Sequence record: NC_052655.1
Origin: Escherichia phage alia
DNA length: 64,000 nucleotides
Direction: 5' to 3' (one strand)
Part shown: positions 1-64,000 of the stretch, piece after piece
Layout of the letters: each line of letters starts with the position of its first letter
Position numbering within the stretch: the first letter of the stretch is position 1
Translations under genes and position numbers: made by a program
The notes under the pieces: generated by a model
What the model saw: only the letters and a program-made list of their open reading frames with translations
What the model was told of the DNA's origin: nothing
Databases searched by the model: none

Positions 1-2
1 AT

Positions 3-1313
3 GCTACGTACATCTTTGTAGATAGAGCATTCTTTGATTTTAAAATAAAATACAATGTTAGTTCAGCTAAGTCAAGACGTGCTGCAAAGTTTGTAGACTA
101 CACACTTCGCAACATGAATGCACCACTAAGACAGTATGTACGCTCCTTGCTAACATATAAGCAATTTGGGTTTGCATTTGCAGAAAAGGTGTATGAACTT
201 GATGAAGATCCAAAAAGCCCGTATTTTGGTTATTACCGTCTTGTTAAATTGGCGTTTAGACCCCAGGATACAATTGATTTGGCACAACCTTTCACTTATT
301 CTGATGACGGTCGCACTATTCTTACGGTAAACCAAAACATTACTAATGGAATGGTAAGCCCTGGTACTAACGCAACTCTAATAGGAAGGAAAGAAATTCC
401 TATGGAGAAAGTTATTTACGTAGGGAGCAACATTACAGAGAATAATCCATTAGGTGTAAGCCCACTTCTTGCAGTATATAGAAGTTGGCGTGAAAAATCT
501 CTGATTCAAGAATACGAAGTTGTTGGTGTTTCGAAAGACTTAGGCGGTATGCCAGTGTTGATGGTTCCAAGCGATATTCTCAACAGGGCATCACTAAACC
601 CAAGCGGGGATGAAGCACAATCTTTACGTGTTCTGCAAGCAAATATCGCTAACTTACATGCTGGTGAACAATCCTATATGGTGTTACCTTCTGATGTTTA
701 TGAAGGTACTGTTATGCGCCAGTATGATCTTGTATTCCAAGGTGTTGAGGGTAGTGGTAAGCAATTCGATACACAGGCTCTAATAAAACAACGTAAATTA
801 GATATCTACAACAGATTTGGTGCAGGTGTTCTGATTATGGGTGATGGAGAAGGTGGTAGTTATTCTTTGTCAGATAACAAACAAACCCTTCTTTCACATT
901 TTATTGAGCGTGATGTAGATATTATTACAGAAGCACTAAATACTCAAGTAATTCCCCAACTTCTACGTTTGAATGGTATTTTCTTATCTCAAGAAGATAT
1001 GCCTAAATTTGTTAGTGATGATATCGGTGATCCTGATATTGAAGTTAATGCTAAGGCAATCCAACAAATCGTAGCTGCTGGTGCAATACCATTAACGCCA
1101 GAAGTGATTAATGAATTCTTCGAACGTTTAGGTTTCAATTATAGAATACCTGATGATATTGTTGCTGATCCAGATAAGTTCCAAGAATACCTTGAGACTT
1201 TTATGCCAGACAAGACTTCAAGATCTGGTGATGGTTTAGCGGCTGGTGCTGGTAATGGAACGTCAACATCTCCTGCTGCATTAGATACATCGGCAGCAAA
1301 TTTGGCAAATTAA
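3..1313 (+). CDS. portal protein, 5'-truncated at window edge
   Basis: Reading frame is open from base 3 with no stop before the first ATG at 114, so the gene probably starts upstream of the window. Lies immediately upstream of the head-morphogenesis and capsid genes; the portal assignment is by position and size only. Confidence 0.5.
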   Translation, partial: ATYIFVDRAFFDFKIKYNVSSAKSRRAAKFVDYTLRNMNAPLRQYVRSLLTYKQFGFAFAEKVYELDEDPKSPYFGYYRLVKLAFRPQDTIDLAQPFTYSDDGRTILTVNQNITNGMVSPGTNATLIGRKEIPMEKVIYVGSNITENNPLGVSPLLAVYRSWREKSLIQEYEVVGVSKDLGGMPVLMVPSDILNRASLNPSGDEAQSLRVLQANIANLHAGEQSYMVLPSDVYEGTVMRQYDLVFQGVEGSGKQFDTQALIKQRKLDIYNRFGAGVLIMGDGEGGSYSLSDNKQTLLSHFIERDVDIITEALNTQVIPQLLRLNGIFLSQEDMPKFVSDDIGDPDIEVNAKAIQQIVAAGAIPLTPEVINEFFERLGFNYRIPDDIVADPDKFQEYLETFMPDKTSRSGDGLAAGAGNGTSTSPAALDTSAANLAN

Positions 1314-1344
1314 AAATATTTTTAAAAATTTTTTAATTTAGGTA

Positions 1345-1373
1345 TTGACAAATAAGCAAATATCCTGTAGACT
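1345..1373 (+). promoter_or_regulatory. sigma70-like promoter candidate (TTGACA-N17-TAGACT)
   Basis: TTGACA at 1345-1350, 17-nt spacer, TAGACT at 1368-1373, about 35 nt upstream of the ATG at 1410. Confidence 0.4.
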
Positions 1374-1409
1374 AAGATTTATGGGATATTTGTTTTTATG
1401 AGGAACCGT

Positions 1410-1889
1410 ATGGAACTTAATAAAGACACGCTTTGGGAACTCTATAAAACGTTCAGTGGAACGAAAGAGAAAAAGCAAACCCAACAAAATTCCACTCCAG
1501 AAGAAACACCTGCTACTATCGTCAAACAAAATAAATTTGACGAAGAAAAAATGCAAGTGATTGAAGTGATGTATTGTCCACCAGAACACGATGACCTCCA
1601 CGGTGAACGTATGTCTGAAATTGAAATCAGAAAGATGGTTGACAACTTCAACGCAAATATTACTAACGTAAGTGGTAATCTTGGTCATATCAAAAACACC
1701 GATAAATTTAAACCAGTTAAGGCTTGGGTTAATGAAGTCGATTGTTATATTGGTGACGAGTTTGTTGTTGAAGGAACACCACTCGTTAAAATTCAATTCT
1801 ATGATCCTGAACTGTATGAAGCAAGAAAGAACGGCGTTCTTAAAGGTTTAAGTATTGGTGCAGTAGGATGTAAAGTGAAGAAGGATTAA
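1410..1889 (+). CDS. hypothetical head-morphogenesis protein (possible prohead protease or scaffold component)
   Basis: ATG at 1410 preceded by AGGAA; the track ATG at 1398 has no SD. Sits between portal and scaffold-like genes. Function unassigned. Confidence 0.55.
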   Translation: MELNKDTLWELYKTFSGTKEKKQTQQNSTPEETPATIVKQNKFDEEKMQVIEVMYCPPEHDDLHGERMSEIEIRKMVDNFNANITNVSGNLGHIKNTDKFKPVKAWVNEVDCYIGDEFVVEGTPLVKIQFYDPELYEARKNGVLKGLSIGAVGCKVKKD

Positions 1890-1891
1890 TT

Positions 1892-3007
1892 GTGGCACAT
1901 ACATATCTAGCTGACGTAGACTTTTCGGGTAAAGCTACGGAAGATTCTTGCGGAGCACACATTGCTTACACCTTCGATTTTCAAGGTGGTGCTGCTTCTG
2001 GCTTTAATACCCCTCTACTTTTTAAATCTGGTGACAACCCAGACATTAGCTTCACTAAATTAGAAGCTCTAGAAAAAATGGGTGAAGACGTTACTGAATT
2101 ACGTAAATCATATATGAACCAACTTATGGGATCATTATCTGATGCCGTTCGTGAAAAATACGAATCTGGTTGGGATTGGGTTTATGTAGTCGATGCCGAT
2201 TTTGATAATGGCATTGTTATTTTCTGTTCTGACTATGGAATGTTCTCTACTGATTTTACCCTTAATGGACTTCTTGTTGAAGTTGGTGATGTTGCAAAAC
2301 CAGTAGTACAAACAACGGACTATGAAGTAGTAGACGGTGATGTTTTAGTTTCCCTGGATTTCTTTGACAACTTGATTGATGATGCTCTAGGTGATTTAGT
2401 TAAGAGCGCAATTAAGTTTGATCACGTAAAAGATTATTTAGTAAAAGCTCACGAAGCTCGTACTAATAAAGACTCTGTGATTGCAGAGGATAATCCAGCA
2501 GATCTTGAATCTGCAAACACAACCGATATAAATAAAGGAGATACCCCTTTGGAAAATATTAACAAAGAAGAATTCCTGAAATCTGCTGAGGTGCAAGACC
2601 TTATTAAAGCACAGATTGCAGAAGCGGTAGAAAAAGCTGCTGCTGAAGCTCGTGCAGAGGCAGAAGCTAAAGCACAGGAAGAAATCAACAAAGCTAAGGC
2701 AGAAGCCGAAGAACTTCGTAAAGCAGAGATTGCTCGTATCGAAGAAGACTATACCAATGTAATTAAGTCTTATGGCTATGTTGAAGAAGACAAAGTTGAA
2801 GCACTTGTTAAATACCTAGTAGATAACAAAGAAATTGCTGAAACTGTTGTTACTGCATTTGAAAAAGCTCGCGAAGAAGTTGAAACAGTTAAGAAAGAAT
2901 TTGGCAAAGAAGTAGGTGTTGATGTTGAAAACAAAGAACCTGTTGCTAAATCTGCTTCTGAACTGATTCGTCAAAAAGCTGCTGAACTTAAAAAAGCCCA
3001 GAAATAA
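1892..3007 (+). CDS. putative scaffolding protein
   Basis: GTG start with AAGGA 6-7 nt upstream. C-terminal third is Ala/Glu/Lys-rich with heptad-like charge pattern (AEAVEKAAAEARAEAEAKAQEE...). Position between portal and capsid. Confidence 0.5.
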   Translation: MAHTYLADVDFSGKATEDSCGAHIAYTFDFQGGAASGFNTPLLFKSGDNPDISFTKLEALEKMGEDVTELRKSYMNQLMGSLSDAVREKYESGWDWVYVVDADFDNGIVIFCSDYGMFSTDFTLNGLLVEVGDVAKPVVQTTDYEVVDGDVLVSLDFFDNLIDDALGDLVKSAIKFDHVKDYLVKAHEARTNKDSVIAEDNPADLESANTTDINKGDTPLENINKEEFLKSAEVQDLIKAQIAEAVEKAAAEARAEAEAKAQEEINKAKAEAEELRKAEIARIEEDYTNVIKSYGYVEEDKVEALVKYLVDNKEIAETVVTAFEKAREEVETVKKEFGKEVGVDVENKEPVAKSASELIRQKAAELKKAQK

Positions 3008-3025
3008 TCTAAGGAGATTTAATTA

Positions 3026-3418
3026 ATGGCAACTGGAATTTCTTTATCAAACTACCGCCAGGAATTTGGACACCTTGTTCTGGGTGGAGTATTTAGTTCT
3101 GACCTAGGTCACTGTGTTCGTGAAGTGAACCTGGTTAAAACTGCAACCATGAAAATTGGTTCTGTACTGAAAGCTGACAACACAGAAGCTGCTTCTGCTG
3201 GTGAAGCTGTTAAAGTTCTGCTGTGGACTGACGCACTGTTCGGGATCGATGATGTTGCAGTAGGTGACACTTTCACCGCAGTTGTTGGTGTACGTGACCT
3301 GACTCTCAACCGTTATGCAGTTTACTACAAGAGTGGTGATCTGATTGATGACGCTGGCGTTGCAGCACTGGAAACTCACGATCTGAAACTGACTGAAAAA
3401 GTTGTTTTCACTTCTTAA
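3026..3418 (+). CDS. putative head decoration or accessory capsid protein
   Basis: 130 aa ORF with AAGGAGA SD, immediately upstream of the major capsid gene (lambda D-E-like arrangement). Assignment is positional. Confidence 0.4.
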   Translation: MATGISLSNYRQEFGHLVLGGVFSSDLGHCVREVNLVKTATMKIGSVLKADNTEAASAGEAVKVLLWTDALFGIDDVAVGDTFTAVVGVRDLTLNRYAVYYKSGDLIDDAGVAALETHDLKLTEKVVFTS

Positions 3419-3439
3419 TTTTTAATAGGAGATTTATAC

Positions 3440-4441
3440 ATGCCAGCTATTATCTTAGATCAGGTTGTTGACTTTAGCCCAATGATTGAGCTACAAGAAA
3501 CTCCTGATACACTTATCGCAAGTCTGAACCTGTTTGATGTTCAGTATCATGCTACCACTGCTATCGAAATTGGCAGACAGAAAAATGCAGATGGTCTGAT
3601 CCCAGCACGTGAACGTGGTGGTGAGCGTAACTTCCTGACTATGGACGCTCCAAGCGTTAAAGTCTTCCGTATTCCGTTCTTCCCTCTGGATAAGAACATT
3701 AAGGCACAGGATATTCAATCCTTCCGTAGCTTCGCTATGGGTGGCATCAATGATAACCTGCGTACCGAAGCGGAAGTTGTTAACCGCTATATGACTCAAA
3801 TCCTGCGGGATGTTGCAAAAACTAAAGAAAAAATCTTTGCAGAAGCAGTAATGGGTCGTGCATACAATGGTGTTGGTGGTGCAGCTAACTCTGCATACAA
3901 CTGGTACACCGAATGGGGTGCTACCCAGAAATCAGTATCTGTAGACTTCGCTTCTACTACTGTTTCTCCGGCTGCTACCATTGAGAAAGAAGCTCGTGCA
4001 TACATCATCGATCAGAAACAAGACGGTTCTACCGCTACTCGTATTGTTGCTCTGTGCTCTCGTGAGTTCTTTGCTTCTCTGGTTAACTCTCCGTTTGTTC
4101 GCCAGGCTTATCAATACTTCCAAGGTACTCCGAACCTTCTGCGTGACCGCCTAAGCGGTAATATGGACGTTCAGGTATTCGAATGGAATGGTGTAACCTA
4201 CATCGAAGATATCCACGGTAACATTCCTGCTGGTGAAGCGTTTGTTCTGCCAATGGGTATTCCAGATATGTTCCAGGCGCACTATGCTCCAGCGGATACT
4301 CCAGAACTGGCTAACACTGTTGCTCGTGATCTGTATACCTTTATGGTATCTGAACACCGCACTGTACAGCTACAGTCTGAATTCTCCCTGCTGGCGGTTA
4401 ATACCCGTCCAGAACTGGTAGTTAAACTGACTACTGCTTAA
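3440..4441 (+). CDS. major capsid protein
   Basis: 333 aa ORF with AGGAGA SD, followed by a strong intrinsic terminator. Position after portal/scaffold/decoration-like genes; size fits lambda E-type capsid proteins. Confidence 0.7.
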   Translation: MPAIILDQVVDFSPMIELQETPDTLIASLNLFDVQYHATTAIEIGRQKNADGLIPARERGGERNFLTMDAPSVKVFRIPFFPLDKNIKAQDIQSFRSFAMGGINDNLRTEAEVVNRYMTQILRDVAKTKEKIFAEAVMGRAYNGVGGAANSAYNWYTEWGATQKSVSVDFASTTVSPAATIEKEARAYIIDQKQDGSTATRIVALCSREFFASLVNSPFVRQAYQYFQGTPNLLRDRLSGNMDVQVFEWNGVTYIEDIHGNIPAGEAFVLPMGIPDMFQAHYAPADTPELANTVARDLYTFMVSEHRTVQLQSEFSLLAVNTRPELVVKLTTA

Positions 4442-4462
4442 TCCTTAACGGGATTCTAAAAA

Positions 4463-4489
4463 GCCTGCCCCTTGCGGGTGGGCTTTTTT
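4463..4489 (+). terminator. intrinsic terminator after capsid gene
   Basis: Stem GCCTGCCC (4463-4470) / GGGTGGGC (4476-4483) with two G-U pairs, loop CTTGC, then TTTTTT. Confidence 0.7.
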
Positions 4490-4526
4490 ATTATGTGTCC
4501 CACTAACAATGAGAGGAAACACGATT

Positions 4527-4877
4527 ATGGGTAACGCTGTACTGAAAACATATTTTAGCTACCATGAAATGATTGTGGATTTTGCTTCACTATCTCCTGC
4601 ATTAGATGCAGGTAAGACACTTAGTGTTGCTCCACCTATGTCATTCTATACTACAGATGGTAGAGTAGCCCTTGGTGGTAACTTTATTCACTTCTTAGTT
4701 CGTCTACGTGAAGAGACAGGAATTCAGGTTCATCCTTTCGGAAGTGAAGAACATCCTGGCTACTATCTCGTTAGCTATGAAGATTATGCACCTGTAGAAT
4801 TAAAAACGCAAGATAAAATTGAAGTTAAAGCAGTAGACACACCAGCAAAGAAACGTGCACAGCGCACTAAAAAGTAA
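4527..4877 (+). CDS. hypothetical head-tail joining (neck) protein
   Basis: ATG at 4527 preceded by GAGAGGA (the track start at 4509 has no SD). Basic C-terminus. Lies between capsid and tail sheath. Confidence 0.55.
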   Translation: MGNAVLKTYFSYHEMIVDFASLSPALDAGKTLSVAPPMSFYTTDGRVALGGNFIHFLVRLREETGIQVHPFGSEEHPGYYLVSYEDYAPVELKTQDKIEVKAVDTPAKKRAQRTKK

Positions 4878-4889
4878 TAGGAGGTTTAC

Positions 4890-5438
4890 ATGCTTATAGC
4901 TAGTGACCTTGTACCTATGATCCGCATATTGGTATTTAACCCTTCACAAGAAACACTGTCTGATGCAATGATTGAACAAATCATTCAAACGTGGATAGAT
5001 GTACTAGGGAATGATGATGCCAATAAATGTGCTGTACTGTGGAACAGTCTGATCTCTGTACTTGAATACTTGTGGAATACAGACGTACTAAATCATAATA
5101 CACAAACAGGTGGTGCTCTCTCTAGAAAAGAGAAAGTTGGCGAAGTACAGGTTGAAGTAACCTTTGGTACTGGACAGACAGAATACATTTCACCTTGGGA
5201 AAATATCTATAAAGGATATCTTGATGGTGATATGATGATACCTGGTTGTACTTCTGGTAGAGGTGTAACAAGTAAAGTATTAGTTGGTGGTGTTGATGCT
5301 CGTGAAATTGATCGTGTCAACAGCGATCCTAATTCAGTAAATGGTTTAGGTGGTGTTGGTAGTGTAGATCGACATACGAGAAATATCAAATATGCCAGAA
5401 ACTATGGCCCCATTGGTTACTACAGAAGGGATAAATAA
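4890..5438 (+). CDS. hypothetical head-tail joining (neck) protein
   Basis: AGGAGG SD 6 nt before the ATG; its stop overlaps the next start (TAATG). Confidence 0.6.
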   Translation: MLIASDLVPMIRILVFNPSQETLSDAMIEQIIQTWIDVLGNDDANKCAVLWNSLISVLEYLWNTDVLNHNTQTGGALSRKEKVGEVQVEVTFGTGQTEYISPWENIYKGYLDGDMMIPGCTSGRGVTSKVLVGGVDAREIDRVNSDPNSVNGLGGVGSVDRHTRNIKYARNYGPIGYYRRDK

Positions 5439-5926
5439 TGAAATGTGAGATCACACGTGGCGATGATATGTCGTTAGATGAATATTTTAGTAAAATGCTG
5501 GCTCTAGATAATATAGAAATAGATGCTGGTTTTCTTACTGCTGTTCGCCATCCAGAATCAGATCTCACTATCCCTGCAATTGCTGCCATACAACAGTTTG
5601 GTAATGAAACAAACAATACTCCTGCACGTCCGTTTTTAACGGACGGTGCAGTCCACGCCAGTAAAGAAATACCTAAGCATTTTGAAGAAGTGTTTAGAAA
5701 TTATTTACTTCGTGGAAGGGGTTTAGCTGCCTTTGAACCTATTGCAAAAGTTTCACGAGAATCTATTGCTAAAGCGATTGCTCTGCAACGTTATAGACCG
5801 CTATCTTCTGTGACTATTAAAATCCGTAGAGATAAAGGTAACTACTCTTCTCATATTCTTATTGATACTGGACACTTAATTAACAGTATTGAATCAGAAA
5901 TCAAGAAGGGTCGTTCTAAAAAATAA
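5438..5926 (+). CDS. hypothetical head-tail joining (neck) protein
   Basis: ATG overlaps the upstream stop; GAAGGG SD present. Confidence 0.6.
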   Translation: MKCEITRGDDMSLDEYFSKMLALDNIEIDAGFLTAVRHPESDLTIPAIAAIQQFGNETNNTPARPFLTDGAVHASKEIPKHFEEVFRNYLLRGRGLAAFEPIAKVSRESIAKAIALQRYRPLSSVTIKIRRDKGNYSSHILIDTGHLINSIESEIKKGRSKK

Positions 5927-5927
5927 C

Positions 5928-5956
5928 TTGCAATAAGTCTGTTTTTGATGTATACT
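5928..5956 (+). promoter_or_regulatory. sigma70-like promoter candidate (TTGCAA-N17-TATACT)
   Basis: TTGCAA 5928-5933, 17-nt spacer, TATACT 5951-5956, just upstream of the AGGAGA SD and the ATG at 5971. Confidence 0.3.
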
Positions 5957-5970
5957 AAAAAGGAGATACA

Positions 5971-6387
5971 ATGCTATTAGACCAATTTACTCTCCTTGAT
6001 CTAACAACGTATCAGGGTCGTAAAAGAACCTATGTTCAAGATCCTGATTCGCCAATTTCCAATATGGGTAATACAGTAGCATATGAAGACTTTACAATAG
6101 AGGCTGCAAGTTTGCAACCAATATCAGGTAGAACACTTCAAGCACTGCCAGAAGGATACAGATCTAAGGCACAATATAGCTTCTGGACAAAAACAGAAAT
6201 CAGAGGCATCCAGCAAGGATCAGATCAATTATCTGACCAAATACTAATAGATGGACAATGGTTTTCCATTTATTCTTTGAAAGACTGGACAAGAACATCT
6301 TTCTTAATACACACACATTGTGTTGCTATTCTAGATGACCAGAATAACACCTATTCATATTCTGAGGAGGGTGGTAATTTTGGCTAA
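5971..6387 (+). CDS. hypothetical neck / tail-completion protein
   Basis: 138 aa ORF with AGGAGA SD. Confidence 0.6.
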   Translation: MLLDQFTLLDLTTYQGRKRTYVQDPDSPISNMGNTVAYEDFTIEAASLQPISGRTLQALPEGYRSKAQYSFWTKTEIRGIQQGSDQLSDQILIDGQWFSIYSLKDWTRTSFLIHTHCVAILDDQNNTYSYSEEGGNFG

Positions 6388-7036
6388 TATCTATGAACAA
6401 ATTGAATTGTATGAAAATACGATATTATTAAATATCGCTAAGTTCTTACAAAGACTAGTGGGGCTTCCGGTTTATGTTATGGATAAACCATTTGTTAAAC
6501 CAACAACCCCATATCTGACATTACGTATTGTATCATCTGATGATTCAGGTGGTTGGTCACAAAAATATTCTTTTAGTGAAGATGCGTTTTCCTATCTAAT
6601 GGACAATAAGTATGAAATAGAACTTATGGCTTTTAGAGGAAGACCCATGACACTTTTAAGTTATGTTCTTGCGGCACTTCGTGGTGCAGATGAATTAAAA
6701 TACCAGTATCTTTATTCCAAAGGTATTAGCTTCTTATCTGCAACAAATGTTGCACAGGCTAACACTGTTCTGGATGGAGATAAAACTGAACAAAGAGCGA
6801 GAATATTTCTTACATTCAATACTACGATGGTTATTGAGGATTTAGTAACTACCGAAATTGAAGCAATTAATATGAACATTCATTCGTTCAGAGATGATTA
6901 CGATGATCCTACTCCAATAGATCTTCCTTTGGATAAGATTTACATTGTTGCTCACAGAAGTAAAACTTATTACTTTACGACGACTGATGATGGATCATTA
7001 ATTAAGTATATCCCAACGGATAATTCATTGGAATAA
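6380..7036 (+). CDS. hypothetical neck / tail-terminator-like protein
   Basis: TTG at 6380 lies 8 nt after GAGGAGGG and overlaps the upstream stop (TTGGCTAA). The track ATG at 6335 would overlap the previous gene by 53 nt and has no SD. Confidence 0.5.
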   Translation: MANIYEQIELYENTILLNIAKFLQRLVGLPVYVMDKPFVKPTTPYLTLRIVSSDDSGGWSQKYSFSEDAFSYLMDNKYEIELMAFRGRPMTLLSYVLAALRGADELKYQYLYSKGISFLSATNVAQANTVLDGDKTEQRARIFLTFNTTMVIEDLVTTEIEAINMNIHSFRDDYDDPTPIDLPLDKIYIVAHRSKTYYFTTTDDGSLIKYIPTDNSLE

Positions 7037-7056
7037 AGTTTCTAACAGGAGCATAA

Positions 7057-8463
7057 ATGGCAACTTTTCGTGATAAGGTAGTTTCCGTAACCCTTACCTA
7101 CGGTGCTACTTCAATTAGTGAAACACAGTTTGATATCCCTCTAATTCTTACAGGGCATAACGTTACTGGCAATCTTGTAGATTATTTCACTTCTTCAGAC
7201 GCACTTCTGCAAGCAGGTTTTGGCACTGCCGATCCAGCTTATAAAATGGCAAAACTACTATTTGACGGTCTGTTCGCACCAGAACAAGTTATCGTCGGTA
7301 AGCGTGATGTTTCTAAAACAACTCTAACTCCAGTAGTTGAAGATAGTGCAACTTACGTTATCACTATTAAAGCAAATTCAAAAAGCAAGGACTTCAAGTT
7401 TGTTGCCGATGATACTGCAACTGCTCAAGAGATTGTTGTTGGTTTAACAGAAATGATCAACGCAGACGTAGTGTATAAAGAATTTTTCACTGTGTCAAAC
7501 GATGGTAGTGTTATCACTGTAACCCCAGTTGCAGGTAAATACGCTACTATGGATAGTTCAGGATTCACAACTAAAGTAGAATATGCAAATGATATCTTAG
7601 AAGATATTGCTAAAATTGCAGACTATGAAAACAGTTGGTTCTGGTTACTATCTGATTCTCACGCAGAACAAGATATTATCGATCTAGCAGGTTATGTAGA
7701 AGAGCACGATAAAGTGTATTTCTTCTCTACCTCGCAACAAGGTGTTCTAACTAAAGAAGAAGATAACATTCTAGAACGCTTAGGTGATATGGGCTACAAT
7801 AACACTTGTATGGCATTGTGGATGACTAACGCTGATACAGTGTTCCCAGAGGCTGCTGTAGTTGGTTCTATCTGCTCTGCAACACCAGGTACTACTACCC
7901 TACATGGTAAAACCCTTGTTGGTATCGAGATTGAAAAACTTGGTCAGACAGCAGAAAACTTTATCGTTCAACAGAATGGTAATATTTACCGTAAAGAACA
8001 CGGTGTTCTGTTCTACCGTGATGGCTTCATGGTTAGTGGTTTCTATGTTGACTATGTGGTACACGCTCTGTGGTTCAAAGCTCGCGTAGAAGAATCTCTG
8101 TTCGCTCTATTCAAACAGCAATCTATGCTTGGTAGTGGTGTTAGAGCAACTTCTGCTGGTCTTGCTTTGATTCGTCAGGCTGTTACTGCAAACCCAATCC
8201 AAGTAGGTATTAACAATGGTTCTATTGCCAATGAGGTAGTAACTTCAGAGGAAACAGGACTTCTGGTAAGCCTTAAACCTACTATCTATATCCCATCTCG
8301 TGCAGATATGACTGATGCTCAAATCAATGCACGTTTGGTTGATGGTATGGTTATTGAATACGTATATGCTGGATTCTTCCACTATGTTAAAGTGCAGGTA
8401 AACGTTCTAACGAACCGCACTGCAAATAGCCAGAATTCCAATAGCTCTACTGTATCTTCATAA
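7057..8463 (+). CDS. tail sheath protein
   Basis: 468 aa ORF with CAGGAG SD, immediately upstream of a ~160 aa tube-like gene, the frameshifted chaperone pair and the tape measure gene (P2/Mu-like contractile-tail order). Confidence 0.7.
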   Translation: MATFRDKVVSVTLTYGATSISETQFDIPLILTGHNVTGNLVDYFTSSDALLQAGFGTADPAYKMAKLLFDGLFAPEQVIVGKRDVSKTTLTPVVEDSATYVITIKANSKSKDFKFVADDTATAQEIVVGLTEMINADVVYKEFFTVSNDGSVITVTPVAGKYATMDSSGFTTKVEYANDILEDIAKIADYENSWFWLLSDSHAEQDIIDLAGYVEEHDKVYFFSTSQQGVLTKEEDNILERLGDMGYNNTCMALWMTNADTVFPEAAVVGSICSATPGTTTLHGKTLVGIEIEKLGQTAENFIVQQNGNIYRKEHGVLFYRDGFMVSGFYVDYVVHALWFKARVEESLFALFKQQSMLGSGVRATSAGLALIRQAVTANPIQVGINNGSIANEVVTSEETGLLVSLKPTIYIPSRADMTDAQINARLVDGMVIEYVYAGFFHYVKVQVNVLTNRTANSQNSNSSTVSS

Positions 8464-8471
8464 TTAAAAGC

Positions 8472-8489
8472 AGCGGGGGAAACCCCGCT
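8472..8489 (+). terminator. hairpin after sheath gene (GAAA loop)
   Basis: AGCGGGG-GAAA-CCCCGCT perfect 7-bp stem; the downstream U-tract is weak (TATATG), so this may be a partial terminator. Confidence 0.45.
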
Positions 8490-8521
8490 TATATGAAAAG
8501 TAGTATAAAAGGAGATCCACT

Positions 8522-9001
8522 TTGGATAAAATGCTTACTGGCGTAATGGCCTATGATCCTTCTCAAGTAATCCTGTCTTTGGGTGGTTGGGAACCTTGGG
8601 GTTTCGCCGCAGATACCAAAATTGTTATTAACAAAACTAACGATATCATCAACCCATATTCAGGTACTGATGGTGACGTTTCCTTGGCGCTTAGTCGTAA
8701 CCGTTTAGGTACGCTAACAATGTCACTGCAACGTACTTCCCCAGCAAACGAAGTTCTTGCTGCTTATGCACAAACGATGTATTCTACTCGTCAAGTAGCA
8801 TTTAGCGTATATCTAGAAGACCCTCGCGGATATTATATCAGCACAATTGGTTGGATTCAAAGTCAACCGGACGACACTATTGGTGAAACTATTCAAGAAA
8901 ACCAATGGGTAATTGGTCTTAAAGATGCAAGCCTACTTCGTTCTACTGTAGGTGTTGGTGTTAACGCACTTAACTCTATTAGTGCTCTAACTATTCAGTA
9001 A
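8522..9001 (+). CDS. tail tube protein
   Basis: 159 aa ORF; TTG at 8522 is 7 nt after AAGGAGA. Sits between sheath and chaperone genes and is followed by a strong terminator. Confidence 0.7.
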   Translation: MDKMLTGVMAYDPSQVILSLGGWEPWGFAADTKIVINKTNDIINPYSGTDGDVSLALSRNRLGTLTMSLQRTSPANEVLAAYAQTMYSTRQVAFSVYLEDPRGYYISTIGWIQSQPDDTIGETIQENQWVIGLKDASLLRSTVGVGVNALNSISALTIQ

Positions 9002-9005
9002 CAAA

Positions 9006-9030
9006 AAGGGCAGAAATGCCCTTTATTTTT
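9006..9030 (+). terminator. intrinsic terminator after tube gene
   Basis: AAGGGCA-GAAA-TGCCCTT stem followed by TATTTTT. Confidence 0.7.
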
Positions 9031-9044
9031 AAAGAGAGGAAATA

Positions 9045-9527
9045 ATGGAACAACAAAAAGATAATACTATTGCAAAATTTGCTCGTCCAGAAGTAATGGT
9101 TGAAATTGATCTGGATGAAGGACGCAGTGTAAAATTTAGAGTTCTCAAGTGGAGTCCAACTAAAGTTTTTGAAAGGATTCCAGAACTAGGTAGTGTACTA
9201 GCTGTTCCTATGACAATGTATAATACTGCTCTTATGTCAGCAGACGAAGATCTAGAAGCTCGTATTGCTATGGCACTGATCCAATTATTCAGTGGTCTGG
9301 AAGAAAAAAACTTAGCCGCATTCTTACGTAAAATTTTAGATGAAGTTTACACAGAAGCAGGTCATAGTGTTTCCGATAATTTTGATGAATTGTTTTTTGC
9401 TCACCCAGAATTAGTTGTTGACTTAGCTGCAAAAGTTCTTGAGGTGAACTATGCCCCTTTTTTCAAACGAGGTTTCGGAAAACTGTTGACCCAATTTCAA
9501 GGAATAGAGACTCTAGCGAAGAGTTAA
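9045..9527 (+). CDS. tail assembly chaperone (G-like, short product)
   Basis: 160 aa ORF with AGAGAGGAAA SD, directly upstream of the tape measure gene; its 3' end overlaps a second open frame. Confidence 0.65.
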   Translation: MEQQKDNTIAKFARPEVMVEIDLDEGRSVKFRVLKWSPTKVFERIPELGSVLAVPMTMYNTALMSADEDLEARIAMALIQLFSGLEEKNLAAFLRKILDEVYTEAGHSVSDNFDELFFAHPELVVDLAAKVLEVNYAPFFKRGFGKLLTQFQGIETLAKS

Positions 9528-9802
9528 GTCCGGCAATTAAATCAGCAATTGAAATTGCCTCACAAACCCTTAGCTTGACATGGTATGAAGTAATTCTTTG
9601 TAAGGTAATTAAGAATACCTCCGAAACCTTGTCCTCGTTAGATAATTACGGTGTAGATTATCTACTTAAAATTTATGAATATTTAACATTTGAAGACTAT
9701 GTACAAGATCTTCACGTTAAAGATGCGGATATTAAACGTGGTCAACAGAGAACAATAAGAGAACTGGATACGGCTATGAAAAAATTAATTCCAGATTCAT
9801 AA
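9045..9802 (+). CDS. tail assembly chaperone, predicted -1 frameshift fusion product (GT-like)
   Basis: The -1 frame is open from 9449 to 9802 and overlaps the end of the 9045..9527 ORF. Slippery heptamer T_TTT_TTC at 9458-9464 is in the zero frame. Predicted junction peptide ...YAPFFQTRFRK... Confidence 0.5.
9458..9464 (+). other. candidate -1 ribosomal frameshift slippery site (U UUU UUC)
   Basis: X_XXY_YYZ heptamer with zero-frame codons TTT (9459-9461) and TTC (9462-9464); both Phe tRNAs can re-pair on UUU UUU after a -1 slip. Confidence 0.5.
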
Positions 9803-9821
9803 GTAATACGGAGGATTACCC

Positions 9822-11801
9822 TTGTTAGAAATTAACACTTCCAAGATTAAGAATACAGTAACGTTTACTGTAGATAAAGACAGTTTAAAAAATACTAAAG
9901 ACGCAATTAAAAACCTTAAAACTTTTACAGAATCTATTGAACCATCTTTAAATATGACTAAAATGCGTCGTCAGTTTAAAAGTATGGAAGAGTATGCTAA
10001 AAGAATAAGGCAGCAAATGTCAGGTCTTGGCGGCGGTAATCCTCCACCAATCCCACCAACCGGAGGTTCAAGTGGTGGTGGAAAAGGAGGAAGTGGTAGA
10101 GGTGGTTCTGGATCTTCTGGAGGACGTAAGACACCGGAGGAAAGAGCCGCAGAAGCCGCCGCTAAACGTGCAGCACTTGCTAATATGAAGCAAGATGATT
10201 TTAGTTTTAAAGCTATGCCTTTTACAAAAGCAGACAGCAGAATTCTAGAAAAATCTAAAAAGATTGTAGAAGAAACTGTTGAACTTTATCGTAAAGGTGT
10301 GATTACTAGCCAACAAATGAACAATACTTTGGCTAGACAGTTAGAAGAACTACGCAGATCTCATAGAGAGAAGAATGCACAACTTCTTGATGAAGAGAGA
10401 GCTAGACGTAGAATTGCCCGTCTGCAAGAAGCAGAAGATAAAAGAAGACAGCGTGTTCGAGAAAGAGAAAGAAAGGAGTTCGAACGTCAGCAAAGGAGAG
10501 AAAAAGAAGCAAGACAGCGAGATAGACAACGTAAGCTATCTGGTGTAGGTAATGCTGCTATTGCTCTTAACCCTGCTATGTTTGGTGCTGCTCTTTTAGG
10601 TGCTGGTTTATATCAAGGTATAAGCAAAATAGCTGAAAGTATCACAACTGCGGCAGAACGTATTAATATGGTTAGTAAAGGTGGTCAGAACGTACAGGTA
10701 AACCCTAATGCAATTTTAACAATGCGTACTTGGGGTGAGATGAACGGTGTAGACTCTGCCAGCATTATTAAAGCAATTGACAATATTAAAGACGTTCGTG
10801 AACGTTTAGGTAATACTGTACTCCACTCTGAATTTGATGAAAAATCAGGTAAATGGAAAGGTGGAGATAGTGGTATTAATGAAATCATGAACCAATTTGG
10901 TTGGTCGAAAGAAGATGTTGCTAAATTCCAGAACAGACCTTTAGACTTTGTTCAAGCACTTGTTAATGAAGGTCAAAAAAGAGGAATGAACTCCGCGCAA
11001 ATTGGTCGTTTGATGGAAAACCTTGGTGATGACTTAATGCACTACCAACGTATGTTTTTGGATAACGGTAAAGAGTACATGAAAGTCTTGGATATGTTAA
11101 AAAATTCAGGAGCAACTCTTAACGATGAAAACATCAAAGCAGCACAAGATTTTGTTAAGCTAAGAGCACAAATTAGTGCAGCAGGAGAAGGTTTTACCAA
11201 TAACTTACTTATAGGATTTATGGATGGTTTAAAATCTGCACCAGATTTTGCAGAGAATATGAAAACTTTCCAAGAAGCTGCTCGTGGTCTTGGTGAAATG
11301 TCTGGTAGTATTGTAAGTAGCCTTGCAAAAATTGCGAAATATTTCCTTGATTTTTCAAATAAGGTTGGGCCAAAAAACAATACTAAAGAAGCTGTAAGAG
11401 ATTATTATAATGGCACGCAGTATGGGTACGATGCACAGGTTGGTGGTAATCCTTGGGCTTATTGGCCTATTGGAAGAGATCAACATAAACCTGAAAATCA
11501 ACCTTTAGGTGACTTTGATAGTAGTTTCTTAACTAGTGCCTTAAACCCAAGTGCTTCTAGTATCGGTTACAATAGACCTGATTTAACAGCATCTATGCTA
11601 ACACCACGCCAAGGTGTTCCAGTACCATTAAGTGTAGAGAATACGGTTGTTATCCCAGACAACGCATTCCAGATTAATGTTATTCCAGATGGCTATGGTT
11701 TTAGTAATTATCTAGATGCGACAATGAATACCAGTTTTAGTAACTTCTCACAAGGTTTAACTCTTCAGTTAAGCAGTGGACAATCTTCTACTGGTGGTTA
11801 A
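9822..11801 (+). CDS. tail tape measure protein
   Basis: 659 aa ORF; TTG start 7 nt after GGAGGA. Gly-rich N-terminal tract, highly charged Arg/Glu coiled-coil segment (RRRIARLQEAEDKRRQRVRERERKEFERQQRREKEARQRDRQRK), hydrophobic central segment. Follows the chaperone pair. Confidence 0.8.
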   Translation: MLEINTSKIKNTVTFTVDKDSLKNTKDAIKNLKTFTESIEPSLNMTKMRRQFKSMEEYAKRIRQQMSGLGGGNPPPIPPTGGSSGGGKGGSGRGGSGSSGGRKTPEERAAEAAAKRAALANMKQDDFSFKAMPFTKADSRILEKSKKIVEETVELYRKGVITSQQMNNTLARQLEELRRSHREKNAQLLDEERARRRIARLQEAEDKRRQRVRERERKEFERQQRREKEARQRDRQRKLSGVGNAAIALNPAMFGAALLGAGLYQGISKIAESITTAAERINMVSKGGQNVQVNPNAILTMRTWGEMNGVDSASIIKAIDNIKDVRERLGNTVLHSEFDEKSGKWKGGDSGINEIMNQFGWSKEDVAKFQNRPLDFVQALVNEGQKRGMNSAQIGRLMENLGDDLMHYQRMFLDNGKEYMKVLDMLKNSGATLNDENIKAAQDFVKLRAQISAAGEGFTNNLLIGFMDGLKSAPDFAENMKTFQEAARGLGEMSGSIVSSLAKIAKYFLDFSNKVGPKNNTKEAVRDYYNGTQYGYDAQVGGNPWAYWPIGRDQHKPENQPLGDFDSSFLTSALNPSASSIGYNRPDLTASMLTPRQGVPVPLSVENTVVIPDNAFQINVIPDGYGFSNYLDATMNTSFSNFSQGLTLQLSSGQSSTGG

Positions 11802-11808
11802 TGCATAA

Positions 11809-11836
11809 AGCCTCGCTTCGGCGGGGCTTTTTATTT
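11809..11836 (+). terminator. intrinsic terminator after tape measure gene (UUCG loop)
   Basis: AGCCTCGC-TTCG-GCGGGGCT stem followed by TTTTATTT. Confidence 0.7.
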
Positions 11837-11839
11837 GTC

Positions 11840-11869
11840 TTGACAAAGAGTTGTTTTTCGTGATAAAAT
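11840..11869 (+). promoter_or_regulatory. sigma70-like promoter candidate with extended -10
   Basis: TTGACA 11840-11845, 18-nt spacer, TG at 11861-11862, TAAAAT 11864-11869, upstream of the AAGAGG SD and ATG at 11917. Confidence 0.45.
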
Positions 11870-11916
11870 GAGTGATAAGGGAGAATGTTTCTTATCACAT
11901 TAAGAGGTAAAATTAT

Positions 11917-12627
11917 ATGGCAGCAAACACTCCAGAACAACACGTTCAAGCGGTTTATAAAGCGGAACAAGATATAAATTCTACAAAAAACACAAATAAC
12001 TCTGCCTCTACTGTGAAAGGGGAGAATGGTTTTTGTATTTTAGCAAGTATTTACAACAGTGCAAGTGATCAATATATTCAAAATTACCAAGCTATAGTTT
12101 TTGATGCTGTTCCAAATATAGGTGTAAAACGTCAAGCAGATGTTACTAGTTATCCTGTAGAAAATGGAGCTAATGTATCGGATCACGTTCAAGTTAAAAA
12201 TAATACTTTCTCTTTATCAGGAATGATTACAGAGACACCTGTAAGATTAATGCGAGATATGCTATATAGTGCTGGTGTTAACGGTACTCGTATCAGTCAA
12301 GCAATTACTTACTTAGATAAAATATTTGATGAAAGACAGCCTATCATTTTAATAACAGAACATAAGGTGTATGAGAATGTTATTTTGAAAGGCATATCAT
12401 ATGAATATCAAACAGAATATGCGATGCAATTTGACTTGGAATTTGAACAAGTAAGATTAGTTTCCTACGGGGAAACAAATGCTATTGCACTTAAGACAAA
12501 ACCAAATAAGAATACAGGTGTTAAAAACAAGAAAGGTACTAGTCCAGATGCTGATTTGGATGCAAGAACAGGGAAAGCAACTGGTACAGAACATCTTAGT
12601 GATCACAGTGCAGATGGTAAAAAATAA
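11917..12627 (+). CDS. hypothetical tail / baseplate protein
   Basis: 236 aa ORF with AAGAGG SD, first gene after the tape measure gene. Confidence 0.5.
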   Translation: MAANTPEQHVQAVYKAEQDINSTKNTNNSASTVKGENGFCILASIYNSASDQYIQNYQAIVFDAVPNIGVKRQADVTSYPVENGANVSDHVQVKNNTFSLSGMITETPVRLMRDMLYSAGVNGTRISQAITYLDKIFDERQPIILITEHKVYENVILKGISYEYQTEYAMQFDLEFEQVRLVSYGETNAIALKTKPNKNTGVKNKKGTSPDADLDARTGKATGTEHLSDHSADGKK

Positions 12628-12638
12628 GGAGAAAATTT

Positions 12639-13058
12639 TTGGCTATTTCATCTTATTCAAAGATCAGTAGAAGCACATCTAATAGTGGCTACAATGCAGT
12701 ATTTATTGATCGAAATTTAGGTTATTATTCTTGGTACTTACCTACAGAACAGTACCCAGACCAAACATATACGGTAACTCTCGATGGAGTAGATTATGAT
12801 ATACGTTTGAGATGGAATACAAGAGATCAAGCGTGGCAAATGCAATTAGGATTATCAGGAGACAATCCTAGTGTAACTTTTAAAGTAACCAATGGTTTAG
12901 ATCTTCTAGAACCATATAAGTATATAGAATCTGTGCCGGATGGTCAACTTTATTTGGTAGATACTGTTAAAATAAACGGTAGACCTAATTACTATGACAC
13001 AGGTGTAGATAAAAGATTTGCTTTGGTTTATATCGACGCTCTTCCATATCAAGCATGA
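12639..13058 (+). CDS. hypothetical tail / baseplate protein
   Basis: TTG start 6 nt after AAGGAGA; 139 aa. Confidence 0.5.
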   Translation: MAISSYSKISRSTSNSGYNAVFIDRNLGYYSWYLPTEQYPDQTYTVTLDGVDYDIRLRWNTRDQAWQMQLGLSGDNPSVTFKVTNGLDLLEPYKYIESVPDGQLYLVDTVKINGRPNYYDTGVDKRFALVYIDALPYQA

Positions 13059-13074
13059 TAAAAGGAGTTTTTAA

Positions 13075-14085
13075 ATGGCAGAAGAAAGAAATTACACAAA
13101 AGCTCCTGCACCAAATCTAAACAGAGCATACAAACTATTAATAGGTACAGCTACTAATACTAAAGAAAAAAGGACAAAAAATTCCTCTTTCAAATCTACA
13201 GTAGACTTAGATACTAAACTAGGGGATGCTAAAAAATCAACCCCTAATTTGTATGTTATTACGGAGCACCAAATATCTTTCACAATAAGAAAAGATAATA
13301 ATAAAGATCCTAATCAAGCCGAGATAACTATTTATAACCTAAGTGATGATACTGTTAATTATATTAACAAGGGTATTCGTAACAACTTGGCTGTTGCTTT
13401 GGCGGTAGGTTATGAAGGTCAAGAGTTAATTATGATCTTTAAGGGAACGGTGCAATGGGTAAGTGATACGTTTAACAATACTGACAGACGTACAGTGTTA
13501 CATTGTCTGGATGGTGGTATTAACATCTCCGAAGCAAGGACAAGCAGAAGTTATCCGAAAGGTACAAAAGTAAGTAAGGTTGTTAAAGACTTAGTTAAAG
13601 ATTTAGGTACTACAGAAGGTAATATTCACGTAGACACAGAGAAAACTTTATCATCTGCAACAGCTATGTGTGGTAATACATCACATTACTTAGAAAGTAT
13701 CTGTAAAGGTATTGATCACAATGTGTCGATACAAGATGGATCTGTTTACGTGACACCAAGATCACAAATGTCTAGTGCAAGATGCGCATATATTAGTGCA
13801 GAAACAGGTTTAATTGGTAGTCCAGAACCTTTCCACAATGATATTAAACCAACACAAAAAGTAACTAAATCTTCTAAGAAAGCTAAAAAGCCTACAGATG
13901 GTGTTAAGTTCAGATGTGAAATGAACGGTGCTATCTTACCAGAAAAAACTGTTTGGCTCAAGAGTCATAACTATGATGGTGGTTTTAAGGTGGTGTCTGT
14001 TGTTCATACAGGAGATAGGGAAGGTAAAGACTGGACAACTGAAGTAGAGTCTGTATCTGTATCTGCAATTATTAAGAAGGGCTAG
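13075..14085 (+). CDS. putative baseplate hub protein (P2 gpD-like by position)
   Basis: 336 aa ORF with AAGGAG SD, between the tape measure and central spike genes. Assignment is positional. Confidence 0.45.
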   Translation: MAEERNYTKAPAPNLNRAYKLLIGTATNTKEKRTKNSSFKSTVDLDTKLGDAKKSTPNLYVITEHQISFTIRKDNNKDPNQAEITIYNLSDDTVNYINKGIRNNLAVALAVGYEGQELIMIFKGTVQWVSDTFNNTDRRTVLHCLDGGINISEARTSRSYPKGTKVSKVVKDLVKDLGTTEGNIHVDTEKTLSSATAMCGNTSHYLESICKGIDHNVSIQDGSVYVTPRSQMSSARCAYISAETGLIGSPEPFHNDIKPTQKVTKSSKKAKKPTDGVKFRCEMNGAILPEKTVWLKSHNYDGGFKVVSVVHTGDREGKDWTTEVESVSVSAIIKKG

Positions 14086-14087
14086 AA

Positions 14088-14825
14088 ATGGATGCTTTAA
14101 ATTTTGTAACAGCAATCCGTGGATTAATCAACGAACAAGTTGCGGAAGTACATACATCTTTACCTGTAAGGGTAATTGGTGTAGATTATGGATCTAAGAC
14201 AGTAACTTTAGAATCTATCGTAAAAAATACCAGATCTACTGAAGATGAAATAGATTACCCAACATTCCACGATGTTCCTTTTATGGTAAATGGTGGTGGG
14301 ACAGGTAGAATTTCATTTCCAATTAAAGCAGGAGATATTGGTGTTGTTGTCTTTTCAGAAAGAGATCCGTCGAATGCTTTCCAGACAGATGGAGATACAG
14401 CCAGCAGCGGAACATTAATTCAACCTTGTGGTTTGTATCCAGCCTGTTTTATTCCTAAGATAGCAACAGCTACAGATTCTTCAGAAGAAGTAGATTCTGA
14501 AAAAGTTGTTATCTCAAATAATAAGCAAACTTACGCTTCGTTTGATCCTAACGGTAATATATCTGTGTACAACACACAAGGTATGAAAATAGATATGACA
14601 CCAAACAGTATTGTCCTTACCGATGCAGGAGGAGGAAAACTTACACTGCAAGGTGGGACTATGACATATAAAGGTGGTACTGTGAATTTAAACGGTTTAA
14701 CAATCACACCTGACGGTCGTATGACAGATAGTGGTGGCATTGGTTTACACACACATACACACCCTGTACGCGGTGTTGAAACTGGTGGTAGCACTGTTAC
14801 TTCCGACAAACCAAATGGAGGTTAA
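14088..14825 (+). CDS. baseplate central spike protein (gpV-like)
   Basis: 245 aa; Gly-rich beta-helix-like C-terminal repeats (GGGKLTLQGGTMTYKGGTVNLNG) ending in GLHTHTHPV, resembling the His-rich metal-binding apex motif I recall for P2 gpV / phi92 gp138-type spikes. Confidence 0.6.
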   Translation: MDALNFVTAIRGLINEQVAEVHTSLPVRVIGVDYGSKTVTLESIVKNTRSTEDEIDYPTFHDVPFMVNGGGTGRISFPIKAGDIGVVVFSERDPSNAFQTDGDTASSGTLIQPCGLYPACFIPKIATATDSSEEVDSEKVVISNNKQTYASFDPNGNISVYNTQGMKIDMTPNSIVLTDAGGGKLTLQGGTMTYKGGTVNLNGLTITPDGRMTDSGGIGLHTHTHPVRGVETGGSTVTSDKPNGG

Positions 14826-14828
14826 CAG

Positions 14829-15464
14829 ATGGGAATACCATTTGATTTAAAACTTGATGGTTCTAACGATTTAGTAATGGTGGATGGTGATTTAACACTA
14901 ACCACAACTAAAAGTGAAATTGCAGCACAGACGCTTGGAATAACACTTAGAACTTTCCGTGGAGAATGGTTCCTCAACTCTAATTTTGGGGTTCCATATC
15001 TGCAAGAGATTATTGGTGTTGCCAAGAAGAAAGAGATTGTTGATCGCATTTTCTTATCAACTATCGCAAGTAATGTTTATATAGATAATATTAATTCCTA
15101 CACATCCTCTTATGATAGAGATGATAGGTATTACTCAATGAACGTTACTGTTACAGTTGGTGAACAAGTTGTTAGTGCGCTGTTCAGTACACAGCCGTCT
15201 GAAGAATATATCTATCCAGAAGCTGGTGATGATAATGCAGCAATCACTTGTGAAGCATTTGAAATTGTTGAATCTGCAAATAGACTCTATCGCTTTATTA
15301 ACATTGTTGGTCTTCCTAAAGATACTTATTCTACTTGGTGGAATGAGTGGTCTAACGAGGCATTGTTTGAAAAATACCTTGTTAACGAAGCCAATAAAGG
15401 TCTTGCAACCAATTACAACTATGCTATAACAGCAACAATGGGAGCTACAAATAATAATGGCTGA
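14829..15464 (+). CDS. hypothetical baseplate protein
   Basis: 211 aa ORF with GGAGG SD directly downstream of the spike gene. Confidence 0.45.
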   Translation: MGIPFDLKLDGSNDLVMVDGDLTLTTTKSEIAAQTLGITLRTFRGEWFLNSNFGVPYLQEIIGVAKKKEIVDRIFLSTIASNVYIDNINSYTSSYDRDDRYYSMNVTVTVGEQVVSALFSTQPSEEYIYPEAGDDNAAITCEAFEIVESANRLYRFINIVGLPKDTYSTWWNEWSNEALFEKYLVNEANKGLATNYNYAITATMGATNNNG

Positions 15465-15930
15465 TTTAACTACAATCAAGGTGTCTGATCTACCTGTAAC
15501 AACATCTGTTTCAGACACAGATTATTTTGTAACAGATCAATCAGGCATCACTAAGAAAACATCATTACGTGTTCTTCTTGCGGGTGCTGGTGTTACACGA
15601 AATCGTCTTTCTGCAAGGGGTACTGTCACAAATACCCTAGCTTTAGATATTAGCACGGCAGAGTATTTCTCTGCCACTTTATCTAGTCCAACTTGCAGTA
15701 TTTCATTTAGTAATGTTCCAGTTACAACTAACATTGTTCAAAACTTTACGCTATCCCTACGTCAAGGCAGTGGAGCAAATAAAGTAACGTGGCCTCAATC
15801 TGTTAAATGGAGTTTTGGTCGCGCTCCTGTTTTGAGTTATAAACAGGGAGCTACAGATATTTTTGAATTTGTTAGTTATGATAATGGAGCTACCTGGATA
15901 GGTAGTTTAGTGATGGCAGGAGTGATTTAA
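15457..15930 (+). CDS. hypothetical tail-fibre-related protein with fibre-type N-terminal motif
   Basis: 157 aa; its N-terminus (TTIKVSDLPVTTSVSDTDYFVTDQSGITKKTSLRVLL) shares a pattern with the N-terminus of the 20983 tailspike (TITNLPETSKVNGSDYLVLDQPDKTVKSTVSNFL). Confidence 0.5.
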   Translation: MADLTTIKVSDLPVTTSVSDTDYFVTDQSGITKKTSLRVLLAGAGVTRNRLSARGTVTNTLALDISTAEYFSATLSSPTCSISFSNVPVTTNIVQNFTLSLRQGSGANKVTWPQSVKWSFGRAPVLSYKQGATDIFEFVSYDNGATWIGSLVMAGVI

Positions 15931-18806
15931 TGTCAAGAATTAAGCACAGAATTGACAATGTTTTTCAACTGATCGATGGACATATTCAGTTCTTAGATCG
16001 TAATACAGGTTTAACTGTAGATCCTACAGTGCAACACTATGTATTAAACCCACAAAACGTTCTAGCTAATAACAGACACTTTATAAACTGGACTGCTCAA
16101 GAAGGGCAACCAAACGGGGATGCTACAACAGAAGGTCAATCCGTGCTTATTCTTGGTTGCGCTTATGCATACCTAGCTTCCGGCGATACAAAGTATTTAG
16201 ACTCTGCTAAAAAATATTGGCAAGCCTATATAGATTACTTCTTTGGTGGTCAACCTATCCCAGATCCGCCAGCAAAGTATCGCCCTAACTGGATTATTAA
16301 CGGTAAAGAACCACGTCTTGCACATTATCCTCTTACAGATGATGGCTACCCTACACACGGAGGTTTTAAGGGTAGCTTAATGACGTGGACTAACGGTAGA
16401 ACAGTTATTCCTCATGGTGCTCCACATTGGGGAGAATACCTTGACAAAGCATGGTTTGCTTTTAATGGTAATCTAGGATGGAACTCTGTAAACGCTACAG
16501 TATATGCTGTTAATGCAGATGGTACAACAGATTGGTCTAAGAAGGGAGATCAATGGGATGTTGATTGGATCATTGATCGTCTAGGACGTAAAGTTGATTG
16601 GGATGGAAATATCTTAGAAGAAGGTTTTCCAACATCTCAATACGGAACAGTTCAACTAAAAAATACTTCTGTAAATGGTACATATAAATTTAACTACGCG
16701 ACTTGTAACCCTGTTGAACACGGTGGTTATTTAATGGAGCGTAACACTATGTGGCATAACAGACCAGTTAACGTTCCGGTAGAAATGGGCTTTCAGGATA
16801 ATGCGTCAGATGCCGAAACTTGGTGGTGTGATGCTAACTACCTGATGTACCAAATTACAGGAGAAAGAAAATATTGGCTATGCTGGCAGTCTTCACTGTT
16901 AGTGTGTCAAGATTACTCAAACATTGATATGTTTGATAAATTCTTCCGTAAGTCTACATATGCAACTATCCCGTTTACAGATGGCATCTCTTACGATTAT
17001 TCGTATCCATCTACAGCAATACCTAAATATTCAAGAGATACTTTAGGCTATATTGTTATTAGACAAGATGTTGCTGCTCAAACAACATTAGAACAGCAAG
17101 CCATTTGGTTTAAAGTTGATCAGAACTCTAAGTTACGAGTCCAGTTTCAAGGTGTAGATGACGCAGGACATGGTATTCTTTTCCGTCCAGAGTTGGAATT
17201 AAGTAAGACCAAAGATGAAAATAACACAGTAACTTACCGTTGTGGCTTACCATTAGGTACAGCTAATATGACAAGCATGGATATCCCATTATCCAGCTTT
17301 ATGAGAAGTACCCCTCCAAATGGTGGAACATATATTATCGCAGATCCGCGAATTATTGTTGACTGGGGTGACAAAACTGTGGTACAATTTAAGTATGTAA
17401 CAGGTATTGCTGGAACTAATGATGACCAGATTGTTACTGCATCAATGGATACGGATGGTGGTGTCACTGTTGGTTTTTGGTTAACCCCTACATCAAAAGC
17501 TAATGTTAAGTCTATCACATATAGAACATATGAAGATGACTTTAACATGACTATCACGGATGCTCAAGGTTGGAGATGGTGGGCTATGCTACCTAAAACG
17601 CAAGGAGCATGGAGTACGAAGACTTTATCAGCTTCTGATTTTCAGTTAAGTGCTTATCAGCCTAATCATCCAGATACAGATCCTAAACCTTCAGCAATAA
17701 ATCTTACTGCGGTAGATCAGGTAAATTTAGTTCTTGATACGGCTCCTGTCAATGGTTTAACAGGAACAATAGATTTCTATTGTATTAACGATGTACCTGA
17801 AAGATATTCGTCATCTTCTGGTGATGATTATACCATGTACTTCCGTATTACTGTACAGGCTTCAAGTCCTCACACTGCTAAGTTAGGTGATTGTACTATT
17901 ATTGACTATAAGTTAAATAGTCTTAATTACACACCAGGAATAATTCCATTCTCTAATATCAGTGACCCAAACACTGCATTATACGATGGATGGCGTGGTA
18001 TTCCATACCCAGGATACCAGTATCCTTCCTTATACTGTTTCGCAGGTAGGGATATTGATTGGACACGTTTAAACAACAGTATTGATTTCTTGTATGATGC
18101 TCAAATGTGGTTTTATAACACGTTTGATCCTGTGATGCCTGGGCCTATGGCACAAGCATATGTGTGGGATCGTTGGGATGCAAGAAAATACGGTGAACCT
18201 AATACGTTTACTATGAAACACTGGAATGAAAAAGCGTGGGATGGTTATGAAGCTCGTGCATTCTACTGTGCTTGTCATGCTGTGTACGAACTTGTACAAA
18301 GAGGAGAAACACCTCCTGAAAAACTAGTAACAGTTTGTAAAAATTGGATCAACTATCTTAAATGGTTCCAAGACAATAATGATGGAAGAACACCAACTAT
18401 CTTTAACCCAGATGGTACAGTTCTTGCGCCTATAGATGACTTTACTAGCCATATGTCTGCACTGTTTATGGCGGGTTGTTCAATCATGGGCTTGGCAGGT
18501 TATGATTCACAAATTCCAAACATTGGTATTGTAGCAGACAGATGTTTTGATCTGATTCAGCAAAACTATATTGTGCTTTCCCCTAACCATCCGATGAATG
18601 GTTCCTGGAGTGTTGCACCACGCCCAGATTCAGATAACGGAATGTTCTTTGGTTTCCATGCTGGAGAACTATTACGTGGTTTTGGTTTATATGCCTTGTA
18701 TCGTAAACTAAACCCTCAAAACGCTTTACCAATTTTGGATAATAGTAACATACCAACACTAACTGTTCTAACTATGAATGATATTAGTGTTGATGTAACC
18801 AAATAA
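15930..18806 (+). CDS. large baseplate / tail-fibre-associated protein
   Basis: 958 aa ORF in the fibre region. No confident domain call; a possible glycosidase-like segment near the N-terminus is unverified. Confidence 0.55.
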   Translation: MSRIKHRIDNVFQLIDGHIQFLDRNTGLTVDPTVQHYVLNPQNVLANNRHFINWTAQEGQPNGDATTEGQSVLILGCAYAYLASGDTKYLDSAKKYWQAYIDYFFGGQPIPDPPAKYRPNWIINGKEPRLAHYPLTDDGYPTHGGFKGSLMTWTNGRTVIPHGAPHWGEYLDKAWFAFNGNLGWNSVNATVYAVNADGTTDWSKKGDQWDVDWIIDRLGRKVDWDGNILEEGFPTSQYGTVQLKNTSVNGTYKFNYATCNPVEHGGYLMERNTMWHNRPVNVPVEMGFQDNASDAETWWCDANYLMYQITGERKYWLCWQSSLLVCQDYSNIDMFDKFFRKSTYATIPFTDGISYDYSYPSTAIPKYSRDTLGYIVIRQDVAAQTTLEQQAIWFKVDQNSKLRVQFQGVDDAGHGILFRPELELSKTKDENNTVTYRCGLPLGTANMTSMDIPLSSFMRSTPPNGGTYIIADPRIIVDWGDKTVVQFKYVTGIAGTNDDQIVTASMDTDGGVTVGFWLTPTSKANVKSITYRTYEDDFNMTITDAQGWRWWAMLPKTQGAWSTKTLSASDFQLSAYQPNHPDTDPKPSAINLTAVDQVNLVLDTAPVNGLTGTIDFYCINDVPERYSSSSGDDYTMYFRITVQASSPHTAKLGDCTIIDYKLNSLNYTPGIIPFSNISDPNTALYDGWRGIPYPGYQYPSLYCFAGRDIDWTRLNNSIDFLYDAQMWFYNTFDPVMPGPMAQAYVWDRWDARKYGEPNTFTMKHWNEKAWDGYEARAFYCACHAVYELVQRGETPPEKLVTVCKNWINYLKWFQDNNDGRTPTIFNPDGTVLAPIDDFTSHMSALFMAGCSIMGLAGYDSQIPNIGIVADRCFDLIQQNYIVLSPNHPMNGSWSVAPRPDSDNGMFFGFHAGELLRGFGLYALYRKLNPQNALPILDNSNIPTLTVLTMNDISVDVTK

Positions 18807-18814
18807 GGAAAATA

Positions 18815-20974
18815 ATGAAACAGGCTATTTTTACTGTAACTCGAAATACGAGAGTAAATGCCAGTTCATTCAGCTATAAGACCGTCGATGGAACGGCGGT
18901 CGCTGGTAGAGATTATGTAGCTAAACAGGGAACAGTAACGTTCCCTTCTGATGCAGATTCTGCTACTGTAGTAGTTGATGTATATGAACGTCCGGCAAAC
19001 TCTTTAGATCTTTATTTTACTCTTGAGATTACTAGCATAAGTCAAAATAACATGATGATCAATGAAGAAATTCGTTGTGTTATTACGACTAATCAATCGA
19101 ATACAACCCCGCTAACTTGGCCTGTTGTGAAGTCTAGAATGTTTGATCCTAAGTTTTGGACAATAGATTCTCAATCAACAGAAAGTTGTTCTATTATCTC
19201 TAATGGTGATTCTTTCACGGCAAGAATGGTTAATAGGACAGTGGCTGGTCTTGCTGGGATTATTTGGTCAACTTACGATAAATATGATCACAAAGGATTA
19301 GGCTACCAAGAACATTCTGATTTAAGTAAAGAAAAACTTTGGTTTAAAATGGAACTTAGTCAAGGTGTTCCTGGATTAAAAGAAGAAAAATTAATGCCAT
19401 CCTTAACAGTGACACTGAAGGATGAAACAGTTCATTATGTATCTCTAAACTTTTATGCAGAAGAAGTTTCAGAGGACGGTAAAACAGCAATAATCAAATT
19501 AGATTTCTCAAATTTAAAATCTGGGCCAGAAAATGATATTGTTGTTGACACTACACAGATAGATAACATGTTCTTCTCTTTGATCTCCGCAAGGTATCAA
19601 GAAATTGAAGATGTTATACCTGTAGACAATATGGATCTTTCCTTTAAGTTTACCATACTAGAGCCTGATACTGGTTACAGTATGATGAATATGGGTAATT
19701 TAAATGTTCCGGCGCACACCATAAGAATGTGTACATCTTATGATGATATGTATAACCTAACCCCAGAGCGAGTTATTTCTAACACCTACAGATTAGGTTA
19801 TAGAGATATGATTAACCATTATAATGGTATGTCACACTATTATCAATTTAGTTGGGATGCTGGATCTAATAAATGGGCTTTGAATAGAACAGAATATTTA
19901 AACCCAGCAACAGAAGCCTGGTTTGATAATTTCCACGCTAATGCAAAAGCTATGGGCTACACAGTAATGAACTCCTTAAGTTTTGAACTTATGAGTACAG
20001 TGTGTCCTGTAGAATGGGTACAACATACTTGGAATGATGATCTGGCTGCTACAGGTTATGAGCCACCAAGTTATGTTTTATCTCCTTCAATTGATGAAGG
20101 GATGAATTATTTACAAGGTGTGATAAATAAGATAGCTTCTATATCCGCTGCCAATGATCTTCCGGTTATTATTCAGGTTGGTGAACCGTGGTGGTGGTAT
20201 AACACAGCTACCAATCTACCGTGTATTTATGATTATACAACCAAAGTTGCATTTAATAATGAAACTGGATTATATGCACAAGATGTTGGTACAGTTAAAA
20301 ATTATAAAACTGGTACACCATATGATGAATATTATGCATTCCTATCTAAAACATTAGGACTGCGTGTTGCTAAATTTGCAACAGATACCAGATTAGCATA
20401 CCCTGGAGCGAAAGTTACATTGTTACCATTTGTACCATCCATCTTAGGTAATGGTATGATGGAGTTTGTTAACTTCCCTAAAGATTATTATATTCCAGAA
20501 AACTTTGACTTTTATTGTTCAGAATGTTATGACTGGTTGTTGGAAGGTAAGATGGAAAGATCTTTCGACGCTATCAAAATACCTAATGAGCAACTAGGTT
20601 TTAGTTACGATAAGATACATTATCTTGCAGGGTTTGTTCCAGATGCAACTCTAGCACCATTATATGGCTTTGATCCTGAATCAAACTATAGAACATATTT
20701 GTGGAAAATGATTATAGGCAATATTGTATTGAATGACCAGAAGTTTGTTGGTTTATATCAATACATATGGGCTTACCCACAAATAATGCATGATTCAATA
20801 ACTGTTCTTAATTCAAAATCCCAAGTGTTTTATATGGGTAATGTGCCTTTGAATTGCTACTTGCAAGATATCACTCTTAAACAGGTAAATGTTGAGATTG
20901 CCACTATAACTGGAATTACATTAGCCACTAAATCTGGAGAAGATTTAGTAACAACACAAAAATTTTATATATAG
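18815..20974 (+). CDS. large tail protein with N-terminal Calx-beta-like domain
   Basis: 719 aa with AAGGAA SD. N-terminal SFSYKTVDGTAVAGRDYVAKQGTVTFPSDADSATVVVDVYERP matches the Calx-beta pattern (DGTA.AG.DY...G...F). Confidence 0.55.
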   Translation: MKQAIFTVTRNTRVNASSFSYKTVDGTAVAGRDYVAKQGTVTFPSDADSATVVVDVYERPANSLDLYFTLEITSISQNNMMINEEIRCVITTNQSNTTPLTWPVVKSRMFDPKFWTIDSQSTESCSIISNGDSFTARMVNRTVAGLAGIIWSTYDKYDHKGLGYQEHSDLSKEKLWFKMELSQGVPGLKEEKLMPSLTVTLKDETVHYVSLNFYAEEVSEDGKTAIIKLDFSNLKSGPENDIVVDTTQIDNMFFSLISARYQEIEDVIPVDNMDLSFKFTILEPDTGYSMMNMGNLNVPAHTIRMCTSYDDMYNLTPERVISNTYRLGYRDMINHYNGMSHYYQFSWDAGSNKWALNRTEYLNPATEAWFDNFHANAKAMGYTVMNSLSFELMSTVCPVEWVQHTWNDDLAATGYEPPSYVLSPSIDEGMNYLQGVINKIASISAANDLPVIIQVGEPWWWYNTATNLPCIYDYTTKVAFNNETGLYAQDVGTVKNYKTGTPYDEYYAFLSKTLGLRVAKFATDTRLAYPGAKVTLLPFVPSILGNGMMEFVNFPKDYYIPENFDFYCSECYDWLLEGKMERSFDAIKIPNEQLGFSYDKIHYLAGFVPDATLAPLYGFDPESNYRTYLWKMIIGNIVLNDQKFVGLYQYIWAYPQIMHDSITVLNSKSQVFYMGNVPLNCYLQDITLKQVNVEIATITGITLATKSGEDLVTTQKFYI

Positions 20975-20982
20975 GAGTAAAA

Positions 20983-22707
20983 ATGTCAACTACAATTACT
21001 AATTTACCGGAAACATCAAAAGTTAATGGTTCTGATTACCTAGTTTTAGACCAACCTGATAAGACCGTTAAAAGCACAGTTTCCAACTTTCTTACTAACA
21101 CTGGGGTGGTTGCTGCGGGGAGTGATACACCTAGAACATTATCCGATAGATTTGCTGATGTATTTAACGTTAAAGACTTTGGTGCAATTGGTGATGGAGT
21201 TGCTGATGATACAGCAGCAATACAGATAGCTAATGATGCAGCTACAGAAGTGGGTACTACTTTGTTCTTCCCTAAAGGGGTGTATCGTTGTACTGATGGT
21301 ATCGACAAGACTTGTGAATGGGTAGGTTCAGGTGCTGCAAAAATAGGTGCTTTTCCTCTTACGGATGATAAAGTATTTATGATACCAGGAATCAAGAACA
21401 AACTACCTGGTACTTGCTTGTTATTCACTGGTGTAGGAACAAAATCTTTCTCTACAAATAGAGAAGACGAGTTCTCTAGTGTACGCTATTGTGTGTTAAA
21501 TAAGGGAAGGAAAGGGCAAGGGTTAACACCTTTCGGTAAAGACCTAGCAATAGTGTGTGATTTTAACTATAAGAATACACTAGACGGAGAAGTTACAGAT
21601 CCTACTAATGACAACTCTGCGGATTACGATGTAGGGTTGTTAATGCACAATACAGACCTATCTGGCCCATCTAATGTAACAGTCGGGGGGTATTTCAAGG
21701 TAGCAGGTACAATGCACTTTGGGCAAGACCCTGACGGGTGTACTGTATATGAATTAAGGACTATGGGAAACATTGGCCTAGCTATAGTAGGGGATGGCAC
21801 TGGCACTAATAGTGCATTTAATATGCACGGTGGTGCTATCTTTGGAAACGACCATCACAGCCGTAACGTAGAGTCCGGTGTAGAGAAGTGGGGAAAACAT
21901 GCACTATACATAGACATCCCATCTTCTGTAGGTTCTGGTTCACGTAATGGTATCTCCTTCCATGGAACATGGCTGGCAACTAAGTTAGATGTTCCAGTAA
22001 AATATGACAGATGCGGTGCTATCCAATTCTTTGGTGTGGTGTTTGAGAATGCAACACAAACAGGTAGCCAACAAGCTGGAGGTATTAAAAAACAAATTGG
22101 AACCAGTAATACAGGTGATATAGGTTTCTTTGGGTGCAGATTTAATTCAGACCAGATACGTATTTCTGGTGCTTTATTGGATACTGCGACGGAATCGACA
22201 GTGATCGTTTCTGGAAGTAATGCTGGATATGGTGTTGAATTTTGGAAAGGAAAGGTTGGAGGGCGTTTTACAGGAAGCAAAAATCAAACAAATATTCAAC
22301 TAACGGATGATCCAACAAAAACAACTAGTGGTGTGGTTCTACGTCGTGATTCTTCTGGTAATTTTAATATCTTACATAACAATGATATTAAATTTACATG
22401 CGACGGTGGGGGGATTAAGACCCACCTATCATCAACTGTAGCTACAGTTAGTGGTGGTCAGACTAATATAACTAGAAACTTGCACAAGCTAAGTGGTGGT
22501 ACTCAAGAGTTAAACACATTGAACGGTGGAGTCGAAGGGATGCGTGTTGTTTTAGTGAGAAACACATCTGCCGACACAATTACACTAAAGAATCAAACAG
22601 GTAATTTACGCATCAATGGGGACTTTACTCTAGGAGCCTTCGACACTATAGAGCTAATTTACATAGGTGGTTATTGGAATGAAATAGGACGAGTTGACAG
22701 GGCTTAA
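20983..22707 (+). CDS. tailspike protein, pectate-lyase-like beta-helix (depolymerase candidate)
   Basis: 574 aa with AGGAG SD. Motif FNVKDFGAIGDGVADDTAAIQ is typical of pectate-lyase-3 / tailspike beta-helix domains; fibre-type N-terminal anchor motif. Confidence 0.7.
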   Translation: MSTTITNLPETSKVNGSDYLVLDQPDKTVKSTVSNFLTNTGVVAAGSDTPRTLSDRFADVFNVKDFGAIGDGVADDTAAIQIANDAATEVGTTLFFPKGVYRCTDGIDKTCEWVGSGAAKIGAFPLTDDKVFMIPGIKNKLPGTCLLFTGVGTKSFSTNREDEFSSVRYCVLNKGRKGQGLTPFGKDLAIVCDFNYKNTLDGEVTDPTNDNSADYDVGLLMHNTDLSGPSNVTVGGYFKVAGTMHFGQDPDGCTVYELRTMGNIGLAIVGDGTGTNSAFNMHGGAIFGNDHHSRNVESGVEKWGKHALYIDIPSSVGSGSRNGISFHGTWLATKLDVPVKYDRCGAIQFFGVVFENATQTGSQQAGGIKKQIGTSNTGDIGFFGCRFNSDQIRISGALLDTATESTVIVSGSNAGYGVEFWKGKVGGRFTGSKNQTNIQLTDDPTKTTSGVVLRRDSSGNFNILHNNDIKFTCDGGGIKTHLSSTVATVSGGQTNITRNLHKLSGGTQELNTLNGGVEGMRVVLVRNTSADTITLKNQTGNLRINGDFTLGAFDTIELIYIGGYWNEIGRVDRA

Positions 22708-22712
22708 CTAGA

Positions 22713-22734
22713 CAGTGCGTAAGCACTGCTTTTC
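22713..22734 (+). terminator. intrinsic terminator after tailspike gene (GUAA loop)
   Basis: CAGTGC-GTAA-GCACTG stem followed by CTTTTC. Confidence 0.6.
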
Positions 22735-22829
22735 ACACAACTTTTCTTAAAGGTTATCCTAGAGATAGCCTTTCTGAATGGGTGGTATCAGAAAAGTTAT
22801 TCCATGCATCTGTTTCCCTGTAACACTAT

Positions 22830-22851
22830 CCCCTCTCTGGAGGGGTTTCTT
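22830..22851 (+). terminator. second hairpin terminator in intergenic region
   Basis: CCCCTC-TCTG-GAGGGG perfect stem followed by TTTCTT. Confidence 0.5.
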
Positions 22852-22871
22852 AGAAAAACAAAGAGGTACTT

Positions 22872-23021
22872 ATGAACGAATTATGCTCCCAAGGCGGTAT
22901 TGCCCCAGGTACTACTGCCATTAGTCTTAGTGCTGCTGTACTTGTGCATTCAGCGGGTTCTGTAGACCTTGGGGAATTAGCTGTATCTCGTGATTTAAAA
23001 AGTAATGAGAACGCACTATGA
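22872..23021 (+). CDS. small hypothetical protein (49 aa), not in ORF track
   Basis: ATG at 22872 preceded by AAAGAGG at optimal spacing; its TGA stop overlaps the next ATG (ATGA). Translation MNELCSQGGIAPGTTAISLSAAVLVHSAGSVDLGELAVSRDLKSNENAL. Confidence 0.35.
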   Translation: MNELCSQGGIAPGTTAISLSAAVLVHSAGSVDLGELAVSRDLKSNENAL

Positions 23022-23263
23022 GAAAATTTTTAATAGGTATGTTCTGTACATATCCTGATAATAAAGTCAGTTCTACTAAAGTTTGGAATGCTATTGGTAT
23101 GATTGTTATGTCCAGTATGTTTATTTATTTGGGAATTGATAAAGAAATTCCTGAATGGATGGGCTGGGCTTTTGTTTTTATGATCACACCATCCAGACTA
23201 ATGAAGAATTTAATAGATTTACGTTGGGGCAGATCACCTGCCCCTGATAAGGAGGATAACTAA
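23018..23263 (+). CDS. small membrane protein (two predicted TM segments)
   Basis: 81 aa with hydrophobic stretches AIGMIVMSSMFIYLG and WMGWAFVFMITPS; coupled to the upstream small ORF and to the downstream gene (TAATG). Confidence 0.5.
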   Translation: MRKFLIGMFCTYPDNKVSSTKVWNAIGMIVMSSMFIYLGIDKEIPEWMGWAFVFMITPSRLMKNLIDLRWGRSPAPDKEDN

Positions 23264-24750
23264 TGGCAGATTATGGTTTAACAGATGCTGGTTTTGTAAT
23301 TCCAACGTTTGATGATATTTTAAATAATTATATGACAGCATTGAAAAACACTTTCGGTGCAGATACAGCTACATCTGAAGATACTGTCTTTGGACAACTG
23401 TTCCGTATTATTGCATACACAGATTACACCCTTTGGGAAGGTATGCAAGGTGTTTACAATACCCAAACCTTAGATGGTGCAGAAGGTATTTACCTTGATG
23501 AAATTTTCTCTAAAAGGGGTTTTTATCGTAAAGCTGCTTCTGCTGGTAGTGGTTATGCTTATGTTAAATCTAACAATAAGGCAGCTTGGACTTATGAACT
23601 AAGCACAGATGTTTATTTTAATGCCGATAACGATTTGACATATTATGTCAGTGCACCAACAATGTTGAATGCTAAGATTGGAGCATATACCATTTCTAAA
23701 GCAAACGCAACAGCTTCTGGTGAAACTTCCATTACTTTCTACATTCAAAGTGCTATTGATGGTGGGCTTAACAGTAAAACACTAAGTCCTAGCAATACAA
23801 ACTTTATTGTAGATCTCACGAATTTCATTAAAGCTAACGTATCAACAACAGATCGTGCTTTAGTATGGAATGATGCTAGTAATGTTTACATGGGTTATAA
23901 TCCAGAAGATAATGTTAACCCAATCGGTCTAGTAACACCAGTGAAATTTTACGCATCTATTGCAATAGGTACAAAATGGAGTGAAATTCCAGTTACGTGT
24001 TCAGACGTTGGTTATAATCCAGTAGGTACAGAAAGTATTACAGGTATTTCTTCAACGTTTACAGGCTTTTTAGATACAGGTAACTTCTATCCGTTCTCTC
24101 CAGGTACAGATGTTGAAACAGATGCAGAATTCCGTTCTCGTTTCAATGATAATATGGATGAAGCTAATGCTGCTACTCGTGCTGCTATTGTTAAAGCTCT
24201 ACTACTGACAGATGGCGTGACAAAGGTTAAGATTTATGATAACCCTACACTACACGATCAGGAACATGCCCCAGCTATGACATTCCAGACTATTGTGTAT
24301 GGTGGTACAGCAGAAGAAGTTGCACAGGTTATTTATAATACTAAGCCTATTAACACCTTAACTTATGGTACGACAGCAATTACTATCATAACAGAAGATG
24401 GTGGTCAAGAAGTAATTCGTTTTTCTCCTGGTGATAATGCGGAATACTCACTTAAACTGGTGTATCAAACTGGCAATGGTAGTGTGTTAAGTACAACAGA
24501 AAGGGAAAATATTGTTTCTGCTCTTGCAAACTTACAGGCTTATTTTGAATTAGGGTCAACAGTAACTAACGATCAGATAAAAGGTGTAATTTATTCTGCA
24601 CTTGCGTTCGGACGCTTGACTTCTCTCCGTGTTTATGTTAAACTTAATACTGAGGATGACAGTAAATATAATGAGGGAGATATCACTCCAGCGTACAATG
24701 TTGTACCATCCTTTGACCTTGATAATATTTCCTACGAGTACGGAGTCTAA
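23263..24750 (+). CDS. putative baseplate wedge protein (J-like)
   Basis: 495 aa ORF with AAGGAGG SD, upstream of fibre and fibre-chaperone genes. Assignment by size and position. Confidence 0.45.
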   Translation: MADYGLTDAGFVIPTFDDILNNYMTALKNTFGADTATSEDTVFGQLFRIIAYTDYTLWEGMQGVYNTQTLDGAEGIYLDEIFSKRGFYRKAASAGSGYAYVKSNNKAAWTYELSTDVYFNADNDLTYYVSAPTMLNAKIGAYTISKANATASGETSITFYIQSAIDGGLNSKTLSPSNTNFIVDLTNFIKANVSTTDRALVWNDASNVYMGYNPEDNVNPIGLVTPVKFYASIAIGTKWSEIPVTCSDVGYNPVGTESITGISSTFTGFLDTGNFYPFSPGTDVETDAEFRSRFNDNMDEANAATRAAIVKALLLTDGVTKVKIYDNPTLHDQEHAPAMTFQTIVYGGTAEEVAQVIYNTKPINTLTYGTTAITIITEDGGQEVIRFSPGDNAEYSLKLVYQTGNGSVLSTTERENIVSALANLQAYFELGSTVTNDQIKGVIYSALAFGRLTSLRVYVKLNTEDDSKYNEGDITPAYNVVPSFDLDNISYEYGV

Positions 24751-24752
24751 AA

Positions 24753-25382
24753 ATGGCAGTGAGTGTTGACCATGTGACAACGTGGGATAGTATCAATGAA
24801 GATGTTAAAGACCTACTGATTGAAGATTTTAAATCTTCTCCGAACATTGTCAAACTACTCTATATCATTTCTAGCGAAAAACAAAAGATAGATCAGGCAA
24901 TGATCTATCTTGCCAAACACCGCTTAATCTCTACTGCAACTGGTAAGTATTTAGATCTTATTGGTGAAGAAATGGGGATGGAAAGAAATGGTGCTACAGA
25001 TGAAGAGTATCGTACAATATTAAAAATCAGGGCTTATCGTGTTGCGTCTTCTGGTACGCGAGATGATATCATTGATATGTTCGCTCGTTTTACAGGAACA
25101 GAAAAAGAAACGATTAATACATACGTTGGATTAAATAAAACATTCGACGTATTCTTTTATAATTTGTGTCTACAATCCGATCAGGCAGTAGCACAGTTAC
25201 TTAACGTTTTCCCGATCCTAAGCAGTTATCGCTTAGGTGCGAAAGCGGGTGCAGCCTTTGGTTTCACTTCCTATTATGCCACAAAGCCACCTCATGGTAT
25301 AGGTGGTTTAGGCTCTCTTTACACAGAGGCTGAAGGAGATGATACAGGGCGAATGACTATGCTGATAGCTCAAATAGAATAA
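24753..25382 (+). CDS. hypothetical baseplate / tail protein (gpI-like position)
   Basis: 209 aa ORF immediately after the J-like gene. Confidence 0.4.
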   Translation: MAVSVDHVTTWDSINEDVKDLLIEDFKSSPNIVKLLYIISSEKQKIDQAMIYLAKHRLISTATGKYLDLIGEEMGMERNGATDEEYRTILKIRAYRVASSGTRDDIIDMFARFTGTEKETINTYVGLNKTFDVFFYNLCLQSDQAVAQLLNVFPILSSYRLGAKAGAAFGFTSYYATKPPHGIGGLGSLYTEAEGDDTGRMTMLIAQIE

Positions 25383-25395
25383 GGAGTTACCCTTA

Positions 25396-26379
25396 ATGGC
25401 AAAGCCACAATACTACCCTGACTGGGCGACACAAACAGTAACCCTCCCAGGAACGGGAAACACAAACAAGATTAGACCAAAAGAAACCATCCGTAATGTT
25501 GGTATGGACTTTGGTCAGATTATGACTTGTGAAGAAATGAACTGGATCTTAAACAATATTGGGTCTTGGATTCGCTATATGCAAGATGAATTCTTCCCAA
25601 CATTGCCTACGACATATCTTCCTATAGTCGGTACTAAAATTACAATGGCAGGTGATGCTACAGGTGAAGTTACATGGAATGGTGATGCTGCTGTAACATT
25701 ATCTATTCAAGTAGTAGATAACAGTCATAATCACTTATCAGCTAACATTACAGACGCAACATCGAACCAAGTTGTAGGAAATGTCCTTGTTAAGCGTGAT
25801 AATGGTGGTGCTATCTATGCAGGTGATATTTACACTTGTGGTACAGGTGCTACAGATCCTGCAACATTATTTTTTAGAAACTATAATGGACAAACAGTAG
25901 GCAATATGTCTTCTGAACCAGGTGCAGGTGGTCAACTCTATATTTATAGAATAAATCCATCTACTGGAGGAACATCTTGTGGAGTCCGTTTGTATGATGC
26001 AGGTTATGTTTTAATAGACAATCCTCGTTCTAATTCTGGTCAAGATACTGGCAATGGTAATGCTCTTGTAAGATTAGACTATCTTAACTCCAGACTAAAC
26101 TCATTGCAAAGCACACTGCAAAATAATATTAACAACGTTAATAGTAACTTGCAAGGCCAAATTAATAGCATTAACAATAGAGTTTCTTCTGTTGTGTCTG
26201 CTATCCGTCTTGGAACACGTATTCAAGCTGGTGTATCTGAGTCTCGTTTCTATGCTGGTCACGTGATCACAGGTTGGGGTTTTGGTGACAAGAAAGAACT
26301 TCGTGGTGCTTGGTATTGGTCAGCCCCGCTACAATATTATATTAATGGTAGCTGGATAACAGTAACCAACGTTTCGTAA
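25396..26379 (+). CDS. tail fibre protein
   Basis: 327 aa with AAGGAG SD; central Asn/Gln/Ser-rich coiled-coil-like segment (LNSRLNSLQSTLQNNINNVNSNLQGQINSINN). Directly upstream of a tail fibre assembly chaperone gene. Confidence 0.6.
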   Translation: MAKPQYYPDWATQTVTLPGTGNTNKIRPKETIRNVGMDFGQIMTCEEMNWILNNIGSWIRYMQDEFFPTLPTTYLPIVGTKITMAGDATGEVTWNGDAAVTLSIQVVDNSHNHLSANITDATSNQVVGNVLVKRDNGGAIYAGDIYTCGTGATDPATLFFRNYNGQTVGNMSSEPGAGGQLYIYRINPSTGGTSCGVRLYDAGYVLIDNPRSNSGQDTGNGNALVRLDYLNSRLNSLQSTLQNNINNVNSNLQGQINSINNRVSSVVSAIRLGTRIQAGVSESRFYAGHVITGWGFGDKKELRGAWYWSAPLQYYINGSWITVTNVS

Positions 26380-26388
26380 GGAGAGTCT

Positions 26389-26940
26389 ATGAAAAAAGAC
26401 GTTATTTTTACAGGTTTTGAATTGTATGAACCAGAATTAACAGAAGAAAATATTCTTTATCTCTCTGTTGGTGGTGGTTTTTTGCAAGACAAAGATGGTA
26501 ACGACTGGTATCAGCTTCAAAAAACTTTGATGGTAGAATATCCCGACGCTTATTTTATTACCTTAGATGATAATAATATTGTACGTGGTGCTACTAAAGA
26601 TGTTACTACCTATTTCCCTGCCGGACAATCTATTTTAGTTACATATAATGCACCAGATAAAATAGAAGATGAAAGTAATATTGGCTCTTGGCAATATGTT
26701 GAAGGTAAATTTGTTCCTCACAATAGTCTTGCTATTGAAGATGCTACTCTTAAGTTAGAAAAGGAGTTAACTTGGGCTACGAATCAAGTGTCTGCGATTC
26801 AAGATTTAGAGGAATTACAAGGTTTATCTGAAGAACAAAAAGATTGGTTAGGAAAAGTTAAACTCTATCGTGCAACATTAATTCAAATTAACGTTGAAGA
26901 TGCACCTAATATAACTTGGCCTACAAGACCTAAGAAATAG
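26389..26940 (+). CDS. tail fibre assembly chaperone (Tfa-like)
   Basis: 183 aa; C-terminal SEEQKDWLGKVKLYRATLIQINVEDAPNITWPTRP matches the conserved Tfa C-terminal pattern (W..YR..L..VD...AP.I.WP..P). Confidence 0.65.
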   Translation: MKKDVIFTGFELYEPELTEENILYLSVGGGFLQDKDGNDWYQLQKTLMVEYPDAYFITLDDNNIVRGATKDVTTYFPAGQSILVTYNAPDKIEDESNIGSWQYVEGKFVPHNSLAIEDATLKLEKELTWATNQVSAIQDLEELQGLSEEQKDWLGKVKLYRATLIQINVEDAPNITWPTRPKK

Positions 26941-26949
26941 GGGTAATGT

Positions 26950-27291
26950 ATGGAGCTAACAGAAGTATGGGATATCGCTAAAGAGGCGATTATCCCTCTT
27001 ATTGGCGTAATCTGGGTGGTCTTCAAACAGAAGATAGATGATATGGCAAGTGATTTGGACAAAATGGAAGACAAGTACCGCGAACTAGAAAAGAAGTTGG
27101 TGTTTGTTGAATCCACTTATGCTACCAAAGCAGAACTTGCTCAAATGCTTAACCAGATCAACTCTACATTAATGGCAAATAATACTGCCTTAGAACAGAA
27201 GATTGAAAAAATAATGGATTTAAAAAATGCTCCTGTTCAATTAATGTTAGAGGAGATTACAAAGCGCACACAAAGTAAGGACAAAAATTAA
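26950..27291 (+). CDS. hypothetical protein with N-terminal TM helix and coiled coil
   Basis: 113 aa; hydrophobic AIIPLIGVIWVVF followed by a charged coiled-coil-like region. Function unknown. Confidence 0.45.
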   Translation: MELTEVWDIAKEAIIPLIGVIWVVFKQKIDDMASDLDKMEDKYRELEKKLVFVESTYATKAELAQMLNQINSTLMANNTALEQKIEKIMDLKNAPVQLMLEEITKRTQSKDKN

Positions 27292-29705
27292 TGGCGAATT
27301 TTCCAACATATCCTGCTACGACACTAGAACAAGGTGTTGATCTGGTTATATTCTCGTCTAACCAGATGCATGATGTTATTAATGGGGATGCTACAGCAAC
27401 TGTAGAAACCGAAACAGGTTTAATACCTACACTGCGTAAAGCACTTGTTGATAACTTCTTCTTTAAGAGTCCTGTTGCTTGGTCAGCAGGATCAACTGAA
27501 ACTGTATTTAACCAGTTACGTTATTTTGAAAACGGTATCTTGAGTGGGTACTATTATGCCCCATCTGCCACTACTGCGAACCCTGTACCTATGCAGGGCA
27601 CACCTGTAGGAGACAGTAACTGGACTCTGTACGCTCTTAAAACTGAACAGTTAGCTTCAGATGTGTATCCTTGGTATTTTAAAGGTGCTACAGGATATGA
27701 AACAGAAATCAGTCCTCCTTATATCTTTGATAATGCTATTGTCACCATTAACGGTGTAATTCAGATTCAAGGTGAAGCATTTACTATCAAAGATAGTAAA
27801 ATTATTCTGGCAGAACCATTAGGTTTAGATCCGTCTACTGGTCTACCTAACAAATTGTTTGCTTTTATTGGTAAAACAACAGCCTCTACTTCTTACGTAG
27901 AGAAAAACCTTTTGTCATCTACCACTGGTGCAGCAATGGTTGGTCTTCCATCTGGAGGCAACCTGTTACAAGCTCAATACTTTGTAACGCCTGAGCAGTT
28001 TGGTGCAATTGGTGATGGAGTTACCGATGATACTCAAGCAATTTTAAAAACCATTACTTTCGCTAACACGAATAACATTCAAGTACGTGCAGATAAGAAT
28101 TATAGATTCACAAGCTCAATTGCTATGTCTGGTATTCGTTGGTATGGTGGTACATTCACTGGTAACGGTGGAACAATGATTTCTACTGTGTCCTGTTGGA
28201 TGGAAAACGTTCGCTTTGAAAAATGTTATGTTAAGATGTTAGGTGGTGATTGCCGATTCTATCGTAATATCTTCTCCAACGCAACATCTACAGCAGCATT
28301 CTTAATGCAAGCAATGACAAGTGAAGGTACGTTGGACTTCAGTTACAACGAAATGTATGGTTGTAAATATGCGATCCTGCAACAAGGTACTGGAGAAGTA
28401 ATGACCTACGGGCGTTACTCTAACAACTATATTCACGATATCAAAGGTGATGCTATTGAACTTAACGTAGTTCAAAAACACTACACTGAAGGTTTGATTA
28501 TAGAGAATAACCACATTGCTAACGTAGATGCTTCTGGACAAGGTGCAAACTGGGGTATTGGTATTGGTGTAGCAGGTAGTGGCCCATATGGTGTTGATGT
28601 TCCTGATTCACAATATGTACGTAATTTCAGTATCGTTGGGAATAGGGTTTACAATTGCCGTCAATGTCTACACGTTGAAATGGGTAAAAACTTCACAATA
28701 CGTGATAATGAAGTTTATCCTAACACAGCAGTTTCAACAGGTACAGGTTTAACTACTTGTGGTGTTGCATTATACGGATGCCAAGATTTTGAAGTTGATG
28801 GTTTAACTGGTTATCTGCTCAATGATCCGTCTGTTTCAACACGTATGGTCTTTATTGACTGGGGTGTTAACAGTGGAAGATATGCGGGGCCACCAATTAA
28901 CTTTACAATTAAGAATTTGGATATTCCAGAATCTTCAATTGAGATTGCAACATCTGGATCAGATGCCTGGGAAAACTCTACAATTGTTAGTAATATCAAT
29001 TGTAATGTTTTTAAATGGCGTGGGCTACCATCTAGCTCTACCTTTAATAATATTCGTTGCCGTAGTATTGACTTTATTGGTCAACACGGAAGCGGAGAAG
29101 GAAGTGGTGGCGGTTTCTATACTCGCAGCCAATTCACGTATATGAAGTGGGTAGGATGTACAGCACTTAGCGGAGATGAAACAACAGTTTCTTTTGCTAA
29201 AATCTACACTGATCGTTGCGATCAGGTTGGAAATAACTTTGGTGTTCCAACTGCTGTTGATGGTACAGGTCATCGTGGGCCAGTTTTAACTACTATTTCT
29301 GAACAATATTTTACAGCTTATGATGAATTCCCAGGTGGGCGTGAATTCCCTACTGGAACAGTTATTCATTGTGCAAGCGGTAAAAAACATGTTGTTACAG
29401 TAGGTGGTGCTTTCTTTAGTGCCAACGAGAAAATAAAAGCAACTGTTACAGGTCAAACCTATCTACAGTCTAATGCTTTAAACTGGGCTAGTAATGGCTA
29501 CGCTAAAGCAGCAGGTACTAAGATTGTTATTCCAGGTGCAGGAGCAAATGGTGGCGATCTTGTGACAACTATAGCACGTGCTACGTATGTGACAAATAGT
29601 TTGTACACAATAGATATTGCAGATCCAATTGTAACACCTACAGCAGAGAATACACAAATTAAAGCTCTGAACCCTGTTACTTTTGTTACTGTCAATAATG
29701 CTTAA
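27291..29705 (+). CDS. tailspike protein, pectate-lyase-like beta-helix (second depolymerase candidate)
   Basis: 804 aa; motif FGAIGDGVTDDTQAILKTI; shares an identical 24-nt stretch with the first tailspike gene. Confidence 0.7.
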   Translation: MANFPTYPATTLEQGVDLVIFSSNQMHDVINGDATATVETETGLIPTLRKALVDNFFFKSPVAWSAGSTETVFNQLRYFENGILSGYYYAPSATTANPVPMQGTPVGDSNWTLYALKTEQLASDVYPWYFKGATGYETEISPPYIFDNAIVTINGVIQIQGEAFTIKDSKIILAEPLGLDPSTGLPNKLFAFIGKTTASTSYVEKNLLSSTTGAAMVGLPSGGNLLQAQYFVTPEQFGAIGDGVTDDTQAILKTITFANTNNIQVRADKNYRFTSSIAMSGIRWYGGTFTGNGGTMISTVSCWMENVRFEKCYVKMLGGDCRFYRNIFSNATSTAAFLMQAMTSEGTLDFSYNEMYGCKYAILQQGTGEVMTYGRYSNNYIHDIKGDAIELNVVQKHYTEGLIIENNHIANVDASGQGANWGIGIGVAGSGPYGVDVPDSQYVRNFSIVGNRVYNCRQCLHVEMGKNFTIRDNEVYPNTAVSTGTGLTTCGVALYGCQDFEVDGLTGYLLNDPSVSTRMVFIDWGVNSGRYAGPPINFTIKNLDIPESSIEIATSGSDAWENSTIVSNINCNVFKWRGLPSSSTFNNIRCRSIDFIGQHGSGEGSGGGFYTRSQFTYMKWVGCTALSGDETTVSFAKIYTDRCDQVGNNFGVPTAVDGTGHRGPVLTTISEQYFTAYDEFPGGREFPTGTVIHCASGKKHVVTVGGAFFSANEKIKATVTGQTYLQSNALNWASNGYAKAAGTKIVIPGAGANGGDLVTTIARATYVTNSLYTIDIADPIVTPTAENTQIKALNPVTFVTVNNA

Positions 29706-29712
29706 TTAAAAG

Positions 29713-29730
29713 GGGCGAAAGCCCCTTTAT
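29713..29730 (+). terminator. intrinsic terminator (GAAA loop)
   Basis: AGGGGC-GAAA-GCCCCT stem followed by TTAT, then AAGGAG SD of the next gene. Confidence 0.6.
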
Positions 29731-29745
29731 AAAAGGAGTAGTAAA

Positions 29746-31707
29746 GTGATTTTAACACGTCCAAATAGTGCCATTGCAGACATGGTAGAGTCTCGCTATA
29801 GAAAGCGTAGAAGTTTTGCAAGTGGTTTTACCTTAAGAGATGCTCGTGAAGCATTGCTCTTTGAAGCTGACGGTAACTACTATCAGTGGAAAGGTTCTCT
29901 ACCTAAAGTTGTACCTGCTAACTCTACTCCTACATCTACTGGAGGGATTTCAGATACAGCTTGGAAAAATGTGGGTAATGCAGATGACATTGCTCAAATA
30001 GAATCAGAATTAGATGCTATTGAAGCTGAAATTGAAGATCTTAGAGAATCCATACCAGAAGCTGGTAAATCAGCTTACCAGATTGCCGTAGACAATGGTT
30101 TCCAAGGTACTGAGACACAGTGGTTGGCTTCTTTAAAAGGTGATCCAGGTGCTCCATTAAAGCTACTAGGGACGCTATCTAATACCAACCAATTACCTAC
30201 AACTGGAAACAATGCAGGGGATGCATGGATTGTAGGCGAGAATATGTATGCTTGGGATGGTACGGCTTGGAGAAAAGTAAACTCACAGGGGCCAGAAGGT
30301 AAATCTGCTTATGAAGTATGGCTTGCAGCAGGAAATGAAGGTACAGAACTAGATTATCTTGCTTCAATTAAAGGTGATAAAGGGGAGCCTGGCCCAGAGG
30401 GGCCACAAGGTGTGCCAGGTAATAATGCTAATGGTTTTGATTACCAAGGCGCAGCTAATTCCGTTTCAGATCTTCCTTCTGCATCTCATGGAAACACATC
30501 TCAAGCATGGAGTGTTGGTACATATCTATACGTGTCAAACGGTGTAGAATGGATCAATATGGGCGCTATAGTGGGGCCAAAAGGAGATAAAGGCGACAAA
30601 GGAGATAAGGGTAACACTGGTGATTCAGCTTATCAAGTCTGGTTAAATGCTGGTAACGTTGGTACTATTGACGAATATATTGCCTCTCTGAAAGGAGAAA
30701 AAGGTGATAAAGGAGACAAGGGTGATCAAGGTGAGCAGGGTATACAAGGCTTGACGGGGCCAACTGGCGCAGGGTTGACCATTATTGATATTCTGACTAA
30801 CACTTCTGAACTACCACAAACTGGAGAAGATGGTGATGGTTATCTAATCAATAATGAACTTTGGGTCTGGTTGCAAGGAGCCACAGAGTGGACAAATGTT
30901 GGTCGTTTAGCTGGTACTCCAATCACTGCAAAAGGACACGTTGCGTCTGCAAGTGCGCTTCCTCCTACAGCCAATTACGGTGATGCTTATCTGACGGAAG
31001 ATACAGGTCATCTTTACATTTACACCTATAATGAACAAACTCAAACTGCTGAATATGTAGATATGGGTAGTTTGAAAGGTGATAAGGGTGAAAAAGGTGA
31101 CGCTGGTACTAACGGTACAGACGGTGCAACTTGGATTGTTAAAACAACAGATCCAATCTCTAGTGATGGTAAACAAGGTGATTATGCCTTTAATATCTCC
31201 ACTGGTGAGGTGTTCTTAAAAACATCTGCAACTGTCTGGACTTCTCAAGGTACACTACCTAGCATCACAGATGCACCTAGTGACGGTAAGATCTATGCTC
31301 GTAAAGATGGAACATGGGAAGAACTCACTAGTTCTGTAGATGGTCAAGATATAGTTCCAACAAAAGTAACAACTAATTTTATAGAGGTTACAGCATACAC
31401 TAACAACTCTGTTACAGGGGACTGGACACCTCCAGGAACACATAACATGAATGTGTTGAATCTTACTGGTAACTCTACTATAAAAGCATGGCCTGGTGTC
31501 GAAGATAGCACAAAACCTAAACCATTCTCTGCAATAGTTTATCTTATCCAAGATGCCACTGGGGGTCATACTGTTACTTTAGATCCATCTTACAAAGTAA
31601 TTGGTTCTAGTGATATTAATACAGATCCTAACGGAGTAACAATACTACAACTAACATATTGTGGTGTTGGTGATTACGTGGATGCTATTGTTGCTAAACG
31701 CACATAA
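29746..31707 (+). CDS. collagen-like repeat tail fibre protein
   Basis: GTG start 7 nt after AAGGAG. Several Gly-X-Y tracts (GDKGEPGPEGPQGVPG; GPKGDKGDKGDKGNTGDS; GEKGDKGDKGDQGEQGIQGLTGPTGAG; GDKGEKGDAGTNGTDGA) and three copies of a ~30-aa module. Confidence 0.7.
   Translation: MILTRPNSAIADMVESRYRKRRSFASGFTLRDAREALLFEADGNYYQWKGSLPKVVPANSTPTSTGGISDTAWKNVGNADDIAQIESELDAIEAEIEDLRESIPEAGKSAYQIAVDNGFQGTETQWLASLKGDPGAPLKLLGTLSNTNQLPTTGNNAGDAWIVGENMYAWDGTAWRKVNSQGPEGKSAYEVWLAAGNEGTELDYLASIKGDKGEPGPEGPQGVPGNNANGFDYQGAANSVSDLPSASHGNTSQAWSVGTYLYVSNGVEWINMGAIVGPKGDKGDKGDKGNTGDSAYQVWLNAGNVGTIDEYIASLKGEKGDKGDKGDQGEQGIQGLTGPTGAGLTIIDILTNTSELPQTGEDGDGYLINNELWVWLQGATEWTNVGRLAGTPITAKGHVASASALPPTANYGDAYLTEDTGHLYIYTYNEQTQTAEYVDMGSLKGDKGEKGDAGTNGTDGATWIVKTTDPISSDGKQGDYAFNISTGEVFLKTSATVWTSQGTLPSITDAPSDGKIYARKDGTWEELTSSVDGQDIVPTKVTTNFIEVTAYTNNSVTGDWTPPGTHNMNVLNLTGNSTIKAWPGVEDSTKPKPFSAIVYLIQDATGGHTVTLDPSYKVIGSSDINTDPNGVTILQLTYCGVGDYVDAIVAKRT
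30049..30750 (+). repeat. internal tandem module repeats with collagen-like Gly-X-Y tracts
   Basis: Three related modules (SAYQIAVDNGFQGTETQWLASLKGDPG / SAYEVWLAAGNEGTELDYLASIKGDKGEPG / SAYQVWLNAGNVGTIDEYIASLKGEKGDKG), each followed by G-X-Y repeats. Confidence 0.6.
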
Positions 31708-31710
31708 TCA

Positions 31711-31735
31711 AAGCCCCTTCGGGGGCTTATTATTT
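31711..31735 (+). terminator. intrinsic terminator (UUCG loop)
   Basis: AAGCCCC-TTCG-GGGGCTT stem followed by ATTATTT. Confidence 0.6.
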
Positions 31736-31746
31736 AAGGAGATTAA

Positions 31747-34566
31747 ATGTATCCTATTCCTTTATTTATGTCAACAACATCAGCTTCAGTAGTAACAGCT
31801 ACATCTATAACTACTTCCTCTATTGGTATTGCAATAGTTGGTGGTAAAAAACAACTGACATACACAGTTACACCGGAAGATGGTGCATTATTTGATATAG
31901 CTTTTTCATCTTCAGATAATACCAAAATGGTTATAGATAATAGTGGTATGATGGAGTTTGTTGCCGAAGGTGGTTTTGATGCAATAATGACAGCTAAAAA
32001 TAATTTAGGTGCTGTCTTAACTGATCAATCTGGTGGTTATGCTTCAGAATTAAGTGTGTACACTGAAAGTCTATCGGCTATGGATGTAGGCACTACTCAA
32101 CAGTTGGTTGCTACAATCAGTCCAGAAGGTGCTAAAGACCTTCCAGATATGGTAATTACATACACCACAACAGATCCAGAAGTAGCTACTGTAAGCCCTA
32201 CAGGGTTAATAACTGCTCTTAAAGATGGCGGTTGCCGTATAGGTTGTACTGCAACGTATCAAGGAACAGTTGTGGCCTCTGATAGTTCTTATTTAGGTGT
32301 TAATGCTATTCCTGTTATTTCTAATGTAACAGCCGTGGCAAACAGCTATGGAGACGTTCGTGTTGCTTGGGATGTAGCTGATCCGCTAGACGGTGATACT
32401 TATACTGTAGAAGTATTAGATTTAAGTGATAATAGTGTCCAGTGGACTACAACAACCACGAATACTTACGCCTATTTTGATATCTCTGACTCTATTCCTC
32501 TTTATGGGTTTGCTCCAACATACCTTAAAATTAATGTTAAGAGCACCAAAGCAGCAGCCGTTATCTTTAATAACTCAATAGCTACAGATGATTCATTCAT
32601 TAAAGAAGTTATTGTCTTTGCTGGACAAGATAACGTAAATGCACACTTTACAGAACTATCTGGTGCAAATAAAGCAGCAATGGGTAGCACAACAGCCCGT
32701 AATGCATATGCTACGCAACGTGGTTTAGCAAATGCTGAAGTTCTTCCGTTAAATACAGCTTCTGGATCATCAGCAGCAGATAAATATGCTGACGATAAAG
32801 CTGGAACAGGTACACCAGATAACTACTGGTATGATCTGGATAACACAGCAGATGGGCCATGCTTAACTAACTTTATCACTAAAGTCACACCTTATGCAAG
32901 TAAGGTTAAAGCGATTATTTGGGGACAAGGTGAAAATGATGCTGTATCAGCATCTTCTACTGTTGCAGGTAGGTACAGTAACACTACACGTTACCATGAT
33001 GCTACGATAGCCATCTTTGATAAGATGCGTACAATAGTTCCTGCTTCTCAAGCAAAAATTGTTTGGCAGATCCTAGGACGTTCTTATTTATATGGTGTAG
33101 AAGTTAATGGTGTGGATTGGCAGAAGTACAGAAATGTACAAAGAACCATCTCTACAGCACGTGATGATGTTATCATTGGTTCTTGGGTAGATGGTGCTGA
33201 ACGTTACAGTGGTTATGTTTATGAAGAAGGTATTGATGGTCGTATCCATTATGTTTCTTCTGTATACCAAACAGCAGCTACAAAACTTGCTAAATCAGCA
33301 GCAGACGGTACAGACTTAACATCAACGTCACCTGTTTGGGTTGATATGGCTGTTCCAACTGGAGCAACAGCTACTTCCCAACCTAATCAAGATACAATTT
33401 TAGCATGGGATGCTCAAGGCTATAGTAAACACTACTTCCGTAATATTAACGTCTTAACTGCATCTGTATTAACTGAACAAACGCTTAATACGAACAGTTA
33501 TACGTTTACCTATGCAGATCAAGTAGAACAATATGGTTTTGCAGCAGGAACTACTATATTTGATGTTGCATATTATGACGAAGCAAATGATGTGTTATCT
33601 CCTTTAGTACGTTTTAATGTTAACGTTACAGCAGGAACCGTAGAAGATAAACCTGTCGTGATGGACTATGATTTGACGCAAGAAACTCTTCCATCAGATG
33701 TTAAGGTTAATGGTGGGAACTCTTTTGCTCGTGCTTCTGGAGATAAACTTGTAGCCACTAACACCTTGGTTGCTCCGTTGGAGTATGTTGGTACTACCCC
33801 TGTAGGTAGACGTGTAACAGCTAACACAGCTACACAAATTTTTGTCAACAACGCCTTAACAAGCGCAAGCCCGTGGATAAAGACCAAATTAACTGTTGCA
33901 GCTTCATCTGATAACTCTCCGGCTGGAACTACTGCTAATGTATTCAAATTAACTCCGACTACAACCTCTGGTAGTCATATCTTAACTGCAACATATACTA
34001 ACGCGTACAACATATCTGCCGGACGTAACTGGTCTGCCTCTGTTTTCTTGAAAGCGAACGGGATTACTAAGGCCAAACTAAGATTAAAAGCAGGAACTGA
34101 AGTTAATGAGGGTACTTTTGATTTAGCAGCAGGTACATTCACAGGAAGTGAAGCTAATATTATATCTATGGGCAACGGTTGGTATCGTGCTATTCTGCAT
34201 AAAACAGGGATAGCCAAACAGTCCTCCATAAGTTTTGAAATAATTGCCTTGGATGCAACTGGTGCGGAGATTTTCGCTGGAGATGGTACTAGTAACCTTG
34301 CAGTTTGGTTGCCACAGCTTGAAGGTGCTTCTACAGGAGAAACATCAAAAGCTGGATCGCCTTATGTCTGCATATATCCTGGAAATTTAGGAGGAGTATC
34401 CTTCACTATACCAAGGAACGGACATACTGGTGTGGATGTTTACTATTCCAACGGAGACGTTGTTCGTGACGTATTCTCTGGTACGGCATCTACTTGGACA
34501 ATAAACTACTCCAGCTTGTACGATTGGGGATCAGTCTTTATTACAGGTTTGAAATATTACGACTAA
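31747..34566 (+). CDS. tail fibre protein with Ig-like domains and SGNH/SASA-like esterase domain
   Basis: 939 aa; N-terminal bacterial Ig-like (BIG2-type) segments; motifs IVFAGQDNVNAHF and AIIWGQGENDA resemble the GQSN and W.QGE.. motifs of sialate O-acetylesterase-like SGNH hydrolases. Confidence 0.55.
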   Translation: MYPIPLFMSTTSASVVTATSITTSSIGIAIVGGKKQLTYTVTPEDGALFDIAFSSSDNTKMVIDNSGMMEFVAEGGFDAIMTAKNNLGAVLTDQSGGYASELSVYTESLSAMDVGTTQQLVATISPEGAKDLPDMVITYTTTDPEVATVSPTGLITALKDGGCRIGCTATYQGTVVASDSSYLGVNAIPVISNVTAVANSYGDVRVAWDVADPLDGDTYTVEVLDLSDNSVQWTTTTTNTYAYFDISDSIPLYGFAPTYLKINVKSTKAAAVIFNNSIATDDSFIKEVIVFAGQDNVNAHFTELSGANKAAMGSTTARNAYATQRGLANAEVLPLNTASGSSAADKYADDKAGTGTPDNYWYDLDNTADGPCLTNFITKVTPYASKVKAIIWGQGENDAVSASSTVAGRYSNTTRYHDATIAIFDKMRTIVPASQAKIVWQILGRSYLYGVEVNGVDWQKYRNVQRTISTARDDVIIGSWVDGAERYSGYVYEEGIDGRIHYVSSVYQTAATKLAKSAADGTDLTSTSPVWVDMAVPTGATATSQPNQDTILAWDAQGYSKHYFRNINVLTASVLTEQTLNTNSYTFTYADQVEQYGFAAGTTIFDVAYYDEANDVLSPLVRFNVNVTAGTVEDKPVVMDYDLTQETLPSDVKVNGGNSFARASGDKLVATNTLVAPLEYVGTTPVGRRVTANTATQIFVNNALTSASPWIKTKLTVAASSDNSPAGTTANVFKLTPTTTSGSHILTATYTNAYNISAGRNWSASVFLKANGITKAKLRLKAGTEVNEGTFDLAAGTFTGSEANIISMGNGWYRAILHKTGIAKQSSISFEIIALDATGAEIFAGDGTSNLAVWLPQLEGASTGETSKAGSPYVCIYPGNLGGVSFTIPRNGHTGVDVYYSNGDVVRDVFSGTASTWTINYSSLYDWGSVFITGLKYYD

Positions 34567-34567
34567 T

Positions 34568-34594
34568 AAAAAAGGAGCCATTAGGCTCCTTTTC
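34568..34594. terminator. bidirectional intrinsic terminator at strand switch
   Basis: A-tract (34568-34573), GGAGCC-ATTA-GGCTCC stem, T-tract (34590-34594), between convergent gene ends at 34566 (+) and 34602 (-). Confidence 0.75.
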
Positions 34595-34601
34595 TTTTAT
34601 C

Positions 34602-35033
34602 TTAGTCAGTGAAAATTACGCTTACATCTTCTTTAGAAAAGAGTTTATGATCTTCACCTTTTGTCTCAAGAGTTTCATACAGGTTAAGAAGTTCTGAAAC
34701 ATCTTTCTCTACCAGTTTCTTCAATGTTGCAATTTTCTGTTTGCGACTCTTAATACGTTCAGCTACAACCTTACGCTGGTATCCGGCAGTACGATAACCT
34801 GAGAAAGTTACACCAGTGAGACTTGCAGTTACAGGATCGTAGTGACGTTCAATCTGAAATTTATTAAAAGGTACAGCGTCATCACGAATAATCTTACCGC
34901 CATTACTTACTTGACGAAGACCAGTAACTTGTTCCAGTCGTGCCATAGAAATCTTTGGAGACAGACCAGAGTCCAGGTTCATACCGTTGTTAATCAGTGC
35001 TTTCAGGGTGATTTTGCTGTTCAGTGTACTCAT
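34602..35033 (-). CDS. hypothetical protein
   Basis: 143 aa; ATG at 35033 preceded by GGAGGAA; overlaps the 3' end of the methyltransferase gene by 44 nt in another frame. Confidence 0.55.
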   Translation of the reverse strand: MSTLNSKITLKALINNGMNLDSGLSPKISMARLEQVTGLRQVSNGGKIIRDDAVPFNKFQIERHYDPVTASLTGVTFSGYRTAGYQRKVVAERIKSRKQKIATLKKLVEKDVSELLNLYETLETKGEDHKLFSKEDVSVIFTD

Positions 35034-35721
35034 TTAGTCGTTCCTCCGCTTGCTTAAAAATATTTACATCGGCTTCACAGCCTAAGTATTCTCTACCTGT
35101 TAAAAGTGCCGCAACTTGTGTTGTTGCACTTCCAGAGAAGAAGTCTAAGACTACATCTCCTTCGTTGGTGTGTATATTAATAAGGTCACAAAACAAAGTC
35201 AAGTGTTTTTGTGTTGGATGAAAACGATCTGCTCCTTGATAGATAGGATACTCAAACACACCCTTATGGTAGGAAGCATTGAAGGTTGGCTTCGAACCTT
35301 TAACACAAACAATAGCCATCTCTTTAGCGTTACTAAGATAGTTAACACCACTGTTGATGGGTACAGGGTTTGTTTTAATCCATTCGATAGTACGGAACAT
35401 ACGAAAACCAAGTGGTTCAAGGATTTCACGTAGTTCTTGGATCTTCCAGATATCATACCAAACGATGCAAGTACCACCTTTTCTAAGCACCCTGTAGGCT
35501 TCTTTGAATACTTCTTTAAAGTAAGGAATATCTACAACATCCCAATCACCAAAGTTGTAAGATACACGGAATCTATCCGTATCTTTTCCAGTCGGCTCTC
35601 CAGATTGAAAATTTGTGTCACGAGAAATAGCATATGGTGGGTCAGTAAGAATCAAATCTACACTATTGCTTTCGAGGGTTTGCAGGTAGTTTAATGCGGT
35701 GTTGTTTACAAATTCGCTCAT
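34990..35721 (-). CDS. DNA methyltransferase (N6-adenine / N4-cytosine type, permuted beta-class)
   Basis: 243 aa; motif IV DPPY near the N-terminus (LILTDPPYA) and AdoMet-binding motif I near the C-terminus (VLDFFSGSATT); AAGGAGA SD. Confidence 0.8.
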   Translation of the reverse strand: MSEFVNNTALNYLQTLESNSVDLILTDPPYAISRDTNFQSGEPTGKDTDRFRVSYNFGDWDVVDIPYFKEVFKEAYRVLRKGGTCIVWYDIWKIQELREILEPLGFRMFRTIEWIKTNPVPINSGVNYLSNAKEMAIVCVKGSKPTFNASYHKGVFEYPIYQGADRFHPTQKHLTLFCDLINIHTNEGDVVLDFFSGSATTQVAALLTGREYLGCEADVNIFKQAEERLNEYTEQQNHPESTD

Positions 35722-35737
35722 TATATCTCCTTCAAAG

Positions 35738-35759
35738 AAAAGGAGCCGTTAGGCTCCTT
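35738..35759 (-). terminator. hairpin terminator; second copy of the GGAGCC hairpin
   Basis: AAAA-GGAGCC-GTTA-GGCTCC-TT, 21/22 identical to the hairpin at 34570-34591. On the minus strand it follows the SSB-like gene and is followed by a T-rich run. Confidence 0.55.
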
Positions 35760-35781
35760 ATATTCACACAATATTTAACTA

Positions 35782-36729
35782 TTAGAAACAGTGCAGGAAG
35801 TTTCGACCATACTGCAAACCAATAGGAGCAAATGGGATATCATCATCGAAATCTTGAACAACAGGTTCTGGTTCTTTCGGTGCTGGCTCTTTCTTCTCTA
35901 CTTTTTTAGTTTCTTTCTTAACTTCTTGTACCGGGGTAGACATTCCACGGATAGCAGCAGCTACTTTATCAGACAAAGCAAGAACTTCACGAGCAGCTTC
36001 AATAATCTCTTCTGCCGTTACAGTTTTACCTGTATGATCACGACAAGCGTTAAGAATTGCGTGTCCAACTGAAGCACCAAGATCATAGTCAGTCACATCA
36101 ACGCCACGATCTTTAGCAATTTCTGCTTTCAGAGTAACAGTTGCAGATTGTACCACACCAGCCAAGTCGAAAGCATCACCTTTCACACCAGCACGTAGAA
36201 GCTCCAGAGCGCCGTTTACAGCGTGTCCTGTTTCAATCCCTACGGTATCACGTTTTTTGTAGTTAGGCTTGCTACCTTCGTTATTAGATGGCTTATTTCC
36301 ACCTTTTGAAGAAGATTGTGCTTGCTGAACACCTTCTGTTGAAAGAATAGTGATTTTACCTTTAGAGGAATTGTAGTATGTTTTGCCATTCCATTCAGAA
36401 GGTTTAACATCCATAGTTAGTTCTACACCTTTTTCGATAGTAACCCACTTATCACCATCTTTAACTTGCAGGTTTTCATGTTCTGGGTGCAGTTTAACTT
36501 CACCTAGGCTAACCCAAACACCTTTATCATCAGCACCAGCACCTTTCTCTTTAATAAGCAGGGATGCTTTGTGAGTTGATTCAATTTTCTTATCTGGCTG
36601 ACCTGCAACCTTAATATAAGAGACTTTCATTTCATCAAACTTATCCAGTTTGACATATTCAACGATACCTTCAGCCCAGAATGCTTCTTTTTTAGTACGA
36701 CGGTCGATTTCAGAATTAATTACTGGCAT
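35782..36729 (-). CDS. putative ssDNA-binding protein with SSB-like acidic motif (DFDDDIPF)
   Basis: 315 aa; DFDDDIPF matches the E. coli SSB C-terminal tip but here is followed by 15 more residues (APIGLQYGRNFLHCF); Lys/Pro/Glu-rich linker precedes it. Confidence 0.45.
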   Translation of the reverse strand: MPVINSEIDRRTKKEAFWAEGIVEYVKLDKFDEMKVSYIKVAGQPDKKIESTHKASLLIKEKGAGADDKGVWVSLGEVKLHPEHENLQVKDGDKWVTIEKGVELTMDVKPSEWNGKTYYNSSKGKITILSTEGVQQAQSSSKGGNKPSNNEGSKPNYKKRDTVGIETGHAVNGALELLRAGVKGDAFDLAGVVQSATVTLKAEIAKDRGVDVTDYDLGASVGHAILNACRDHTGKTVTAEEIIEAAREVLALSDKVAAAIRGMSTPVQEVKKETKKVEKKEPAPKEPEPVVQDFDDDIPFAPIGLQYGRNFLHCF

Positions 36730-36745
36730 AAATTCTCCTCTATAA

Positions 36746-37144
36746 TTACATTACTTTAACACAAAACTCTCGTAAAAGAGTAGCGTCAGTTTCTTCCAAC
36801 AGGTATTTACCAAGACCAATACCAAATCCTATTTCACCACTTTCGAAATGGAGGATTTGTATCTTTTCTCCACCAAGGTTAATTACTTTTGCTTTTCCAG
36901 GATTATCCAAAACATCTCGTATTGTATCCTGTAGTAGCATTAGTTCACGCTTTGTGATAGTGGTTTCAGATATCTCTTTGTTTTCTACCCTCACTGTTAA
37001 ACGATTGTATCCACCAAAGAGACATAGTATTTGAATAAAAAAGGTATTATCTTGAGGTTCAACATCTTTTTTAGTTAGCTCAAGACGATTAGTTTCTCTA
37101 CTGTAGAACGTCTCGACTAAGATTTTAGAACGATTATCTGTCAT
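36746..37144 (-). CDS. hypothetical protein
   Basis: 132 aa ORF in the replication block. Confidence 0.5.
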   Translation of the reverse strand: MTDNRSKILVETFYSRETNRLELTKKDVEPQDNTFFIQILCLFGGYNRLTVRVENKEISETTITKRELMLLQDTIRDVLDNPGKAKVINLGGEKIQILHFESGEIGFGIGLGKYLLEETDATLLREFCVKVM

Positions 37145-37187
37145 TCAAGTCCTCATAATAACACATAATTATAATGTTTGTCAACAC

Positions 37188-37802
37188 TTAAATCTTAAAT
37201 TCTTCGTTGTTAAATGAATCCAGTGTACGTACTTCTGGTTCTTTGGGAATGAAAACGTCTTTTACAAAGCGGAACATAGGGAAACGTTCTGCCATTTTAC
37301 GGACGTGTGCTTCTTTACCTGTGTATCGGTGATTAATAGTGCAAATATTAGTTTTCAATGCAAAGTCAAAATCTGGATGATATACATAATTTTGACCATC
37401 CCAGTAACACAAGCAAATAGCTACATCAAAGTTCCATACGATTTCACTGCGTACACCTTCTTCCATGATCATAAAGTTAAACTTAAGATCTTTATAGTAT
37501 GCTTCAAATACCCATTTCAAATGTGGTAGTTCGGCATAAGTGTGTTCTGTTTGCTTAGTAAGTTGTTTAACATTACGTGCACCAACACCCAACATCAAAA
37601 ATTTCTCTACTAGTACGAGTGTATTGTGGTTAGGCATACGCAAGTAAATGTCAATATCTTGCGCAGGTTTCTCTAATCGCCAGTCACGTACAGCGCCGCC
37701 AGCTACAATTGCAAACGGATCTACCAGTTGGCACATACGTAATACTTCTAAAGCTCGTACTTTTTGATCTTCAATATTCATATTTTCTCCTATCGTGTCC
37801 AC
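37188..37802 (-). CDS. nucleotidyltransferase, CCA-adding-enzyme-like head domain (Pol beta superfamily)
   Basis: 204 aa; motif AIVAGGAVRDWRLEKPAQDIDIYL resembles the GGAVRD...D.D signature of class II tRNA nucleotidyltransferases / poly(A) polymerases. Confidence 0.5.
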   Translation of the reverse strand: MDTIGENMNIEDQKVRALEVLRMCQLVDPFAIVAGGAVRDWRLEKPAQDIDIYLRMPNHNTLVLVEKFLMLGVGARNVKQLTKQTEHTYAELPHLKWVFEAYYKDLKFNFMIMEEGVRSEIVWNFDVAICLCYWDGQNYVYHPDFDFALKTNICTINHRYTGKEAHVRKMAERFPMFRFVKDVFIPKEPEVRTLDSFNNEEFKI

Positions 37803-38386
37803 TCTTTATGTTGTTCTACATGCTCAAGCATTTCATTATACAGTGCTTTAAGATGTGGAACAACTCTTTCATCTTCAGTTTCAAAGAATTTTGTAAGCTG
37901 TTCTGCCTTAGCTTTCAACCAGCAAAGATGCGCTTCAATTTCAGTATTAAAACGTCCCAGTGTTATAACACGTCCATCACGTTGAATATGGGCTTTATAC
38001 TTTTTACGATCTTTTTCGTAACTACATCCTACCATAGTCCCATGAGATCTTTTACTTACTCTATAAGCTAAGAACTTGTTAAGATCTCCTGTTACTAAAA
38101 GACAGGTATCGGGAGAGTAAACTCTCCCTCCTATAATATCTTTATCAAGTTCTAAGTTTTCCCAGTTATCCCAAGTTTGCAACCAGGAGTAGAAATTGGA
38201 GAACAGTTTCCATTCTTCACAAACCGTCACCCCATTATAACAAGGATCACGTTCTTGTTGACAAGGGGAGTAACACCTCCCCAACATAGCCATCCATTTC
38301 ATATAATGCGGCGTTAGTTTCTTACTACCAGGTAGCGTACTCTCGCCTTCCAAATCATTAATACCTTCACCATATACGGTAAGCAT
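37790..38386 (-). CDS. putative homing endonuclease-like protein with AP2-type DNA-binding domain
   Basis: 198 aa; N-terminal Y..W..M..RC....Y pattern (HYMKWMAMLGRCYSPC...CEEW) and C-terminal AP2-like segment (GCSYEKDRKKYKAHIQRDGRVITLGRFNTEIEAHLCW), as seen in free-standing phage homing endonucleases. Confidence 0.45.
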   Translation of the reverse strand: MLTVYGEGINDLEGESTLPGSKKLTPHYMKWMAMLGRCYSPCQQERDPCYNGVTVCEEWKLFSNFYSWLQTWDNWENLELDKDIIGGRVYSPDTCLLVTGDLNKFLAYRVSKRSHGTMVGCSYEKDRKKYKAHIQRDGRVITLGRFNTEIEAHLCWLKAKAEQLTKFFETEDERVVPHLKALYNEMLEHVEQHKEWTR

Positions 38387-38413
38387 AAAAACTCCTTTAA
38401 AATCAAAGAGATG

Positions 38414-40993
38414 TCAGTGACAAGACGCCCATGAGTTACCAACATCGTAACCAGCAGTGAGAGGTACATTAAGATTGTAATACTCACCAGCTTTATTAAC
38501 AGCGATAGATGCTAATTCTCCAGCACGACTGTAGGCTGTAAACCAACCACCTTTCGGAGATTCATGTACGTTAGCCCAAATCTTGCCAGTACGTTTCTCT
38601 TCCTCTTCTTTCCAGGCATTAACTTTATCCAAACATTCTTTATCAATTTTCTTTTGTTCTTCTGGATCATCAACTTGAGTCCAACCTAAAGATTCTTTAG
38701 AGAACCATTTAAAATGCACTAGATCACGAGTAACTTCAAGCTGTGCTTCATCGTGATATGCAATCATTTGTTGAACGAATGACTTATTTTTCCAGTCATC
38801 AACAAAAAAGTCAACAGCTAATCCTTCTTCTTCGATAAGATCGTCGTAGATAACCATTGCTCTTTTTGCACAAATAACACCACCACTCTGGAACAGAGAG
38901 TTAAGTATTGCGTGTGCAGATCGTGTAGGTACTTTCCTACCATCAATACCAAGAATGTATTTCTTACCTGTTTTAACCCAAAAGTCATGCAGACGTTCTT
39001 TAAGAAGCGCAAGAGGTTTTGCAGCTTCCCAGAAAGCATCGTATACAAGCTGTCCTGTATACATATCACTACCTATAGTTTTTGCTACTTTTGCAGCTTG
39101 AGCACCATAAGTAATACCATACTTAACAGATTTAGCAGGGCTTCGTTCAAACTTACGACCAATAGTGTCAGAAATACGTCGAGCCATCATTGTATGAACA
39201 TCATTAGGTTTTTCCAATAATAGAGCATTACAATATTCGTGTGGTTCCTGCTCGTACCGCCAACAGTAGTGCGATTCTATTTTTGCCTCAAGAGAATCAA
39301 AGTCATAACCAATTTGGAAGTATTTTGGAACTTCTACACCAAATAAGTTACGCATTTCATATCCGTACAGAGATGTTACACGTGGGATATTTGCTACTAA
39401 CCTATGTTTCATACGAGACGTAGCTGCATCACACGTTGCAGCAGGAGTTGGTATACGACCATCAGCCCTTACTGCTGCCAGATAACCTTTATCGTAATCT
39501 TCTTCATCTTCTTCCCAATCAGCACCACCCCCTAGAATAGAGTTCCTACGGTGTTTATACGTAAGATACTGCACAATCTGCGTAGCATAAGGAAACTTTT
39601 CACCTAGTGCTTCCAAGTTAGGACAAATATCTTTCTCTTGCCCTTTTGTAAAGGAAGGGTTAGTAAGCACTTTAACACCACGACCTTTAGCTTTAGCAAT
39701 ACGATCTCTTAGTTTCCATTCCAAAGTTTCTGGTGTGCACTCCAGATGATCACATCTGTCCTGGCAAAAGTTAGATGCTAACGTTTGATCAACATAATCA
39801 CGAATAGCTTTCTCCATTTGTGCTTCATCTTTCTTAATCTTAGTGCCAGATTTAAGAGTGATATCTTTATCTTTATATTCAGATGGACTCCAACCTAAAC
39901 CAACTAACCAGTTTTTAATATGTGTAGTGTCGTCTAAAGTAGCAGGTACTGTAGGATCACAAATAGGTTCTTCTGCTGGAATAGGTAGTTTAAACTCTTT
40001 ACCTAGTGCAAATAACCACCAACCATCTTCTTTTTGTACAAGTTCACCAGAATGTTTCTCTGCAAACTTTATCATGTTACTTGAAGGTTCACCATTCTTT
40101 TTAAACTGTAGTTTAGGTGGAATGAATGATTTCAAATAACCTTTAGTAGCAGGTTTAGGAGGTAGCACAGGTTCTGCCTCTAAACGACATGCTTCCATTC
40201 GAGCATCCAGATCACGAATATTATCTTCTGCTTGTTTCATGTTGAAAGCAAAGCCACGGTGCTCTTGACGTGTAATAATATCAGCTACACGTTGTTCTAA
40301 GTTAAATGGTTCAGACCACTTATTATAATCACCCCACTCTTCCATCAAATAACGGAACACTGCGGTGTTAGCTTTGTTATCGTAAATACAGTAATACAGC
40401 ATATCTGCTGCAAATGTTTTAAATCTTTCAGTTTCAGGAATGTTTTTTCTAAAATCAATTTTAACATCCCCTCCAGCTTTCTTAGATAACTCTGCCAGAC
40501 TATGACCACCGAAGCGATCAGGGTTTAGTGTCTTACTTAAGATCATAGTATCACAAATTTCAATGTTACTATTACCCCAAGTATTGTACTTAATACTGTA
40601 GTTGAGTTTAAAAAATAATTTAATTGCCAGTAAGTCAAAGTTAATGATGTTATGTCCAACTACTTTGGTAATTTTATAGTTTGAATTACCTTTAAATTTA
40701 CCTGTTCCATTTACAAAATCAGGAAAATCTTTAAGAGGGAAATGGGTATATTCTAAATGCTCATATTCCTCCAGTCGGTATTCATACTTTCCGTCAGTCT
40801 CAACATACGGACGACCATCGAAAAGATATTTATCACCATCATGGAAAGCAATAATCTCTCCAGTATCATGACTTTCGCACACAATACAGTGCATTGCAAA
40901 ACTATCTTTTAAACGATATGGACTTGCCAAGTAATCTACACTTTCGTCATTAAGCAAGTTGTTACTTTCAATGTCGAAAGTAAAAGCTCCCAT
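38414..40993 (-). CDS. DNA polymerase, family A, with 3'-5' exonuclease domain
   Basis: 859 aa with AAGGAGGGAGA SD. Exo I motif FDIESNNL; motif A-like YDFDSLEAKIESHY; motif B KSVKYGITYGAQAAK; motif C YHDEAQLE. Confidence 0.85.
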   Translation of the reverse strand: MGAFTFDIESNNLLNDESVDYLASPYRLKDSFAMHCIVCESHDTGEIIAFHDGDKYLFDGRPYVETDGKYEYRLEEYEHLEYTHFPLKDFPDFVNGTGKFKGNSNYKITKVVGHNIINFDLLAIKLFFKLNYSIKYNTWGNSNIEICDTMILSKTLNPDRFGGHSLAELSKKAGGDVKIDFRKNIPETERFKTFAADMLYYCIYDNKANTAVFRYLMEEWGDYNKWSEPFNLEQRVADIITRQEHRGFAFNMKQAEDNIRDLDARMEACRLEAEPVLPPKPATKGYLKSFIPPKLQFKKNGEPSSNMIKFAEKHSGELVQKEDGWWLFALGKEFKLPIPAEEPICDPTVPATLDDTTHIKNWLVGLGWSPSEYKDKDITLKSGTKIKKDEAQMEKAIRDYVDQTLASNFCQDRCDHLECTPETLEWKLRDRIAKAKGRGVKVLTNPSFTKGQEKDICPNLEALGEKFPYATQIVQYLTYKHRRNSILGGGADWEEDEEDYDKGYLAAVRADGRIPTPAATCDAATSRMKHRLVANIPRVTSLYGYEMRNLFGVEVPKYFQIGYDFDSLEAKIESHYCWRYEQEPHEYCNALLLEKPNDVHTMMARRISDTIGRKFERSPAKSVKYGITYGAQAAKVAKTIGSDMYTGQLVYDAFWEAAKPLALLKERLHDFWVKTGKKYILGIDGRKVPTRSAHAILNSLFQSGGVICAKRAMVIYDDLIEEEGLAVDFFVDDWKNKSFVQQMIAYHDEAQLEVTRDLVHFKWFSKESLGWTQVDDPEEQKKIDKECLDKVNAWKEEEEKRTGKIWANVHESPKGGWFTAYSRAGELASIAVNKAGEYYNLNVPLTAGYDVGNSWASCH

Positions 40994-41062
40994 TCTCCCT
41001 CCTTAAAATATTTCTAAAGTCTTAATTTGTTAATACTGTACCACAAATTAATTGTTTTGTAA

Positions 41063-41080
41063 AGGGGCTTTCGCCCCTTC
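41063..41080 (-). terminator. hairpin between hypothetical gene and DNA polymerase gene
   Basis: AAAGGGGC-TTTC-GCCCCTT on the plus strand (GAAA loop on the minus strand); inverted copy of the 29713-29730 hairpin core. Confidence 0.45.
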
Positions 41081-41083
41081 TTG

Positions 41084-41479
41084 TTATTTATTGTCAGCAC
41101 TTAGTTGTACTTTAATAAGGCAATTAGGGACACCATTGGTATTTCTCAAGCCTACACGTTCAATTTTAACAGTGCCTGTCAAACCATTAAAAGTGGAAAC
41201 AATGTTATTAATGTTTTCATCCTTACTAGTGATATCAAGAATAACTTTATCACTGACATTTTTCAACATACGATCTACAAGCTCTCCCACAAAACCACTG
41301 GTAGTTTGAATGAGAAGGTATAGACAACCATCCTCAAACCACAAATGTTCACCATAAGCATAACCGTATGGTTCTAATTCCGATCCATCTTGAAATTTAA
41401 ACTTAGCAATAGTTTTCGTATAATCATACGCTAAAGCAGAAGGGCATACCCCATAGAGGATATTTTCGTTGTCTTTCAT
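41084..41479 (-). CDS. hypothetical protein
   Basis: ATG at 41479 preceded by AAGGAGAAA, 11 nt after the primase-helicase stop. The track start at 41608 would overlap the upstream gene by 119 nt. Confidence 0.5.
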   Translation of the reverse strand: MKDNENILYGVCPSALAYDYTKTIAKFKFQDGSELEPYGYAYGEHLWFEDGCLYLLIQTTSGFVGELVDRMLKNVSDKVILDITSKDENINNIVSTFNGLTGTVKIERVGLRNTNGVPNCLIKVQLSADNK

Positions 41480-41489
41480 ATTTTTCTCC

Positions 41490-43262
41490 TTAATAAGAAC
41501 CAGCAGAAATATTTTCTGGGTTACTCGTGTATTGATCGTAATCGTGAAGTGTAGCTGTTTTAATCTCATAGAAGAAACTACCTGCTGCACCAGTCTCTGA
41601 GAACTCACGGTTCTTTAGAATGTAGCAATATGTGCGGTTACGTTCCATAGGATCTTCAGCTTGTTTATCACGCTCCAGCGCAATTGTGATACCAGCACCT
41701 TTAGCAAGGAAGCTACTACCCATTGCATCATCTTCTACAATATGTTCATTACTATTGTTAGAAGACTTTTTAACGTGTGAAATTACAACAATGGTTATTG
41801 CATACTCTTTCATAATGCGTTTGAGCCACGTCGCAAGTTCCTCTTGTTGTGACACGTCCATACCAGAAAGCAAGTCAGAATAAGGGTCGATAACAAGAAT
41901 GGTTACTCCGAAATAAATAATCATTTCCAGAACCTTCTCTTTAATCACATCTACGTTAGCTCCACGATCATCACAAACATAGAAACGTGGTGTTCCATCT
42001 TCTCGTTCGTAAAAATCACGAATCTTTTCTTCATTATCTTTTAAAATCTTTTCCTTCTCTTCTTTTGTTTTACGGTGAAGAGGGATGTGCAAGAATGAAG
42101 ACAGTAAGTTACGAGAATACTTCTTATACGTTGCCTCCAAAGATAAAATACCAAGAGTATGTTCTGGGTGTGCAAGAATAATGTGCTTCGTAATCTCGTT
42201 AACCAACAGTGTCTTACCAATACTTGTTTTTGCAAGTATAACAGTAATTTCTTCTTCTACCAAGCCTCCACCTAACATATTAGAAGCAACACGCATGAAT
42301 GGAGGAAGGGTGATCATTTTAGCTTCCAGGCATTCCAAGGCTGCTTCATACAGTACGTTAGAAGCGTAAACACCAGCAGGTGTGTACAGTTTAGCTTTGA
42401 AAAAGCGATCAATAAAATGATCAATTTTTCCTTCTACTAGTGCCTGGTTAGGATCTTTAACATCCGTTAGTTCCATCACGTAAACTTTATTACGTGGTAA
42501 GATTTTAACACATTTCTCAACTGCTGCACGTCCAGCTTCATCATTATCCATACATAGAACAATCTTTTTAAATTGATCTAAGAATTTATAACGATGTTGA
42601 AGCTGCTTATGCAGAGATGTTTCGCCACAAGTACCAGATACTACAGCAGGAACAGGATATTTACCACCCTTGTTATAATCTTTTAGCATCTGTGTTGCAG
42701 CCAGCATATCGTGTTCACCACCAACGATTAGAATAGTACCGCTGTGGTTACGATATTTAAACTCCCCAAAAAGATCACAATCCTTTCCTGTTTCACCGAT
42801 AGGATGTGAGAAATCTTTTGGATCGATACGTTGTTTATACCCAGCAATATTGTAATCTTTAGTTGTAGGGTATAGTGTTGAAATTACTTCGCCAGTAGCT
42901 TCATCGTACATATAACGTACACCGAAAGGCTTAGAGATATCTTCACGAATACCGCGATAACCTTTTGGATTAGTTCCAGTGCTGGCTTTTAGTTTATCAT
43001 GTACTTCTGGATTAAACTCACTACCCAAGATATCCTCCTCTTCAATTTCTTCGCCGTGTGCATTTAACCATTTTTGATCAGGGATAGTAAAGCCACAAGA
43101 AAAACAATGTGCGCCTCGATGGTCTTCATCGGCATCTAAGCCATATACCATCAAATTGTTTTGTGATCGATCACGCCCTCCTTTCATACAACGAGGACAC
43201 CCAGTATGTCCTTCTTGACTTAGATCAATGTTATACCCATATTTATTTACAACATAAGACAC
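41490..43262 (-). CDS. DNA primase-helicase (T7 gp4-like)
   Basis: 590 aa; GTG start after AGGAGA. N-terminal zinc-finger cysteines (CPRC...HCFSCGF), central primase region, C-terminal Walker A (AKTSIGKT) of a DnaB-like helicase. Confidence 0.8.
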   Translation of the reverse strand: MSYVVNKYGYNIDLSQEGHTGCPRCMKGGRDRSQNNLMVYGLDADEDHRGAHCFSCGFTIPDQKWLNAHGEEIEEEDILGSEFNPEVHDKLKASTGTNPKGYRGIREDISKPFGVRYMYDEATGEVISTLYPTTKDYNIAGYKQRIDPKDFSHPIGETGKDCDLFGEFKYRNHSGTILIVGGEHDMLAATQMLKDYNKGGKYPVPAVVSGTCGETSLHKQLQHRYKFLDQFKKIVLCMDNDEAGRAAVEKCVKILPRNKVYVMELTDVKDPNQALVEGKIDHFIDRFFKAKLYTPAGVYASNVLYEAALECLEAKMITLPPFMRVASNMLGGGLVEEEITVILAKTSIGKTLLVNEITKHIILAHPEHTLGILSLEATYKKYSRNLLSSFLHIPLHRKTKEEKEKILKDNEEKIRDFYEREDGTPRFYVCDDRGANVDVIKEKVLEMIIYFGVTILVIDPYSDLLSGMDVSQQEELATWLKRIMKEYAITIVVISHVKKSSNNSNEHIVEDDAMGSSFLAKGAGITIALERDKQAEDPMERNRTYCYILKNREFSETGAAGSFFYEIKTATLHDYDQYTSNPENISAGSY

Positions 43263-43274
43263 ATGATTCTCCTA

Positions 43275-43544
43275 CTAAAATGATTCGTTTGTCTCCATAA
43301 TATATTGCATTTCCAAATCTTCCATATGTTTCTTAAATTGGTAAACAATTTCCGATGGGGAAATATCTATATCAAAAAGTTCTTTTGTACCAGAATAAAA
43401 CCTAATACCATCAACAATAAGACCACCATAATAATCCCAATCACTTTCTCGTGAGAAAGGATTAGGTTCTTCATAATAGTAATCTACTTCAACAATAATA
43501 GGTTCTTTATTATCTTGTTTATACTCAAAATCAAAAGTGTTCAT
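43275..43544 (-). CDS. hypothetical protein
   Basis: 89 aa; start overlaps the upstream stop (TAATG). Confidence 0.5.
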   Translation of the reverse strand: MNTFDFEYKQDNKEPIIVEVDYYYEEPNPFSRESDWDYYGGLIVDGIRFYSGTKELFDIDISPSEIVYQFKKHMEDLEMQYIMETNESF

Positions 43545-44488
43545 TATAAATCCTCGATAAGCAGTCTGCGGGTTTCATTTAAATCATCAATATTGTAGTT
43601 ATCTCTTACATACTTAGCAAGAGCCAATCCTTTCTCAATACAAACATCAGGAGATTCGATTAAGTATTCTACAATATCTTTCCACTCTTTAACTGAATCA
43701 GCAAAGAAGATTAGATCTTTAAATTCTTCAGTATAATAGTTCTCTCGTGGCGAACAAACGAGTGGCAAACCTTTAGCACCAGCTTCAAGAATTTTTAAAT
43801 TACTTTTGGCATTATTAAAATGATTATTTACTAATGGAGCTATGGAGATTTGATGACCATCGTATGCTTCCATATAACACTCATAAGGACGAATACCTTC
43901 ATAAACACAATCTGGTTGAATATTTTCTTTAATTTGCAACCATTGAGCACTACTTAACTCTTCATGATCTCTACGAAATCCACATAAAGTTAAATCTTTA
44001 CCAAAATCAGGAAGAATTGCTAAATCATGTTTATGTGTTTCACTTCCCGCCCAAACCAGTGGACTTTTAGAATAACGGTCTTTCGTAAGAACAAACTGTC
44101 CTTCATCAAAAGGTAATCCGTTAGGCACAATATGTACATTATCATTGTATTGGCTTAATTCAACCTTTAATGCTGGAGTTGTTGTAGTTACAAGATCGCT
44201 TCTTTCAAGGAACCATTTTAGATCATCTCGGATTTGATTTTCAAATAATCCTTCAAGCATATGCCCTTCAGGAATAATTAAAGAATCATCCAGATCCATT
44301 ACCAATTTAAACCCAAGTTGTTTAAGAGCCAGGAAACCTGGCTTTCCACGTGTTGGTACTCCATTGAACACAAAAATATTATGCTTAGGATTAATGGTCA
44401 GTTTGCGTTTATATGGCAAAATGATCCTATGAAAATCACATACACTATACTTTTCATTTCCGCGTGTGTCAAGAATAATATTAGGCAT
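43544..44488 (-). CDS. glycosyltransferase (GT-B-like), paralog 1
   Basis: 314 aa; AAGGAG SD. Shares motifs PYDEGQFVLTKDR and YDGHQISIAPLVNNHFNNAKSNLKILEAGAKGLP with the adjacent paralog; the E....A.A.G.P segment resembles GT-B nucleotide-sugar-binding regions. Confidence 0.55.
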   Translation of the reverse strand: MPNIILDTRGNEKYSVCDFHRIILPYKRKLTINPKHNIFVFNGVPTRGKPGFLALKQLGFKLVMDLDDSLIIPEGHMLEGLFENQIRDDLKWFLERSDLVTTTTPALKVELSQYNDNVHIVPNGLPFDEGQFVLTKDRYSKSPLVWAGSETHKHDLAILPDFGKDLTLCGFRRDHEELSSAQWLQIKENIQPDCVYEGIRPYECYMEAYDGHQISIAPLVNNHFNNAKSNLKILEAGAKGLPLVCSPRENYYTEEFKDLIFFADSVKEWKDIVEYLIESPDVCIEKGLALAKYVRDNYNIDDLNETRRLLIEDL

Positions 44489-44499
44489 ATAACTCCTTG

Positions 44500-45474
44500 T
44501 TAAAGACTTTCAATAACTTGACGACGCAGTTCATTGGCATCTGCAAGATTATAATTAAGACGAACGTGTTCTGCAAGCATCATACCACGATCTTCTGTGT
44601 ATCTAGGGTTCCTCATTAGCTTGACAACTTCATAATGCCAAGATGCTTTAGAGTCTGCATAGATAACAGCCTTTGCATCTACCGGATTGAAGTACGGCAG
44701 CACAGGAGAACAGATAATAGGAAGACCCTTTGCACCTGCTTCCAAAATCTTCAAATTGCTTTTACAGTTGTTGAAGTCATTATCTACCAGGGGAGCAATT
44801 GCAATACTGTGACCGTCATACACAGACATATACTCACCTAAATTTTTAATAGCTGGTTTATACTGTGCATTTGGAATTTTACGTTTTATTTTAACCCACT
44901 CCGCAGTAGTTAGATACTGACTATTATTTCCAACAGGTGCAGAAGGATACACTTCATACCCTGCAATTGTCAATAGTGTATCATCAAATGTATTAGCTAC
45001 AAGAGATAAATCAGGCTCATGGCTTGCTCCTCCAGCCCAGATAATAGGTGTGTCAGAACTACGGTCTTTTGTCAAAGTAAATTGACCTTCGTCGTAAGGT
45101 AGTGCGTTTCTAATTACGACAACATTACGATTTAAATGACGAATTTTGTAAGCTAGGTATTCTGTTGTTACAGTAACAACATCTGCTAACTTAACCATCT
45201 CTACAATAGTCTTTGAATGATTAGTAAATACGCCAGCCATATAATGTTCAGGATTAAGTGAATAAAAATCATCTAAATCAACAATAATCTTAACACCTTG
45301 TGCCTTCAGGCGTTTAACCTCGTCTGCTCCACGAGAATACACTCTATTAAAAACTAAAACGTCTTTCTTAGGTTTAAACGTATTTCCAGCAAATGGCATT
45401 ACAATACGATGGTAATCACAACCACTGCCTAACTTATTATCACACTTAAGTACAGGAGTATTAGGATTTACCAT
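44500..45474 (-). CDS. glycosyltransferase (GT-B-like), paralog 2
   Basis: ATG at 45474 preceded by GAGGAGG; this start aligns with the paralog N-terminus (the track start at 45513 has no SD). Confidence 0.55.
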   Translation of the reverse strand: MVNPNTPVLKCDNKLGSGCDYHRIVMPFAGNTFKPKKDVLVFNRVYSRGADEVKRLKAQGVKIIVDLDDFYSLNPEHYMAGVFTNHSKTIVEMVKLADVVTVTTEYLAYKIRHLNRNVVVIRNALPYDEGQFTLTKDRSSDTPIIWAGGASHEPDLSLVANTFDDTLLTIAGYEVYPSAPVGNNSQYLTTAEWVKIKRKIPNAQYKPAIKNLGEYMSVYDGHSIAIAPLVDNDFNNCKSNLKILEAGAKGLPIICSPVLPYFNPVDAKAVIYADSKASWHYEVVKLMRNPRYTEDRGMMLAEHVRLNYNLADANELRRQVIESL

Positions 45475-46147
45475 ATTTTTGAGCCTCCTCATAAGAGATA
45501 AAAGTTTTACCATTGCGAAGATCCTCCAGGGATTGTTTATATTGTTCCCAGTTTACACCAATCCCCTGTTCTTTCTCTTCTTTTGACAGATTCGCAAAAG
45601 GTAAAGGATTGTCTCCAAATACATCATCAGGATGGATAAACGCCATAATTCGAATAGGACATGGCACGCCTTGAATACCTCGGTTCAAACCTGCCAGTGG
45701 AACGCGATGAATCCACTCTGCATCTTCATATCCATAACCGTGGGTGTATGAGCGGAAATAGCCAGCTTTCTCAATAACTGCACGGGAATACATACCAAAC
45801 TGGCACATACCTAGTTCCCAAATAACCACTTCCCCTTCAATACCTTTTACTTTATCTTTAAAGTATTCAGGCATACCAAAGAAATCCCAACCATTTTCCT
45901 TCGCCTGTTTTACAAAATATGTTTCCCAACCTTGAACAACAGGATAGCAATCATCATCAAAAATAAACCAGTAATCATACCCTTCATCATAAAACTTTTT
46001 CATCAGTTCATTACGAGCATATGCAACACCTTTTCGCTCCCGATCATACTGCACAACAAAAGTAGCATTAGGATCAGTCACAAGATAATCTTTAAGAGGA
46101 CGCTTACCTACAGTAATAACACCAACACCAATTTTTGTATTTTCCAA
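45461..46147 (-). CDS. glycosyltransferase (GT-A-like, DxD motif)
   Basis: 228 aa; TTG start after AAGGAG; DxD-containing FIFDDDCYP. Confidence 0.55.
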   Translation of the reverse strand: MENTKIGVGVITVGKRPLKDYLVTDPNATFVVQYDRERKGVAYARNELMKKFYDEGYDYWFIFDDDCYPVVQGWETYFVKQAKENGWDFFGMPEYFKDKVKGIEGEVVIWELGMCQFGMYSRAVIEKAGYFRSYTHGYGYEDAEWIHRVPLAGLNRGIQGVPCPIRIMAFIHPDDVFGDNPLPFANLSKEEKEQGIGVNWEQYKQSLEDLRNGKTFISYEEAQKYGKS

Positions 46148-46156
46148 AATAACTCC

Positions 46157-46720
46157 TTAAATAATTTTATTCATGTCTTGACAATGTAAAAGGTGTGAAA
46201 TAGCTTTTCTAGGATCATCATTACCTAAACGGTATGTGTGAAATAAATATAACCCACGTAGTAAACCTAGCCTTTTATTGTTAGCGTGCAATGCTTTAGA
46301 GAAAATTATATCAAACTGTATTGATCTTTCCTCAAAAGGGATTTCATTCCACAGACTCTTACGAAAGAGAAGAAAGAATCCTGCTAAGATAGCATCTGTA
46401 GGTACTTCCTCTATTGAGTTTCCCCATTCTAGATGTGCTCTTTTTGCAATCTCAATGTGGTGTAATATATTTGGATCTTCACTTCTTTCATTATTAAATA
46501 ATTGATATGTTGATCCCAATCTATTACAAGATGCACCAAGAACATCAAAATCAGGATTTGAACGGACTATTGATTCCAGCCAAGCAGGTTGTTCTGGAAG
46601 AAGAAACATTGTATCAATGTCTCTTAGGCAAATCCAACTATCTTCTGGTAAAACACTTATTGTGTCATTGATACCTTTTCCAATATCTCCAGAAAGATAG
46701 GGAGTTATGTGAAATATCAT
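46157..46720 (-). CDS. putative glycosyltransferase (GT-A-like)
   Basis: 187 aa; GGAGGGAG SD; LRDIDTMF DxD-like motif. Weaker assignment. Confidence 0.4.
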   Translation of the reverse strand: MIFHITPYLSGDIGKGINDTISVLPEDSWICLRDIDTMFLLPEQPAWLESIVRSNPDFDVLGASCNRLGSTYQLFNNERSEDPNILHHIEIAKRAHLEWGNSIEEVPTDAILAGFFLLFRKSLWNEIPFEERSIQFDIIFSKALHANNKRLGLLRGLYLFHTYRLGNDDPRKAISHLLHCQDMNKII

Positions 46721-46777
46721 ACTCCCTCCGTATTATTACTTTAGCATTTTTAGACTAAAAAGTCCAAATGGTTTTAC

Positions 46778-46972
46778 CTATTGATTACGTTTTGCGAGTT
46801 CCATTTGGATAGCTAAACTGTGATCTCGTGCTTCCATATACTCTTTATATGTTTCATTAAGATGATCACGACAAACATCACGCAGTTTAATCAGTTTATC
46901 TGTAGGGATACCACTAAGATCATCCCAAGATTTTACAACTTCACCAGTATCATTGATCCCAATGGTTTTCAT
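46778..46972 (-). CDS. hypothetical protein
   Basis: 64 aa with AAGGAGG SD. Confidence 0.5.
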   Translation of the reverse strand: MKTIGINDTGEVVKSWDDLSGIPTDKLIKLRDVCRDHLNETYKEYMEARDHSLAIQMELAKRNQ

Positions 46973-47180
46973 CTACAACCTCCTTAATTGCTACAGCACA
47001 GTTTTTGCAGATACACTGCCCTTTACCTTTAGAAATCTGGATGTAAGGTTCATTTTCATTTTCGCCCTTACGTGAGTCATATATTACAGAATTGAAGCAC
47101 ACAACGCAAATATTTTTTAAGATTGTATACTTATCAACTTTCTTTTTTGTTTTAAAGTTAACTTCAATAACATCAGCCAT
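46950..47180 (-). CDS. hypothetical zinc-ribbon protein
   Basis: ATG at 47180 overlaps the upstream stop (ATGA); two Cys pairs (CVVC ... CICKNC). The track start at 47228 is also possible. Confidence 0.45.
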   Translation of the reverse strand: MADVIEVNFKTKKKVDKYTILKNICVVCFNSVIYDSRKGENENEPYIQISKGKGQCICKNCAVAIKEVVDENHWDQ

Positions 47181-47458
47181 CAGTGTAACACTCCCAGTAT
47201 GTTGCTTTGTGACATAACCATAGAACATTCAACATTATCGTGACTACGTGAAAAACGTTCCCAAACATCTTCATCGACTCGTAAAGCTATACAAGGATAG
47301 ACGTTATCATTGATCATTTCAATTGAATAAACATCCACATTGTCTTCGTCTTCGATGAACATCATTGCAAACTGTTCTAAATGTTTCCTAATGTAATGTA
47401 CATCCTCTTCTGTAAGACCAATAACAAGATAACTTGCAACGATAACGCCATCTTTCAT
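47180..47458 (-). CDS. hypothetical protein
   Basis: 92 aa ORF. Confidence 0.5.
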   Translation of the reverse strand: MKDGVIVASYLVIGLTEEDVHYIRKHLEQFAMMFIEDEDNVDVYSIEMINDNVYPCIALRVDEDVWERFSRSHDNVECSMVMSQSNILGVLH

Positions 47459-47468
47459 CTATATCTCC

Positions 47469-47978
47469 TTAGCGATAGAATTGATGTTCTTTGTAGCGGT
47501 ACACTAGAACCATATCTTTTTCCCAGTGTGCTCTTATTGTAGATTTTTTAAAGTATAATGCTCCTTTTGTAATATCTAATGCAATTCGTAATTCTGGAAA
47601 ATGCGTATCGAGATAAAGTAGACGTTCTGCTATAGCCTTAGCTTCCTTCCACTTATCACGTTCCATAACGTTGAATGTCTTTGTGTAAGAGAATTGTCCT
47701 TTTTGAAACAAAACTTCTTTTATAGTATCAGGGAAATATGAATCTCTAGCCCTATTCAATACTACATTACCAACAGCAGACATACCGCGCTTTCCTTGAT
47801 TACGACTTTCTGCATAGATTGCACAAGCTAATAGATTTTCTTTACTATCACGCTTTGTACACTTGTGAACTACTTTAGCAGTTTTTACGTTTGCAGCTTC
47901 GGCTTGCGCCACGACAGGTGTAAATGTAAAAGCAGTTAAGGATAGTAACGCAATTGCGACAAAGGTTTTTATTGACAA
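47469..47978 (-). CDS. secreted cell-wall hydrolase (SleB-like), endolysin candidate with signal peptide
   Basis: TTG start 5 nt after AGGAGG. N-terminal signal peptide (MSIKTFVAIALLSLTAFTFTPVVAQA); motif CAIYAESRNQGKRGMSAVGNVVLNR resembles the SleB-type cell-wall hydrolase family. Confidence 0.6.
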   Translation of the reverse strand: MSIKTFVAIALLSLTAFTFTPVVAQAEAANVKTAKVVHKCTKRDSKENLLACAIYAESRNQGKRGMSAVGNVVLNRARDSYFPDTIKEVLFQKGQFSYTKTFNVMERDKWKEAKAIAERLLYLDTHFPELRIALDITKGALYFKKSTIRAHWEKDMVLVYRYKEHQFYR

Positions 47979-48071
47979 ACTTGCCTCCTATTTTGTTAAA
48001 CGAACTTTTATTGTAACACAGAAGAGGCTGTTTTGCAAGTGGAGGGGGGATAATCCCCCTCTTACACCCTG

Positions 48072-48674
48072 TTAGATGTTGTAAACCTTCGTATGAGTTA
48101 CTACACCATCTTCTACAAAATCAATACGTTCTTGATCCGTAACTAGTGCAGACAACACTTTAAATTTAATTGTTACACGTTCAAAAGCTGGTTGACCATC
48201 TTTAAGATAATTATGTTCAGTTGTTACTGTCTTGTTTACAAAATCAACTTTCGCTTTACCGTTTTCGCGCAAGTGGAATGTTTTTCCTGCTTTATACACA
48301 ATTTCAACATTACCTTCGAGAGTAATTCCTTCAAAAAGTTCGCCCTCTTCTTCATTTTCTTCACTTTTGAACAGACGACGAAACTCTTCCATATCAAGAT
48401 AAACAACATCTTCAGAATAACTATCAGTAAGGTATGTCTTACCATCCATTAACCCGAAATATTGCCAGATCGCAGAATAAACATCACTAGTTGATCCAAG
48501 GGTATCTCTGAGTTTAGTTCCACGGATTACTTCATAAACTTCAAAATTGAAACCAGACTGCAAAGCATTAAACAGTACATCACTAACTTCTAAAGCATAA
48601 TCTTCATTGTTGTCAATATCCACAAGAAAATTGCCGCTACGAATAAGTTTTTGACCTTCTAAAGTAATACTCAT
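48072..48674 (-). CDS. hypothetical protein
   Basis: 200 aa with GAGGAGAAA SD. Confidence 0.55.
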   Translation of the reverse strand: MSITLEGQKLIRSGNFLVDIDNNEDYALEVSDVLFNALQSGFNFEVYEVIRGTKLRDTLGSTSDVYSAIWQYFGLMDGKTYLTDSYSEDVVYLDMEEFRRLFKSEENEEEGELFEGITLEGNVEIVYKAGKTFHLRENGKAKVDFVNKTVTTEHNYLKDGQPAFERVTIKFKVLSALVTDQERIDFVEDGVVTHTKVYNI

Positions 48675-48702
48675 TGTTTTCTCCTCTTCTATTTAAAATA
48701 TG

Positions 48703-48718
48703 CGCCCCGAAGGGCGCT
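48703..48718 (-). terminator. intrinsic terminator after terD-like gene (UUCG loop on minus strand)
   Basis: GCGCCC-CGAA-GGGCGC on the plus strand; on the minus strand it is followed by TATTTTAAAT. Confidence 0.55.
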
Positions 48719-48726
48719 ATGATTTA

Positions 48727-49323
48727 TTACTCGAACCAATCGTCGCCAGCGCCAAACGCTTTAACTACATCATAAATGTCAAGTCCAGCTTTACCTACAC
48801 CATATGCTTTCAGTTTCCATTCGTTATCTTCCCGCACCAGGGAGGCAACGTGGCAAATGGTATTACCTGCAAGTTCTGGAGCCAAGAAGTCAAAGTCCAG
48901 CAGTTCAACGTTACGTTCATCATCGAAGATTTTAAGGAAACCTTCGGTAGCGTGACCAAGGCGTTTCTTACCCGTTTCGTCATCAATAGTAATTACGAAT
49001 GCAATTTCCTGTGCTTCAGCAGAGATATTATCCAGTGTAACATCAATCTGCTCCATTTGCCCTACACCGTCACGAACATCTTCACCTGCAAAAGTAGAAC
49101 GTTCAGGATCAAATTTCTGTGCGTAGCATACCAGGTGGCGAGGAGACAACAGTTCCGGCAGACCAGATGCATTGTGTCGGCAAATCAGAGCACTAACATC
49201 CAGATCCAGTTTTTCGTTAGATTTCCAAGAGAATTCCAGACGAATGCGTTTCAGTGCTGGTGCAATCTTTTTCAGAGAAACTTTTTCGCTAGAACCTTTT
49301 TTCAGGGAAATTTTCTGAGTCAT
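48727..49323 (-). CDS. terD: TerD-family protein
   Basis: 198 aa; AAGGAGG SD. Hallmarks KISLKKGSSEKVSLKK, LDLDVSALI, IAFVITIDD and NEWKLKAYGVGKAGL align with TerD as I recall it. Confidence 0.8.
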   Translation of the reverse strand: MTQKISLKKGSSEKVSLKKIAPALKRIRLEFSWKSNEKLDLDVSALICRHNASGLPELLSPRHLVCYAQKFDPERSTFAGEDVRDGVGQMEQIDVTLDNISAEAQEIAFVITIDDETGKKRLGHATEGFLKIFDDERNVELLDFDFLAPELAGNTICHVASLVREDNEWKLKAYGVGKAGLDIYDVVKAFGAGDDWFE

Positions 49324-49360
49324 AATTTATTACCTCCTTTGTTGTTAATTTACGTTGTCT

Positions 49361-49388
49361 ATTTTACTAATCTTTTCTACAAAGTCAA
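49361..49388 (-). promoter_or_regulatory. sigma70-like promoter candidate (minus strand) upstream of terD-like gene
   Basis: On the minus strand: TTGACT (plus 49383-49388), 16-nt spacer, TAAAAT (plus 49361-49366). Confidence 0.3.
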
Positions 49389-49395
49389 GCGTTTT

Positions 49396-50190
49396 TTACG
49401 CTTTTGCTCCAAATTTTTTAACCCACTCGCCAAACTCTTCAGATAGCAGTTTATCGTAAAGTTCTTCGTCAGACAAGGACAAATCTGCAATACCGATAAA
49501 ATCAACATTATCGTATTCTTTTGCCAAGTCTTTCAGGAATTTAAAGTTTGCATTACCTACACCGACCATAAACCAGTAAACAGGAGTGTTGCGGTGTTTG
49601 TTCAGCAAACTACGTACTGCTGAAGTATCCATGTTCTCCCCGTCAGTTTGGAAGAAAATCATTGCAGGAGTACGATCAACTTGTGCATCAGTATCTACAA
49701 CCTGTTCTATAACAGTACGTGTAACTTCTACAAGTTCTTTTTTACCAGTTAGTTTAGCAAGGAAACCCTTAGCCGGAACTTCTTCATACTCAACGACTTG
49801 GCGTGTAATATTTTTCATAGGTACACTACCGAAGTATGTATCATAGATCTCTTGCATTACTGGAGCATAAGCAGTACCACCATTGATGCAAACATTAGAC
49901 ATACAAGAGCCGACATAATCATCATATACATCAGCCGTTGCAGGAGGCAGTTCAAAAGAAGAACTATTGAAAGCCCACATGTCAATCTGTGCATTATCAT
50001 CAAACTTCATACCAAACGGCAGCAGCTTACCTACAAAATCACTAACAGTGCCATCACGATACAGCTCACACATACTACCCGAAATATCTAAGGCGCTTCC
50101 GACACGAAGAACAACATCGTTAATCTTTTTCTTACGCAGAGATACGGTAAGAGTTTCTTGACGTTTTTTAAGACTGATTTTATTGGACAT
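49396..50190 (-). CDS. von Willebrand factor A (vWA) domain protein (TerY-like)
   Basis: 264 aa; AAGGAGAAA SD. MIDAS-type motif DISGSM and downstream FFQTDGE; N-terminus has a TerD-like ISLKK motif. Confidence 0.65.
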   Translation of the reverse strand: MSNKISLKKRQETLTVSLRKKKINDVVLRVGSALDISGSMCELYRDGTVSDFVGKLLPFGMKFDDNAQIDMWAFNSSSFELPPATADVYDDYVGSCMSNVCINGGTAYAPVMQEIYDTYFGSVPMKNITRQVVEYEEVPAKGFLAKLTGKKELVEVTRTVIEQVVDTDAQVDRTPAMIFFQTDGENMDTSAVRSLLNKHRNTPVYWFMVGVGNANFKFLKDLAKEYDNVDFIGIADLSLSDEELYDKLLSEEFGEWVKKFGAKA

Positions 50191-50191
50191 A

Positions 50192-50461
50192 TTATTTCTC
50201 CTTTCTGAGTGTAATGTTAGTAACTTCTAAATCCACTTCTACCATTTCTGTATCATATGAAATACAGCTAAGTTGACCTCTTTGTGAACCGTTCAGACAC
50301 ATTGCTTGGTTTGTATTAACTTTAATAAACACTAAGTTTCTGAACGTATCTAAACCAGAATCTTGATACGCAACATAATATACAAATGTATCACCTGCAT
50401 CAAGTTCTCCAAAACATTTAGGTTCATCTGATTCGTCGTCTTTGATATTAAATTTAAGCAC
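50192..50461 (-). CDS. hypothetical protein
   Basis: 89 aa; GTG start after AAGGAGAAG; stop is 1 nt before the vWA start. Confidence 0.5.
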   Translation of the reverse strand: MLKFNIKDDESDEPKCFGELDAGDTFVYYVAYQDSGLDTFRNLVFIKVNTNQAMCLNGSQRGQLSCISYDTEMVEVDLEVTNITLRKEK

Positions 50462-51017
50462 TATCTTCTCCTTTACCTGCTCTCAAGCCTAAATAGAAAG
50501 CCTCTCTGGTGATCTTTTGCAACTCGTTTAAAGAGATAGTTACAACTAAATCATCTTCAATTTCTAGCTTTGAGTCTTCTTCTGTCTCAATGCAAGTATT
50601 ATGCACTTTGTGGTAAGGATTGTCAACACGTTTAAATTTATTATTTTCAGTGCTGAAGAAGCAATCTGGATCTTCTTCCCCATCACCCCAACCCTGGTTA
50701 GGATCTTCTTCAGATCTTTCTGTTGGGATCTCGCCTGTAAAGTGCTCTTCTAATACCAGAGCAATCCCATCTCCAAGATCGGAAGAGAACATCAAATTAC
50801 AAACTTCTTCCCAAGGCATAGACCACTTAAATCTTTTACGATTGCCATGTTTATCTTCTTCGTTAGAGAAAACACTACCATAGCTATCATAATTCCCATA
50901 CATCTCTTCGATAACCTTACCACCTTTCAAAAGAAATAGGTAGCAAGGAGAGCCATCGAAAGAGGTAGAAAGAGCAGCATTACCAGACTCTTTGCACAAG
51001 AAACTAAAACATCCCAT
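50454..51017 (-). CDS. hypothetical acidic protein
   Basis: 187 aa ORF coupled to its neighbours. Confidence 0.5.
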   Translation of the reverse strand: MGCFSFLCKESGNAALSTSFDGSPCYLFLLKGGKVIEEMYGNYDSYGSVFSNEEDKHGNRKRFKWSMPWEEVCNLMFSSDLGDGIALVLEEHFTGEIPTERSEEDPNQGWGDGEEDPDCFFSTENNKFKRVDNPYHKVHNTCIETEEDSKLEIEDDLVVTISLNELQKITREAFYLGLRAGKGEDSA

Positions 51018-51217
51018 TATACACCAGCCTTAAGATCAATTATAGCCAAAGTTGTTTCAGAGTGTGTTTGCTCGTCTACAGGTGCAGTCATATGATAATA
51101 CAAAAAGTCTTCGGCATCATACCAATCTGACTCTTGACCTTGTTTCCAACCATCAATGAAAGCATCTTCCATAATGGTTTGTAACTCTTCACGAGTTAAG
51201 TGAATATCTTTACTCAT
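51017..51217 (-). CDS. hypothetical protein
   Basis: 66 aa ORF coupled to its neighbours. Confidence 0.45.
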   Translation of the reverse strand: MSKDIHLTREELQTIMEDAFIDGWKQGQESDWYDAEDFLYYHMTAPVDEQTHSETTLAIIDLKAGV

Positions 51218-51450
51218 TACACATTCTCCTCTTTTACCAATTCCATCGTTGAACTATCAAAACCATCTTTAGAAGAATAGGTATAGACAGAACGTAGTTC
51301 TCGCAGGACAGTGAATACATTAGGATCATCTAACCAAGCATCCTGGAGGAGAACATAACGATCTTCATTGTCGTACTGGACGGCAATCATAGAACCAGAC
51401 AGTTTGTAAATTTTAATATTCATAATATATTTCTCCTTAAAGTAGACCAC
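51217..51450 (-). CDS. hypothetical protein
   Basis: 77 aa ORF coupled to its neighbours. Confidence 0.45.
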   Translation of the reverse strand: MVYFKEKYIMNIKIYKLSGSMIAVQYDNEDRYVLLQDAWLDDPNVFTVLRELRSVYTYSSKDGFDSSTMELVKEENV

Positions 51451-52540
51451 GTTTAACAGTTTGAATCATACCATCTTCAAGAGATTGTACTTCTTGGATG
51501 TAATCAATACGAGCAGCACGGGCTTCAGTATTGATTCGGTTAGTTTCTTCTAACATTTTAACTAAGTTTTCTTGATCGCGACGTAATGTTTCAATATCCA
51601 ATACTTGACGATTAGCAAGTTGTGTAGCTTCAATTTGGTTTTGTGCAGCCAGATCACTACCCATTGCAATAGCAGCATTAAATTCGTTCAGTACATTGTT
51701 CTGTGTATCTGCTGCTTTCTTCTGGCGTAGACTTTCAATATACATAGAAAAGTTTGCAGAGTAAGCAGGGATAACATTATTCACAATATTACGGGCTGAT
51801 CGCATCAAACTTGCAGATACTTTCTGCATACTTTGTACACGTGGCCCCATCTGAACACACAGTAAACGCAAGGCTTTCAGGTCTGCAATACGAATTTCAA
51901 GCAGATCCATAGTATCACGAGTACGTTGACGCTCTTCTACTTCATTTTCAGGTAGTGTATTAAGGCGAACTTCTTCTTTTTCATAAGTAGCTGTTAGAAG
52001 CTCTATATCCCTGTTTAAGCTAAGAGCATATTTTGCAATAGCCTCTTCTAAACGTTGCAGATATCGTAAAGAATCTTCTTCTTTTTTCAAGTCTGTTTGG
52101 AGTGTCTTTACCAAACCTTCAATACGATTATTGATGGTGTCAAATTCTCCAAACAAATCTTCTTTCATACCTAAAACTTTCTTAAATAGTTTACCTAAAC
52201 CTTTAGATTGTTTAATAGAATTAGGATCAAGTTGCTTTGCTTGCTTAATAAGTGCGGTTAAACGTTCACTCATTTCATCTCCCTGGGATGAACGCTGGTG
52301 TTTAAGCACTTCGGCATTAAGGTTACGAAGAGTAAGTCCTGCATCAGCACCAACTTGTTCAATCTCTTCACGAGACATTGGAGGCAGCATTTGTACAGGT
52401 CGTGCAACAGCAGGGGCATATACAGGGCTTGCATCCATAGCACTTGGAGCAAACAAAGACTTACTTTTTTCTGTTGTTGCCGTGAATACACTCATTTCAG
52501 ACGGTTTGCTTTTTACGGCACTGATAAAAGGACTGGACAT
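51437..52540 (-). CDS. TelA-like toxic-anion-resistance family protein (tentative)
   Basis: 367 aa, largely coiled-coil/helical; GGAGGAAA SD. Size, composition and adjacency to terD/terC-like genes suggest TelA/KlaA; no unique motif verified. Confidence 0.4.
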   Translation of the reverse strand: MSSPFISAVKSKPSEMSVFTATTEKSKSLFAPSAMDASPVYAPAVARPVQMLPPMSREEIEQVGADAGLTLRNLNAEVLKHQRSSQGDEMSERLTALIKQAKQLDPNSIKQSKGLGKLFKKVLGMKEDLFGEFDTINNRIEGLVKTLQTDLKKEEDSLRYLQRLEEAIAKYALSLNRDIELLTATYEKEEVRLNTLPENEVEERQRTRDTMDLLEIRIADLKALRLLCVQMGPRVQSMQKVSASLMRSARNIVNNVIPAYSANFSMYIESLRQKKAADTQNNVLNEFNAAIAMGSDLAAQNQIEATQLANRQVLDIETLRRDQENLVKMLEETNRINTEARAARIDYIQEVQSLEDGMIQTVKRGLL

Positions 52541-52608
52541 TCAATTTCCTCCATATTCTTTAGTAGATGGTGATACCTCTGTACCACCATCATAACACAA
52601 ATTAAGTA

Positions 52609-53460
52609 TTAAACAAACATATCTAAATAATTTGTAGTAATAAATGCTCCATCTGCTTCCAGATTAACATAACCAGTAGCATTAGTGGTTAAGAAATCCA
52701 GATCGAAGGACTCTTTAACACCCCGTACCTCAACACGAGAGATATCGAATACAGGTAGTGTAACAGCCTCTTCGTGCAATACCGTACCTTTGTAGGTTGC
52801 CTTAATGATAAACTTGATATTACCCGTTCCAGCATCATACAAAACACTTTCAAACCCTTTGAGAGTATACTTATCACCAGAAGTGAAGTGCAAAGTTGCT
52901 TTGTTTACAGTACGTTTCTTACGAGGAGTTCCTTTCACACGTTTATGATCACTACGTTTTTTGTACTTAGGAATGAATACAAACGATACACTATCAAGAA
53001 AGGTATCAACATCAAGGATTTTAATATCCTCTGTTGCAGCAAATTTTGAAGTCGTTGCATCAAAATGCTTTTCCCTGCGATCATACATAAAGATATCAAA
53101 ACGATCTTCTAAATCAAACAAATTATGTATCTTAATTTCAGAATGCTTGCACATTGCAGCAACCTTAAACTCTTCAAAACGTGGGTGTTCTACCAGTTCT
53201 TCAAGTTTTACACCAAAGACAGTATATGGCTTCGAAGTTTTTTCTGGCGTTGGCATTACAGAAGCATAATCACCGATTGCGCTTTTAAAGCAAAATTGTT
53301 CTTGACCTGTATTTTTACCAACGAATTTACAATATTCGTCATCGTGCATACTTTCTTTGGTAGTACCAACAAACTCAAAACCATCTTTATTCTTCTCAAG
53401 AATTTCTTGATTAAAGATCCAACCTTCCAGGCGATACACTTTACCAACTTCTAGTTTCAT
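52609..53460 (-). CDS. hypothetical protein
   Basis: 283 aa with AAGGAGAAA SD. Confidence 0.55.
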   Translation of the reverse strand: MKLEVGKVYRLEGWIFNQEILEKNKDGFEFVGTTKESMHDDEYCKFVGKNTGQEQFCFKSAIGDYASVMPTPEKTSKPYTVFGVKLEELVEHPRFEEFKVAAMCKHSEIKIHNLFDLEDRFDIFMYDRREKHFDATTSKFAATEDIKILDVDTFLDSVSFVFIPKYKKRSDHKRVKGTPRKKRTVNKATLHFTSGDKYTLKGFESVLYDAGTGNIKFIIKATYKGTVLHEEAVTLPVFDISRVEVRGVKESFDLDFLTTNATGYVNLEADGAFITTNYLDMFV

Positions 53461-53495
53461 CTGTTTCTCCTTCTTATTTAATCTGTATTAAATTA

Positions 53496-54086
53496 TTAAC
53501 GACGACGTGAGCTACTAAAACTACGTTTCGACGAAGAATAACTTTTCGAAGACTTACTATAAGAGCTAATAGGACTTGAGTAAGACTTACGAGCAGAGTA
53601 ATCACTATTCACTTTTGTTGTTGATGGGCGTGAATACGTTTGTACACTTTGCTGCTTAATTGTGTTTTGTTTAGTGGTTGTATATGTATTTACAGGTTTA
53701 TCATAAAAACTACGCTTTTGTGTTGTATATGATTTACTGTTAGTTGTAGGAGCAGCATTGTTATTAATAATGGTTGTGTTGCTACCACCATCTCTATAAC
53801 CACCACCGCCACTATTACCACTCAACATATGACCAAGAAGCATACCTGTAGCAAAGTCACCTACACCAGAAGAACCACTACCACCTCCTTGCACAACAAC
53901 TGTGGAAGGTTGTGCAGGTGCTGCTTGAACAACTTGAGGTGCAGGTTGATTTACATATTGTTCATCTACCATCTGATTTGGTGTTTGTTGGTAACGTTGA
54001 TTTTGTACATTTTCAGAATCATCACAACCTACCAGCAATGCACTACCTAAAACAACTGCAACAATAAAAGATTTAATGTTTTTCAT
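53496..54086 (-). CDS. lipoprotein with Ser/Thr/Tyr-rich low-complexity C-terminus
   Basis: ATG at 54086 preceded by GAGAGGG. Lipobox LLVGC after a hydrophobic signal sequence; Gly-rich tract; long S/T/K/Y-rich tail. Confidence 0.55.
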   Translation of the reverse strand: MKNIKSFIVAVVLGSALLVGCDDSENVQNQRYQQTPNQMVDEQYVNQPAPQVVQAAPAQPSTVVVQGGGSGSSGVGDFATGMLLGHMLSGNSGGGGYRDGGSNTTIINNNAAPTTNSKSYTTQKRSFYDKPVNTYTTTKQNTIKQQSVQTYSRPSTTKVNSDYSARKSYSSPISSYSKSSKSYSSSKRSFSSSRRR

Positions 54087-54279
54087 TTGTAACCCTCTCA
54101 TTTAAAGTCTCAACACAATTTTTAAAATCCCTAGAGAAACAATACATCTGTTCTCCGTTCCTGTTGATAGTAATTGTATGGTTATCAATATATGTTGTCA
54201 AGATAAAAATCAAACAAAATAACCCTAAAGCAAAACAAATATTTTCAAACAGAATCCAAAGAACACGTAAAACCACCAT
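54073..54279 (-). CDS. small hydrophobic membrane protein
   Basis: 68 aa; hydrophobic stretch VLRVLWILFENICFALGLFCLIFIL; overlaps the lipoprotein start by 14 nt. Confidence 0.4.
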   Translation of the reverse strand: MVVLRVLWILFENICFALGLFCLIFILTTYIDNHTITINRNGEQMYCFSRDFKNCVETLNERVTNEKH

Positions 54280-54293
54280 CAGATCACCTCAAC

Positions 54294-54309
54294 AAAGCCC
54301 CCGAAGGGG
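54294..54309 (-). terminator. hairpin after terC-like gene (UUCG loop on minus strand)
   Basis: AGCCCC-CGAA-GGGGCT on the plus strand, immediately downstream of the terC-like stop on the minus strand; U-tract weak. Confidence 0.4.
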
Positions 54310-54318
54310 CTTAATGAA

Positions 54319-55296
54319 TTAAGCAACAGTCTGGTCTTCTTTTTCAGGGAAGATTAAACTTGCAACAACACCCAACCCAAGAGTACCTAACACAATATAC
54401 ATACTGATCGTCGGATCAATGTGTGCTGGCAGGAAACTCATTTTTGCGTGCAGAGTTTCTGCAAACGGGTGATACATCAGTTTTACACCCACAAATACCA
54501 GGACTACGATAACTGCTTTCTCCAGATGAACCAAATACTTCAGTGCAACACTAAGAACAAAGAACAGAGCACGTAAACCTAAGATTGCACAGAGCATCGA
54601 AGAGAACACCAGCAGAGGTTCTTGTGTCACTGCAATTACTGCTGGAACAGAGTCTACTGCAAAGATTACGTCAACCATTTCCATTACAAACACACAAACC
54701 AGAGCCGGAGTTGCTACACGAACACCATTCTTGATTGTGAAGAACTTCTCACCATCCATCTGATCAGATACAGGGAACAGCTTACGAACAATGCGAGTAG
54801 CCCAGTGTTTAGAGTAATCAACTTCTGCATCATTATCTCCAGCGAATACCATTTTAGCCGCACAGAAAAGGATGACAGCACCGAAGAAGATATTAACATA
54901 CCAGCCCAAACTCAACAAGTAAGTGCCTACTGCTACAAACACACCTCGGAAGACAATCGCACCTGCAATACCCCAAAGTAGAATTTTGTGCTGCAAGTGT
55001 GTGCTTTTAATACCAAAACTTGCGAAGACTGCCACAAATACTACTAAGTTATCTACAGAAAGAGATTTCTCCAACACATACCCACTCAAGAACAAGCTCG
55101 CAAAATCAGCACCGTGTTGGAAGTATACAAAACCATAGTAGGCTAATGATACCCCAATCCAGAAAATTGACCAACCAACTGCCGATTTAAATGAAATCTC
55201 TTTGTTTTCTCTGTGTCCAAAGAAATCAATACAAATCGACAAGACTAAAATACCCACTAAAACAACCACATCAATAATTGGGAAACCCAGTTGCAT
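54319..55296 (-). CDS. terC: TerC-family integral membrane protein
   Basis: 325 aa multi-pass membrane protein with the TerC hallmark LEKSLSVDNL; AAAGAGGAG SD. Confidence 0.8.
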   Translation of the reverse strand: MQLGFPIIDVVVLVGILVLSICIDFFGHRENKEISFKSAVGWSIFWIGVSLAYYGFVYFQHGADFASLFLSGYVLEKSLSVDNLVVFVAVFASFGIKSTHLQHKILLWGIAGAIVFRGVFVAVGTYLLSLGWYVNIFFGAVILFCAAKMVFAGDNDAEVDYSKHWATRIVRKLFPVSDQMDGEKFFTIKNGVRVATPALVCVFVMEMVDVIFAVDSVPAVIAVTQEPLLVFSSMLCAILGLRALFFVLSVALKYLVHLEKAVIVVLVFVGVKLMYHPFAETLHAKMSFLPAHIDPTISMYIVLGTLGLGVVASLIFPEKEDQTVA

Positions 55297-55314
55297 TCTT
55301 TTCTCCTCTTTAAT

Positions 55315-55373
55315 GCGGAGGACAATCCTCCGCTCTATGTCGTATACTATAAACTGTTTTTAAAGAAAGTCAA
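55315..55373 (-). promoter_or_regulatory. promoter candidate plus 5'-UTR hairpin upstream of terC-like gene
   Basis: On the minus strand: TTGACT (plus 55368-55373), 16-nt spacer, TATAGT (plus 55346-55351), then hairpin GCGGAGG-ATTGT-CCTCCGC (plus 55315-55333) just upstream of the SD. Confidence 0.35.
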
Positions 55374-55622
55374 CTAGTTCAGTTCTGTAATTTTAAGTTT
55401 ATCTTCTTTGTTAATGATAGGGAAAGCTACAGCATCACCTACATCATCAATAAAGCAAATAGCAAGACCACCTTCCACTTTGCTAACCTGACCATTAAAG
55501 GCGTGATACGGGGCAGGAACAATATCTCCATCTTCAAGGAGAATAGCCTCATAAACCTTACCAATAGTACAATCACGAGTGTTTTTAAATTTTTCAAGCA
55601 CTTCAACATTTACTTTACGCAT
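55374..55622 (-). CDS. hypothetical protein
   Basis: 82 aa ORF. Confidence 0.5.
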   Translation of the reverse strand: MRKVNVEVLEKFKNTRDCTIGKVYEAILLEDGDIVPAPYHAFNGQVSKVEGGLAICFIDDVGDAVAFPIINKEDKLKITELN

Positions 55623-55636
55623 ATAAAGATCCTCTC

Positions 55637-55843
55637 TTATTTGTTAGATTGAAAGATACCACGAAGTACCGCAAGAATGAACGTCACACAGACTACACTC
55701 CAAAACGTTACAGGAACATGATGCCAGTCTAAACCGATAATGTCAATCATATAGTTGTATGCTAAAAGCAGTAGCCAACTAGGGATTAACACAATCAAGA
55801 ACACAACAATAAAACAACCTAATACTGCTAAAACACCTGCCAT
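55637..55843 (-). CDS. small membrane protein
   Basis: 68 aa, almost entirely hydrophobic (two predicted TM helices). Confidence 0.5.
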   Translation of the reverse strand: MAGVLAVLGCFIVVFLIVLIPSWLLLLAYNYMIDIIGLDWHHVPVTFWSVVCVTFILAVLRGIFQSNK

Positions 55844-55852
55844 ACTTTCTCC

Positions 55853-56569
55853 TTATTTCAGTTTGTAAACAATTACATTTAAACCTTTGTTCACTAGAGT
55901 TTCTTCGATCATAAGTTTTACAATATTCCAAGAACCTCCAGCCAAACCACAACCAAGCATTGGTAAACCTACAATTTTACCGCCTGAAGATACAACATCG
56001 TCTCCCATACTATCTAACGCATTGTAGATAGCTTCATAATTCAGGTCACGCTTACCTTCCTCACGACGACTATAACCATATTGTCCATATAAATTATAAA
56101 TTGTCAAATTGTTTTCTGTATATTTGGTAAACGTACCTAATTTTTTATAATCACCACGTTTAGTGGCACAATCTGCTTTAAACGCACCAGGCCACTTGCT
56201 TTTAATTTTTGGTGCAATACCACTACCCATAGTGCAAAAACAGTTACAGCAGTGTGCTATAGCGTCTATATCGCCTCTCTCGGCTGCTGCTAAAAGATCA
56301 CCGTATACCTCAATGATACCTGCCGGATAACTTGTTACAATTTCATCTTCCCAATACATTTTCTCTACACCACCGATCAGTGCAAAGTTTTGTGTAATGC
56401 GATCATCAATATAGTTAAGACCTGAAACATACACAGCGTATTCATCCTGTGCTGTAATACCTTGCACACGAATTCTTAAGACACCATCTTTATCTGTTGC
56501 TACACGCCCAAAATCTTTTTCTGTAATATTGGTGATAGGATCTCCGAAAGTCATTACTTTATTAGACAT
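55853..56569 (-). CDS. macro-domain protein (ADP-ribose binding / processing)
   Basis: ATG at 56569 preceded by AAAGGGGA and overlapping the upstream stop (ATGTCTAA). Motif DAIAHCCNCFCTMGSGIAPKI fits the macro-domain H..N.......G.G.A pattern. The track start at 56686 would overlap the upstream gene by 125 nt. Confidence 0.6.
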   Translation of the reverse strand: MSNKVMTFGDPITNITEKDFGRVATDKDGVLRIRVQGITAQDEYAVYVSGLNYIDDRITQNFALIGGVEKMYWEDEIVTSYPAGIIEVYGDLLAAAERGDIDAIAHCCNCFCTMGSGIAPKIKSKWPGAFKADCATKRGDYKKLGTFTKYTENNLTIYNLYGQYGYSRREEGKRDLNYEAIYNALDSMGDDVVSSGGKIVGLPMLGCGLAGGSWNIVKLMIEETLVNKGLNVIVYKLK

Positions 56570-57419
56570 AATAATCCCCTTTAACATTAGGTTTGTTGAT
56601 AATGTTGCTTTCAAAAAATTGACGTAGGAAATCAAAGTTCTCTTTGTATTTTTCAATGTTATTGTAACCTTCTGCAAGGCAACCAAAGAACAGTTGTTCT
56701 ACATAATACAAAGGAAGTTGTGAAAGTGCAATTTTAAAATCAACTTCGCTTTGACTCATTAGATACTTAATAGGACGAACCAAACATTTAGCATCAGCTT
56801 CTTGCTTAATCATTTTAATAAAAGCTGCCAGATTATTGATATAGTTGAAGTTAAGTGCAGCTTCGGTGTTGGCTTCTGTACCTTCATACTTTGCAAAGTA
56901 CAGGAAAAACGTATCGTTTTCAACACCTTCTTTGTCTAAAATTTCAATAAGTTTTTCTTCGTGTGTTCCTGTAATATTAACATCATCAATGAAAATCAGA
57001 GTTTTATTACCCCAGAAATCACGATTGATAGAGAAAGTGTCACCATCGATCAAAGCCTTACGATCTTCTTTGCTAAGAAATCCATAATCATTGATATAGC
57101 TCACTTTACGATGAACGATATCCCACTCCACTGCTTTACCCCCTTTGATAGAGATTAGGTAGTTGAGGTGATCTACAAAATGTTCAGATAACACTGTAGC
57201 TGCATTTTTCACATAGTTATATGGAGATGGAATAACAACAAAACTTTCATTTACCAGTCGTTCTTCATACTTAGAAAAGAAACTTTCAGCCAGAATGCGT
57301 CCCATTCTTTTTGCTGCCTGGTTACTACCAAACTTCAGTTTGGAATAATCTGCAATGTTAAATTTTGCTTCCTTCAGGTTAGTAAAAGTATTAGCAAAAT
57401 GTTGAATTTGATTACGCAT
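56562..57419 (-). CDS. type I phosphoribosyltransferase-fold protein
   Basis: 285 aa; AAGAGGAA SD. PRPP-binding-loop-like motif KTLIFIDDVNITGTHEEK. Substrate unknown. Confidence 0.45.
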   Translation of the reverse strand: MRNQIQHFANTFTNLKEAKFNIADYSKLKFGSNQAAKRMGRILAESFFSKYEERLVNESFVVIPSPYNYVKNAATVLSEHFVDHLNYLISIKGGKAVEWDIVHRKVSYINDYGFLSKEDRKALIDGDTFSINRDFWGNKTLIFIDDVNITGTHEEKLIEILDKEGVENDTFFLYFAKYEGTEANTEAALNFNYINNLAAFIKMIKQEADAKCLVRPIKYLMSQSEVDFKIALSQLPLYYVEQLFFGCLAEGYNNIEKYKENFDFLRQFFESNIINKPNVKGDYYV

Positions 57420-58068
57420 TAATAAGTTCCTCTTTTTTAAGTTTAGCCAACAAGTCTTCTGGATTAATAATATGACAGAACTTCATCCCTATGTCAACAG
57501 CTTTCCCATCATAGATCAAACTATCTCCAACGTGTAAAATCTCCTCTGGTGCGAGATCAAACGTTACCATTTCATCAAAAGAGAGTTTAAAAAACCTGGG
57601 ATCTGGTTTACACAAGCAAAACTCATCAGAAAAATGCATAAAATCGAATGGTAATTTTGTCAAGCCAGAATATACAGCTAAGAAACTACCAGGTACAAAA
57701 TTGGTATTGCTTTTAATACTCAAAGAATAGGTTGAACTTAGCTCTTCCAACTTCTTGCAAAGTTCAGGGTTTAATATTGGAGGATGTTTTATAAACATTG
57801 CTAAACAGTCTCTTTTTAACCCATCTACTTTATCAAGATCAATGTTCAAATGAGCAGAAAGTGTTTCCCAAGCATTTCTAGATGTTCCACAAATGCCTTT
57901 TTCTGCTTTTAAATCCAGGAGAGTTTTTACCTCTTTATATACGGTAGCTGCTTCTGCCTCAGAACAAGAGGCATACTCGGCAATAACCTTGTTGCGCTCT
58001 TCTGCATACAAAGGATTAGCAGTAATAAGAGTATTCCATACATCAAAAGAAATATGCTTAACAGTCAT
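57412..58068 (-). CDS. HAD-superfamily hydrolase (phosphatase candidate)
   Basis: ATG at 58068 preceded by GGAGGA. HAD motif I FDVWNTL (DxD-type nucleophile) and motif IV HVGDSLIYDG. Its stop overlaps the PRTase start by 8 nt. Confidence 0.6.
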   Translation of the reverse strand: MTVKHISFDVWNTLITANPLYAEERNKVIAEYASCSEAEAATVYKEVKTLLDLKAEKGICGTSRNAWETLSAHLNIDLDKVDGLKRDCLAMFIKHPPILNPELCKKLEELSSTYSLSIKSNTNFVPGSFLAVYSGLTKLPFDFMHFSDEFCLCKPDPRFFKLSFDEMVTFDLAPEEILHVGDSLIYDGKAVDIGMKFCHIINPEDLLAKLKKEELINA

Positions 58069-58070
58069 TT

Positions 58071-58226
58071 TTAATCCTCCGTCCAAAAGAATATCATCTG
58101 CTTAATTTTATTGATTTCTTGATGTAGTAACTTTCCAGCATGTGATTGATCTTTAATATTGACAGCAAGAATTTCAAGTTCCGTTAGTTTTTCTTGGATA
58201 GCTTTATATTCATCATCTGTAAGCAT
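58071..58226 (-). CDS. small hypothetical protein (51 aa), not in ORF track
   Basis: ATG at 58226 preceded by AAAGGGGAAG; stop lies 2 nt before the HAD start. Translation MLTDDEYKAIQEKLTELEILAVNIKDQSHAGKLLHQEINKIKQMIFFWTED. Confidence 0.3.
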   Translation of the reverse strand: MLTDDEYKAIQEKLTELEILAVNIKDQSHAGKLLHQEINKIKQMIFFWTED

Positions 58227-58237
58227 TTTCTTCCCCT

Positions 58238-58441
58238 TTAGAATGGTAATCTTTGTATGTCACTTATCCCCACACCCAGAAGTCTAGCAATATCCTTATC
58301 TAAAAGCAACTCTTTTTGTTCTAAAATGTTAATCAAATCTCCTAATACTTCTTTAATGTCACGATCATTTTTAGCAACGTGACCACCTGCGGTATCAACT
58401 TTATCTTTAAAAACAAAATAATGATCCATAATACCCTCCAT
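58238..58441 (-). CDS. hypothetical protein
   Basis: 67 aa ORF; the alternative ATG at 58429 has a GGAGGG SD and may be the true start. Confidence 0.45.
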   Translation of the reverse strand: MEGIMDHYFVFKDKVDTAGGHVAKNDRDIKEVLGDLINILEQKELLLDKDIARLLGVGISDIQRLPF

Positions 58442-58447
58442 ATAAAT

Positions 58448-58469
58448 AAAGGAGGCTTTCGCCTCCTTT
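58448..58469 (-). terminator. intrinsic terminator after ATPase gene (GAAA loop on minus strand)
   Basis: AAAGGAGGC-TTTC-GCCTCCTTT on the plus strand; on the minus strand it is followed by ATTTATA. Confidence 0.5.
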
Positions 58470-58475
58470 TATCAC

Positions 58476-59636
58476 TTAGTAAGAACGACCACCAAACACA
58501 TACTCTGTGTAGTTTTTACGTTCTTTGTTTTTAATAACAACTTCAATGTTGTTACCTTTATCATCGGTGAACATAAAGTGATAACCGTCACCACCCATTG
58601 TACGGATGTGTTTTTCATCATACGTCAGCAAGATACGGTCTACACCCCAGTAGTAGTCACCTTCTTCATCTTTATCTTCTACGGTAACAATCCCTTCCAT
58701 TTCAGGAAGATGCTCTTCACCTAGTTTATGGTCTACAGCTACAACATAACGATTACCGCTAAACAAACCTTGTGCTGTCATACCGTCAATATCGGTATCT
58801 GCCGAAACATCTCCTGTACGATCTACACCGTTAACTTTCAGAAGTTTAACCTCTTTTGCAGCATAGCGGTGTTCAGTAATACTGATACCCATTAATGCAA
58901 GTGCATCAGAGAATTTGTCATTAGGATAACGGTTAAGTTCTTCTACTAATGACTGAACAATATCAAAGTTCAAGTCCACGGACAGATTATAAAGCGTTTC
59001 AAAATCTGGTAAAAAGGCTTTGTTCTCCAGATTTTTAGCCAGATAATCATCCATAGTAGCTTTAGGTAGTTTCTTATAGCTAAAGCTGTAGAAAATACGG
59101 CTAGGGCGATTACGCAAAAATTCTGATACATAACCATCATTTTTAGTCAATACAAACAGCTTGTCATAGCCACCAACACCATCCAGCAGGGTAAGCAAAC
59201 CATCCTGTGCATCTTTTTCAGCATACAGTTTATCAAATTCATCGATCATAATCATCACAGGTTGTGTGATTTTAGACATAAAATTGATAAAGCCTTCACC
59301 ATTAAAAGCACTACCGATAGAAATAGTAGGAATACCCATTTCACGAAGAGCAGAAGACAGCATTTTAGCTTGCAAAGTTTTACCGCTACCCTTCGTACCC
59401 TCAAGGAGAACACCTGTGTTTTTACCTTTGCGGCTAAGGAACGTCTTGATAATACGTTCTGATTTATCATCAGTATCACCGTATGTTACTGAAGGGACTT
59501 CCATATCGTTTTTAGGATACAGGAAGAACTCACCACTTTGAGTAACACCTACACCAAAAGTTCCTGCTGGAATTTCTTCGATATCTGTACCAGACTTCTG
59601 ACGCAGGAAGATTTGATTGCCGAATACTGTAAACAT
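58476..59636 (-). CDS. P-loop NTPase / AAA-type ATPase
   Basis: 386 aa; GAGGAGAAA SD. Walker A LLEGTKGSGKTLQAK and Walker B-like VMIMIDEFDKL. Confidence 0.6.
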   Translation of the reverse strand: MFTVFGNQIFLRQKSGTDIEEIPAGTFGVGVTQSGEFFLYPKNDMEVPSVTYGDTDDKSERIIKTFLSRKGKNTGVLLEGTKGSGKTLQAKMLSSALREMGIPTISIGSAFNGEGFINFMSKITQPVMIMIDEFDKLYAEKDAQDGLLTLLDGVGGYDKLFVLTKNDGYVSEFLRNRPSRIFYSFSYKKLPKATMDDYLAKNLENKAFLPDFETLYNLSVDLNFDIVQSLVEELNRYPNDKFSDALALMGISITEHRYAAKEVKLLKVNGVDRTGDVSADTDIDGMTAQGLFSGNRYVVAVDHKLGEEHLPEMEGIVTVEDKDEEGDYYWGVDRILLTYDEKHIRTMGGDGYHFMFTDDKGNNIEVVIKNKERKNYTEYVFGGRSY

Positions 59637-59656
59637 AGTTTTCTCCTCTATTTAAT

Positions 59657-60127
59657 TTAGTCAGATTCCCAAATGTTGTCTTTCTTAATCCACATTCGTT
59701 GATTATCTGAACCTCTATAACGTTTCGTTGTTGGTTGATTCATATCATACTTACCATCTATCACTATGTCAACCAGTTTTTTAATTTTTTCTGGAATTTC
59801 TTCAAAAAGATATCCTGTATATAAGACAATATCTTTTTTGTTTCCAAAACAATCTCTTACCTTCTCAAGAACATACTCTACAGTGTCAATGTTCTCTTTG
59901 TCAAGAGGTTCACCACCTAAAACTGTTAATCCTTTAATGAAAGGTCGAGATAAATCTTTCAAGATAAGATCTAATGTTTCAGTAGTGAACTCTTGTCCGT
60001 AGTTATACGACCAGGCTTTCTGGTTGAAGCAGCCACGGCAACCGTGGCTACAACCGCTCACCCACAAAGAGCATCTTACACCGTCACCGTTGAGCATGTC
60101 AACAGGTTCATATCCGGCATAATTCAA
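59657..60127 (-). CDS. nrdG: anaerobic ribonucleotide reductase activating protein (radical SAM)
   Basis: 156 aa; TTG start overlapping the nrdD stop (TTGA) after AAGGGAG. Radical-SAM cysteine motif CSHGCRGC. Directly downstream of nrdD. Confidence 0.75.
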   Translation of the reverse strand: MNYAGYEPVDMLNGDGVRCSLWVSGCSHGCRGCFNQKAWSYNYGQEFTTETLDLILKDLSRPFIKGLTVLGGEPLDKENIDTVEYVLEKVRDCFGNKKDIVLYTGYLFEEIPEKIKKLVDIVIDGKYDMNQPTTKRYRGSDNQRMWIKKDNIWESD

Positions 60128-61923
60128 AAATGTTTCTCCCTTTCCAGTACCTCTTGCATTTTACCTTTATTATAAGGGCGAGAGTTAGGGGCAGACAGGT
60201 ATCCTGACACTCTTCTGATTACAGATATAGATTCTTCCTCATGATTGCCACAACTTGGACACTCGAAGCCTTTAGCTGTTGCCTTAAATTCACCATGAAA
60301 ACCACATTTGAAACACTGATCTACAGGTTGGTTCACGCCAAAATAAGGAATTTTGTTGTAGGCATAATCTACAAGAGTTTCCAGTGCTTGCAAGTTATTT
60401 TTAAGGTTTGGTGTTTCTACATAACCTATGTTCCCACCATTACTGATTTGTGCAAAACCTTCCTCATAATCCCACTTTTGGAACGGGGTAGTGTGCATCC
60501 ACACAGGTTGATGGAAAGAGTTTGTCAAGTAGTCACGATCAATAGAACCAGGATAGCGATCATTTAATGCTTTGGCAAATTTATAGCACAAGGATTCTGC
60601 TGGTGTTCCATACAAACTAAAAGCTAAACCAGAACGTTCTTTAAATGTGCCACAGATATCCTTCATATATTGAAGGATGTTTTTACCCATTGCTTTTGGA
60701 TTGGTGTTACCTGGGTATAAAATCTCCATAGCTTCTGCTAAACCTACATAACCGATACTAATAGAGGCATAACCACCTTCGAATAGTTTACCAATCTCTT
60801 CATTAGCTTCTAGTCGAGCTAAAGCCCCTTCCATAAACAATGTAGGGTTTTGGGATGCTTTGGTATGTCTAATACGGTTAACACGTAGTATATGTGCCTT
60901 ATACGCCATCTCCATATGTTGTTCCAACAGTTCAGTAAATAAGATGCCCTTTTCACGGGACTCTGCTGCAATGATAGGTAAGTTTAAAGAAACTACACCT
61001 AAGTTGAAACGACCATCATATTTTTCACCTTGCTCTGTTGCATAGTATGACAAGAAGCTACGGCAACCCATGCTTGTGACGCGACCATCTGAAGATCCTG
61101 TAACTTCTTTGTTTAAAGGTACAGAGATAAAATCAGGATAAATGCGTTCAGCACAACACTCCATTGCCAGTTGCTTCAAATCATAGTTTGGATCGCCAGC
61201 TTTCATGTTAACACCATCTTCCAAGAAGAAGATAACTTTAGGAAACACAGGAGTTACCCTATCTTTTCCTAATCCTTGTTTGTGCACCATTAGGTAGTTT
61301 TTAGTGATCATTCTACCAAAAGCAGAGGTATCCAAACCTAAACTAATTGTTATAAAAGGTGACTGACCATTTACACTCATTAGGGTGTTCACCTGGTAGA
61401 TTAAAGTTTGCATTGCATCATAGACCTGTTTATCTACCATACGCATAGCAATATCATAATCGCCAACATCGGCATATATTTTGTTAAAACTTGCTTTAAC
61501 GTATTGACTAAGCCCAGTATCAATATGTGCACAAGTTTGTCCACCATATTGGCTAGAAGCTACTGCTTGAATAATTTGAGTTAGGACAGTAGTTGCTACA
61601 CCTATAGACTTTGGTTTTTCAATATGTGCATTACCAATACGGAAACCGTTCTCAAGCATATCTTGGTAATTTACCAGGCAACAATTAGTTAGAGGTGAGA
61701 GTAAATAATCTAAATCGTGAATGTGACCATACCCACTTTTGTGCCATTCTGCCAGATCATCCGGTAAAATATGGGTCATTGCCATGTGCTTGCTTAGGAT
61801 ACCTGCTAGTAAGTCTCGGTGAGTATTAACAATCATTGCAGGTTTGTTTGCATTTTCACGAGTAAATTCTTCGGATGTTTGTTCGAGGAATCCGATTACA
61901 TCCTCATATAGTTTTTGGGTCAT
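60124..61923 (-). CDS. nrdD: anaerobic ribonucleoside-triphosphate reductase
   Basis: ATG at 61923 preceded by GGAGGA. C-terminal zinc-ribbon cysteines (CFKCGF...CPSCGN) and glycyl-radical-type motif RRVSGYL. The track start at 61953 adds 10 residues without an SD. Confidence 0.8.
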   Translation of the reverse strand: MTQKLYEDVIGFLEQTSEEFTRENANKPAMIVNTHRDLLAGILSKHMAMTHILPDDLAEWHKSGYGHIHDLDYLLSPLTNCCLVNYQDMLENGFRIGNAHIEKPKSIGVATTVLTQIIQAVASSQYGGQTCAHIDTGLSQYVKASFNKIYADVGDYDIAMRMVDKQVYDAMQTLIYQVNTLMSVNGQSPFITISLGLDTSAFGRMITKNYLMVHKQGLGKDRVTPVFPKVIFFLEDGVNMKAGDPNYDLKQLAMECCAERIYPDFISVPLNKEVTGSSDGRVTSMGCRSFLSYYATEQGEKYDGRFNLGVVSLNLPIIAAESREKGILFTELLEQHMEMAYKAHILRVNRIRHTKASQNPTLFMEGALARLEANEEIGKLFEGGYASISIGYVGLAEAMEILYPGNTNPKAMGKNILQYMKDICGTFKERSGLAFSLYGTPAESLCYKFAKALNDRYPGSIDRDYLTNSFHQPVWMHTTPFQKWDYEEGFAQISNGGNIGYVETPNLKNNLQALETLVDYAYNKIPYFGVNQPVDQCFKCGFHGEFKATAKGFECPSCGNHEEESISVIRRVSGYLSAPNSRPYNKGKMQEVLEREKHF

Positions 61924-61942
61924 TAATCCTCCGTGGAAAATA

Positions 61943-61965
61943 AAAGCCAGCATTAAGCTGGCTTT
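61943..61965 (-). terminator. hairpin terminator/attenuator immediately upstream of nrdD
   Basis: AAAGCCAGC-ATTAA-GCTGGCTTT perfect 9-bp stem; on the minus strand it is followed by TTTTATTTT and then the nrdD SD. Confidence 0.5.
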
Positions 61966-62012
61966 AGGGTGGATCTTTATTTTAAATCTTTTTCGTAAGA
62001 TTGTCCTTGATC

Positions 62013-62963
62013 TTAGTCAAGGTTTTTGGTAATACGTGTACAACCGTCAGAAGTCAAACCGTCAACTTGAGTTTCCCAAGTGCCATGAATATTTCGGAAC
62101 AATGTTGTTACACCTTTTGGTTCATTAATAATGATTGCCATAACAAGTTTAGGATCGATAACAGACATAATCTTTTCCTCAATACCCTCTGTAATAACAT
62201 TATTACGCACAATATTAATTACATCTTCTTGTACAGTAAGGGTACTTACGTTCTTAAGAGTATATACCTGCTGCGTAGTGTAAATGATACGAACATAGCT
62301 TACAGAACGAGTAGGCACAGGTTTACGCGGTCGGCGAAAACGTGGTTTTGGTGAAGATTCAGTCTTACTTTCATTTTTTGAATAATACTCCTCAAACAGT
62401 TTAGTAAATGTTTTTACATCAACTACAAACCGATCTTTCCTATATGGAGAATTCTTATGTGCACCATTAATACCACTGTTTTCATCGAAGAAAGTAATGT
62501 TTTCTTCAGTTGAATACATTAGATAATGATCTGCATTTTTCCAATGTGGTTGTGGACAATGAGGATTACAAACGGAAAGCAAATAACTAATATTTTCTTC
62601 CGTGGCCTCAGTATCCAGGAAACACGTATTATGCACAGTCAGTTGTACTTTTTCAGCCATATCTTTTTCTTTATCCTCTTTAGTAAGATATTCAGTACGA
62701 ATAATCTCCAGAAAACCTTCAGGTGTTACTTCCATAAATTTATATTCAGGATGAAGCTCCATATATTCAAACCCACAACCATCTAACTGCTGTAGGAAGT
62801 TAGGGTAGAAGAACAAATCATTAACACTGTGAATCAGATCATTGATTTCTGCTTCAGTTGTGTAACCAAAACTCTTGTGAATTGCTTCGTTAAGAATATG
62901 CAGGATACCCATCTCTTCTGCTGCTTTTTTAACTTCCAGTTTATTAGCGTAAAATGCAATCAT
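62013..62963 (-). CDS. hypothetical protein
   Basis: 316 aa ORF; Lys/Arg/Pro-rich segment (KPRFRRPRKPVP). Confidence 0.55.
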   Translation of the reverse strand: MIAFYANKLEVKKAAEEMGILHILNEAIHKSFGYTTEAEINDLIHSVNDLFFYPNFLQQLDGCGFEYMELHPEYKFMEVTPEGFLEIIRTEYLTKEDKEKDMAEKVQLTVHNTCFLDTEATEENISYLLSVCNPHCPQPHWKNADHYLMYSTEENITFFDENSGINGAHKNSPYRKDRFVVDVKTFTKLFEEYYSKNESKTESSPKPRFRRPRKPVPTRSVSYVRIIYTTQQVYTLKNVSTLTVQEDVINIVRNNVITEGIEEKIMSVIDPKLVMAIIINEPKGVTTLFRNIHGTWETQVDGLTSDGCTRITKNLD

Positions 62964-62980
62964 TATGTTCTCCTTCTAAA

Positions 62981-63415
62981 TTAGTTTAAAATTTCTTTTG
63001 CAATGGTAGAAGCAAGTTTTCCATCATATTGATTCGGATACTCTGCTTTAAGGTGTTTCATCATATCTGGCATTTTCTTGCCTGTCAAGGCAAATTCTTC
63101 AGCAATAGCTCGAAGATCATCTTCAGATAGCATTTCTGGCAAATATTTTTCCAGAGTGGTGATATCACGCATAGCTCGCTCACACTTGCTAATGGAGGCA
63201 TTAACTTTCTTAAGCGAGTCTAGTTCCTCTTTAGCGTGTGCAATACCAATCTTAACAATGTTAATCATAATATCGTCTTCTGATTTATTTAGATTTGCCT
63301 TTTGAGTACGAGCAAGGTCAAACTCACCAATAATATTAGTTAACAAAGCAAAAGCACCCTTATCGGTTGTACGTGCTAAAATACGATCTGCTTTCATTTG
63401 TGTCACAATAGACAT
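62981..63415 (-). CDS. GatB/YqeY-domain protein
   Basis: 144 aa; C-terminal MPDMMKHLKAEYPNQYDGKLASTIAKEIL resembles the YqeY / GatB C-terminal domain signature. Confidence 0.5.
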   Translation of the reverse strand: MSIVTQMKADRILARTTDKGAFALLTNIIGEFDLARTQKANLNKSEDDIMINIVKIGIAHAKEELDSLKKVNASISKCERAMRDITTLEKYLPEMLSEDDLRAIAEEFALTGKKMPDMMKHLKAEYPNQYDGKLASTIAKEILN

Positions 63416-63427
63416 TCTATTCTCCTC

Positions 63428-64000
63428 TTATTTGCTAATGCTTTGAGTCTTGTTTACAACACGGTTTATTGCCAGTGAAGCCCTAGGCTCTGCAATACCT
63501 GTTGCATAGATATAAGGATGACCTTTTGGAGACTCCCTCATACCGAATGAACCTAATTCTAAACCATATTCATCCTCTACGTCAACCCCAATATTAGTGG
63601 GTACTAAATATGTTTTAACTCCGTAATAAGTAGAGAAGAAACAGCGCATAGCGTTAGCATACTCTTCAATTGTAGCATCAGGGTAGAACTCAATCAACTC
63701 CAATTTCAAGAAAATATTAAAATGGGTATCATCTAAATTTTCTTCTGTGCGGTAACATGGTGTTAGTGCCATATACGGATTACCTACTGCAAATTCAAAA
63801 CCATCCTTCTCCATTTGCAGGAAAGATTGTTCTGCACTAGCTACATAGTATTTACCGTTAGGATGCCCTAATGGGCGATCCTCTTTATTTTCTGGTAGTG
63901 TATACGCCAGTATATCAGCATCCACGAGATATGGAACTTCTAACATTTGTGCAAATCGACCATAGTAATCAATAGCTTGAGCTATTACTGCAACATTCAT
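63428..64000 (-). CDS. class II aminoacyl-tRNA-synthetase-like catalytic-core protein (AsnA / EpmA-like), possibly 5'-truncated at window edge
   Basis: Motif-2-like CYRTEENLDDTHFNIFLKLELIEFY (compare fRnE...H.pEFt.lE.Y) and motif-3-like YATGIAEPRASLAINRV. The ATG sits exactly at the window end, so the true start may be further upstream in the gene (beyond base 64000). Confidence 0.4.
   Translation of the reverse strand: MNVAVIAQAIDYYGRFAQMLEVPYLVDADILAYTLPENKEDRPLGHPNGKYYVASAEQSFLQMEKDGFEFAVGNPYMALTPCYRTEENLDDTHFNIFLKLELIEFYPDATIEEYANAMRCFFSTYYGVKTYLVPTNIGVDVEDEYGLELGSFGMRESPKGHPYIYATGIAEPRASLAINRVVNKTQSISK

Follow-up and report, generated by a model that had tools for sequence, protein, structure and literature searches.

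The window, the whole 64-kb stretch of DNA that was analysed, is Justusliebigvirus (phi92-like coliphage) sequence, ∼99% identical to phi92 and 97.8–99.3% identical to phi92-like phages, and its gene order is that of phi92 gp121–gp196. The two are separate isolates with unlike tail-fibre genes; compared with phi92, nrdD is intact in the window, the polymerase is shorter and an additional endonuclease-like ORF is present. Structural genes lie on the plus strand and genes for replication and nucleotide metabolism on the minus strand. The sequence is AT-rich (38% GC), with densely packed genes. Among the 73 genes of the window, 62 start with ATG, 7 with TTG and 4 with GTG. An earlier note on this DNA had called the non-ATG starts frequent, but 11 of 73 (15%) does not differ from the 17% of E. 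coli (GUG ∼14% and UUG ∼3% of genes, 10.1101/063800; binomial p = 0.76).

Nineteen starts were examined, and the proposed codons were present at all 19 coordinates: GTG at 1892 and 29746 (plus strand) and at 43262 and 50461 (minus strand); TTG at 6380, 8522, 9822 and 12639 (plus) and at 46147, 47978 and 60127 (minus); and, in ORFs shortened from an upstream start, ATG at 1410 and 4527 (plus) and at 41479, 45474, 54086, 56569, 58068 and 61923 (minus).

Shine-Dalgarno motifs and conservation of the 19 starts

A purine-rich Shine-Dalgarno (SD) motif (AGGAG, GGAGG, AAGGAG or similar) lies 5–9 nt upstream at every one of the 19 sites, with SD:anti-SD duplex energies of −5.5 to −12.6 kcal/mol (the unit used throughout). 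When all 4,485 non-start GTG/TTG triplets of the window serve as background, the energies rank within the top 0.04–2% for 10 of the 11 non-ATG sites and at the top 8% for the weaker site 1892; energies of −8.2 or lower are reached by just 1.2–1.5% of these triplets. SD strength did not differ between genes with ATG and non-ATG starts (Mann-Whitney p = 0.46).

Conservation was assessed in phi92, J-01, phAPEC8, KP13-26, Tr1 and 31 IMG/VR loci, and relatives with 36–90% protein identity back all 19 calls. Non-ATG starts in the window have in-frame stops 1–12 codons upstream, and the similarity of their products to relatives starts at residue 1. Eight of the 11 codons (1892, 8522, 9822, 12639, 29746, 46147, 50461 and 60127) are replaced by ATG in some relative, at the identical or an adjacent position; strictly conserved are TTG 6380 (12/12 distinct contexts), GTG 43262 (9/9, three of them shifted by one codon) and TTG 47978 (10/10 distinct contexts). 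In all eight shortened ORFs the upstream start is lost in relatives, or the extension carries stops or frameshifts there. Without exception, the internal start has a stronger SD than the upstream one, also for TTG 6380 over ATG 6335; the margins were narrowest for 45513 (−9.3) versus 45474 (−12.3) and 1398 (−4.0) versus 1410 (−6.3). Family profiles fit NrdG from residue 1–2 at profile position 1, and the short form of the HAD hydrolase. SD strength and spacing, relatives and family profiles concur on the 11 GTG/TTG codons as the best-supported initiation sites, in line with the earlier note, and its preference for an internal SD-led start in eight ORFs was borne out by the stronger SD and the poor conservation of the upstream codons. 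As judged from sequence, three independent lines of evidence support the 19 proposed sites as the best candidates for initiation.

Non-ATG starts of the structural genes

The scaffold-like gene 1892..3007 (plus strand, as are all in this section; phi92 gp122 homologue) has AAGGA, a 6-nt spacer and GTG (1877..1894). Its SD is the weakest of the 19 (−5.5); 7 distinct relative contexts share the GTG and 3 have ATG in its place, and stops precede it by 5–7 codons both in the window and in the five divergent relatives closest to it. The tail terminator gene 6380..7036 (gp129 homologue; Pfam Phage_tail_terminator_9) starts with TTG behind the SD AGGAGGGTGG (6362..6382), with an energy of −12.6 versus +0.9 for ATG 6335, and shares 8 nt with the upstream gene (TTGGCTAA). 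The contexts that keep this TTG reach down to 53% amino acid identity; in the most distant of them a stop precedes the TTG by 5 codons, and no counterpart of ATG 6335 exists in Tr1. For the tail tube gene 8522..9001 (gp131 homologue) AAGGAG, a 7-nt spacer and TTG (8507..8524) were found; 6 contexts share the TTG and 5 have ATG at its position, all with a stop 2–7 codons upstream, and PDB 21vm_A (phi92 gp131) is the identical 159-residue sequence.

The tape measure gene 9822..11801 (gp134 homologue) has GGAGG, a 7-nt spacer and TTG (9807..9824). This codon is kept in 7 contexts with stops 5–12 codons upstream, while in the most distant relatives an ATG precedes the aligned position by 1–2 codons. 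Within the gene, the first in-frame ATG comes 44 codons after the TTG. The baseplate plug gene 12639..13058 (gp136 homologue; Pfam Pam3_gp18; PDB 21vq_E, 139 residues) has AAGGAG, a 7-nt spacer and TTG (12624..12641). The position is ATG in four relative contexts and GTG in KP13-26, and in phAPEC8 and L028 the gene begins two codons further on, with a GTG. AAGGAG with a 7-nt spacer also precedes the GTG (29731..29748) of the tail fibre gene 29746..31707 (gp151 homologue), which is ATG in phAPEC8 and TTG in Tr1, with stops 1–2 codons upstream in both.

Non-ATG starts on the minus strand

The primase/helicase gene 41490..43262 starts with GTG behind AGGAG and a 6-nt spacer (43260..43277), and stops lie 1–6 codons upstream of the conserved codon. 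The glycosyltransferase-like gene 45461..46147 has TAAGGAG, a 5-nt spacer and TTG (46145..46162); the position is ATG in phAPEC8 and L035, and the window has a stop 4 codons upstream. For the SleB-like endolysin gene 47469..47978 (NCBIfam SleB), AGGAGG, a 5-nt spacer and TTG (47976..47993) were found; AAAGGAGG is kept in the nine divergent contexts, and the first in-frame ATG comes 65 codons after the TTG. The gene 50192..50461 (89 residues) has AAGGAG, a 6-nt spacer and GTG (50459..50476), which is GTG in 5 contexts and an ATG right after a stop in one distant relative. Finally, nrdG (59657..60127) has GGGAG, an 8-nt spacer and TTG (60125..60144), and shares 4 nt with the end of nrdD, at its stop. 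Six contexts keep the TTG and three have ATG at this position; NrdG residues 1–145 aligned to positions 1–150 of NF008335, and residues 2–147 to positions 1–152 of TIGR02491.

Shortened ORFs

The earlier note had attributed long overlaps with the upstream gene to the over-long forms of these eight ORFs. This held for three: the forms from 56686 (125 nt), 41608 (119 nt, with the primase/helicase gene) and 45513 (53 nt). The forms from 54101 and 58086 have short overlaps of 29 and 16 nt, and those from 1398, 4509 and 61953 do not overlap at all, lying 59–84 nt downstream of the previous gene. The form from 6335 also overlaps its upstream gene, by 53 nt; its start at 6380 had been placed in the non-ATG group.

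On the plus strand, ATG 1410 (1395..1412) of the prohead protease gene 1410..1889 (Pfam Peptidase_S78_2) was preferred over ATG 1398, in place of which KP13-26 has ATA, phAPEC8 has AAG, and Tr1 and L028 have a stop; the 1410 position is TTG in the distant group. ATG 4527 (4512..4529; gene 4527..4877; SD −6.0) was preferred over ATG 4509 (+0.9), which is limited to the closest group, and Tr1, KP13-26, L014, L016 and L028 have stops 1–9 codons upstream of 4527.

On the minus strand, ATG 41479 (41477..41494; gene 41084..41479; SD −9.2) was preferred over GTG 41608 (−0.9), and an indel in J-01 and L030 places a stop 4 codons upstream. ATG 45474 (45472..45492; gene 44500..45474) stands over ATG 45513, and Tr1 has ATG with AGGAGG at its position. 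ATG 54086 (54084..54101; gene 53496..54086; SD −6.3) is kept in 5/5 contexts, versus ATG 54101 (−2.7), which reads GCG in KP13-26 and is missing from L031 and Tr1. For the macrodomain gene 55853..56569, ATG 56569 (56567..56584) has an SD of −7.8 versus +0.2 for TTG 56686 and +2.4 for ATG 56587; it shares 8 nt with the upstream gene (ATGTCTAA), and the Tr1 orthologue starts right after a stop. Divergent orthologues were few for 41479 and 56569, so that support for 56569 is moderate. ATG 58068 (58066..58083) of the HAD-like hydrolase gene 57412..58068 (SD −9.5) was preferred over TTG 58086 (−2.3): Tr1, phAPEC8 and L039 keep this ATG with stops 7–8 codons upstream and without the upstream TTG, and HAD profiles start at residue 9–10 of the long form, corresponding to residue 3–4 of the short one. 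For nrdD (60124..61923), ATG 61923 (61921..61938; SD −9.5) was preferred over ATG 61953 (−0.1), which is absent from phi92 and J-01 and belongs to the loop of a hairpin that resembles a terminator (61965..61943).

Agreement with public annotations

All 19 starts are CDS starts of the phi92 record FR775895.2, including the 7 TTG, the 4 GTG and the 8 short forms. This annotation (CDS gp121–gp193) carries ribosome_binding_site features, and most of the 19 starts have an annotated RBS motif; it also lists gp133 with a TTG start and without RBS, a CDS that is more likely a −1 frameshift extension of the tail chaperone. The 19 starts are thus confirmed as already known: routine gene-start calls that are correct and present in the phi92 annotation. 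PDB chains of phi92 gp129, gp131 and gp136 have lengths matching these starts, but on the assumption that the chain sequences probably follow the annotation, the lengths would not be independent evidence. No N-terminus or initiating-ribosome mapping for these starts was found in the literature, and no residue ranges are stated in the consulted text of the phi92 cryo-EM paper.

Over-extension by the longest-ORF rule is a generic error of gene-start annotation and nothing specific to the window. An in-frame upstream NTG without SD is called as the start in the public records J-01 (PQ438393.1) and JohannJBalmer (MZ501084.1), as in the ORFs of the window. J-01 uses 6335, 45513 and a 735-nt form homologous to ATG 56587; JohannJBalmer has the same intermediate 735-nt form and long-form homologues of 45513, 54101, 37802 and 47228.

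Discussion

In some genes, upstream and internal starts could both be used, yielding long and short isoforms, for which ATG 45513 with 45474 would be the likeliest case: 45513 has GGAGG 8 nt upstream, phi92, J-01 and L035 (74% identical) keep its ATG, and the long form stands in two public annotations (J-01 and JohannJBalmer). The extension is, however, also coding sequence of the upstream gene, at whose 3′ end it lies, and this alone can explain the retention. Such dual initiation is unlikely given that in-frame stops separate the two sites in phAPEC8, KP13-26 and L034, that Tr1 starts at the 45474 position and that the remaining long forms lack an SD (+0.9 to −4.0). Very unlikely is a real start of some non-ATG genes at the nearest downstream ATG (8531, 29782 or 60097), with TTG/GTG as plain sense or non-coding triplets. 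The CDS lengths in the automated annotation of J-01, a close relative, imply homologues of these three ATGs as starts, and ATG is the intrinsically stronger initiator (10.1101/063800), but all three ATGs lack a functionally spaced SD (+0.7 for 29782, −3.3 for 60097; 8531 lies 16 nt from the SD), and relatives have ATG exactly at the TTG/GTG positions, right after stops. The intervening codons are moreover conserved as protein: a start at 60097 would remove 10 conserved residues of NrdG, and residues 1–10 fit the family profile from position 1.

Whether non-ATG starts are kept by selection as weak initiators, for low dosage of low-copy tail parts and of lysis and replication enzymes, is doubtful. 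In reporter assays GUG and UUG initiate with 10–100% of the efficiency of AUG (10.1101/063800). The invariant TTG of the tail terminator (12/12) and endolysin (10/10) genes and the invariant GTG of the primase/helicase gene (9/9) would fit such selection, as would a TTG share of 9.6% versus 3% in E. coli (p = 0.006) and the location of 4 of the 7 TTG starts within the seven tail genes gp129–gp136 (Fisher p = 0.001), a test picked after the data were seen. Yet the tube protein starts with TTG despite 24 hexameric rings, that is 144 copies per virion (PMC13450770), and roughly half of the relatives have ATG there; 8 of the 11 sites become ATG in some relative, and the TTG:GTG ratio is near the expectation from base composition. 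By the sequence, the T of TTG 6380 also serves the overlapping upstream gene, as position 2 of a Phe codon, and this dual coding can account for the invariance of the TTG.

We therefore favour, with a probability of about 0.9, ordinary SD-led initiation sites in an AT-rich phi92-like genome, the over-long ORFs being longest-ORF artefacts. Eleven of the 73 genes would start at near-cognate UUG or GUG codons decoded by initiator fMet-tRNA, with the 30S subunit positioned by a strong SD 5–9 nt upstream, as in established E. coli initiation. In the eight over-long ORFs the longest-ORF rule would have picked ATG, GTG or TTG codons that are in frame by chance, either within an intergenic terminator or at the 3′ end of the gene before; initiation probably takes place at the inner, SD-preceded ATGs. 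Several starts overlap the preceding stop by 4–14 nt (6380, 56569 and nrdD/nrdG among them), which is consistent with translational coupling. Initiation would thus be host-like in its NUG codon, its 16S-complementary SD 5–9 nt upstream and its non-AUG total, whereas the TTG:GTG ratio is inverted (7:4 versus ∼1:5 in E. coli); the excess of TTG over GTG (1.75, with a coding-strand T/G of 1.42) roughly follows the AT-rich composition of the phage.

Shine-Dalgarno pairing at the proposed start sites

Translation initiation in Escherichia phage alia was assessed at 19 sites proposed in an earlier note: 11 GTG or TTG starts (1892, 6380, 8522, 9822, 12639 and 29746 on the plus strand; 43262, 46147, 47978, 50461 and 60127 on the minus strand) and eight internal starts that shorten an open reading frame (ORF). 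Pairing between the Shine-Dalgarno (SD) motif and the anti-SD was scored as a duplex energy (kcal/mol, more negative being stronger) for all in-frame candidate starts up to codon 80 in each of 67 ORFs; the background consisted of 6,612 non-start ATG, GTG and TTG triplets on both strands. The expected codon was present at all 19 coordinates, and each was preceded by a purine-rich SD at a distance of 5–9 nt. The SD energies of the 11 non-ATG sites ranged from −5.5 to −12.6 kcal/mol. Ten of them were above chance (−7.3 to −12.6; empirical P of 0.0004–0.019) and GTG 1892 had a weaker SD (−5.5, P = 0.08); only 1.2–1.5% of the background GTG and TTG triplets reached −8.2. The internal start had the better SD in all eight shortened ORFs, as did 6380 over 6335. 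The closest contests were 45513 (−9.3) versus 45474 (−12.3) and 1398 (−4.0) versus 1410 (−6.3). Comparison of ATG and non-ATG genes gave no indication that a stronger SD compensates for a non-ATG start (Mann-Whitney p = 0.46).

Genome setting and conservation of the non-ATG starts

By megablast, positions 1–14,000 are 99.1–99.3% identical to AV123, BME3 and phi92, and positions 15,000–35,000 are 97.8% identical to phage vB_Eco_J-01 (hereafter J-01); identity to the Phapecoctavirus group (phAPEC8, ESCO13), Klebsiella phage KP13-26 and Citrobacter phage Tr1 is ∼76–78%. These matches put the window with the phi92-like E. coli phages, so the translation system of the host is that of E. coli. A GC content of 38% and the many TTG starts had initially pointed to a low-GC Firmicute chromosome, a reading rejected on the megablast result. 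Plus-strand genes extend up to 34,566 and form the structural module of the annotated records (portal, protease, scaffold, capsid, neck, sheath, tube, tape measure, baseplate and fibres). Minus-strand genes start from 34,602 and include, in the same records, genes for replication, a glycosyltransferase, lysis and nucleotide metabolism. The two arms converge at 34566–34602, and the GC skew is positive to ∼34 kb and negative from ∼36 kb; the sign change near the point of convergence implies that GC skew tracks the coding strand in phage alia. The GC content, measured in 2-kb steps, is 35–41% across the window, and no tRNA genes were found in the 64 kb.

The homologous 64 kb of phi92, J-01, phAPEC8, KP13-26 and Tr1, plus 31 IMG/VR loci surrounding the tube, endolysin and nrdG genes, were used for comparison. 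Orthologues were found by tblastn, and the codon-phased context was then read at each site. Protein similarity to the relatives begins nearly everywhere at residue 1 of the proposed models. In the window, the distance to an in-frame stop upstream is 4–7 codons for eight of the 11 non-ATG sites and 12–17 codons for 6380, 29746 and 60127; an in-frame start intervenes only at 6380.

For 8 of the 11 sites, some relative has ATG either exactly at the aligned position or next to it. The start of the tube gene (8522) is TTG in six distinct contexts and ATG in five, always 2–7 codons past a stop. TTG 12639 is replaced by ATG in four contexts and by GTG in KP13-26, while phAPEC8 and the IMG/VR locus L028 have GTG two codons downstream. 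The fibre gene start, GTG 29746, is ATG in phAPEC8 and TTG in Tr1, and TTG 46147 is ATG in phAPEC8 and the IMG/VR locus L035. ATG is also found for GTG 1892 (three distant contexts), GTG 50461 (one distant relative) and TTG 60127 of nrdG (three relatives). TTG 9822 is TTG in seven contexts, the most distant having ATG 1–2 codons upstream of the aligned position. Three starts are invariant: TTG 6380 of the tail terminator (12/12 contexts), GTG 43262 of the primase/helicase (9/9) and TTG 47978 of the endolysin (10/10). The invariance at 6380 can be explained by predicted dual coding with the overlapping upstream gene, because the first T of the TTG also serves as the middle base of a Phe codon in that gene. 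The predicted N-termini are (M)DKMLTGVMAYDPSQ for the tube protein (8522), (M)ANIYEQI for the tail terminator (6380) and (M)AISSYSK for the gp136 homologue (12639). Thus, SD motifs, conserved positions and upstream stops agree that the GTG and TTG codons, as the earlier note had claimed for these 11 sites, are the best-supported starts.

Over-extended reading frames

The preference for an internal start in eight ORFs was likewise borne out, by the better SD at each and by the loss or interruption of the upstream forms in relatives. At 1398/1410 (upstream start/internal start) the relatives carry ATA, AAG or a stop in place of the upstream ATG, and at 4509/4527 the upstream ATG occurs only in the closest group, five relatives having stops 1–9 codons upstream. 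In J-01 and the IMG/VR locus L030 a frameshift brings the 41608/41479 extension to a stop; in phAPEC8, KP13-26 and the IMG/VR locus L034, stops interrupt that of 45513/45474. The upstream ATG of 54101/54086 is GCG or absent in relatives, the upstream TTG of 58086/58068 gives way to stops, and not even phi92 and J-01 have the upstream ATG of 61953/61923 (nrdD). At 56686/56569, Tr1 supplies the sole divergent orthologue with an alignment close to the N-terminus, and its gene begins directly after a stop. An upstream start that has no SD, and that is either unconserved or followed by an interrupted extension, was found for 1410, 4527, 41479, 54086, 58068 and 61923, and with fewer relatives for 56569. 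The extension ahead of 45474 is interrupted as well, but a good SD also precedes ATG 45513, which may serve as a second start besides 45474. The calls at 41479 and 56569 are predictions with few divergent relatives behind them.

Long overlaps with the upstream gene had been put forward for all eight long forms, and hold for 41608 (119 nt), 56686 (125 nt) and 45513 (53 nt). The overlap is shorter for 54101 (29 nt) and 58086 (16 nt), and 1398, 4509 and 61953 have no overlap at all, their start codons lying in intergenic DNA. A terminator-like hairpin (AAAGCCAGC-TTAAT-GCTGGCTTT, then a T-run; 61943–61965, minus strand) separates nrdD from the upstream gene (62013..62963), and ATG 61953, the spurious start that opens the long nrdD form, falls within the loop of this hairpin. 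Two further minus-strand ORFs, not previously listed, are over-long: GTG 37802 (SD +0.2) should be ATG 37781 (−7.3) and ATG 47228 (SD +0.3) should be ATG 47180 (−7.1), in agreement with phi92 gp158 and gp168, respectively.

A candidate frameshift in the tail chaperone region

The chaperone ORF (9045..9527, plus strand) matches Pfam Phage_TAC_15. The −1 frame stays open over 9443–9802 (plus strand), through the next ORF, and a slippery C CCT TTT TTC (the CCCTTTTTTC site of gp132-gp133) is located at 9455–9464, towards the 3′ end of the chaperone gene. This sequence is unchanged in 4/4 lineages compared (the window, phAPEC8, KP13-26 and Tr1), and the motif together with a −1 frame of 119–123 codons is invariant in phAPEC8, KP13-26 and Tr1. 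The chaperone ORF, the open −1 frame and the invariant slippery site indicate that the gp132-gp133 region encodes a predicted product of G/GT-type −1 programmed frameshifting. In the phi92 record the downstream part is a CDS of its own, gp133, which starts at TTG (window 9575) and has no annotated ribosome-binding site (RBS); in J-01 it is annotated as a hypothetical protein. The same −1 frame, slippery site and chaperone context argue that TTG 9575 is probably not a start; it was rightly omitted from the proposed sites.

Comparison with public annotations and protein models

All 19 sites coincide exactly with CDS starts of the GenBank record of phi92 (FR775895.2), the reference annotation, which also marks an RBS motif at most of them. 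The annotation of J-01 (PQ438393.1) differs, with starts at 6335, 8531, 45513 and 60097, a fibre gene start 36 nt inside the gene and a 735-nt form of the macrodomain gene. The annotation of JohannJBalmer (MZ501084.1) holds the same 735-nt form and long forms homologous to 45513, 54101, 37802 and 47228. Where they conflict, the starts assessed here are better than those of J-01 and JohannJBalmer, yet they were already known from phi92.

Residues 1–145 of NrdG initiated at its TTG align to positions 1–150 of an E. coli-type NrdG model, and residues 2–147 to positions 1–152 of TIGR02491; alignment from position 1 implies that the 10 residues dropped by the J-01 annotation belong to the family. 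HAD-hydrolase profiles start at residue 9–10 of the long form (58086), which is residue 3–4 of the short form. NCBIfam returned no family for four of the queried proteins, which limited profile checks of the N-terminus to NrdG, NrdD and the HAD hydrolase. For the tube protein initiated at its TTG, the alignment with solved tail tube proteins from related phages begins at residue 3, and these proteins carry 3–5 residues of their own ahead of the aligned region.

Models of gp129, gp131 and gp136 were built in a 2026 cryo-EM study of phi92 (PMC13450770). The corresponding PDB chains (21vm_D, 21vm_A and 21vq_E) have the predicted lengths. Since these lengths probably follow the phi92 annotation, the chains were not counted as independent evidence; the article text consulted gives no residue ranges for the three models. 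Our literature search found no N-terminal mass spectrometry or initiation Ribo-seq data for these starts, and the BME3 and rV5 papers do not mention start codons.

Additional genes

The DNA polymerase gene and the gp158 homologue are separated by a 198-residue ORF (37790–38386, minus strand; ATG, SD −8.2). Neither phi92 nor J-01 has a counterpart of this ORF, and Pfam gave no match to it. It is 100% identical in JohannJBalmer and has >1,400 distant matches in the phage collection, mostly below 60% identity. Some remote matches, among those listed, are annotated as HNH endonuclease, and the ORF is likely a mobile insertion of the homing-endonuclease type. The nrdD gene (60124–61923, minus strand) is a single uninterrupted ORF; its annotation in phi92 is split (gp192/gp193) and includes a joined 'spliced variant'. 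The DNA polymerase (38414–40993, minus strand) has 859 residues, as compared to 1104 in phi92. From these differences, phi92 seems to carry intervening sequences that are absent from phage alia. Finally, the product of 55853–56569 (minus strand) is a protein with a macro domain (Pfam Macro); its sole NCBIfam match, the DarG antitoxin ADP-ribosyl glycohydrolase, is well below the family cut-off. Counter-defence against ADP-ribosylating systems is a speculative possibility for this protein.

Start codon usage and initiation

With the phi92 CDSs mapped to the window, and the window-specific ORF included, 73 independently initiated genes were counted, with 62 ATG, 7 TTG and 4 GTG starts. E. coli uses ATG, GTG and TTG in 83, 14 and 3% of genes (10.1101/063800); contrary to the earlier proposal, non-ATG starts are therefore not unusually frequent, their share being no different from that of the host (15% versus 17%, p = 0.76). 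TTG is above the host value (9.6% versus 3%, p = 0.006) and GTG below it (5.5% versus 14%, p = 0.018), a shift that is roughly explained by composition, given a T/G ratio of 1.42 for the coding strand and a TTG:GTG ratio of 1.75. Seven consecutive tail genes (6380–13058, plus strand) account for four of the seven TTG starts, namely those of the terminator, tube, tape measure and plug; in this comparison, which was picked post hoc, the frequency is 4/7 versus 3/66 elsewhere (Fisher p = 0.001). Two of these four starts are ATG in relatives.

From established E. coli biology, the SD would place the 30S subunit, and UUG and GUG would be read by the initiator tRNA at lower efficiency. Short overlaps with upstream stops, as in TTGGCTAA at 6380, ATGTCTAA at 56569 and the 4 nt shared by nrdD and nrdG, would permit translational coupling. 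The invariant weak starts (TTG of the terminator and endolysin, GTG of the primase/helicase) and the run of tail TTG codons might have been selected to limit or time synthesis, a reading that we consider unlikely, at roughly one chance in eight. If true, start-codon choice would be a conserved layer of dosage control across the Stephanstirmvirinae.

Implications

The observation on start sites is real and its interpretation correct, and it reproduces the phi92 annotation and textbook rules of initiation; its interest is low for that reason, and it raises no new biological question. It is useful chiefly for curation. Several of these genes have mis-set starts in at least two public relatives (J-01 and JohannJBalmer), and correct N-termini matter when the tail, lysis and nucleotide-metabolism proteins are expressed or fitted in cryo-EM maps. 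For the starts of this phage group, the phi92 reference annotation is correct, and not the longest-ORF rule.

What the first reader, a model, noticed from the sequence alone, without database searches (positions are those of the whole stretch)
9449..9802. Predicted programmed -1 ribosomal frameshift in the tail assembly chaperone gene
The chaperone ORF (9045-9527) overlaps a -1 frame that is open from 9449 to 9802, and the overlap contains the slippery heptamer T_TTT_TTC at 9458-9464 in the correct zero-frame register. The arrangement between tube and tape-measure genes matches the conserved G/GT-type tail chaperone frameshift. Predicted products are about 160 aa and about 253 aa with junction ...YAPFFQTRFRK... 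The track ORF at 9575-9802 is therefore more likely the C-terminal extension than a separate gene.
Basis: partly seen in the sequence, partly recalled or inferred. Interest (0 to 1): 0.55.

Follow-up and report, generated by a model that had tools for sequence, protein, structure and literature searches.

The report
Frameshifted tail chaperone of phi92-like phage
In this phi92-like E. coli phage, the tail assembly chaperone gene almost certainly makes a second, longer protein when ribosomes slip back one base at CCCTTTTTTC, so the small "hypothetical" gene after it is really the end of that longer protein; this is a well-known phage device that has not yet been annotated in this phage group.

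Summary
The window is a phi92-like Justusliebigvirus. The chaperone ORF 9045-9527 (Pfam Phage_TAC_15) lies between the tube and tape-measure genes. It overlaps a -1 frame that is open from 9443 to 9802, not from 9449. T_TTT_TTC (9458-9464) is in register, and a second in-register heptamer, C_CCT_TTT (9455-9461), gives the same product. The products are 160 aa and 252 aa, with junction YAPFF|QTRFRK.

About 45 related loci, down to roughly 27-30% identity, keep a -1 ORF of 107-136 aa that opens upstream of an in-register canonical heptamer: TTTTTTC in most, CCCTTTT in KLEP7 and AAATTTT in a Vibrio phage. The stretch 9527-9574, upstream of the annotated TTG start, evolves as -1-frame coding sequence. 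That TTG has no Shine-Dalgarno sequence and is start-capable in only 3 of 10 aligned sequences (the window and 2 of 9 relatives).

The site is homologous to the frameshift already annotated in Citrobacter phage Moogle and to the one proposed in 2025 for Vandenendeviridae and Andersonviridae. No conserved downstream RNA structure was found. An SD-like GAGGT lies 12 nt upstream.

Verdict: a real, ordinary G/GT-type -1 frameshift. It is a new, unannotated member of a known kind and has not been tested experimentally.

The parts
7057..8463 (+). Tail sheath gene (phi92 gp130). Context only.
   Evidence: PF11863 7.7e-22 and phrog_205 tail sheath 5.6e-104; annotated as tail sheath in NC_023693.
8522..9001 (+). 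Tail tube / virion structural protein gene (phi92 gp131), immediately upstream of the chaperone.
   Evidence: PF11681 KPP10_Orf10 and phrog_280; called 'tail tube protein' or 'potential tail tube' in related records.
9005..9034 (+). Terminator-like hairpin (AAAGGGCA-GAAA-TGCCCTTT) plus a T-rich tail, between the tube and chaperone genes. It may lower chaperone and tape-measure transcript levels relative to sheath and tube.
   Evidence: Consensus scan. The Paula record annotates terminators under the 8500-9900 match. Function is inferred only.
9045..9527 (+). Zero-frame chaperone ORF, the short product TAC-N of 160 aa (phi92 gp132). It has a strong RBS (AGAGAGGAAATA ATG).
   Evidence: PF21822 Phage_TAC_15 at 80.8 bits (cut-off 22), E = 1.6e-22; phrog_3840 tail assembly chaperone 4.4e-54.
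9441..9445 (+). SD-like GAGGT, 12 nt upstream of T_TTT_TTC. Possible 5' stimulator of the -1 shift, as in dnaX.
   Evidence: It uses the rare Glu codon GAG (19% usage in this phage). A GAGG or GGAG core is present in 15 of 18 aligned relatives and absent in the Certrevirus sequences. Moogle has GGAGG at the same spacing. Sharma 2014 (PMC4066793) searched for stimulatory SD-like sequences 6-17 nt upstream. Its role here is inferred.
9455..9461 (+). First in-register slippery heptamer, C_CCT_TTT. It gives the same fusion protein.
   Evidence: Present in all Stephanstirmvirinae-like loci and the only heptamer in phage KLEP7. H_HH.U_UU.Y is a high-efficiency class in E. coli (PMC4066793).
9458..9464 (+). 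Main slippery heptamer, T_TTT_TTC. tRNA-Phe in the P site moves UUU to UUU, and tRNA-Phe in the A site moves UUC to UUU.
   Evidence: All 7 columns are invariant in an 18-sequence alignment whose mean column identity is 60%. Present in register in 30 of 30 IMG/VR loci and in the 11 enterobacterial GenBank relatives examined, including A5-4, and in Moogle.
9471..9475 (+). Invariant GGTTT downstream of the slip site. It encodes G-F in frame 0 and R-F in frame -1. Significance is unresolved: either a dual-coding constraint or an RNA element.
   Evidence: Invariant columns. Its distance from the heptamer varies (6, 9 and 12 nt), which argues against a spacing-dependent RNA stimulator.
9464..9802 (+). 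-1-frame extension (112 codons plus TAA) translated after the slip. It consists of a variable linker of about 20 residues followed by a conserved helical C-terminal domain. The full long product TAC-NC is join(9045..9464, 9464..9802), 252 aa.
   Evidence: Codon-position test. AF2 model: residues 1-19 disordered, then three helices, at low confidence (pLDDT 59.8). The C-terminal part matches phrog_16039 and phrog_10409, both 'unknown function'.
9575..9802 (+). The ORF annotated as a separate gene (phi92 gp133, 75 aa, TTG start). Judged not to be an independent gene but the 3' two-thirds of the extension.
   Evidence: No SD upstream (GCCTCACAAACCCTTAGC-TTG). The aligned codon is TTG in only 3 of 10 sequences (the window and 2 of 9 relatives); the others have CTT, TTA, TTC, TTT or CTG. 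The ORF is left unannotated in ESCO5, V18 and phi1_175008. There are six different called starts among 16 database homologues.
9822..11801 (+). Tape measure protein gene (phi92 gp134). It starts 19 nt after the stop of the extension.
   Evidence: phrog_16051 tail length tape measure protein, 1327 bits; annotation.

Best explanation
This is a lambda G/GT-type programmed -1 ribosomal frameshift in the tail assembly chaperone gene of a phi92-like myovirus.

Most ribosomes translate 9045-9527 and release the 160-aa chaperone (TAC-N). A minority slip while tRNA-Phe occupies the P and A sites on C_CCU_UUU_UUC (9455-9464). Both tRNAs re-pair one base upstream. The ribosome then reads the -1 frame from CAA at 9464 to TAA at 9800-9802 and makes a 252-aa protein (TAC-NC) that has the same N-terminal 140 residues plus a 112-residue extension. 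The slip may be helped by an SD-like GAGGT 12 nt upstream that pairs with 16S rRNA. The ORF annotated at 9575-9802 (phi92 gp133) is the distal part of that extension, not a separate gene.

By analogy with lambda gpG/gpGT, the shared N-domain coats the tape measure protein (9822-11801) and the extension recruits the tube protein (8522-9001). A fixed low ratio of long to short form would then nucleate tube polymerisation around the tape measure. Neither product is expected in virions.

Shown here: the anatomy, the conservation of the signal, the coding status of the extension upstream of any start codon, and homology to an annotated frameshifted chaperone.

Inferred: that slippage actually occurs, its efficiency, the role of the SD-like element, and the binding partners.
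For: Anatomy: (frames, two in-register heptamers, 252-aa fusion). (PF21822 Phage_TAC_15 at 1.6e-22; sheath-tube-TAC-TMP gene order).

Conservation: all 9 non-phi92 enterobacterial GenBank relatives (Phapecoctavirus, phi1_175008, Vequintavirus, Seunavirus, Certrevirus, Avunavirus) and 30 of 30 IMG/VR loci at 100-29% identity keep T_TTT_TTC in register, a -1 ORF of 108-136 aa that opens upstream of it and ends just before the tape measure gene, and a +1 frame that reads on for at most about 20 codons past the chaperone stop (10 in phiTE and PBES02). In the alignment, all 7 heptamer columns are invariant against a mean column identity of 60%. Distant relatives carry other canonical heptamers at or within 3 codons of the same position: C_CCT_TTT in Pseudaeromonas phage KLEP7 and A_AAT_TTT in Vibrio phage PWH3a-P1.

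Open frame: synonymous resampling gives P(-1 frame open across the overlap) of 0.005-0.2 per lineage, yet it is open in 14 of 14 lineages.

Coding test: substitutions at -1-frame codon positions 1/2/3 are 322/267/493 in 9527-9574, which lies upstream of the annotated start. This is the same pattern as 1330/965/1989 in 9575-9799.

No independent start: there is no ATG, GTG or TTG in the -1 frame between 9443 and 9574. The TTG at 9575 lacks an SD and is start-capable in 3 of 10 aligned sequences. Callers choose six different starts or annotate nothing.

Homology to a known case: Moogle's annotated joined 'tape measure chaperone' has GGAGG-13 nt-TTTTTTC in the homologous codons (LEANFGSFF against LEVNYAPFF), belongs to PF21822 (5.3e-19), and aligns with the predicted fusion across the junction (29% identity, E = 2e-6).

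Literature: U_UU.U_UU.C and C_CC.U_UU.U belong to the most efficient heptamer class in E. coli (PMC4066793). A conserved -1 PRF with a GTTTTT motif was proposed for the sister clades Vandenendeviridae and Andersonviridae (PMC12846349). The lambda model is described in PMC5009743.
Against: There is no direct protein evidence: no proteomic or western data were found for this clade.

No conserved downstream stimulatory structure was found. The MFE z-score is -0.88, and the consensus energies are -4.3 and -2.2 kcal/mol with no covariation. No Rfam frameshift element matched.

The SD-like element is absent in the Certrevirus sequences.

No natural in-frame fused homologue and no annotated fusion appeared among 45 database hits, all of which are about 160 aa.

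A heptamer in the overlap has about 12% probability by chance alone.

The IMG/VR loci were retrieved with a peptide pattern lying just upstream of the slip site. That set is therefore biased toward a conserved context, though not toward the heptamer itself.
Confidence: 0.9

Rival explanations
1. The downstream ORF is an independent small gene. It would be translated from the TTG at 9575 or from another internal or non-canonical start such as ATT, possibly by termination-reinitiation after the chaperone stop. The overlap and heptamer would then be incidental.
For: This is how phi92 gp133 and most relatives are annotated. The protein collection holds it as separate 64-84 aa ORFs. The -1 frame between 9494 and 9560 contains ATT codons that could in principle initiate; this comes from reading the sequence.
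Against: The TTG at 9575 has no SD and is replaced by non-start codons in 7 of 10 aligned sequences. Called starts fall at six different alignment columns. Three records annotate no gene there at all. The region upstream of every candidate start (9527-9574) evolves as -1-frame coding sequence. The -1 frame is open back to the heptamer in 14 of 14 lineages against P = 0.005-0.2 each. The heptamer's synonymous positions are invariant.
Confidence: 0.04
2. The same long protein is made by transcriptional slippage. RNA polymerase would add one extra U in the T6 run (9458-9463), giving an mRNA subpopulation in which the two frames are fused.
For: A one-base insertion in the T run would give exactly the same protein (...PFFQTR...); this follows from the sequence. 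Homopolymer runs are known slippage sites (PMC5009743, PMC4066793).
Against: The run is only 6 T, whereas, from general knowledge rather than anything tested here, efficient slippage by E. coli RNA polymerase usually needs longer runs. KLEP7 has a T5 run and its heptamer is CCCTTTT. The Vibrio phage has AAATTTT. Both are canonical tandem-slippage heptamers in the correct register but poor transcriptional slippage sites. Strict conservation of the register, and of the base preceding the run, is expected for ribosomal slippage and not for polymerase slippage.
Confidence: 0.04
3. The overlap is a non-functional relic or coincidence, and the extension is not translated at any useful level.
For: An in-register heptamer in a 28-codon overlap has P of about 0.12 by chance. 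No stimulatory structure was found. The AF2 model of the extension has low confidence.
Against: The extension is conserved at the protein level across subfamilies, with 21 invariant columns among close homologues and recognisable motifs (SLxW[YF]D/E, SETL, YL) down to Vibrio, KLEP7 and Moogle. It also shows a third-position substitution excess and a maintained open frame.
Confidence: 0.01

Closest known systems
Bacteriophage lambda gpG/gpGT tail assembly chaperone frameshift (Levin et al. 1993; Xu, Hendrix & Duda 2004, 2013, 2014; summarised in PMC5009743)
   Same: The gene sits between the major tail/tube gene and the tape measure gene. It has a short zero-frame product and a -1-frame C-terminal extension made at a canonical X_XXY_YYZ heptamer near the 3' end. 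The extension ORF lacks its own start. No strong stimulatory structure is required. The logic (inferred here) is that the N-domain binds the tape measure and the extension binds the tube protein at a fixed low ratio.
   Different: The heptamer differs (G_GGA_AAG in lambda, from general knowledge, against C_CCU_UUU_UUC here). There is no detectable sequence similarity, and the Pfam family is different (PF21822 here). The host phage is a large contractile-tailed myovirus. The ratio and binding partners are untested here.
[quoted passage not shown]
   Same: Same Pfam family PF21822 (5.3e-19). The same T_TTT_TTC heptamer lies in homologous codons (LEANFGSFF against LEVNYAPFF). An SD-like GGAGG sits at the same 13-nt spacing. 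The fusion proteins align across the junction (29% identity, E = 2e-6).
   Different: Moogle's frameshift is annotated as a joined CDS, whereas none of the phi92-like or rV5-like records examined is. Moogle's products are smaller (133 and 212 aa). The GGTTT / 'RF' motif after the slip site is absent in Moogle.
Conserved -1 PRF with 'GTTTTT' motif proposed for Vandenendeviridae (Pakpunavirus Adele) and Andersonviridae chaperone loci (PMC12846349, Dec 2025)
   Same: The argument and architecture are the same: a downstream 'hypothetical protein' ORF is really the C-terminal part of TAC-NC, the -1 frame is uninterrupted in all genomes, and there is a conserved poly-T slip motif near the 3' end of TAC-N. 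That paper notes these clades are related to Vequintavirinae and Stephanstirmvirinae.
   Different: That paper analysed Vandenendeviridae (56 alleles) and Andersonviridae (231 genomes), not Stephanstirmvirinae or Vequintavirinae. In phi92-like phages the base before the T run is C (CCT, Pro) rather than G (TGT or AGT), which creates a second overlapping heptamer.
E. coli dnaX -1 frameshift (A_AAA_AAG with an upstream SD-like stimulator and a downstream hairpin)
   Same: A canonical heptamer is preceded by an SD-like sequence about 10-13 nt upstream. Here, GAGGT built on a rare GAG codon lies 12 nt upstream. The 6-17 nt search window comes from PMC4066793.
   Different: No downstream hairpin is present here. 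In dnaX the frameshift product is shorter, not longer (general knowledge). The SD-like element here is untested and is absent in the Certrevirus sequences.

Membership tests
G/GT-type tail assembly chaperone with programmed -1 frameshift (Xu, Hendrix & Duda 2004) | The gene pair is located between the major tail/tube gene and the tape measure gene, on the same strand. | tested here: met
   Tube 8522-9001, chaperone 9045-9527, extension to 9802, tape measure 9822-11801. The same order holds in all relatives.
G/GT-type tail assembly chaperone with programmed -1 frameshift (Xu, Hendrix & Duda 2004) | The downstream ORF is in the -1 frame, overlaps the 3' end of the chaperone ORF, and has no credible conserved initiation site of its own. 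| tested here: met
   An 85-nt overlap, with the -1 frame open from 9443 to 9802. There is no ATG, GTG or TTG before 9575. The TTG at 9575 has no SD and is conserved in 3 of 10 sequences.
G/GT-type tail assembly chaperone with programmed -1 frameshift (Xu, Hendrix & Duda 2004) | A canonical X_XXY_YYZ slippery heptamer lies in the zero-frame register inside the overlap. | tested here: met
   C_CCT_TTT at 9455 and T_TTT_TTC at 9458. Both belong to the efficient H_HH.U_UU.Y class in E. coli (PMC4066793).
G/GT-type tail assembly chaperone with programmed -1 frameshift (Xu, Hendrix & Duda 2004) | The heptamer, the overlap and the extension's coding capacity are conserved in divergent relatives. | tested here: met
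   About 45 loci from at least 14 lineages. Codon-position test. Resampling test.
G/GT-type tail assembly chaperone with programmed -1 frameshift (Xu, Hendrix & Duda 2004) | Two proteins sharing an N-terminus are actually produced at a fixed ratio, and the junction peptide is detectable. | not testable with these tools
   No proteomic data were found for phi92-like or rV5-like chaperones.
G/GT-type tail assembly chaperone with programmed -1 frameshift (Xu, Hendrix & Duda 2004) | Both products are required for tail assembly and are absent from mature virions. The N-domain binds the tape measure and the extension binds the tube protein. | not testable with these tools
   Inferred only from the lambda model (PMC5009743).
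Pfam PF21822 Phage_TAC_15 | The score against the family HMM is above the curated gathering threshold. | tested here: met
   80.8 bits against a cut-off of 22, E = 1.6e-22, residues 29-144. All 45 database homologues carry PF21822.
Structure-stimulated -1 PRF (downstream hairpin or pseudoknot, as in IS3 or dnaX) | A conserved stable RNA structure lies 5-9 nt downstream of the heptamer. | tested here: not met
   MFE z-score -0.88. RNAalifold consensus energies of -4.3 and -2.2 kcal/mol, with no compensatory support near the site. No Rfam match.
SD-stimulated -1 PRF (as in dnaX) | A conserved SD-like sequence lies 6-17 nt upstream of the heptamer. | tested here: inconclusive
   GAGGT at 9441-9445, with a 12-nt spacer, uses the rare GAG codon (19% usage). 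A GAGG or GGAG core is present in 15 of 18 sequences and in Moogle, but the Certrevirus sequences have GAAGT. It is also confounded by conservation of the zero-frame residues Glu-Val.

The most novel reading that the evidence does not exclude
Efficiency at this site may be set by an unusual, structure-independent combination of elements. These are two overlapping slippery heptamers (C_CCU_UUU_UUC) that give two chances to slip into the same product, an upstream SD-like GAGGT built on a rare codon, and the invariant GGTTT / -1-frame 'R-F-R' motif just downstream. That downstream motif could act as an mRNA or nascent-peptide modulator rather than merely as a dual-coding constraint. If this were true, the clade would offer a natural series (tandem against single heptamer, with and without the SD-like element) for dissecting how hairpin-less bacterial -1 frameshift sites tune their ratio.
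Probability: 0.1. Interest if true: 0.4.

Novelty: new member of a known kind. Interest (0 to 1): 0.2.

Why it matters
The main value is an annotation correction. In phi92, and in roughly 350 related Stephanstirmvirinae and Vequintavirinae genomes in GenBank, the ORF after the chaperone (phi92 gp133, rV5 gp050, PVP-SE1 gp58) is listed as an independent 'hypothetical protein' or is not annotated at all. In every relative examined here it fits better as the C-terminal extension of a frameshifted chaperone. The long form was not among the 45 homologues returned from the 5.8-billion-sequence protein collection.

These phages are candidates for therapy and biocontrol and are subjects of structural work on tails, so a correct parts list is useful. 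The result also extends a homologous slip site (poly-T after conserved L-E-x-N-[YF]-x-x-F-F codons) across four large myovirus clades, which supports the idea that it is ancient.

It does not change our understanding of frameshifting or of tail assembly.

Tried and rejected
1. Downstream stimulatory RNA structure. A single-sequence fold of 9458-9560 gave z = -0.88. RNAalifold was run on 8 Stephanstirmvirinae-like and 9 Vequintavirinae sequences. Only a weak helix that pairs the slippery run itself was found, with no covariation, so this was rejected.

2. Rfam scan of 9300-9900. The only match was a sub-threshold CRISPR-DR35 hit on the minus strand (25 bits against a threshold of 35), which is a chance hit.

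3. Search for an annotated or natural in-frame fusion. All 45 homologues of the fusion are about 160 aa. No joined CDS appeared in any of the 14 related phi92-like, rV5-like and more distant records inspected.

4. Structure of the extension. The extension alone, with 17 sequences, gave pLDDT 59.8 and pTM 0.27. That is too poor for a fold search, so none was run. A sequence search of the PDB found nothing (best E = 0.17).

5. +1 frameshift. The +1 frame is closed: in the window it is a 7-codon stop-to-stop stretch around the chaperone stop, and in relatives it reads on for at most about 20 codons past that stop. Rejected.

6. Other slip sites. A_AAA_AAC at 9305 is in register but lies upstream of the -1-frame stop at 9440, so it cannot reach the extension.

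7. GGTTT as a spacing-dependent stimulator. Its distance from the heptamer varies (6, 9 and 12 nt) and it is absent in Moogle, so this is judged unlikely.

8. Phage-encoded tRNA-Phe. No tRNA genes were found in the window.

9. Literature on this frameshift in phi92-like or rV5-like phages. Nothing was found.
Full report
IDENTITY OF THE WINDOW. Bases 8500-9900 are 99.9% identical to Escherichia phage VEcB and 99.5% identical to phi92 (genus Justusliebigvirus, subfamily Stephanstirmvirinae). In phi92's RefSeq record the region is annotated as follows: gp130 tail sheath, gp131 virion structural protein (tube), gp132 tail assembly chaperone, gp133 (no function), and gp134 tape measure protein. These correspond to window 7057-8463, 8522-9001, 9045-9527, 9575-9802 and 9822-11801. 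Family searches agree. The chaperone matches PF21822 Phage_TAC_15 (80.8 bits, E = 1.6e-22) and phrog_3840. The neighbours match sheath, tube and tape-measure families. The gp133 ORF matches only PHROGs of 'unknown function'.

THE OBSERVATION. I re-read the frames computationally.
- The chaperone ORF is 160 aa.
- The -1 frame has a TGA at 9440-9442 and is then open to TAA at 9800-9802. It therefore opens at 9443, not 9449.
- TTTTTTC lies at 9458-9464 with the zero-frame phasing T_TTT_TTC.
- A slip there gives a 252-aa protein with junction YAPFF|QTRFRK.
It overlaps the first, and a slip on either gives the identical protein.
- There is no ATG, GTG or TTG in the -1 frame before the TTG at 9575.
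- The +1 frame is closed after a few codons.

Taken alone, the heptamer is weak evidence. In-register heptamers occur at 4.4 per 1000 codons in this window, so the chance of at least one in a 28-codon overlap is about 0.12. However, of the 88 such heptamers in 62 ORFs, only these two are followed by a long open -1 frame. None of six other Phe-Phe dipeptides in the structural genes is encoded in slippery form.

COMPARATIVE TESTS. A tblastn search with the predicted fusion found 360 phage records. In nearly all of those listed (58 of 60), the match fell in two pieces, meaning two reading frames. I examined 11 GenBank loci (phi92, ESCO5, Klebsiella phi1_175008, V18, PVP-SE1, PBES02, phiTE, CR9, Av-05, EC152 and Vibrio PWH3a-P1). 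I also examined 30 IMG/VR loci spanning 100-29% identity and two further distant phages (KLEP7 and A5-4).
- Every enterobacterial locus keeps T_TTT_TTC in register, a -1 ORF of 108-136 aa that opens upstream of it and ends just before the tape measure gene, and a +1 frame that is closed within about 20 codons of the chaperone stop.
- In an 18-sequence DNA alignment with 60% mean column identity, all seven heptamer columns are invariant, including three synonymous positions.
- Two distant phages carry different canonical heptamers at or within 3 codons of the same position. These are C_CCT_TTT in KLEP7, where the T run is only 5, and A_AAT_TTT in the Vibrio phage. Exchange among canonical heptamers is what selection for tandem tRNA slippage predicts.
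- Resampling synonymous codons while holding each zero-frame protein fixed gives a probability of only 0.005-0.2 per lineage that the -1 frame stays open across the overlap. It is open in 14 of 14 lineages. The lineages are related, so the product of 10^-18 is only an upper bound on significance.

Caveat: the IMG/VR loci were retrieved with a peptide pattern lying immediately upstream of the slip site. The GenBank set was not.

IS THE DOWNSTREAM ORF A SEPARATE GENE? I made codon alignments of ten Stephanstirmvirinae-like sequences.
- The 48 nt between the chaperone stop and the annotated TTG (9527-9574) accumulate substitutions at -1-frame codon positions 1/2/3 as 322/267/493. The downstream ORF shows the same third-position excess (1330/965/1989). 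This 'intergenic' stretch is therefore translated in the -1 frame.
- Inside the overlap, the zero frame dominates the pattern, and the -1-frame peptide there is a variable linker.
- The codon aligned with TTG 9575 is TTG in only 3 of 10 sequences. The others have CTT, TTA, TTC, TTT or CTG. None has a Shine-Dalgarno sequence.
- Real genes nearby have strong ones: GAGAGGA before the chaperone and GGAGG before the tape measure.
- In the large protein collection, the extension appears only as 64-84 aa 'hypothetical' ORFs that start at six different alignment columns.
- Three GenBank records annotate nothing there at all.

Translation of the conserved region therefore has to enter from the chaperone frame, somewhere between 9443 and 9527. 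The only canonical slip sites in that interval are the two heptamers.

STIMULATORS. No downstream structure is supported. The MFE z-score is -0.88. Consensus folds in two clades have energies of -4.3 and -2.2 kcal/mol with no covariation near the site. No Rfam element matched. From general knowledge, this is not unusual for chaperone frameshifts: lambda G/GT works at a few percent without a known structure.

There is an SD-like GAGGT at 9441-9445, 12 nt upstream of T_TTT_TTC. It is built on the rare Glu codon GAG, which has 19% usage in this phage. A GAGG or GGAG core is present in 15 of 18 aligned relatives and, at identical spacing, in Moogle, but not in the Certrevirus sequences. Sharma et al. 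searched a 6-17 nt window for SD-like stimulators. They also place H_HH.U_UU.Y heptamers, a class that includes both heptamers here, among the most efficient in E. coli (PMC4066793). The role of the SD-like element remains an inference.

An invariant GGTTT lies just downstream (9471-9475). It encodes G-F in frame 0 and R-F in frame -1. It sits at variable distance from the heptamer in different clades and is missing in Moogle. I read it as a dual-coding constraint, but this is unresolved.

COMPARISON WITH KNOWN CASES. The architecture is that of the conserved tail-chaperone frameshift first shown for lambda G/GT. In that system the G part binds the tape measure, the T part binds the major tail protein, and the ratio is about 30:1 (PMC5009743).

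[quoted passage not shown] Its slip site reads GGAGG-13 nt-TTTTTTC in codons homologous to those here (LEANFGSFF against LEVNYAPFF). Its chaperone belongs to PF21822 (5.3e-19). Its fusion aligns with the predicted phi92 fusion across the junction (29% identity, E = 2e-6).

A December 2025 paper proposed the same conserved -1 PRF, with a 'GTTTTT' motif, for Vandenendeviridae and Andersonviridae. It noted that these clades are related to Vequintavirinae and Stephanstirmvirinae but did not analyse those two subfamilies (PMC12846349; taxonomy). I found no paper reporting the frameshift for phi92-like or rV5-like phages. I also found no joined CDS in the records inspected and no fused product among the protein-collection homologues.

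MECHANISM AND CONFIDENCE.
- Shown: the anatomy, the conservation of a canonical slip signal in register, the coding status of the extension upstream of any start codon, and homology to an annotated frameshifted chaperone.
- Inferred: that ribosomes actually slip, the efficiency, the contribution of the SD-like element and of the tandem heptamers, and the division of labour between the products (N-domain on the tape measure, extension recruiting the tube protein).

The extension is predicted, at low confidence (pLDDT 59.8), to be a disordered linker of about 20 residues followed by three helices. I give the -1 PRF explanation 0.9. The rivals are an independent small gene or reinitiation (0.04), transcriptional slippage on the T6 run (0.04; disfavoured by the T5/CCCTTTT and AAATTTT variants), and a non-functional overlap (0.01).

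VERDICT. This is an ordinary, well-understood kind of recoding signal in a clade where it has simply not been annotated. It is a new member of a known kind. It is useful as an annotation fix for phi92 gp132/gp133 and their many relatives, but it would not surprise a specialist.

Noticed in passing
window 9005-9034 (+): A terminator-like hairpin (8-bp stem AAAGGGCA/TGCCCTTT, loop GAAA, then ATTTTTAAAG) sits in the 43-nt gap between the tube gene and the chaperone gene. It could attenuate transcription into the chaperone and tape-measure genes relative to the abundant sheath and tube genes. The related phage Paula record annotates terminators under the 8500-9900 match.
   Followed up: partly
window about 8008-8100 (L001 1009-1101): The phi92 RefSeq record annotates a 'Hypothetical tRNA' inside the tail sheath coding sequence. 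ARAGORN finds no tRNA there or anywhere else in the 64-kb window, so this looks like an annotation artefact.
   Followed up: yes
GenBank MG065639, MG065645, MG065656, MG065689 and others: More than 20 records named 'Campylobacter phage' (host C. jejuni) match this region. Some are 99.6% identical to this E. coli phi92-like phage, and others match rV5-like phages. They are unannotated and probably mislabelled or come from contaminating coliphages.
   Followed up: no
window 9471-9475; -1-frame residues just after the junction: GGTTT is invariant across 18 sequences from two subfamilies. The -1 frame conserves a basic 'R-F-R/K' patch right after the slip, while frame 0 conserves 'G-F/L-G'. It is unclear whether this reflects dual coding only or a functional RNA or nascent-peptide element.
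   Followed up: partly
L007 (phiTE) 2224-3370: In Pectobacterium phage phiTE, an annotated terminator and two extra ORFs (phiTE_226 and phiTE_227; the latter is similar to a phage JSE protein) are inserted between the chaperone extension and the tape measure gene. This breaks the otherwise tight chaperone-tape-measure linkage.
   Followed up: no
L003 (V18) 2274-3674: The tape measure gene of Escherichia phage V18 is annotated as two overlapping CDSs (840 nt and 1500 nt, overlapping by 4 nt). This may be a sequencing frameshift or a genuine split.
   Followed up: no
L008 (Klebsiella phage vB_Kpn_K18PH07C1): The whole sheath-tube-chaperone region of this record is annotated with short minus-strand 'pseudo' ORFs, opposite to the real genes. 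This is an apparent strand or annotation error in the deposited record.
   Followed up: no
window 9477-9511 (-): A sub-threshold Rfam match to CRISPR-DR35 (25.1 bits against a gathering score of 35, E = 0.012). It is a single copy inside coding sequence and is considered a chance hit.
   Followed up: yes
window 10020-10120 and 10330-10560 (within the tape measure gene 9822-11801): The tape measure protein has a Gly/Ser/Pro-rich low-complexity stretch (…GGGNPPPIPPTGGSSGGGKGGSGRGGSGSSGG…) followed by a highly charged Arg/Glu/Lys-rich stretch that probably forms a coiled coil. No Pfam family matches the protein.
   Followed up: no

Follow-up and report, generated by a model that had tools for sequence, protein, structure and literature searches.

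The fibre and tailspike gene cluster of Escherichia phage alia is an ordinary phi92-like adsorption apparatus with one variable tailspike slot

The region between positions 15457 and 34566 of the 64,000-nucleotide stretch analysed here (the window; Escherichia phage alia, NC_052655.1) very probably encodes the adsorption apparatus of a phi92-like E. coli myophage (Justusliebigvirus, Stephanstirmvirinae), each gene having its orthologue in phi92 gp140-gp153. It is 97.8% identical at the nucleotide level to phage J-01 (100% coverage), and over 50 Justusliebigvirus phages match it with 97-98.6% identity at ~90% coverage. Outside this region, the window is 98-99% identical to the same group. Gene order is identical in phi92, PaulScherrer and J-01, and the homologues of gp140, gp141, gp142, gp145-147 and gp149-151 share 98-100% protein identity with phi92, PaulScherrer and J-01, the exceptions to this near-identity being two proteins, a 574-aa tailspike and a Tfa chaperone. 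Comparison with the apparatus of phi92, PaulScherrer/Bas60, J-01 and VEcB likewise reveals shared gene order, nearly the same proteins and the same anchor of the variable spike. The alia cluster is an ordinary member of the phi92-like type, whose multivalent adsorption apparatus has been known since 2012: that of phi92 was described genomically by Schwarzer et al. (2012; as cited in PMC11984140 and PMC8594841) and has also been characterised by cryo-EM (PMC13450770). A first-pass annotation of the alia sequence had proposed a broad host range and a multivalent apparatus in which several receptor-binding proteins act on glycans, which matches the published description of phi92.

All seven long open reading frames (ORFs) underlying that proposal are present on the plus strand, with the lengths claimed. 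The 958-aa gene, however, does not start at 15457 as had been stated; this position begins a separate ORF encoding a small tail-fibre-like protein of 157 aa (15457..15930, +), and the 958-aa gene begins at 15930. The 157-aa protein is 100% identical to phi92 gp140 and matches PHROG 9017 'tail fiber protein' (E = 1.3e-69). The N-terminal anchor motif said to be shared by two proteins of the locus is real, the pair being the 157-aa and 574-aa proteins. Located at residues 9-46 of the former, it is identical between the two at 14 of 38 positions (BLASTP E = 7e-5), with a Smith-Waterman score of 68 that 0 of 20,000 shuffles attained; all other N-termini in the locus score 30 or less.

Nor do the fibre genes simply follow the baseplate genes, since two wedge genes sit within the range. 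The first, the non-fibre gp145 homologue (495 aa; 23263..24750, +), carries a Baseplate_J domain (Pfam E = 3.5e-11) and is 99% identical to phi92 gp145, the wedge protein that, according to cryo-EM, carries fibres I and III (PMC13450770). The second, the gp146 homologue (209 aa; 24753..25382, +; DUF2612, Pfam E = 3.5e-6), is 99.5% identical to phi92 gp146, whose wedge role was likewise determined from phi92 cryo-EM (PMC13450770). By homology to these characterised proteins, the two would form the fibre-carrying baseplate wedge. The range also includes two small non-fibre ORFs. One encodes an 81-aa gp144 homologue (23018..23263, +), a small membrane protein 96-100% identical to its relatives (PHROG 1322 'membrane protein', E = 4.7e-27). 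The other encodes a 113-aa gp149 homologue (26950..27291, +), in whose translation an N-terminal hydrophobic helix is followed by a coiled coil; the PHROG label 'lipoprotein' was rejected for this protein because it contains no cysteine.

The 327-aa gp147 homologue (25396..26379, +), 98% identical to phi92 gp147, is the short tail fibre, called 'fiber III' in phi92. It belongs to PHROG 4465 'tail fiber protein' (E = 2.6e-108), at its N-terminus it resembles the short tail fibre of phiTE (9cuy_c, E = 1.9e-11), and gp147 has been fitted to the fibre III density of phi92 (PMC13450770). The Tfa chaperone reported beside it is borne out by the Caudo_TAP domain (Pfam E = 9.3e-10) of the 183-aa gp148 homologue (26389..26940, +), a tail fibre assembly chaperone whose allele is of the PaulScherrer type (98% identity, versus 81% to phi92 and J-01). 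Judging from homology, the short fibre would bind the cell surface and the chaperone would aid its folding. Mu S/U are relatives of this pair (PMC8594841) and in Mu lie within an invertible segment, and a switchable host range had indeed been put forward for alia. Nevertheless, genetic switching, whether through inversion of a fibre segment, as in Mu or P1, or through a diversity-generating retroelement, is highly improbable and close to refuted: the locus has just one fibre/chaperone pair, in a single orientation, the ORF list contains no minus-strand ORF of at least 80 aa at 25.4-27.3 kb, the annotation of the locus and its flanks in three close relatives includes no invertase or reverse transcriptase, and phi92-type fibres are described as co-expressed (PMC8594841).

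The 574-aa variable tailspike (20983..22707, +) occupies the slot which in phi92 holds the 918-aa endosialidase gp143, a protein whose role has likewise been assigned by cryo-EM (PMC13450770). Its assignment to the pectate-lyase type is upheld by PF12708 (46.5 bits versus a cutoff of 27), and its PDB matches are to beta-helix mannuronan C5-epimerases. Its first 43 residues (20983-21111) make up a conserved anchor, and the pectate-lyase-like body behind them has been swapped: DNA homology to phi92 and PaulScherrer ends at 21111 and restarts at 22898 or 23023. Within the phage collection searched, the full-length protein is shared only with J-01 (99%); its body (residues 51-572) shares 47% identity with tail fibre proteins from the ~40-kb phages Sarma103 and P151, one of which infects Rahnella and the other E. 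coli. Of a 101-aa ORF intact in PaulScherrer (bas60_0028), a 49-aa ORF (22872..23021, +) retains just the 39 final codons, with 22899-23015 being 95% identical by blastx to residues 62-100 of the PaulScherrer protein, and is probably a cassette-exchange scar; the spike itself arrived by cassette exchange into the gp143 slot. Receptor-binding protein swaps that conserve the anchor have already been reported in Justusliebigvirus, and alia resembles this modular tailspike exchange of E. coli phages (Virol J 2023, PMC10408124) in combining a conserved anchor with a swapped receptor-binding domain, in the homology break, which coincides exactly with the end of the 43-residue anchor and closes again past the gene, and in the kinship of the body with tail fibre proteins of the two ~40-kb phages. 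It differs in that the allele occurs in only one other record of the phage collection searched, and a truncated small ORF remains. Given that it is mounted on the same 43-residue anchor, the 574-aa protein is predicted to be a strain-specific capsule or O-antigen spike.

The 804-aa gp150 homologue (27291..29705, +) had also been called a pectate-lyase-type tailspike. Its Pfam match to that type is sub-threshold (E = 0.035; the FGAIGDGVxDDT motif is shared), but the match to a colanidase is solid, PDB 6E0V (phi92 gp150) spanning residues 180-804 with 1430 bits. The protein is 99.6% identical to phi92, falls into PHROG 6117 'colanic acid degradation', is similar to the host WcaM over residues 358-553 (E = 6.5e-29) and has a TSP_Ig-like C-terminus; by homology to the characterised enzyme, it would be a colanic-acid depolymerase spike. 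The 653-aa gp151 homologue (29746..31707, +), a fibre 98% identical to phi92 gp151, carries Tail_spike_N (E = 3.6e-21) and Collagen (E = 8.6e-8) matches, and consists of a TSP1/gp66-type N-terminal domain, globular modules that recur along the chain and a knob at the C-terminus. In agreement with its description as collagen-like, the modules are separated by four short G-X-Y runs of 6, 6, 9 and 6 triplets (residues 210-227, 277-294, 317-343 and 445-462). The homologues of gp140 and gp151 would represent further small fibres.

With eight ORFs bearing tail-fibre, tailspike or glycan-active annotations and an anchor motif common to two proteins, which suggests equivalent docking, the locus could be viewed as encoding seven or eight independent fibres or spikes, each separately mounted on the baseplate and each opening another host range. 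We consider this unlikely. Cryo-EM of the phi92 virion resolves just three fibre types, in six copies each (PMC13450770); the earlier tally of at least seven fibre and spike candidates, although the ORFs exist, is overstated with respect to virions. In the comparison with 50+ relatives, DNA homology is interrupted at the gp143-slot gene alone, and in a protein-by-protein comparison of three genomes only the gp143-slot spike and the chaperone vary. Furthermore, three of the seven long proteins (958, 719 and 939 aa) show neither fibre nor beta-helix folds; they are globular and enzyme-like instead, and their homologues are fused pairwise elsewhere.

The 958-aa gp141 homologue (15930..18806, +) is modelled as a globular, glycosidase-like (alpha/alpha)6-barrel with large beta-sandwich insertions. 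In the secondary structure of the model, possible barrel helices lie at residues ~1-110, 295-330 and 700-930, with two large beta-rich insertions between them. Sequence searches returned no Pfam, NCBIfam or PDB match, and identity to (alpha/alpha)6-barrel glycoside hydrolases (GH8, GH76, GH105, GH88) is just 8-13%. The protein is strongly conserved over phages of many hosts (44-57% identity across distant hosts), and its alignment contains many invariant acidic and aromatic residues. The 719-aa gp142 homologue (18815..20974, +), 99% identical to phi92 gp142, has the Calx-beta N-terminus attributed to it (residues 4-80, Pfam E = 1.7e-9), followed by NCTSP_N (109-285, E = 4.8e-21) and TIM-barrel_NCTSP (299-660, E = 9.4e-82) domains; in the PDB it matches N4 Gp64 (9lc0_M, E = 3.6e-27) and the N4 sheath (9lc0_I, E = 1.6e-11).

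The 939-aa N4 gp65-like protein (31747..34566, +) comprises approximately three Ig-like domains (~14-290; Big_2 Pfam match), an SGNH/SASA esterase fold (~285-600, where confidence in the AF2 model is moderate to low, pLDDT 40-88) and, from 694-863 onward, a GTA head-spike-fibre-type beta-sandwich. The Ig-like and esterase-like domains ascribed to it are present, but the canonical nucleophile is missing: where block I of SGNH/SASA esterases (NanS 3PT5, 1ZMB, CE2 family) and most relatives have Ser, this protein has Asp (D295, codon 32629-32631), so that GQDN replaces GQSN; of the block-I motifs retrieved for family representatives, about two thirds read GQSN. With Asp at the nucleophile position, the domain more likely binds than cleaves an acetylated sugar. 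The gene is the intact form of the one which in phi92 is split and truncated as gp152 and gp153; phi92 being viable with it broken, the protein is dispensable on at least some hosts.

Beyond this gene lies a terminator-like hairpin (34570..34593, +) with a 10-bp stem followed by a T-run. We infer from its position that it closes the plus-strand structural operon, facing convergent minus-strand genes, since the pattern scan overall was not above chance.

The 719-aa and 939-aa proteins are reminiscent of the non-contractile tail sheath heterodimer gp64/gp65 of N4 (PDB 9LC0, 9YF4), which serves N4 for receptor binding, the former in its NCTSP_N and TIM-barrel domains and the latter in its gp65-like fold and PHROG 15324. 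N4 gp64/gp65 form a structural sheath, and gp65 is also a receptor-binding protein (PMC13434306). In alia, by contrast, the modules are divided over two genes 11 kb apart in a contractile-tailed phage, and the proteins cannot build a sheath around a podovirus tail tube. Elsewhere, P0093 is a fusion of gp141-like (45% identity) and gp142-like (51%) parts, whereas P0157, P0163, P0253 and P0254 fuse gp142-like and 939-aa-like parts. Such fusions suggest that gp141, gp142 and the 939-aa protein may be parts of one assembly rather than three independent fibres; no phi92 map assigns a position to gp141 or gp142 (PMC13450770). The three could be mainly a structural scaffold, at the baseplate periphery or in fibre arms, with enzyme folds that are non-catalytic relics, as the conservation of gp141, unusual for a receptor-binding protein, the lost nucleophile of the SGNH domain, the sheath role of the N4 homologues and the architecture of phi92 fibre I, an arm-like scaffold with an enzyme at its tip (cryo-EM, PMC13450770), would allow. 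We hold this to be possible but rather doubtful: the invariant residues of gp141 would suit a preserved active site, N4 gp65 doubles as a receptor-binding protein, and phi92-like phages, like N4, need wecB and nfrB, that is, NGR (PMC8669472, PMC11984140).

As they are fused pairwise in other phages and invariant between relatives, gp141, gp142 and the 939-aa protein would act jointly as one conserved glycan-recognition module, its likely target being the NGR glycan on which both N4 and phi92-like phages depend. All apparatus genes are co-expressed late, and host-range breadth in these phages would therefore come from many tools deployed at once rather than from switching among them.

The 19-kb region encoding the fibres and spikes is 97.8% identical in nucleotide sequence, over its entire length, to that of Escherichia phage vB_Eco_J-01 (J-01), and more than 50 other phages, PaulScherrer (Bas60), BME3 and VEcB among them, match ~90% of it with 97-98.6% identity. 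These relatives are all classified within Justusliebigvirus (Stephanstirmvirinae), the genus of phi92, or as its neighbours, and nucleotide identity to genus members is 97-99% over 89-100% of the region; across the replication half of the window, identity to these phages is 98-99%. The GC content of the window is ~38%, and GC skew reverses at ~34.6 kb, where the plus-strand structural operon faces convergent minus-strand genes. The minus-strand DNA polymerase gene (38414-40993) encodes an 859-aa protein free of the intein of ~245 aa carried by the corresponding gene of phi92 (gp159, 3315 nt) and PaulScherrer. A tRNA scan of the window found none, and a promoter and terminator scan yielded no more sites than shuffled sequence, so that we claim no operon substructure.

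Comparison by tblastn with the annotated loci of phi92, PaulScherrer and J-01 revealed one-to-one, collinear correspondence in the same gene order: tape measure, hub, spike and sheath initiator, followed by gp140-143, wedge, fibre and chaperone, colanidase, collagen-like fibre and Ig-domain protein. Amino acid identity to the relatives is 98-100%, the exceptions being the variable spike in the gp143 slot and the chaperone. In phi92 numbering, the genes that encode neither fibres nor spikes of the adsorption apparatus include the equivalents of the tape measure gp134 (starting at 9822), tube initiator gp135 (11917), plug gp136 (12639), hub gp137 (13075), the central spike encoded by PHI92_138 (14088), sheath initiator gp139 (14829), small membrane protein gp144 (23018) and the wedge proteins gp145 (23263) and gp146 (24753). 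All seven long ORFs that the first-pass annotation had listed as fibre, tailspike and adhesin candidates are present in the ORF map with exactly the lengths given. However, position 15457, where it had started the 958-aa protein, is the start of a small fibre-like protein of 157 aa (15457-15930), a homologue of gp140, for which a PDB search returned no match; the 958-aa gene itself occupies 15930-18806. Its placement of the fibre genes downstream of the baseplate genes is also only partly accurate, as the range also takes in the wedge genes together with two small ORFs that encode no fibre.

Thus amended, the observation is partly confirmed, and its interpretation as a multivalent adsorption apparatus is supported in substance, the locus being near-identical to the published apparatus of phi92. 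The fibre proteins of phi92 are co-expressed and found in virions (PMC13450770, PMC8594841). The lysis host range of phi92-like phages is very broad, and to infect K-12 they need wecB and nfrB, and thereby the NGR glycan, just as N4 does (PMC8594841, PMC8669472, PMC11984140, PMC11990801). By near-identity to the characterised phi92 proteins, the gp145/146 wedge would bear several co-expressed fibres, of which gp147 would be the short fibre, gp150 would strip colanic acid and the product of the gp143 slot would be a strain-specific spike.

The 327-aa short fibre (from 25396) shares 98-99% identity with phi92 gp147, a protein that resembles Mu-type fibres and has been fitted into the 'fiber III' density of the phi92 baseplate (PMC13450770). 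The gene directly downstream (26389-26940), the gp148 equivalent, encodes a 183-aa chaperone with a Caudo_TAP domain (PF02413; 39.2 bits against a cutoff of 22.1), which bears out the proposed pairing of this fibre with a Tfa chaperone. The ORF map contains no inverted alternative cassette at gp147/gp148. The chaperone is 98% identical to that of PaulScherrer and 81% identical to those of phi92 and J-01, and its partner fibre shows 98-99% identity to the counterparts in all three; two chaperone alleles are in circulation. The adjacent gp149 equivalent (26950-27291) has a hydrophobic helix at its N-terminus and then a coiled coil. It is labelled 'lipoprotein' in PHROGs and in the J-01 annotation, but it contains no cysteine, and we rejected its candidacy as a lipoprotein or superinfection-exclusion factor. 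The 653-aa gp151 equivalent (from 29746) was correctly recognised as a collagen-like fibre: it contains four G-X-Y runs of 6-9 triplets each between repeated 'SAYQ..LASLKG' modules, with the Pfam Collagen model scoring 32.3 bits against a cutoff of 27.2, in addition to a Tail_spike_N (TSP1/gp66) domain, a C-terminal knob and a weak foldon-like match.

The 804-aa gp150 equivalent (from 27291) is 99.6% identical to the phi92 protein, and its residues 180-804 match the structure of the phi92 gp150 colanidase (PDB 6E0V) with 1430 bits. The earlier description of this protein as a pectate-lyase-type tailspike therefore stands as regards the spike, whereas the pectate-lyase label is weakly backed (Pfam E-value of 0.035). 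Residues 358-553 (28362-28949) resemble the host protein WcaM, a product of the colanic-acid biosynthesis cluster (NCBIfam E-value of 6.5e-29); this similarity hints at a possible common ancestry of the phage colanidase and the host wcaM gene. Both gp150 and the 574-aa spike contain the beta-helix cap motif FGAIGDGVxDDT. It is encoded by a 44-nt stretch shared by the spike (21178-21221) and colanidase (27999-28042) genes, with 39 of the 44 positions identical, including the first 24. This stretch could be a recombination hotspot.

The 574-aa spike (20983-22707) occupies the gp143 slot. Its designation as a pectate-lyase-type tailspike is upheld by a PF12708 pectate-lyase-like cap at residues 61-110 (46.5 bits against a cutoff of 27) and by PDB matches to the beta-helix mannuronan epimerases AlgE4 and AlgE6; matches to the Sf6 tailspike are weak, as is that to Phage_depo_C (E-value of 0.008, below the cutoff). 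DNA homology to phi92 and PaulScherrer stops at 21111, in codon 43 of the gene, and restarts downstream, at 22898 in the case of PaulScherrer and at 23023 in that of phi92. Among 50,697 phage records, the full-length protein is found only in J-01 (99% identity), and other Stephanstirmvirinae have only its first 45-138 residues in common. Two phages of ~40 kb, Rahnella phage Sarma103 and Escherichia phage P151, encode tail fibre proteins to which the body of the 574-aa spike (residues 51-572) is 47% identical. This is a cassette swap that kept the anchor, as already described for receptor-binding proteins of Justusliebigvirus (PMC10408124). The N-terminal motif reported to be common to the proteins starting at 15457 and 20983 is real and joins the 157-aa and 574-aa proteins: 14 of 38 residues are identical (BLASTP E-value of 7e-5), and the Smith-Waterman score of 68 was reached in none of 20,000 shuffles, all other N-termini of the locus scoring at most 30.

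The gap downstream of the spike gene (22708-23017) contains an ORF (22872-23021) in which positions 22899-23015 correspond only to the last 39 residues (95% identity) of a PaulScherrer ORF (bas60_0028, annotated as 'tailspike protein'), which is intact there and 101 aa long. This truncated ORF looks like a scar of cassette exchange. The possibility that the gap holds instead a remnant of an endosialidase chaperone domain was rejected, because it has no match to the C-terminal domain of phi92 gp143 and the remnant belongs to the other small ORF. A terminator-like hairpin lies in the same gap (22830-22845).

The three remaining large proteins are of a different kind. The Calx-beta-like N-terminus noted for the 719-aa gp142 equivalent (18815-20974) was recovered with a Pfam E-value of 1.7e-9, together with NCTSP_N (E-value of 4.8e-21, 75.3 bits) and TIM-barrel_NCTSP (E-value of 9.4e-82, 275.2 bits) domains, both against a cutoff of 27 bits. 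Among PDB sequences, it matches Gp64 (E-value of 3.6e-27) and the non-contractile sheath protein gp65 (E-value of 1.6e-11) of phage N4. The deacetylase and phosphodiester-glycosidase labels attached to gp142 in some GenBank records were not reproduced by Pfam or NCBIfam, and we call its domain simply an N4-type TIM barrel. In N4, gp64 and gp65 make the receptor-binding sheath (PMC13434306), which surrounds the non-contractile tail tube with six-fold symmetry and binds NfrA. Unlike in N4, the tail here is contractile and the gp64/gp65-type modules are divided over two genes.

The second of these genes encodes the 939-aa protein (31747-34566), which is intact in the window, PaulScherrer and J-01, whereas in the phi92 reference (31321-32983) it is split into gp152 (aa 1-198) and gp153 (aa 335-628), without residues 629-939. 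The AF2 model (mean pLDDT of 66) comprises about three confident Ig-like domains (residues ~14-290), an alpha/beta domain of moderate to low confidence (~285-600) and a beta-sandwich (730-939); N4 gp65 is its best Foldseek match (E-value of 1e-22), and the Ig-like and SGNH-type middle region of that protein is present here. The C-terminal part contains an NCBIfam 'phage head spike fiber' domain above threshold. The model thus predicts an SGNH alpha/beta/alpha fold for residues ~285-600, and the 'Ig-like and esterase-like' description holds for the Ig domains and, at the level of the model, for the esterase fold. However, block I of the SGNH/SASA domain reads GQDN (D295; residues 293-296, window 32623-32634), so 'esterase-like' is correct for the fold, with the canonical nucleophile serine missing. 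In distant N4-gp65-like relatives block I is GQSN or GQSH, and a search of 1.84 billion representatives gave GQSN in about two thirds of the block-I motifs that it recovered. Block III (WGQGEND, residues 392-398) and the ..GRIHY segment with the block V histidine (H501) are conserved, with the aspartate partner spaced as D497-x3-H501 rather than as the canonical DxxH. The exchange of serine for aspartate suggests that the domain may serve in binding and not in hydrolysis. Other losses of the nucleophile (GGDN, GQAN, GDDQ and GQMN) occur in a minority of domain-family members, which suggests that non-catalytic forms arose repeatedly.

The 958-aa gp141 equivalent had no match in Pfam, NCBIfam or PDB sequences, even at E-values of 1 or less, and the predicted structure alone was informative. 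Its AF2 model, built with confidence from a 38-sequence alignment (pLDDT of 85.9, pTM of 0.81), contains helical segments at ~1-110, 295-330 and 700-930 with two large beta-rich insertions between them, and we take the helical segments of the model to form a glycoside-hydrolase-like (alpha/alpha)6 barrel. Compared with glycoside hydrolases of that architecture, gp141 would share the barrel, although its sequence fits no GH family. Over its full length, gp141 has 44-57% identity to homologues from Pseudomonas, Stenotrophomonas, Gluconobacter and marine sources, and many acidic and aromatic residues are invariant in the alignment, E68, D294 and E296 among the acidic ones; the family is unusually conserved for a receptor-binding protein.

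Fusion proteins of other phages join these parts pairwise. P0093 (1557 aa) is a collinear fusion of gp141-like (45% identity) and gp142-like (51%) parts, encoded at 6691-11364 of the metagenome contig SRR10874396_272, which is podophage-like with an SU10-like tail module; an SU10-type adaptor gene lies just upstream of the fusion gene. In P0157, P0163, P0253 and P0254 (1100-1215 aa), the gp142-like part is fused to the Ig/SGNH part of the 939-aa protein. Fusions in such contexts indicate that the same modules are used by contractile and short-tailed phages, and we infer that gp141, gp142 and the 939-aa protein belong together. None of the three varies among the relatives, as would be expected if they recognised something conserved, for instance NGR, and not the variable capsules. 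The 2026 phi92 cryo-EM paper makes no mention of gp141 and gp142 (PMC13450770). It is conceivable, albeit unlikely, that the three proteins constitute its 'fiber II', a non-fibrous, N4-sheath-derived, NGR-recognising assembly in which the SGNH pseudo-esterase would serve as a lectin for acetyl sugars, with the (alpha/alpha)6 barrel as the processive glycosidase; if true, this would account for the failure of fibre-shaped AlphaFold models to fit the fibre II density.

Collectively, the arrangement, proteins and interpretation of the locus are already published, in the 2012 genomic and structural analysis of phi92, the BASEL phage papers, the tailspike-modularity paper and the 2026 cryo-EM paper. 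As a near-identical copy of the textbook phi92 'Swiss army knife' apparatus, the locus carries little weight as a discovery, the practical gain being a corrected gene-by-gene map. Beyond that, the folds and fusions provide a modest hypothesis on the fibre II genes and the placement of gp141 and gp142, with the pairwise fusions and the loss of the esterase nucleophile as two leads on the make-up of fibre II. Only the gp143 slot, here filled by the 574-aa spike, is strain-specific, which makes it the part to exchange in host-range engineering.
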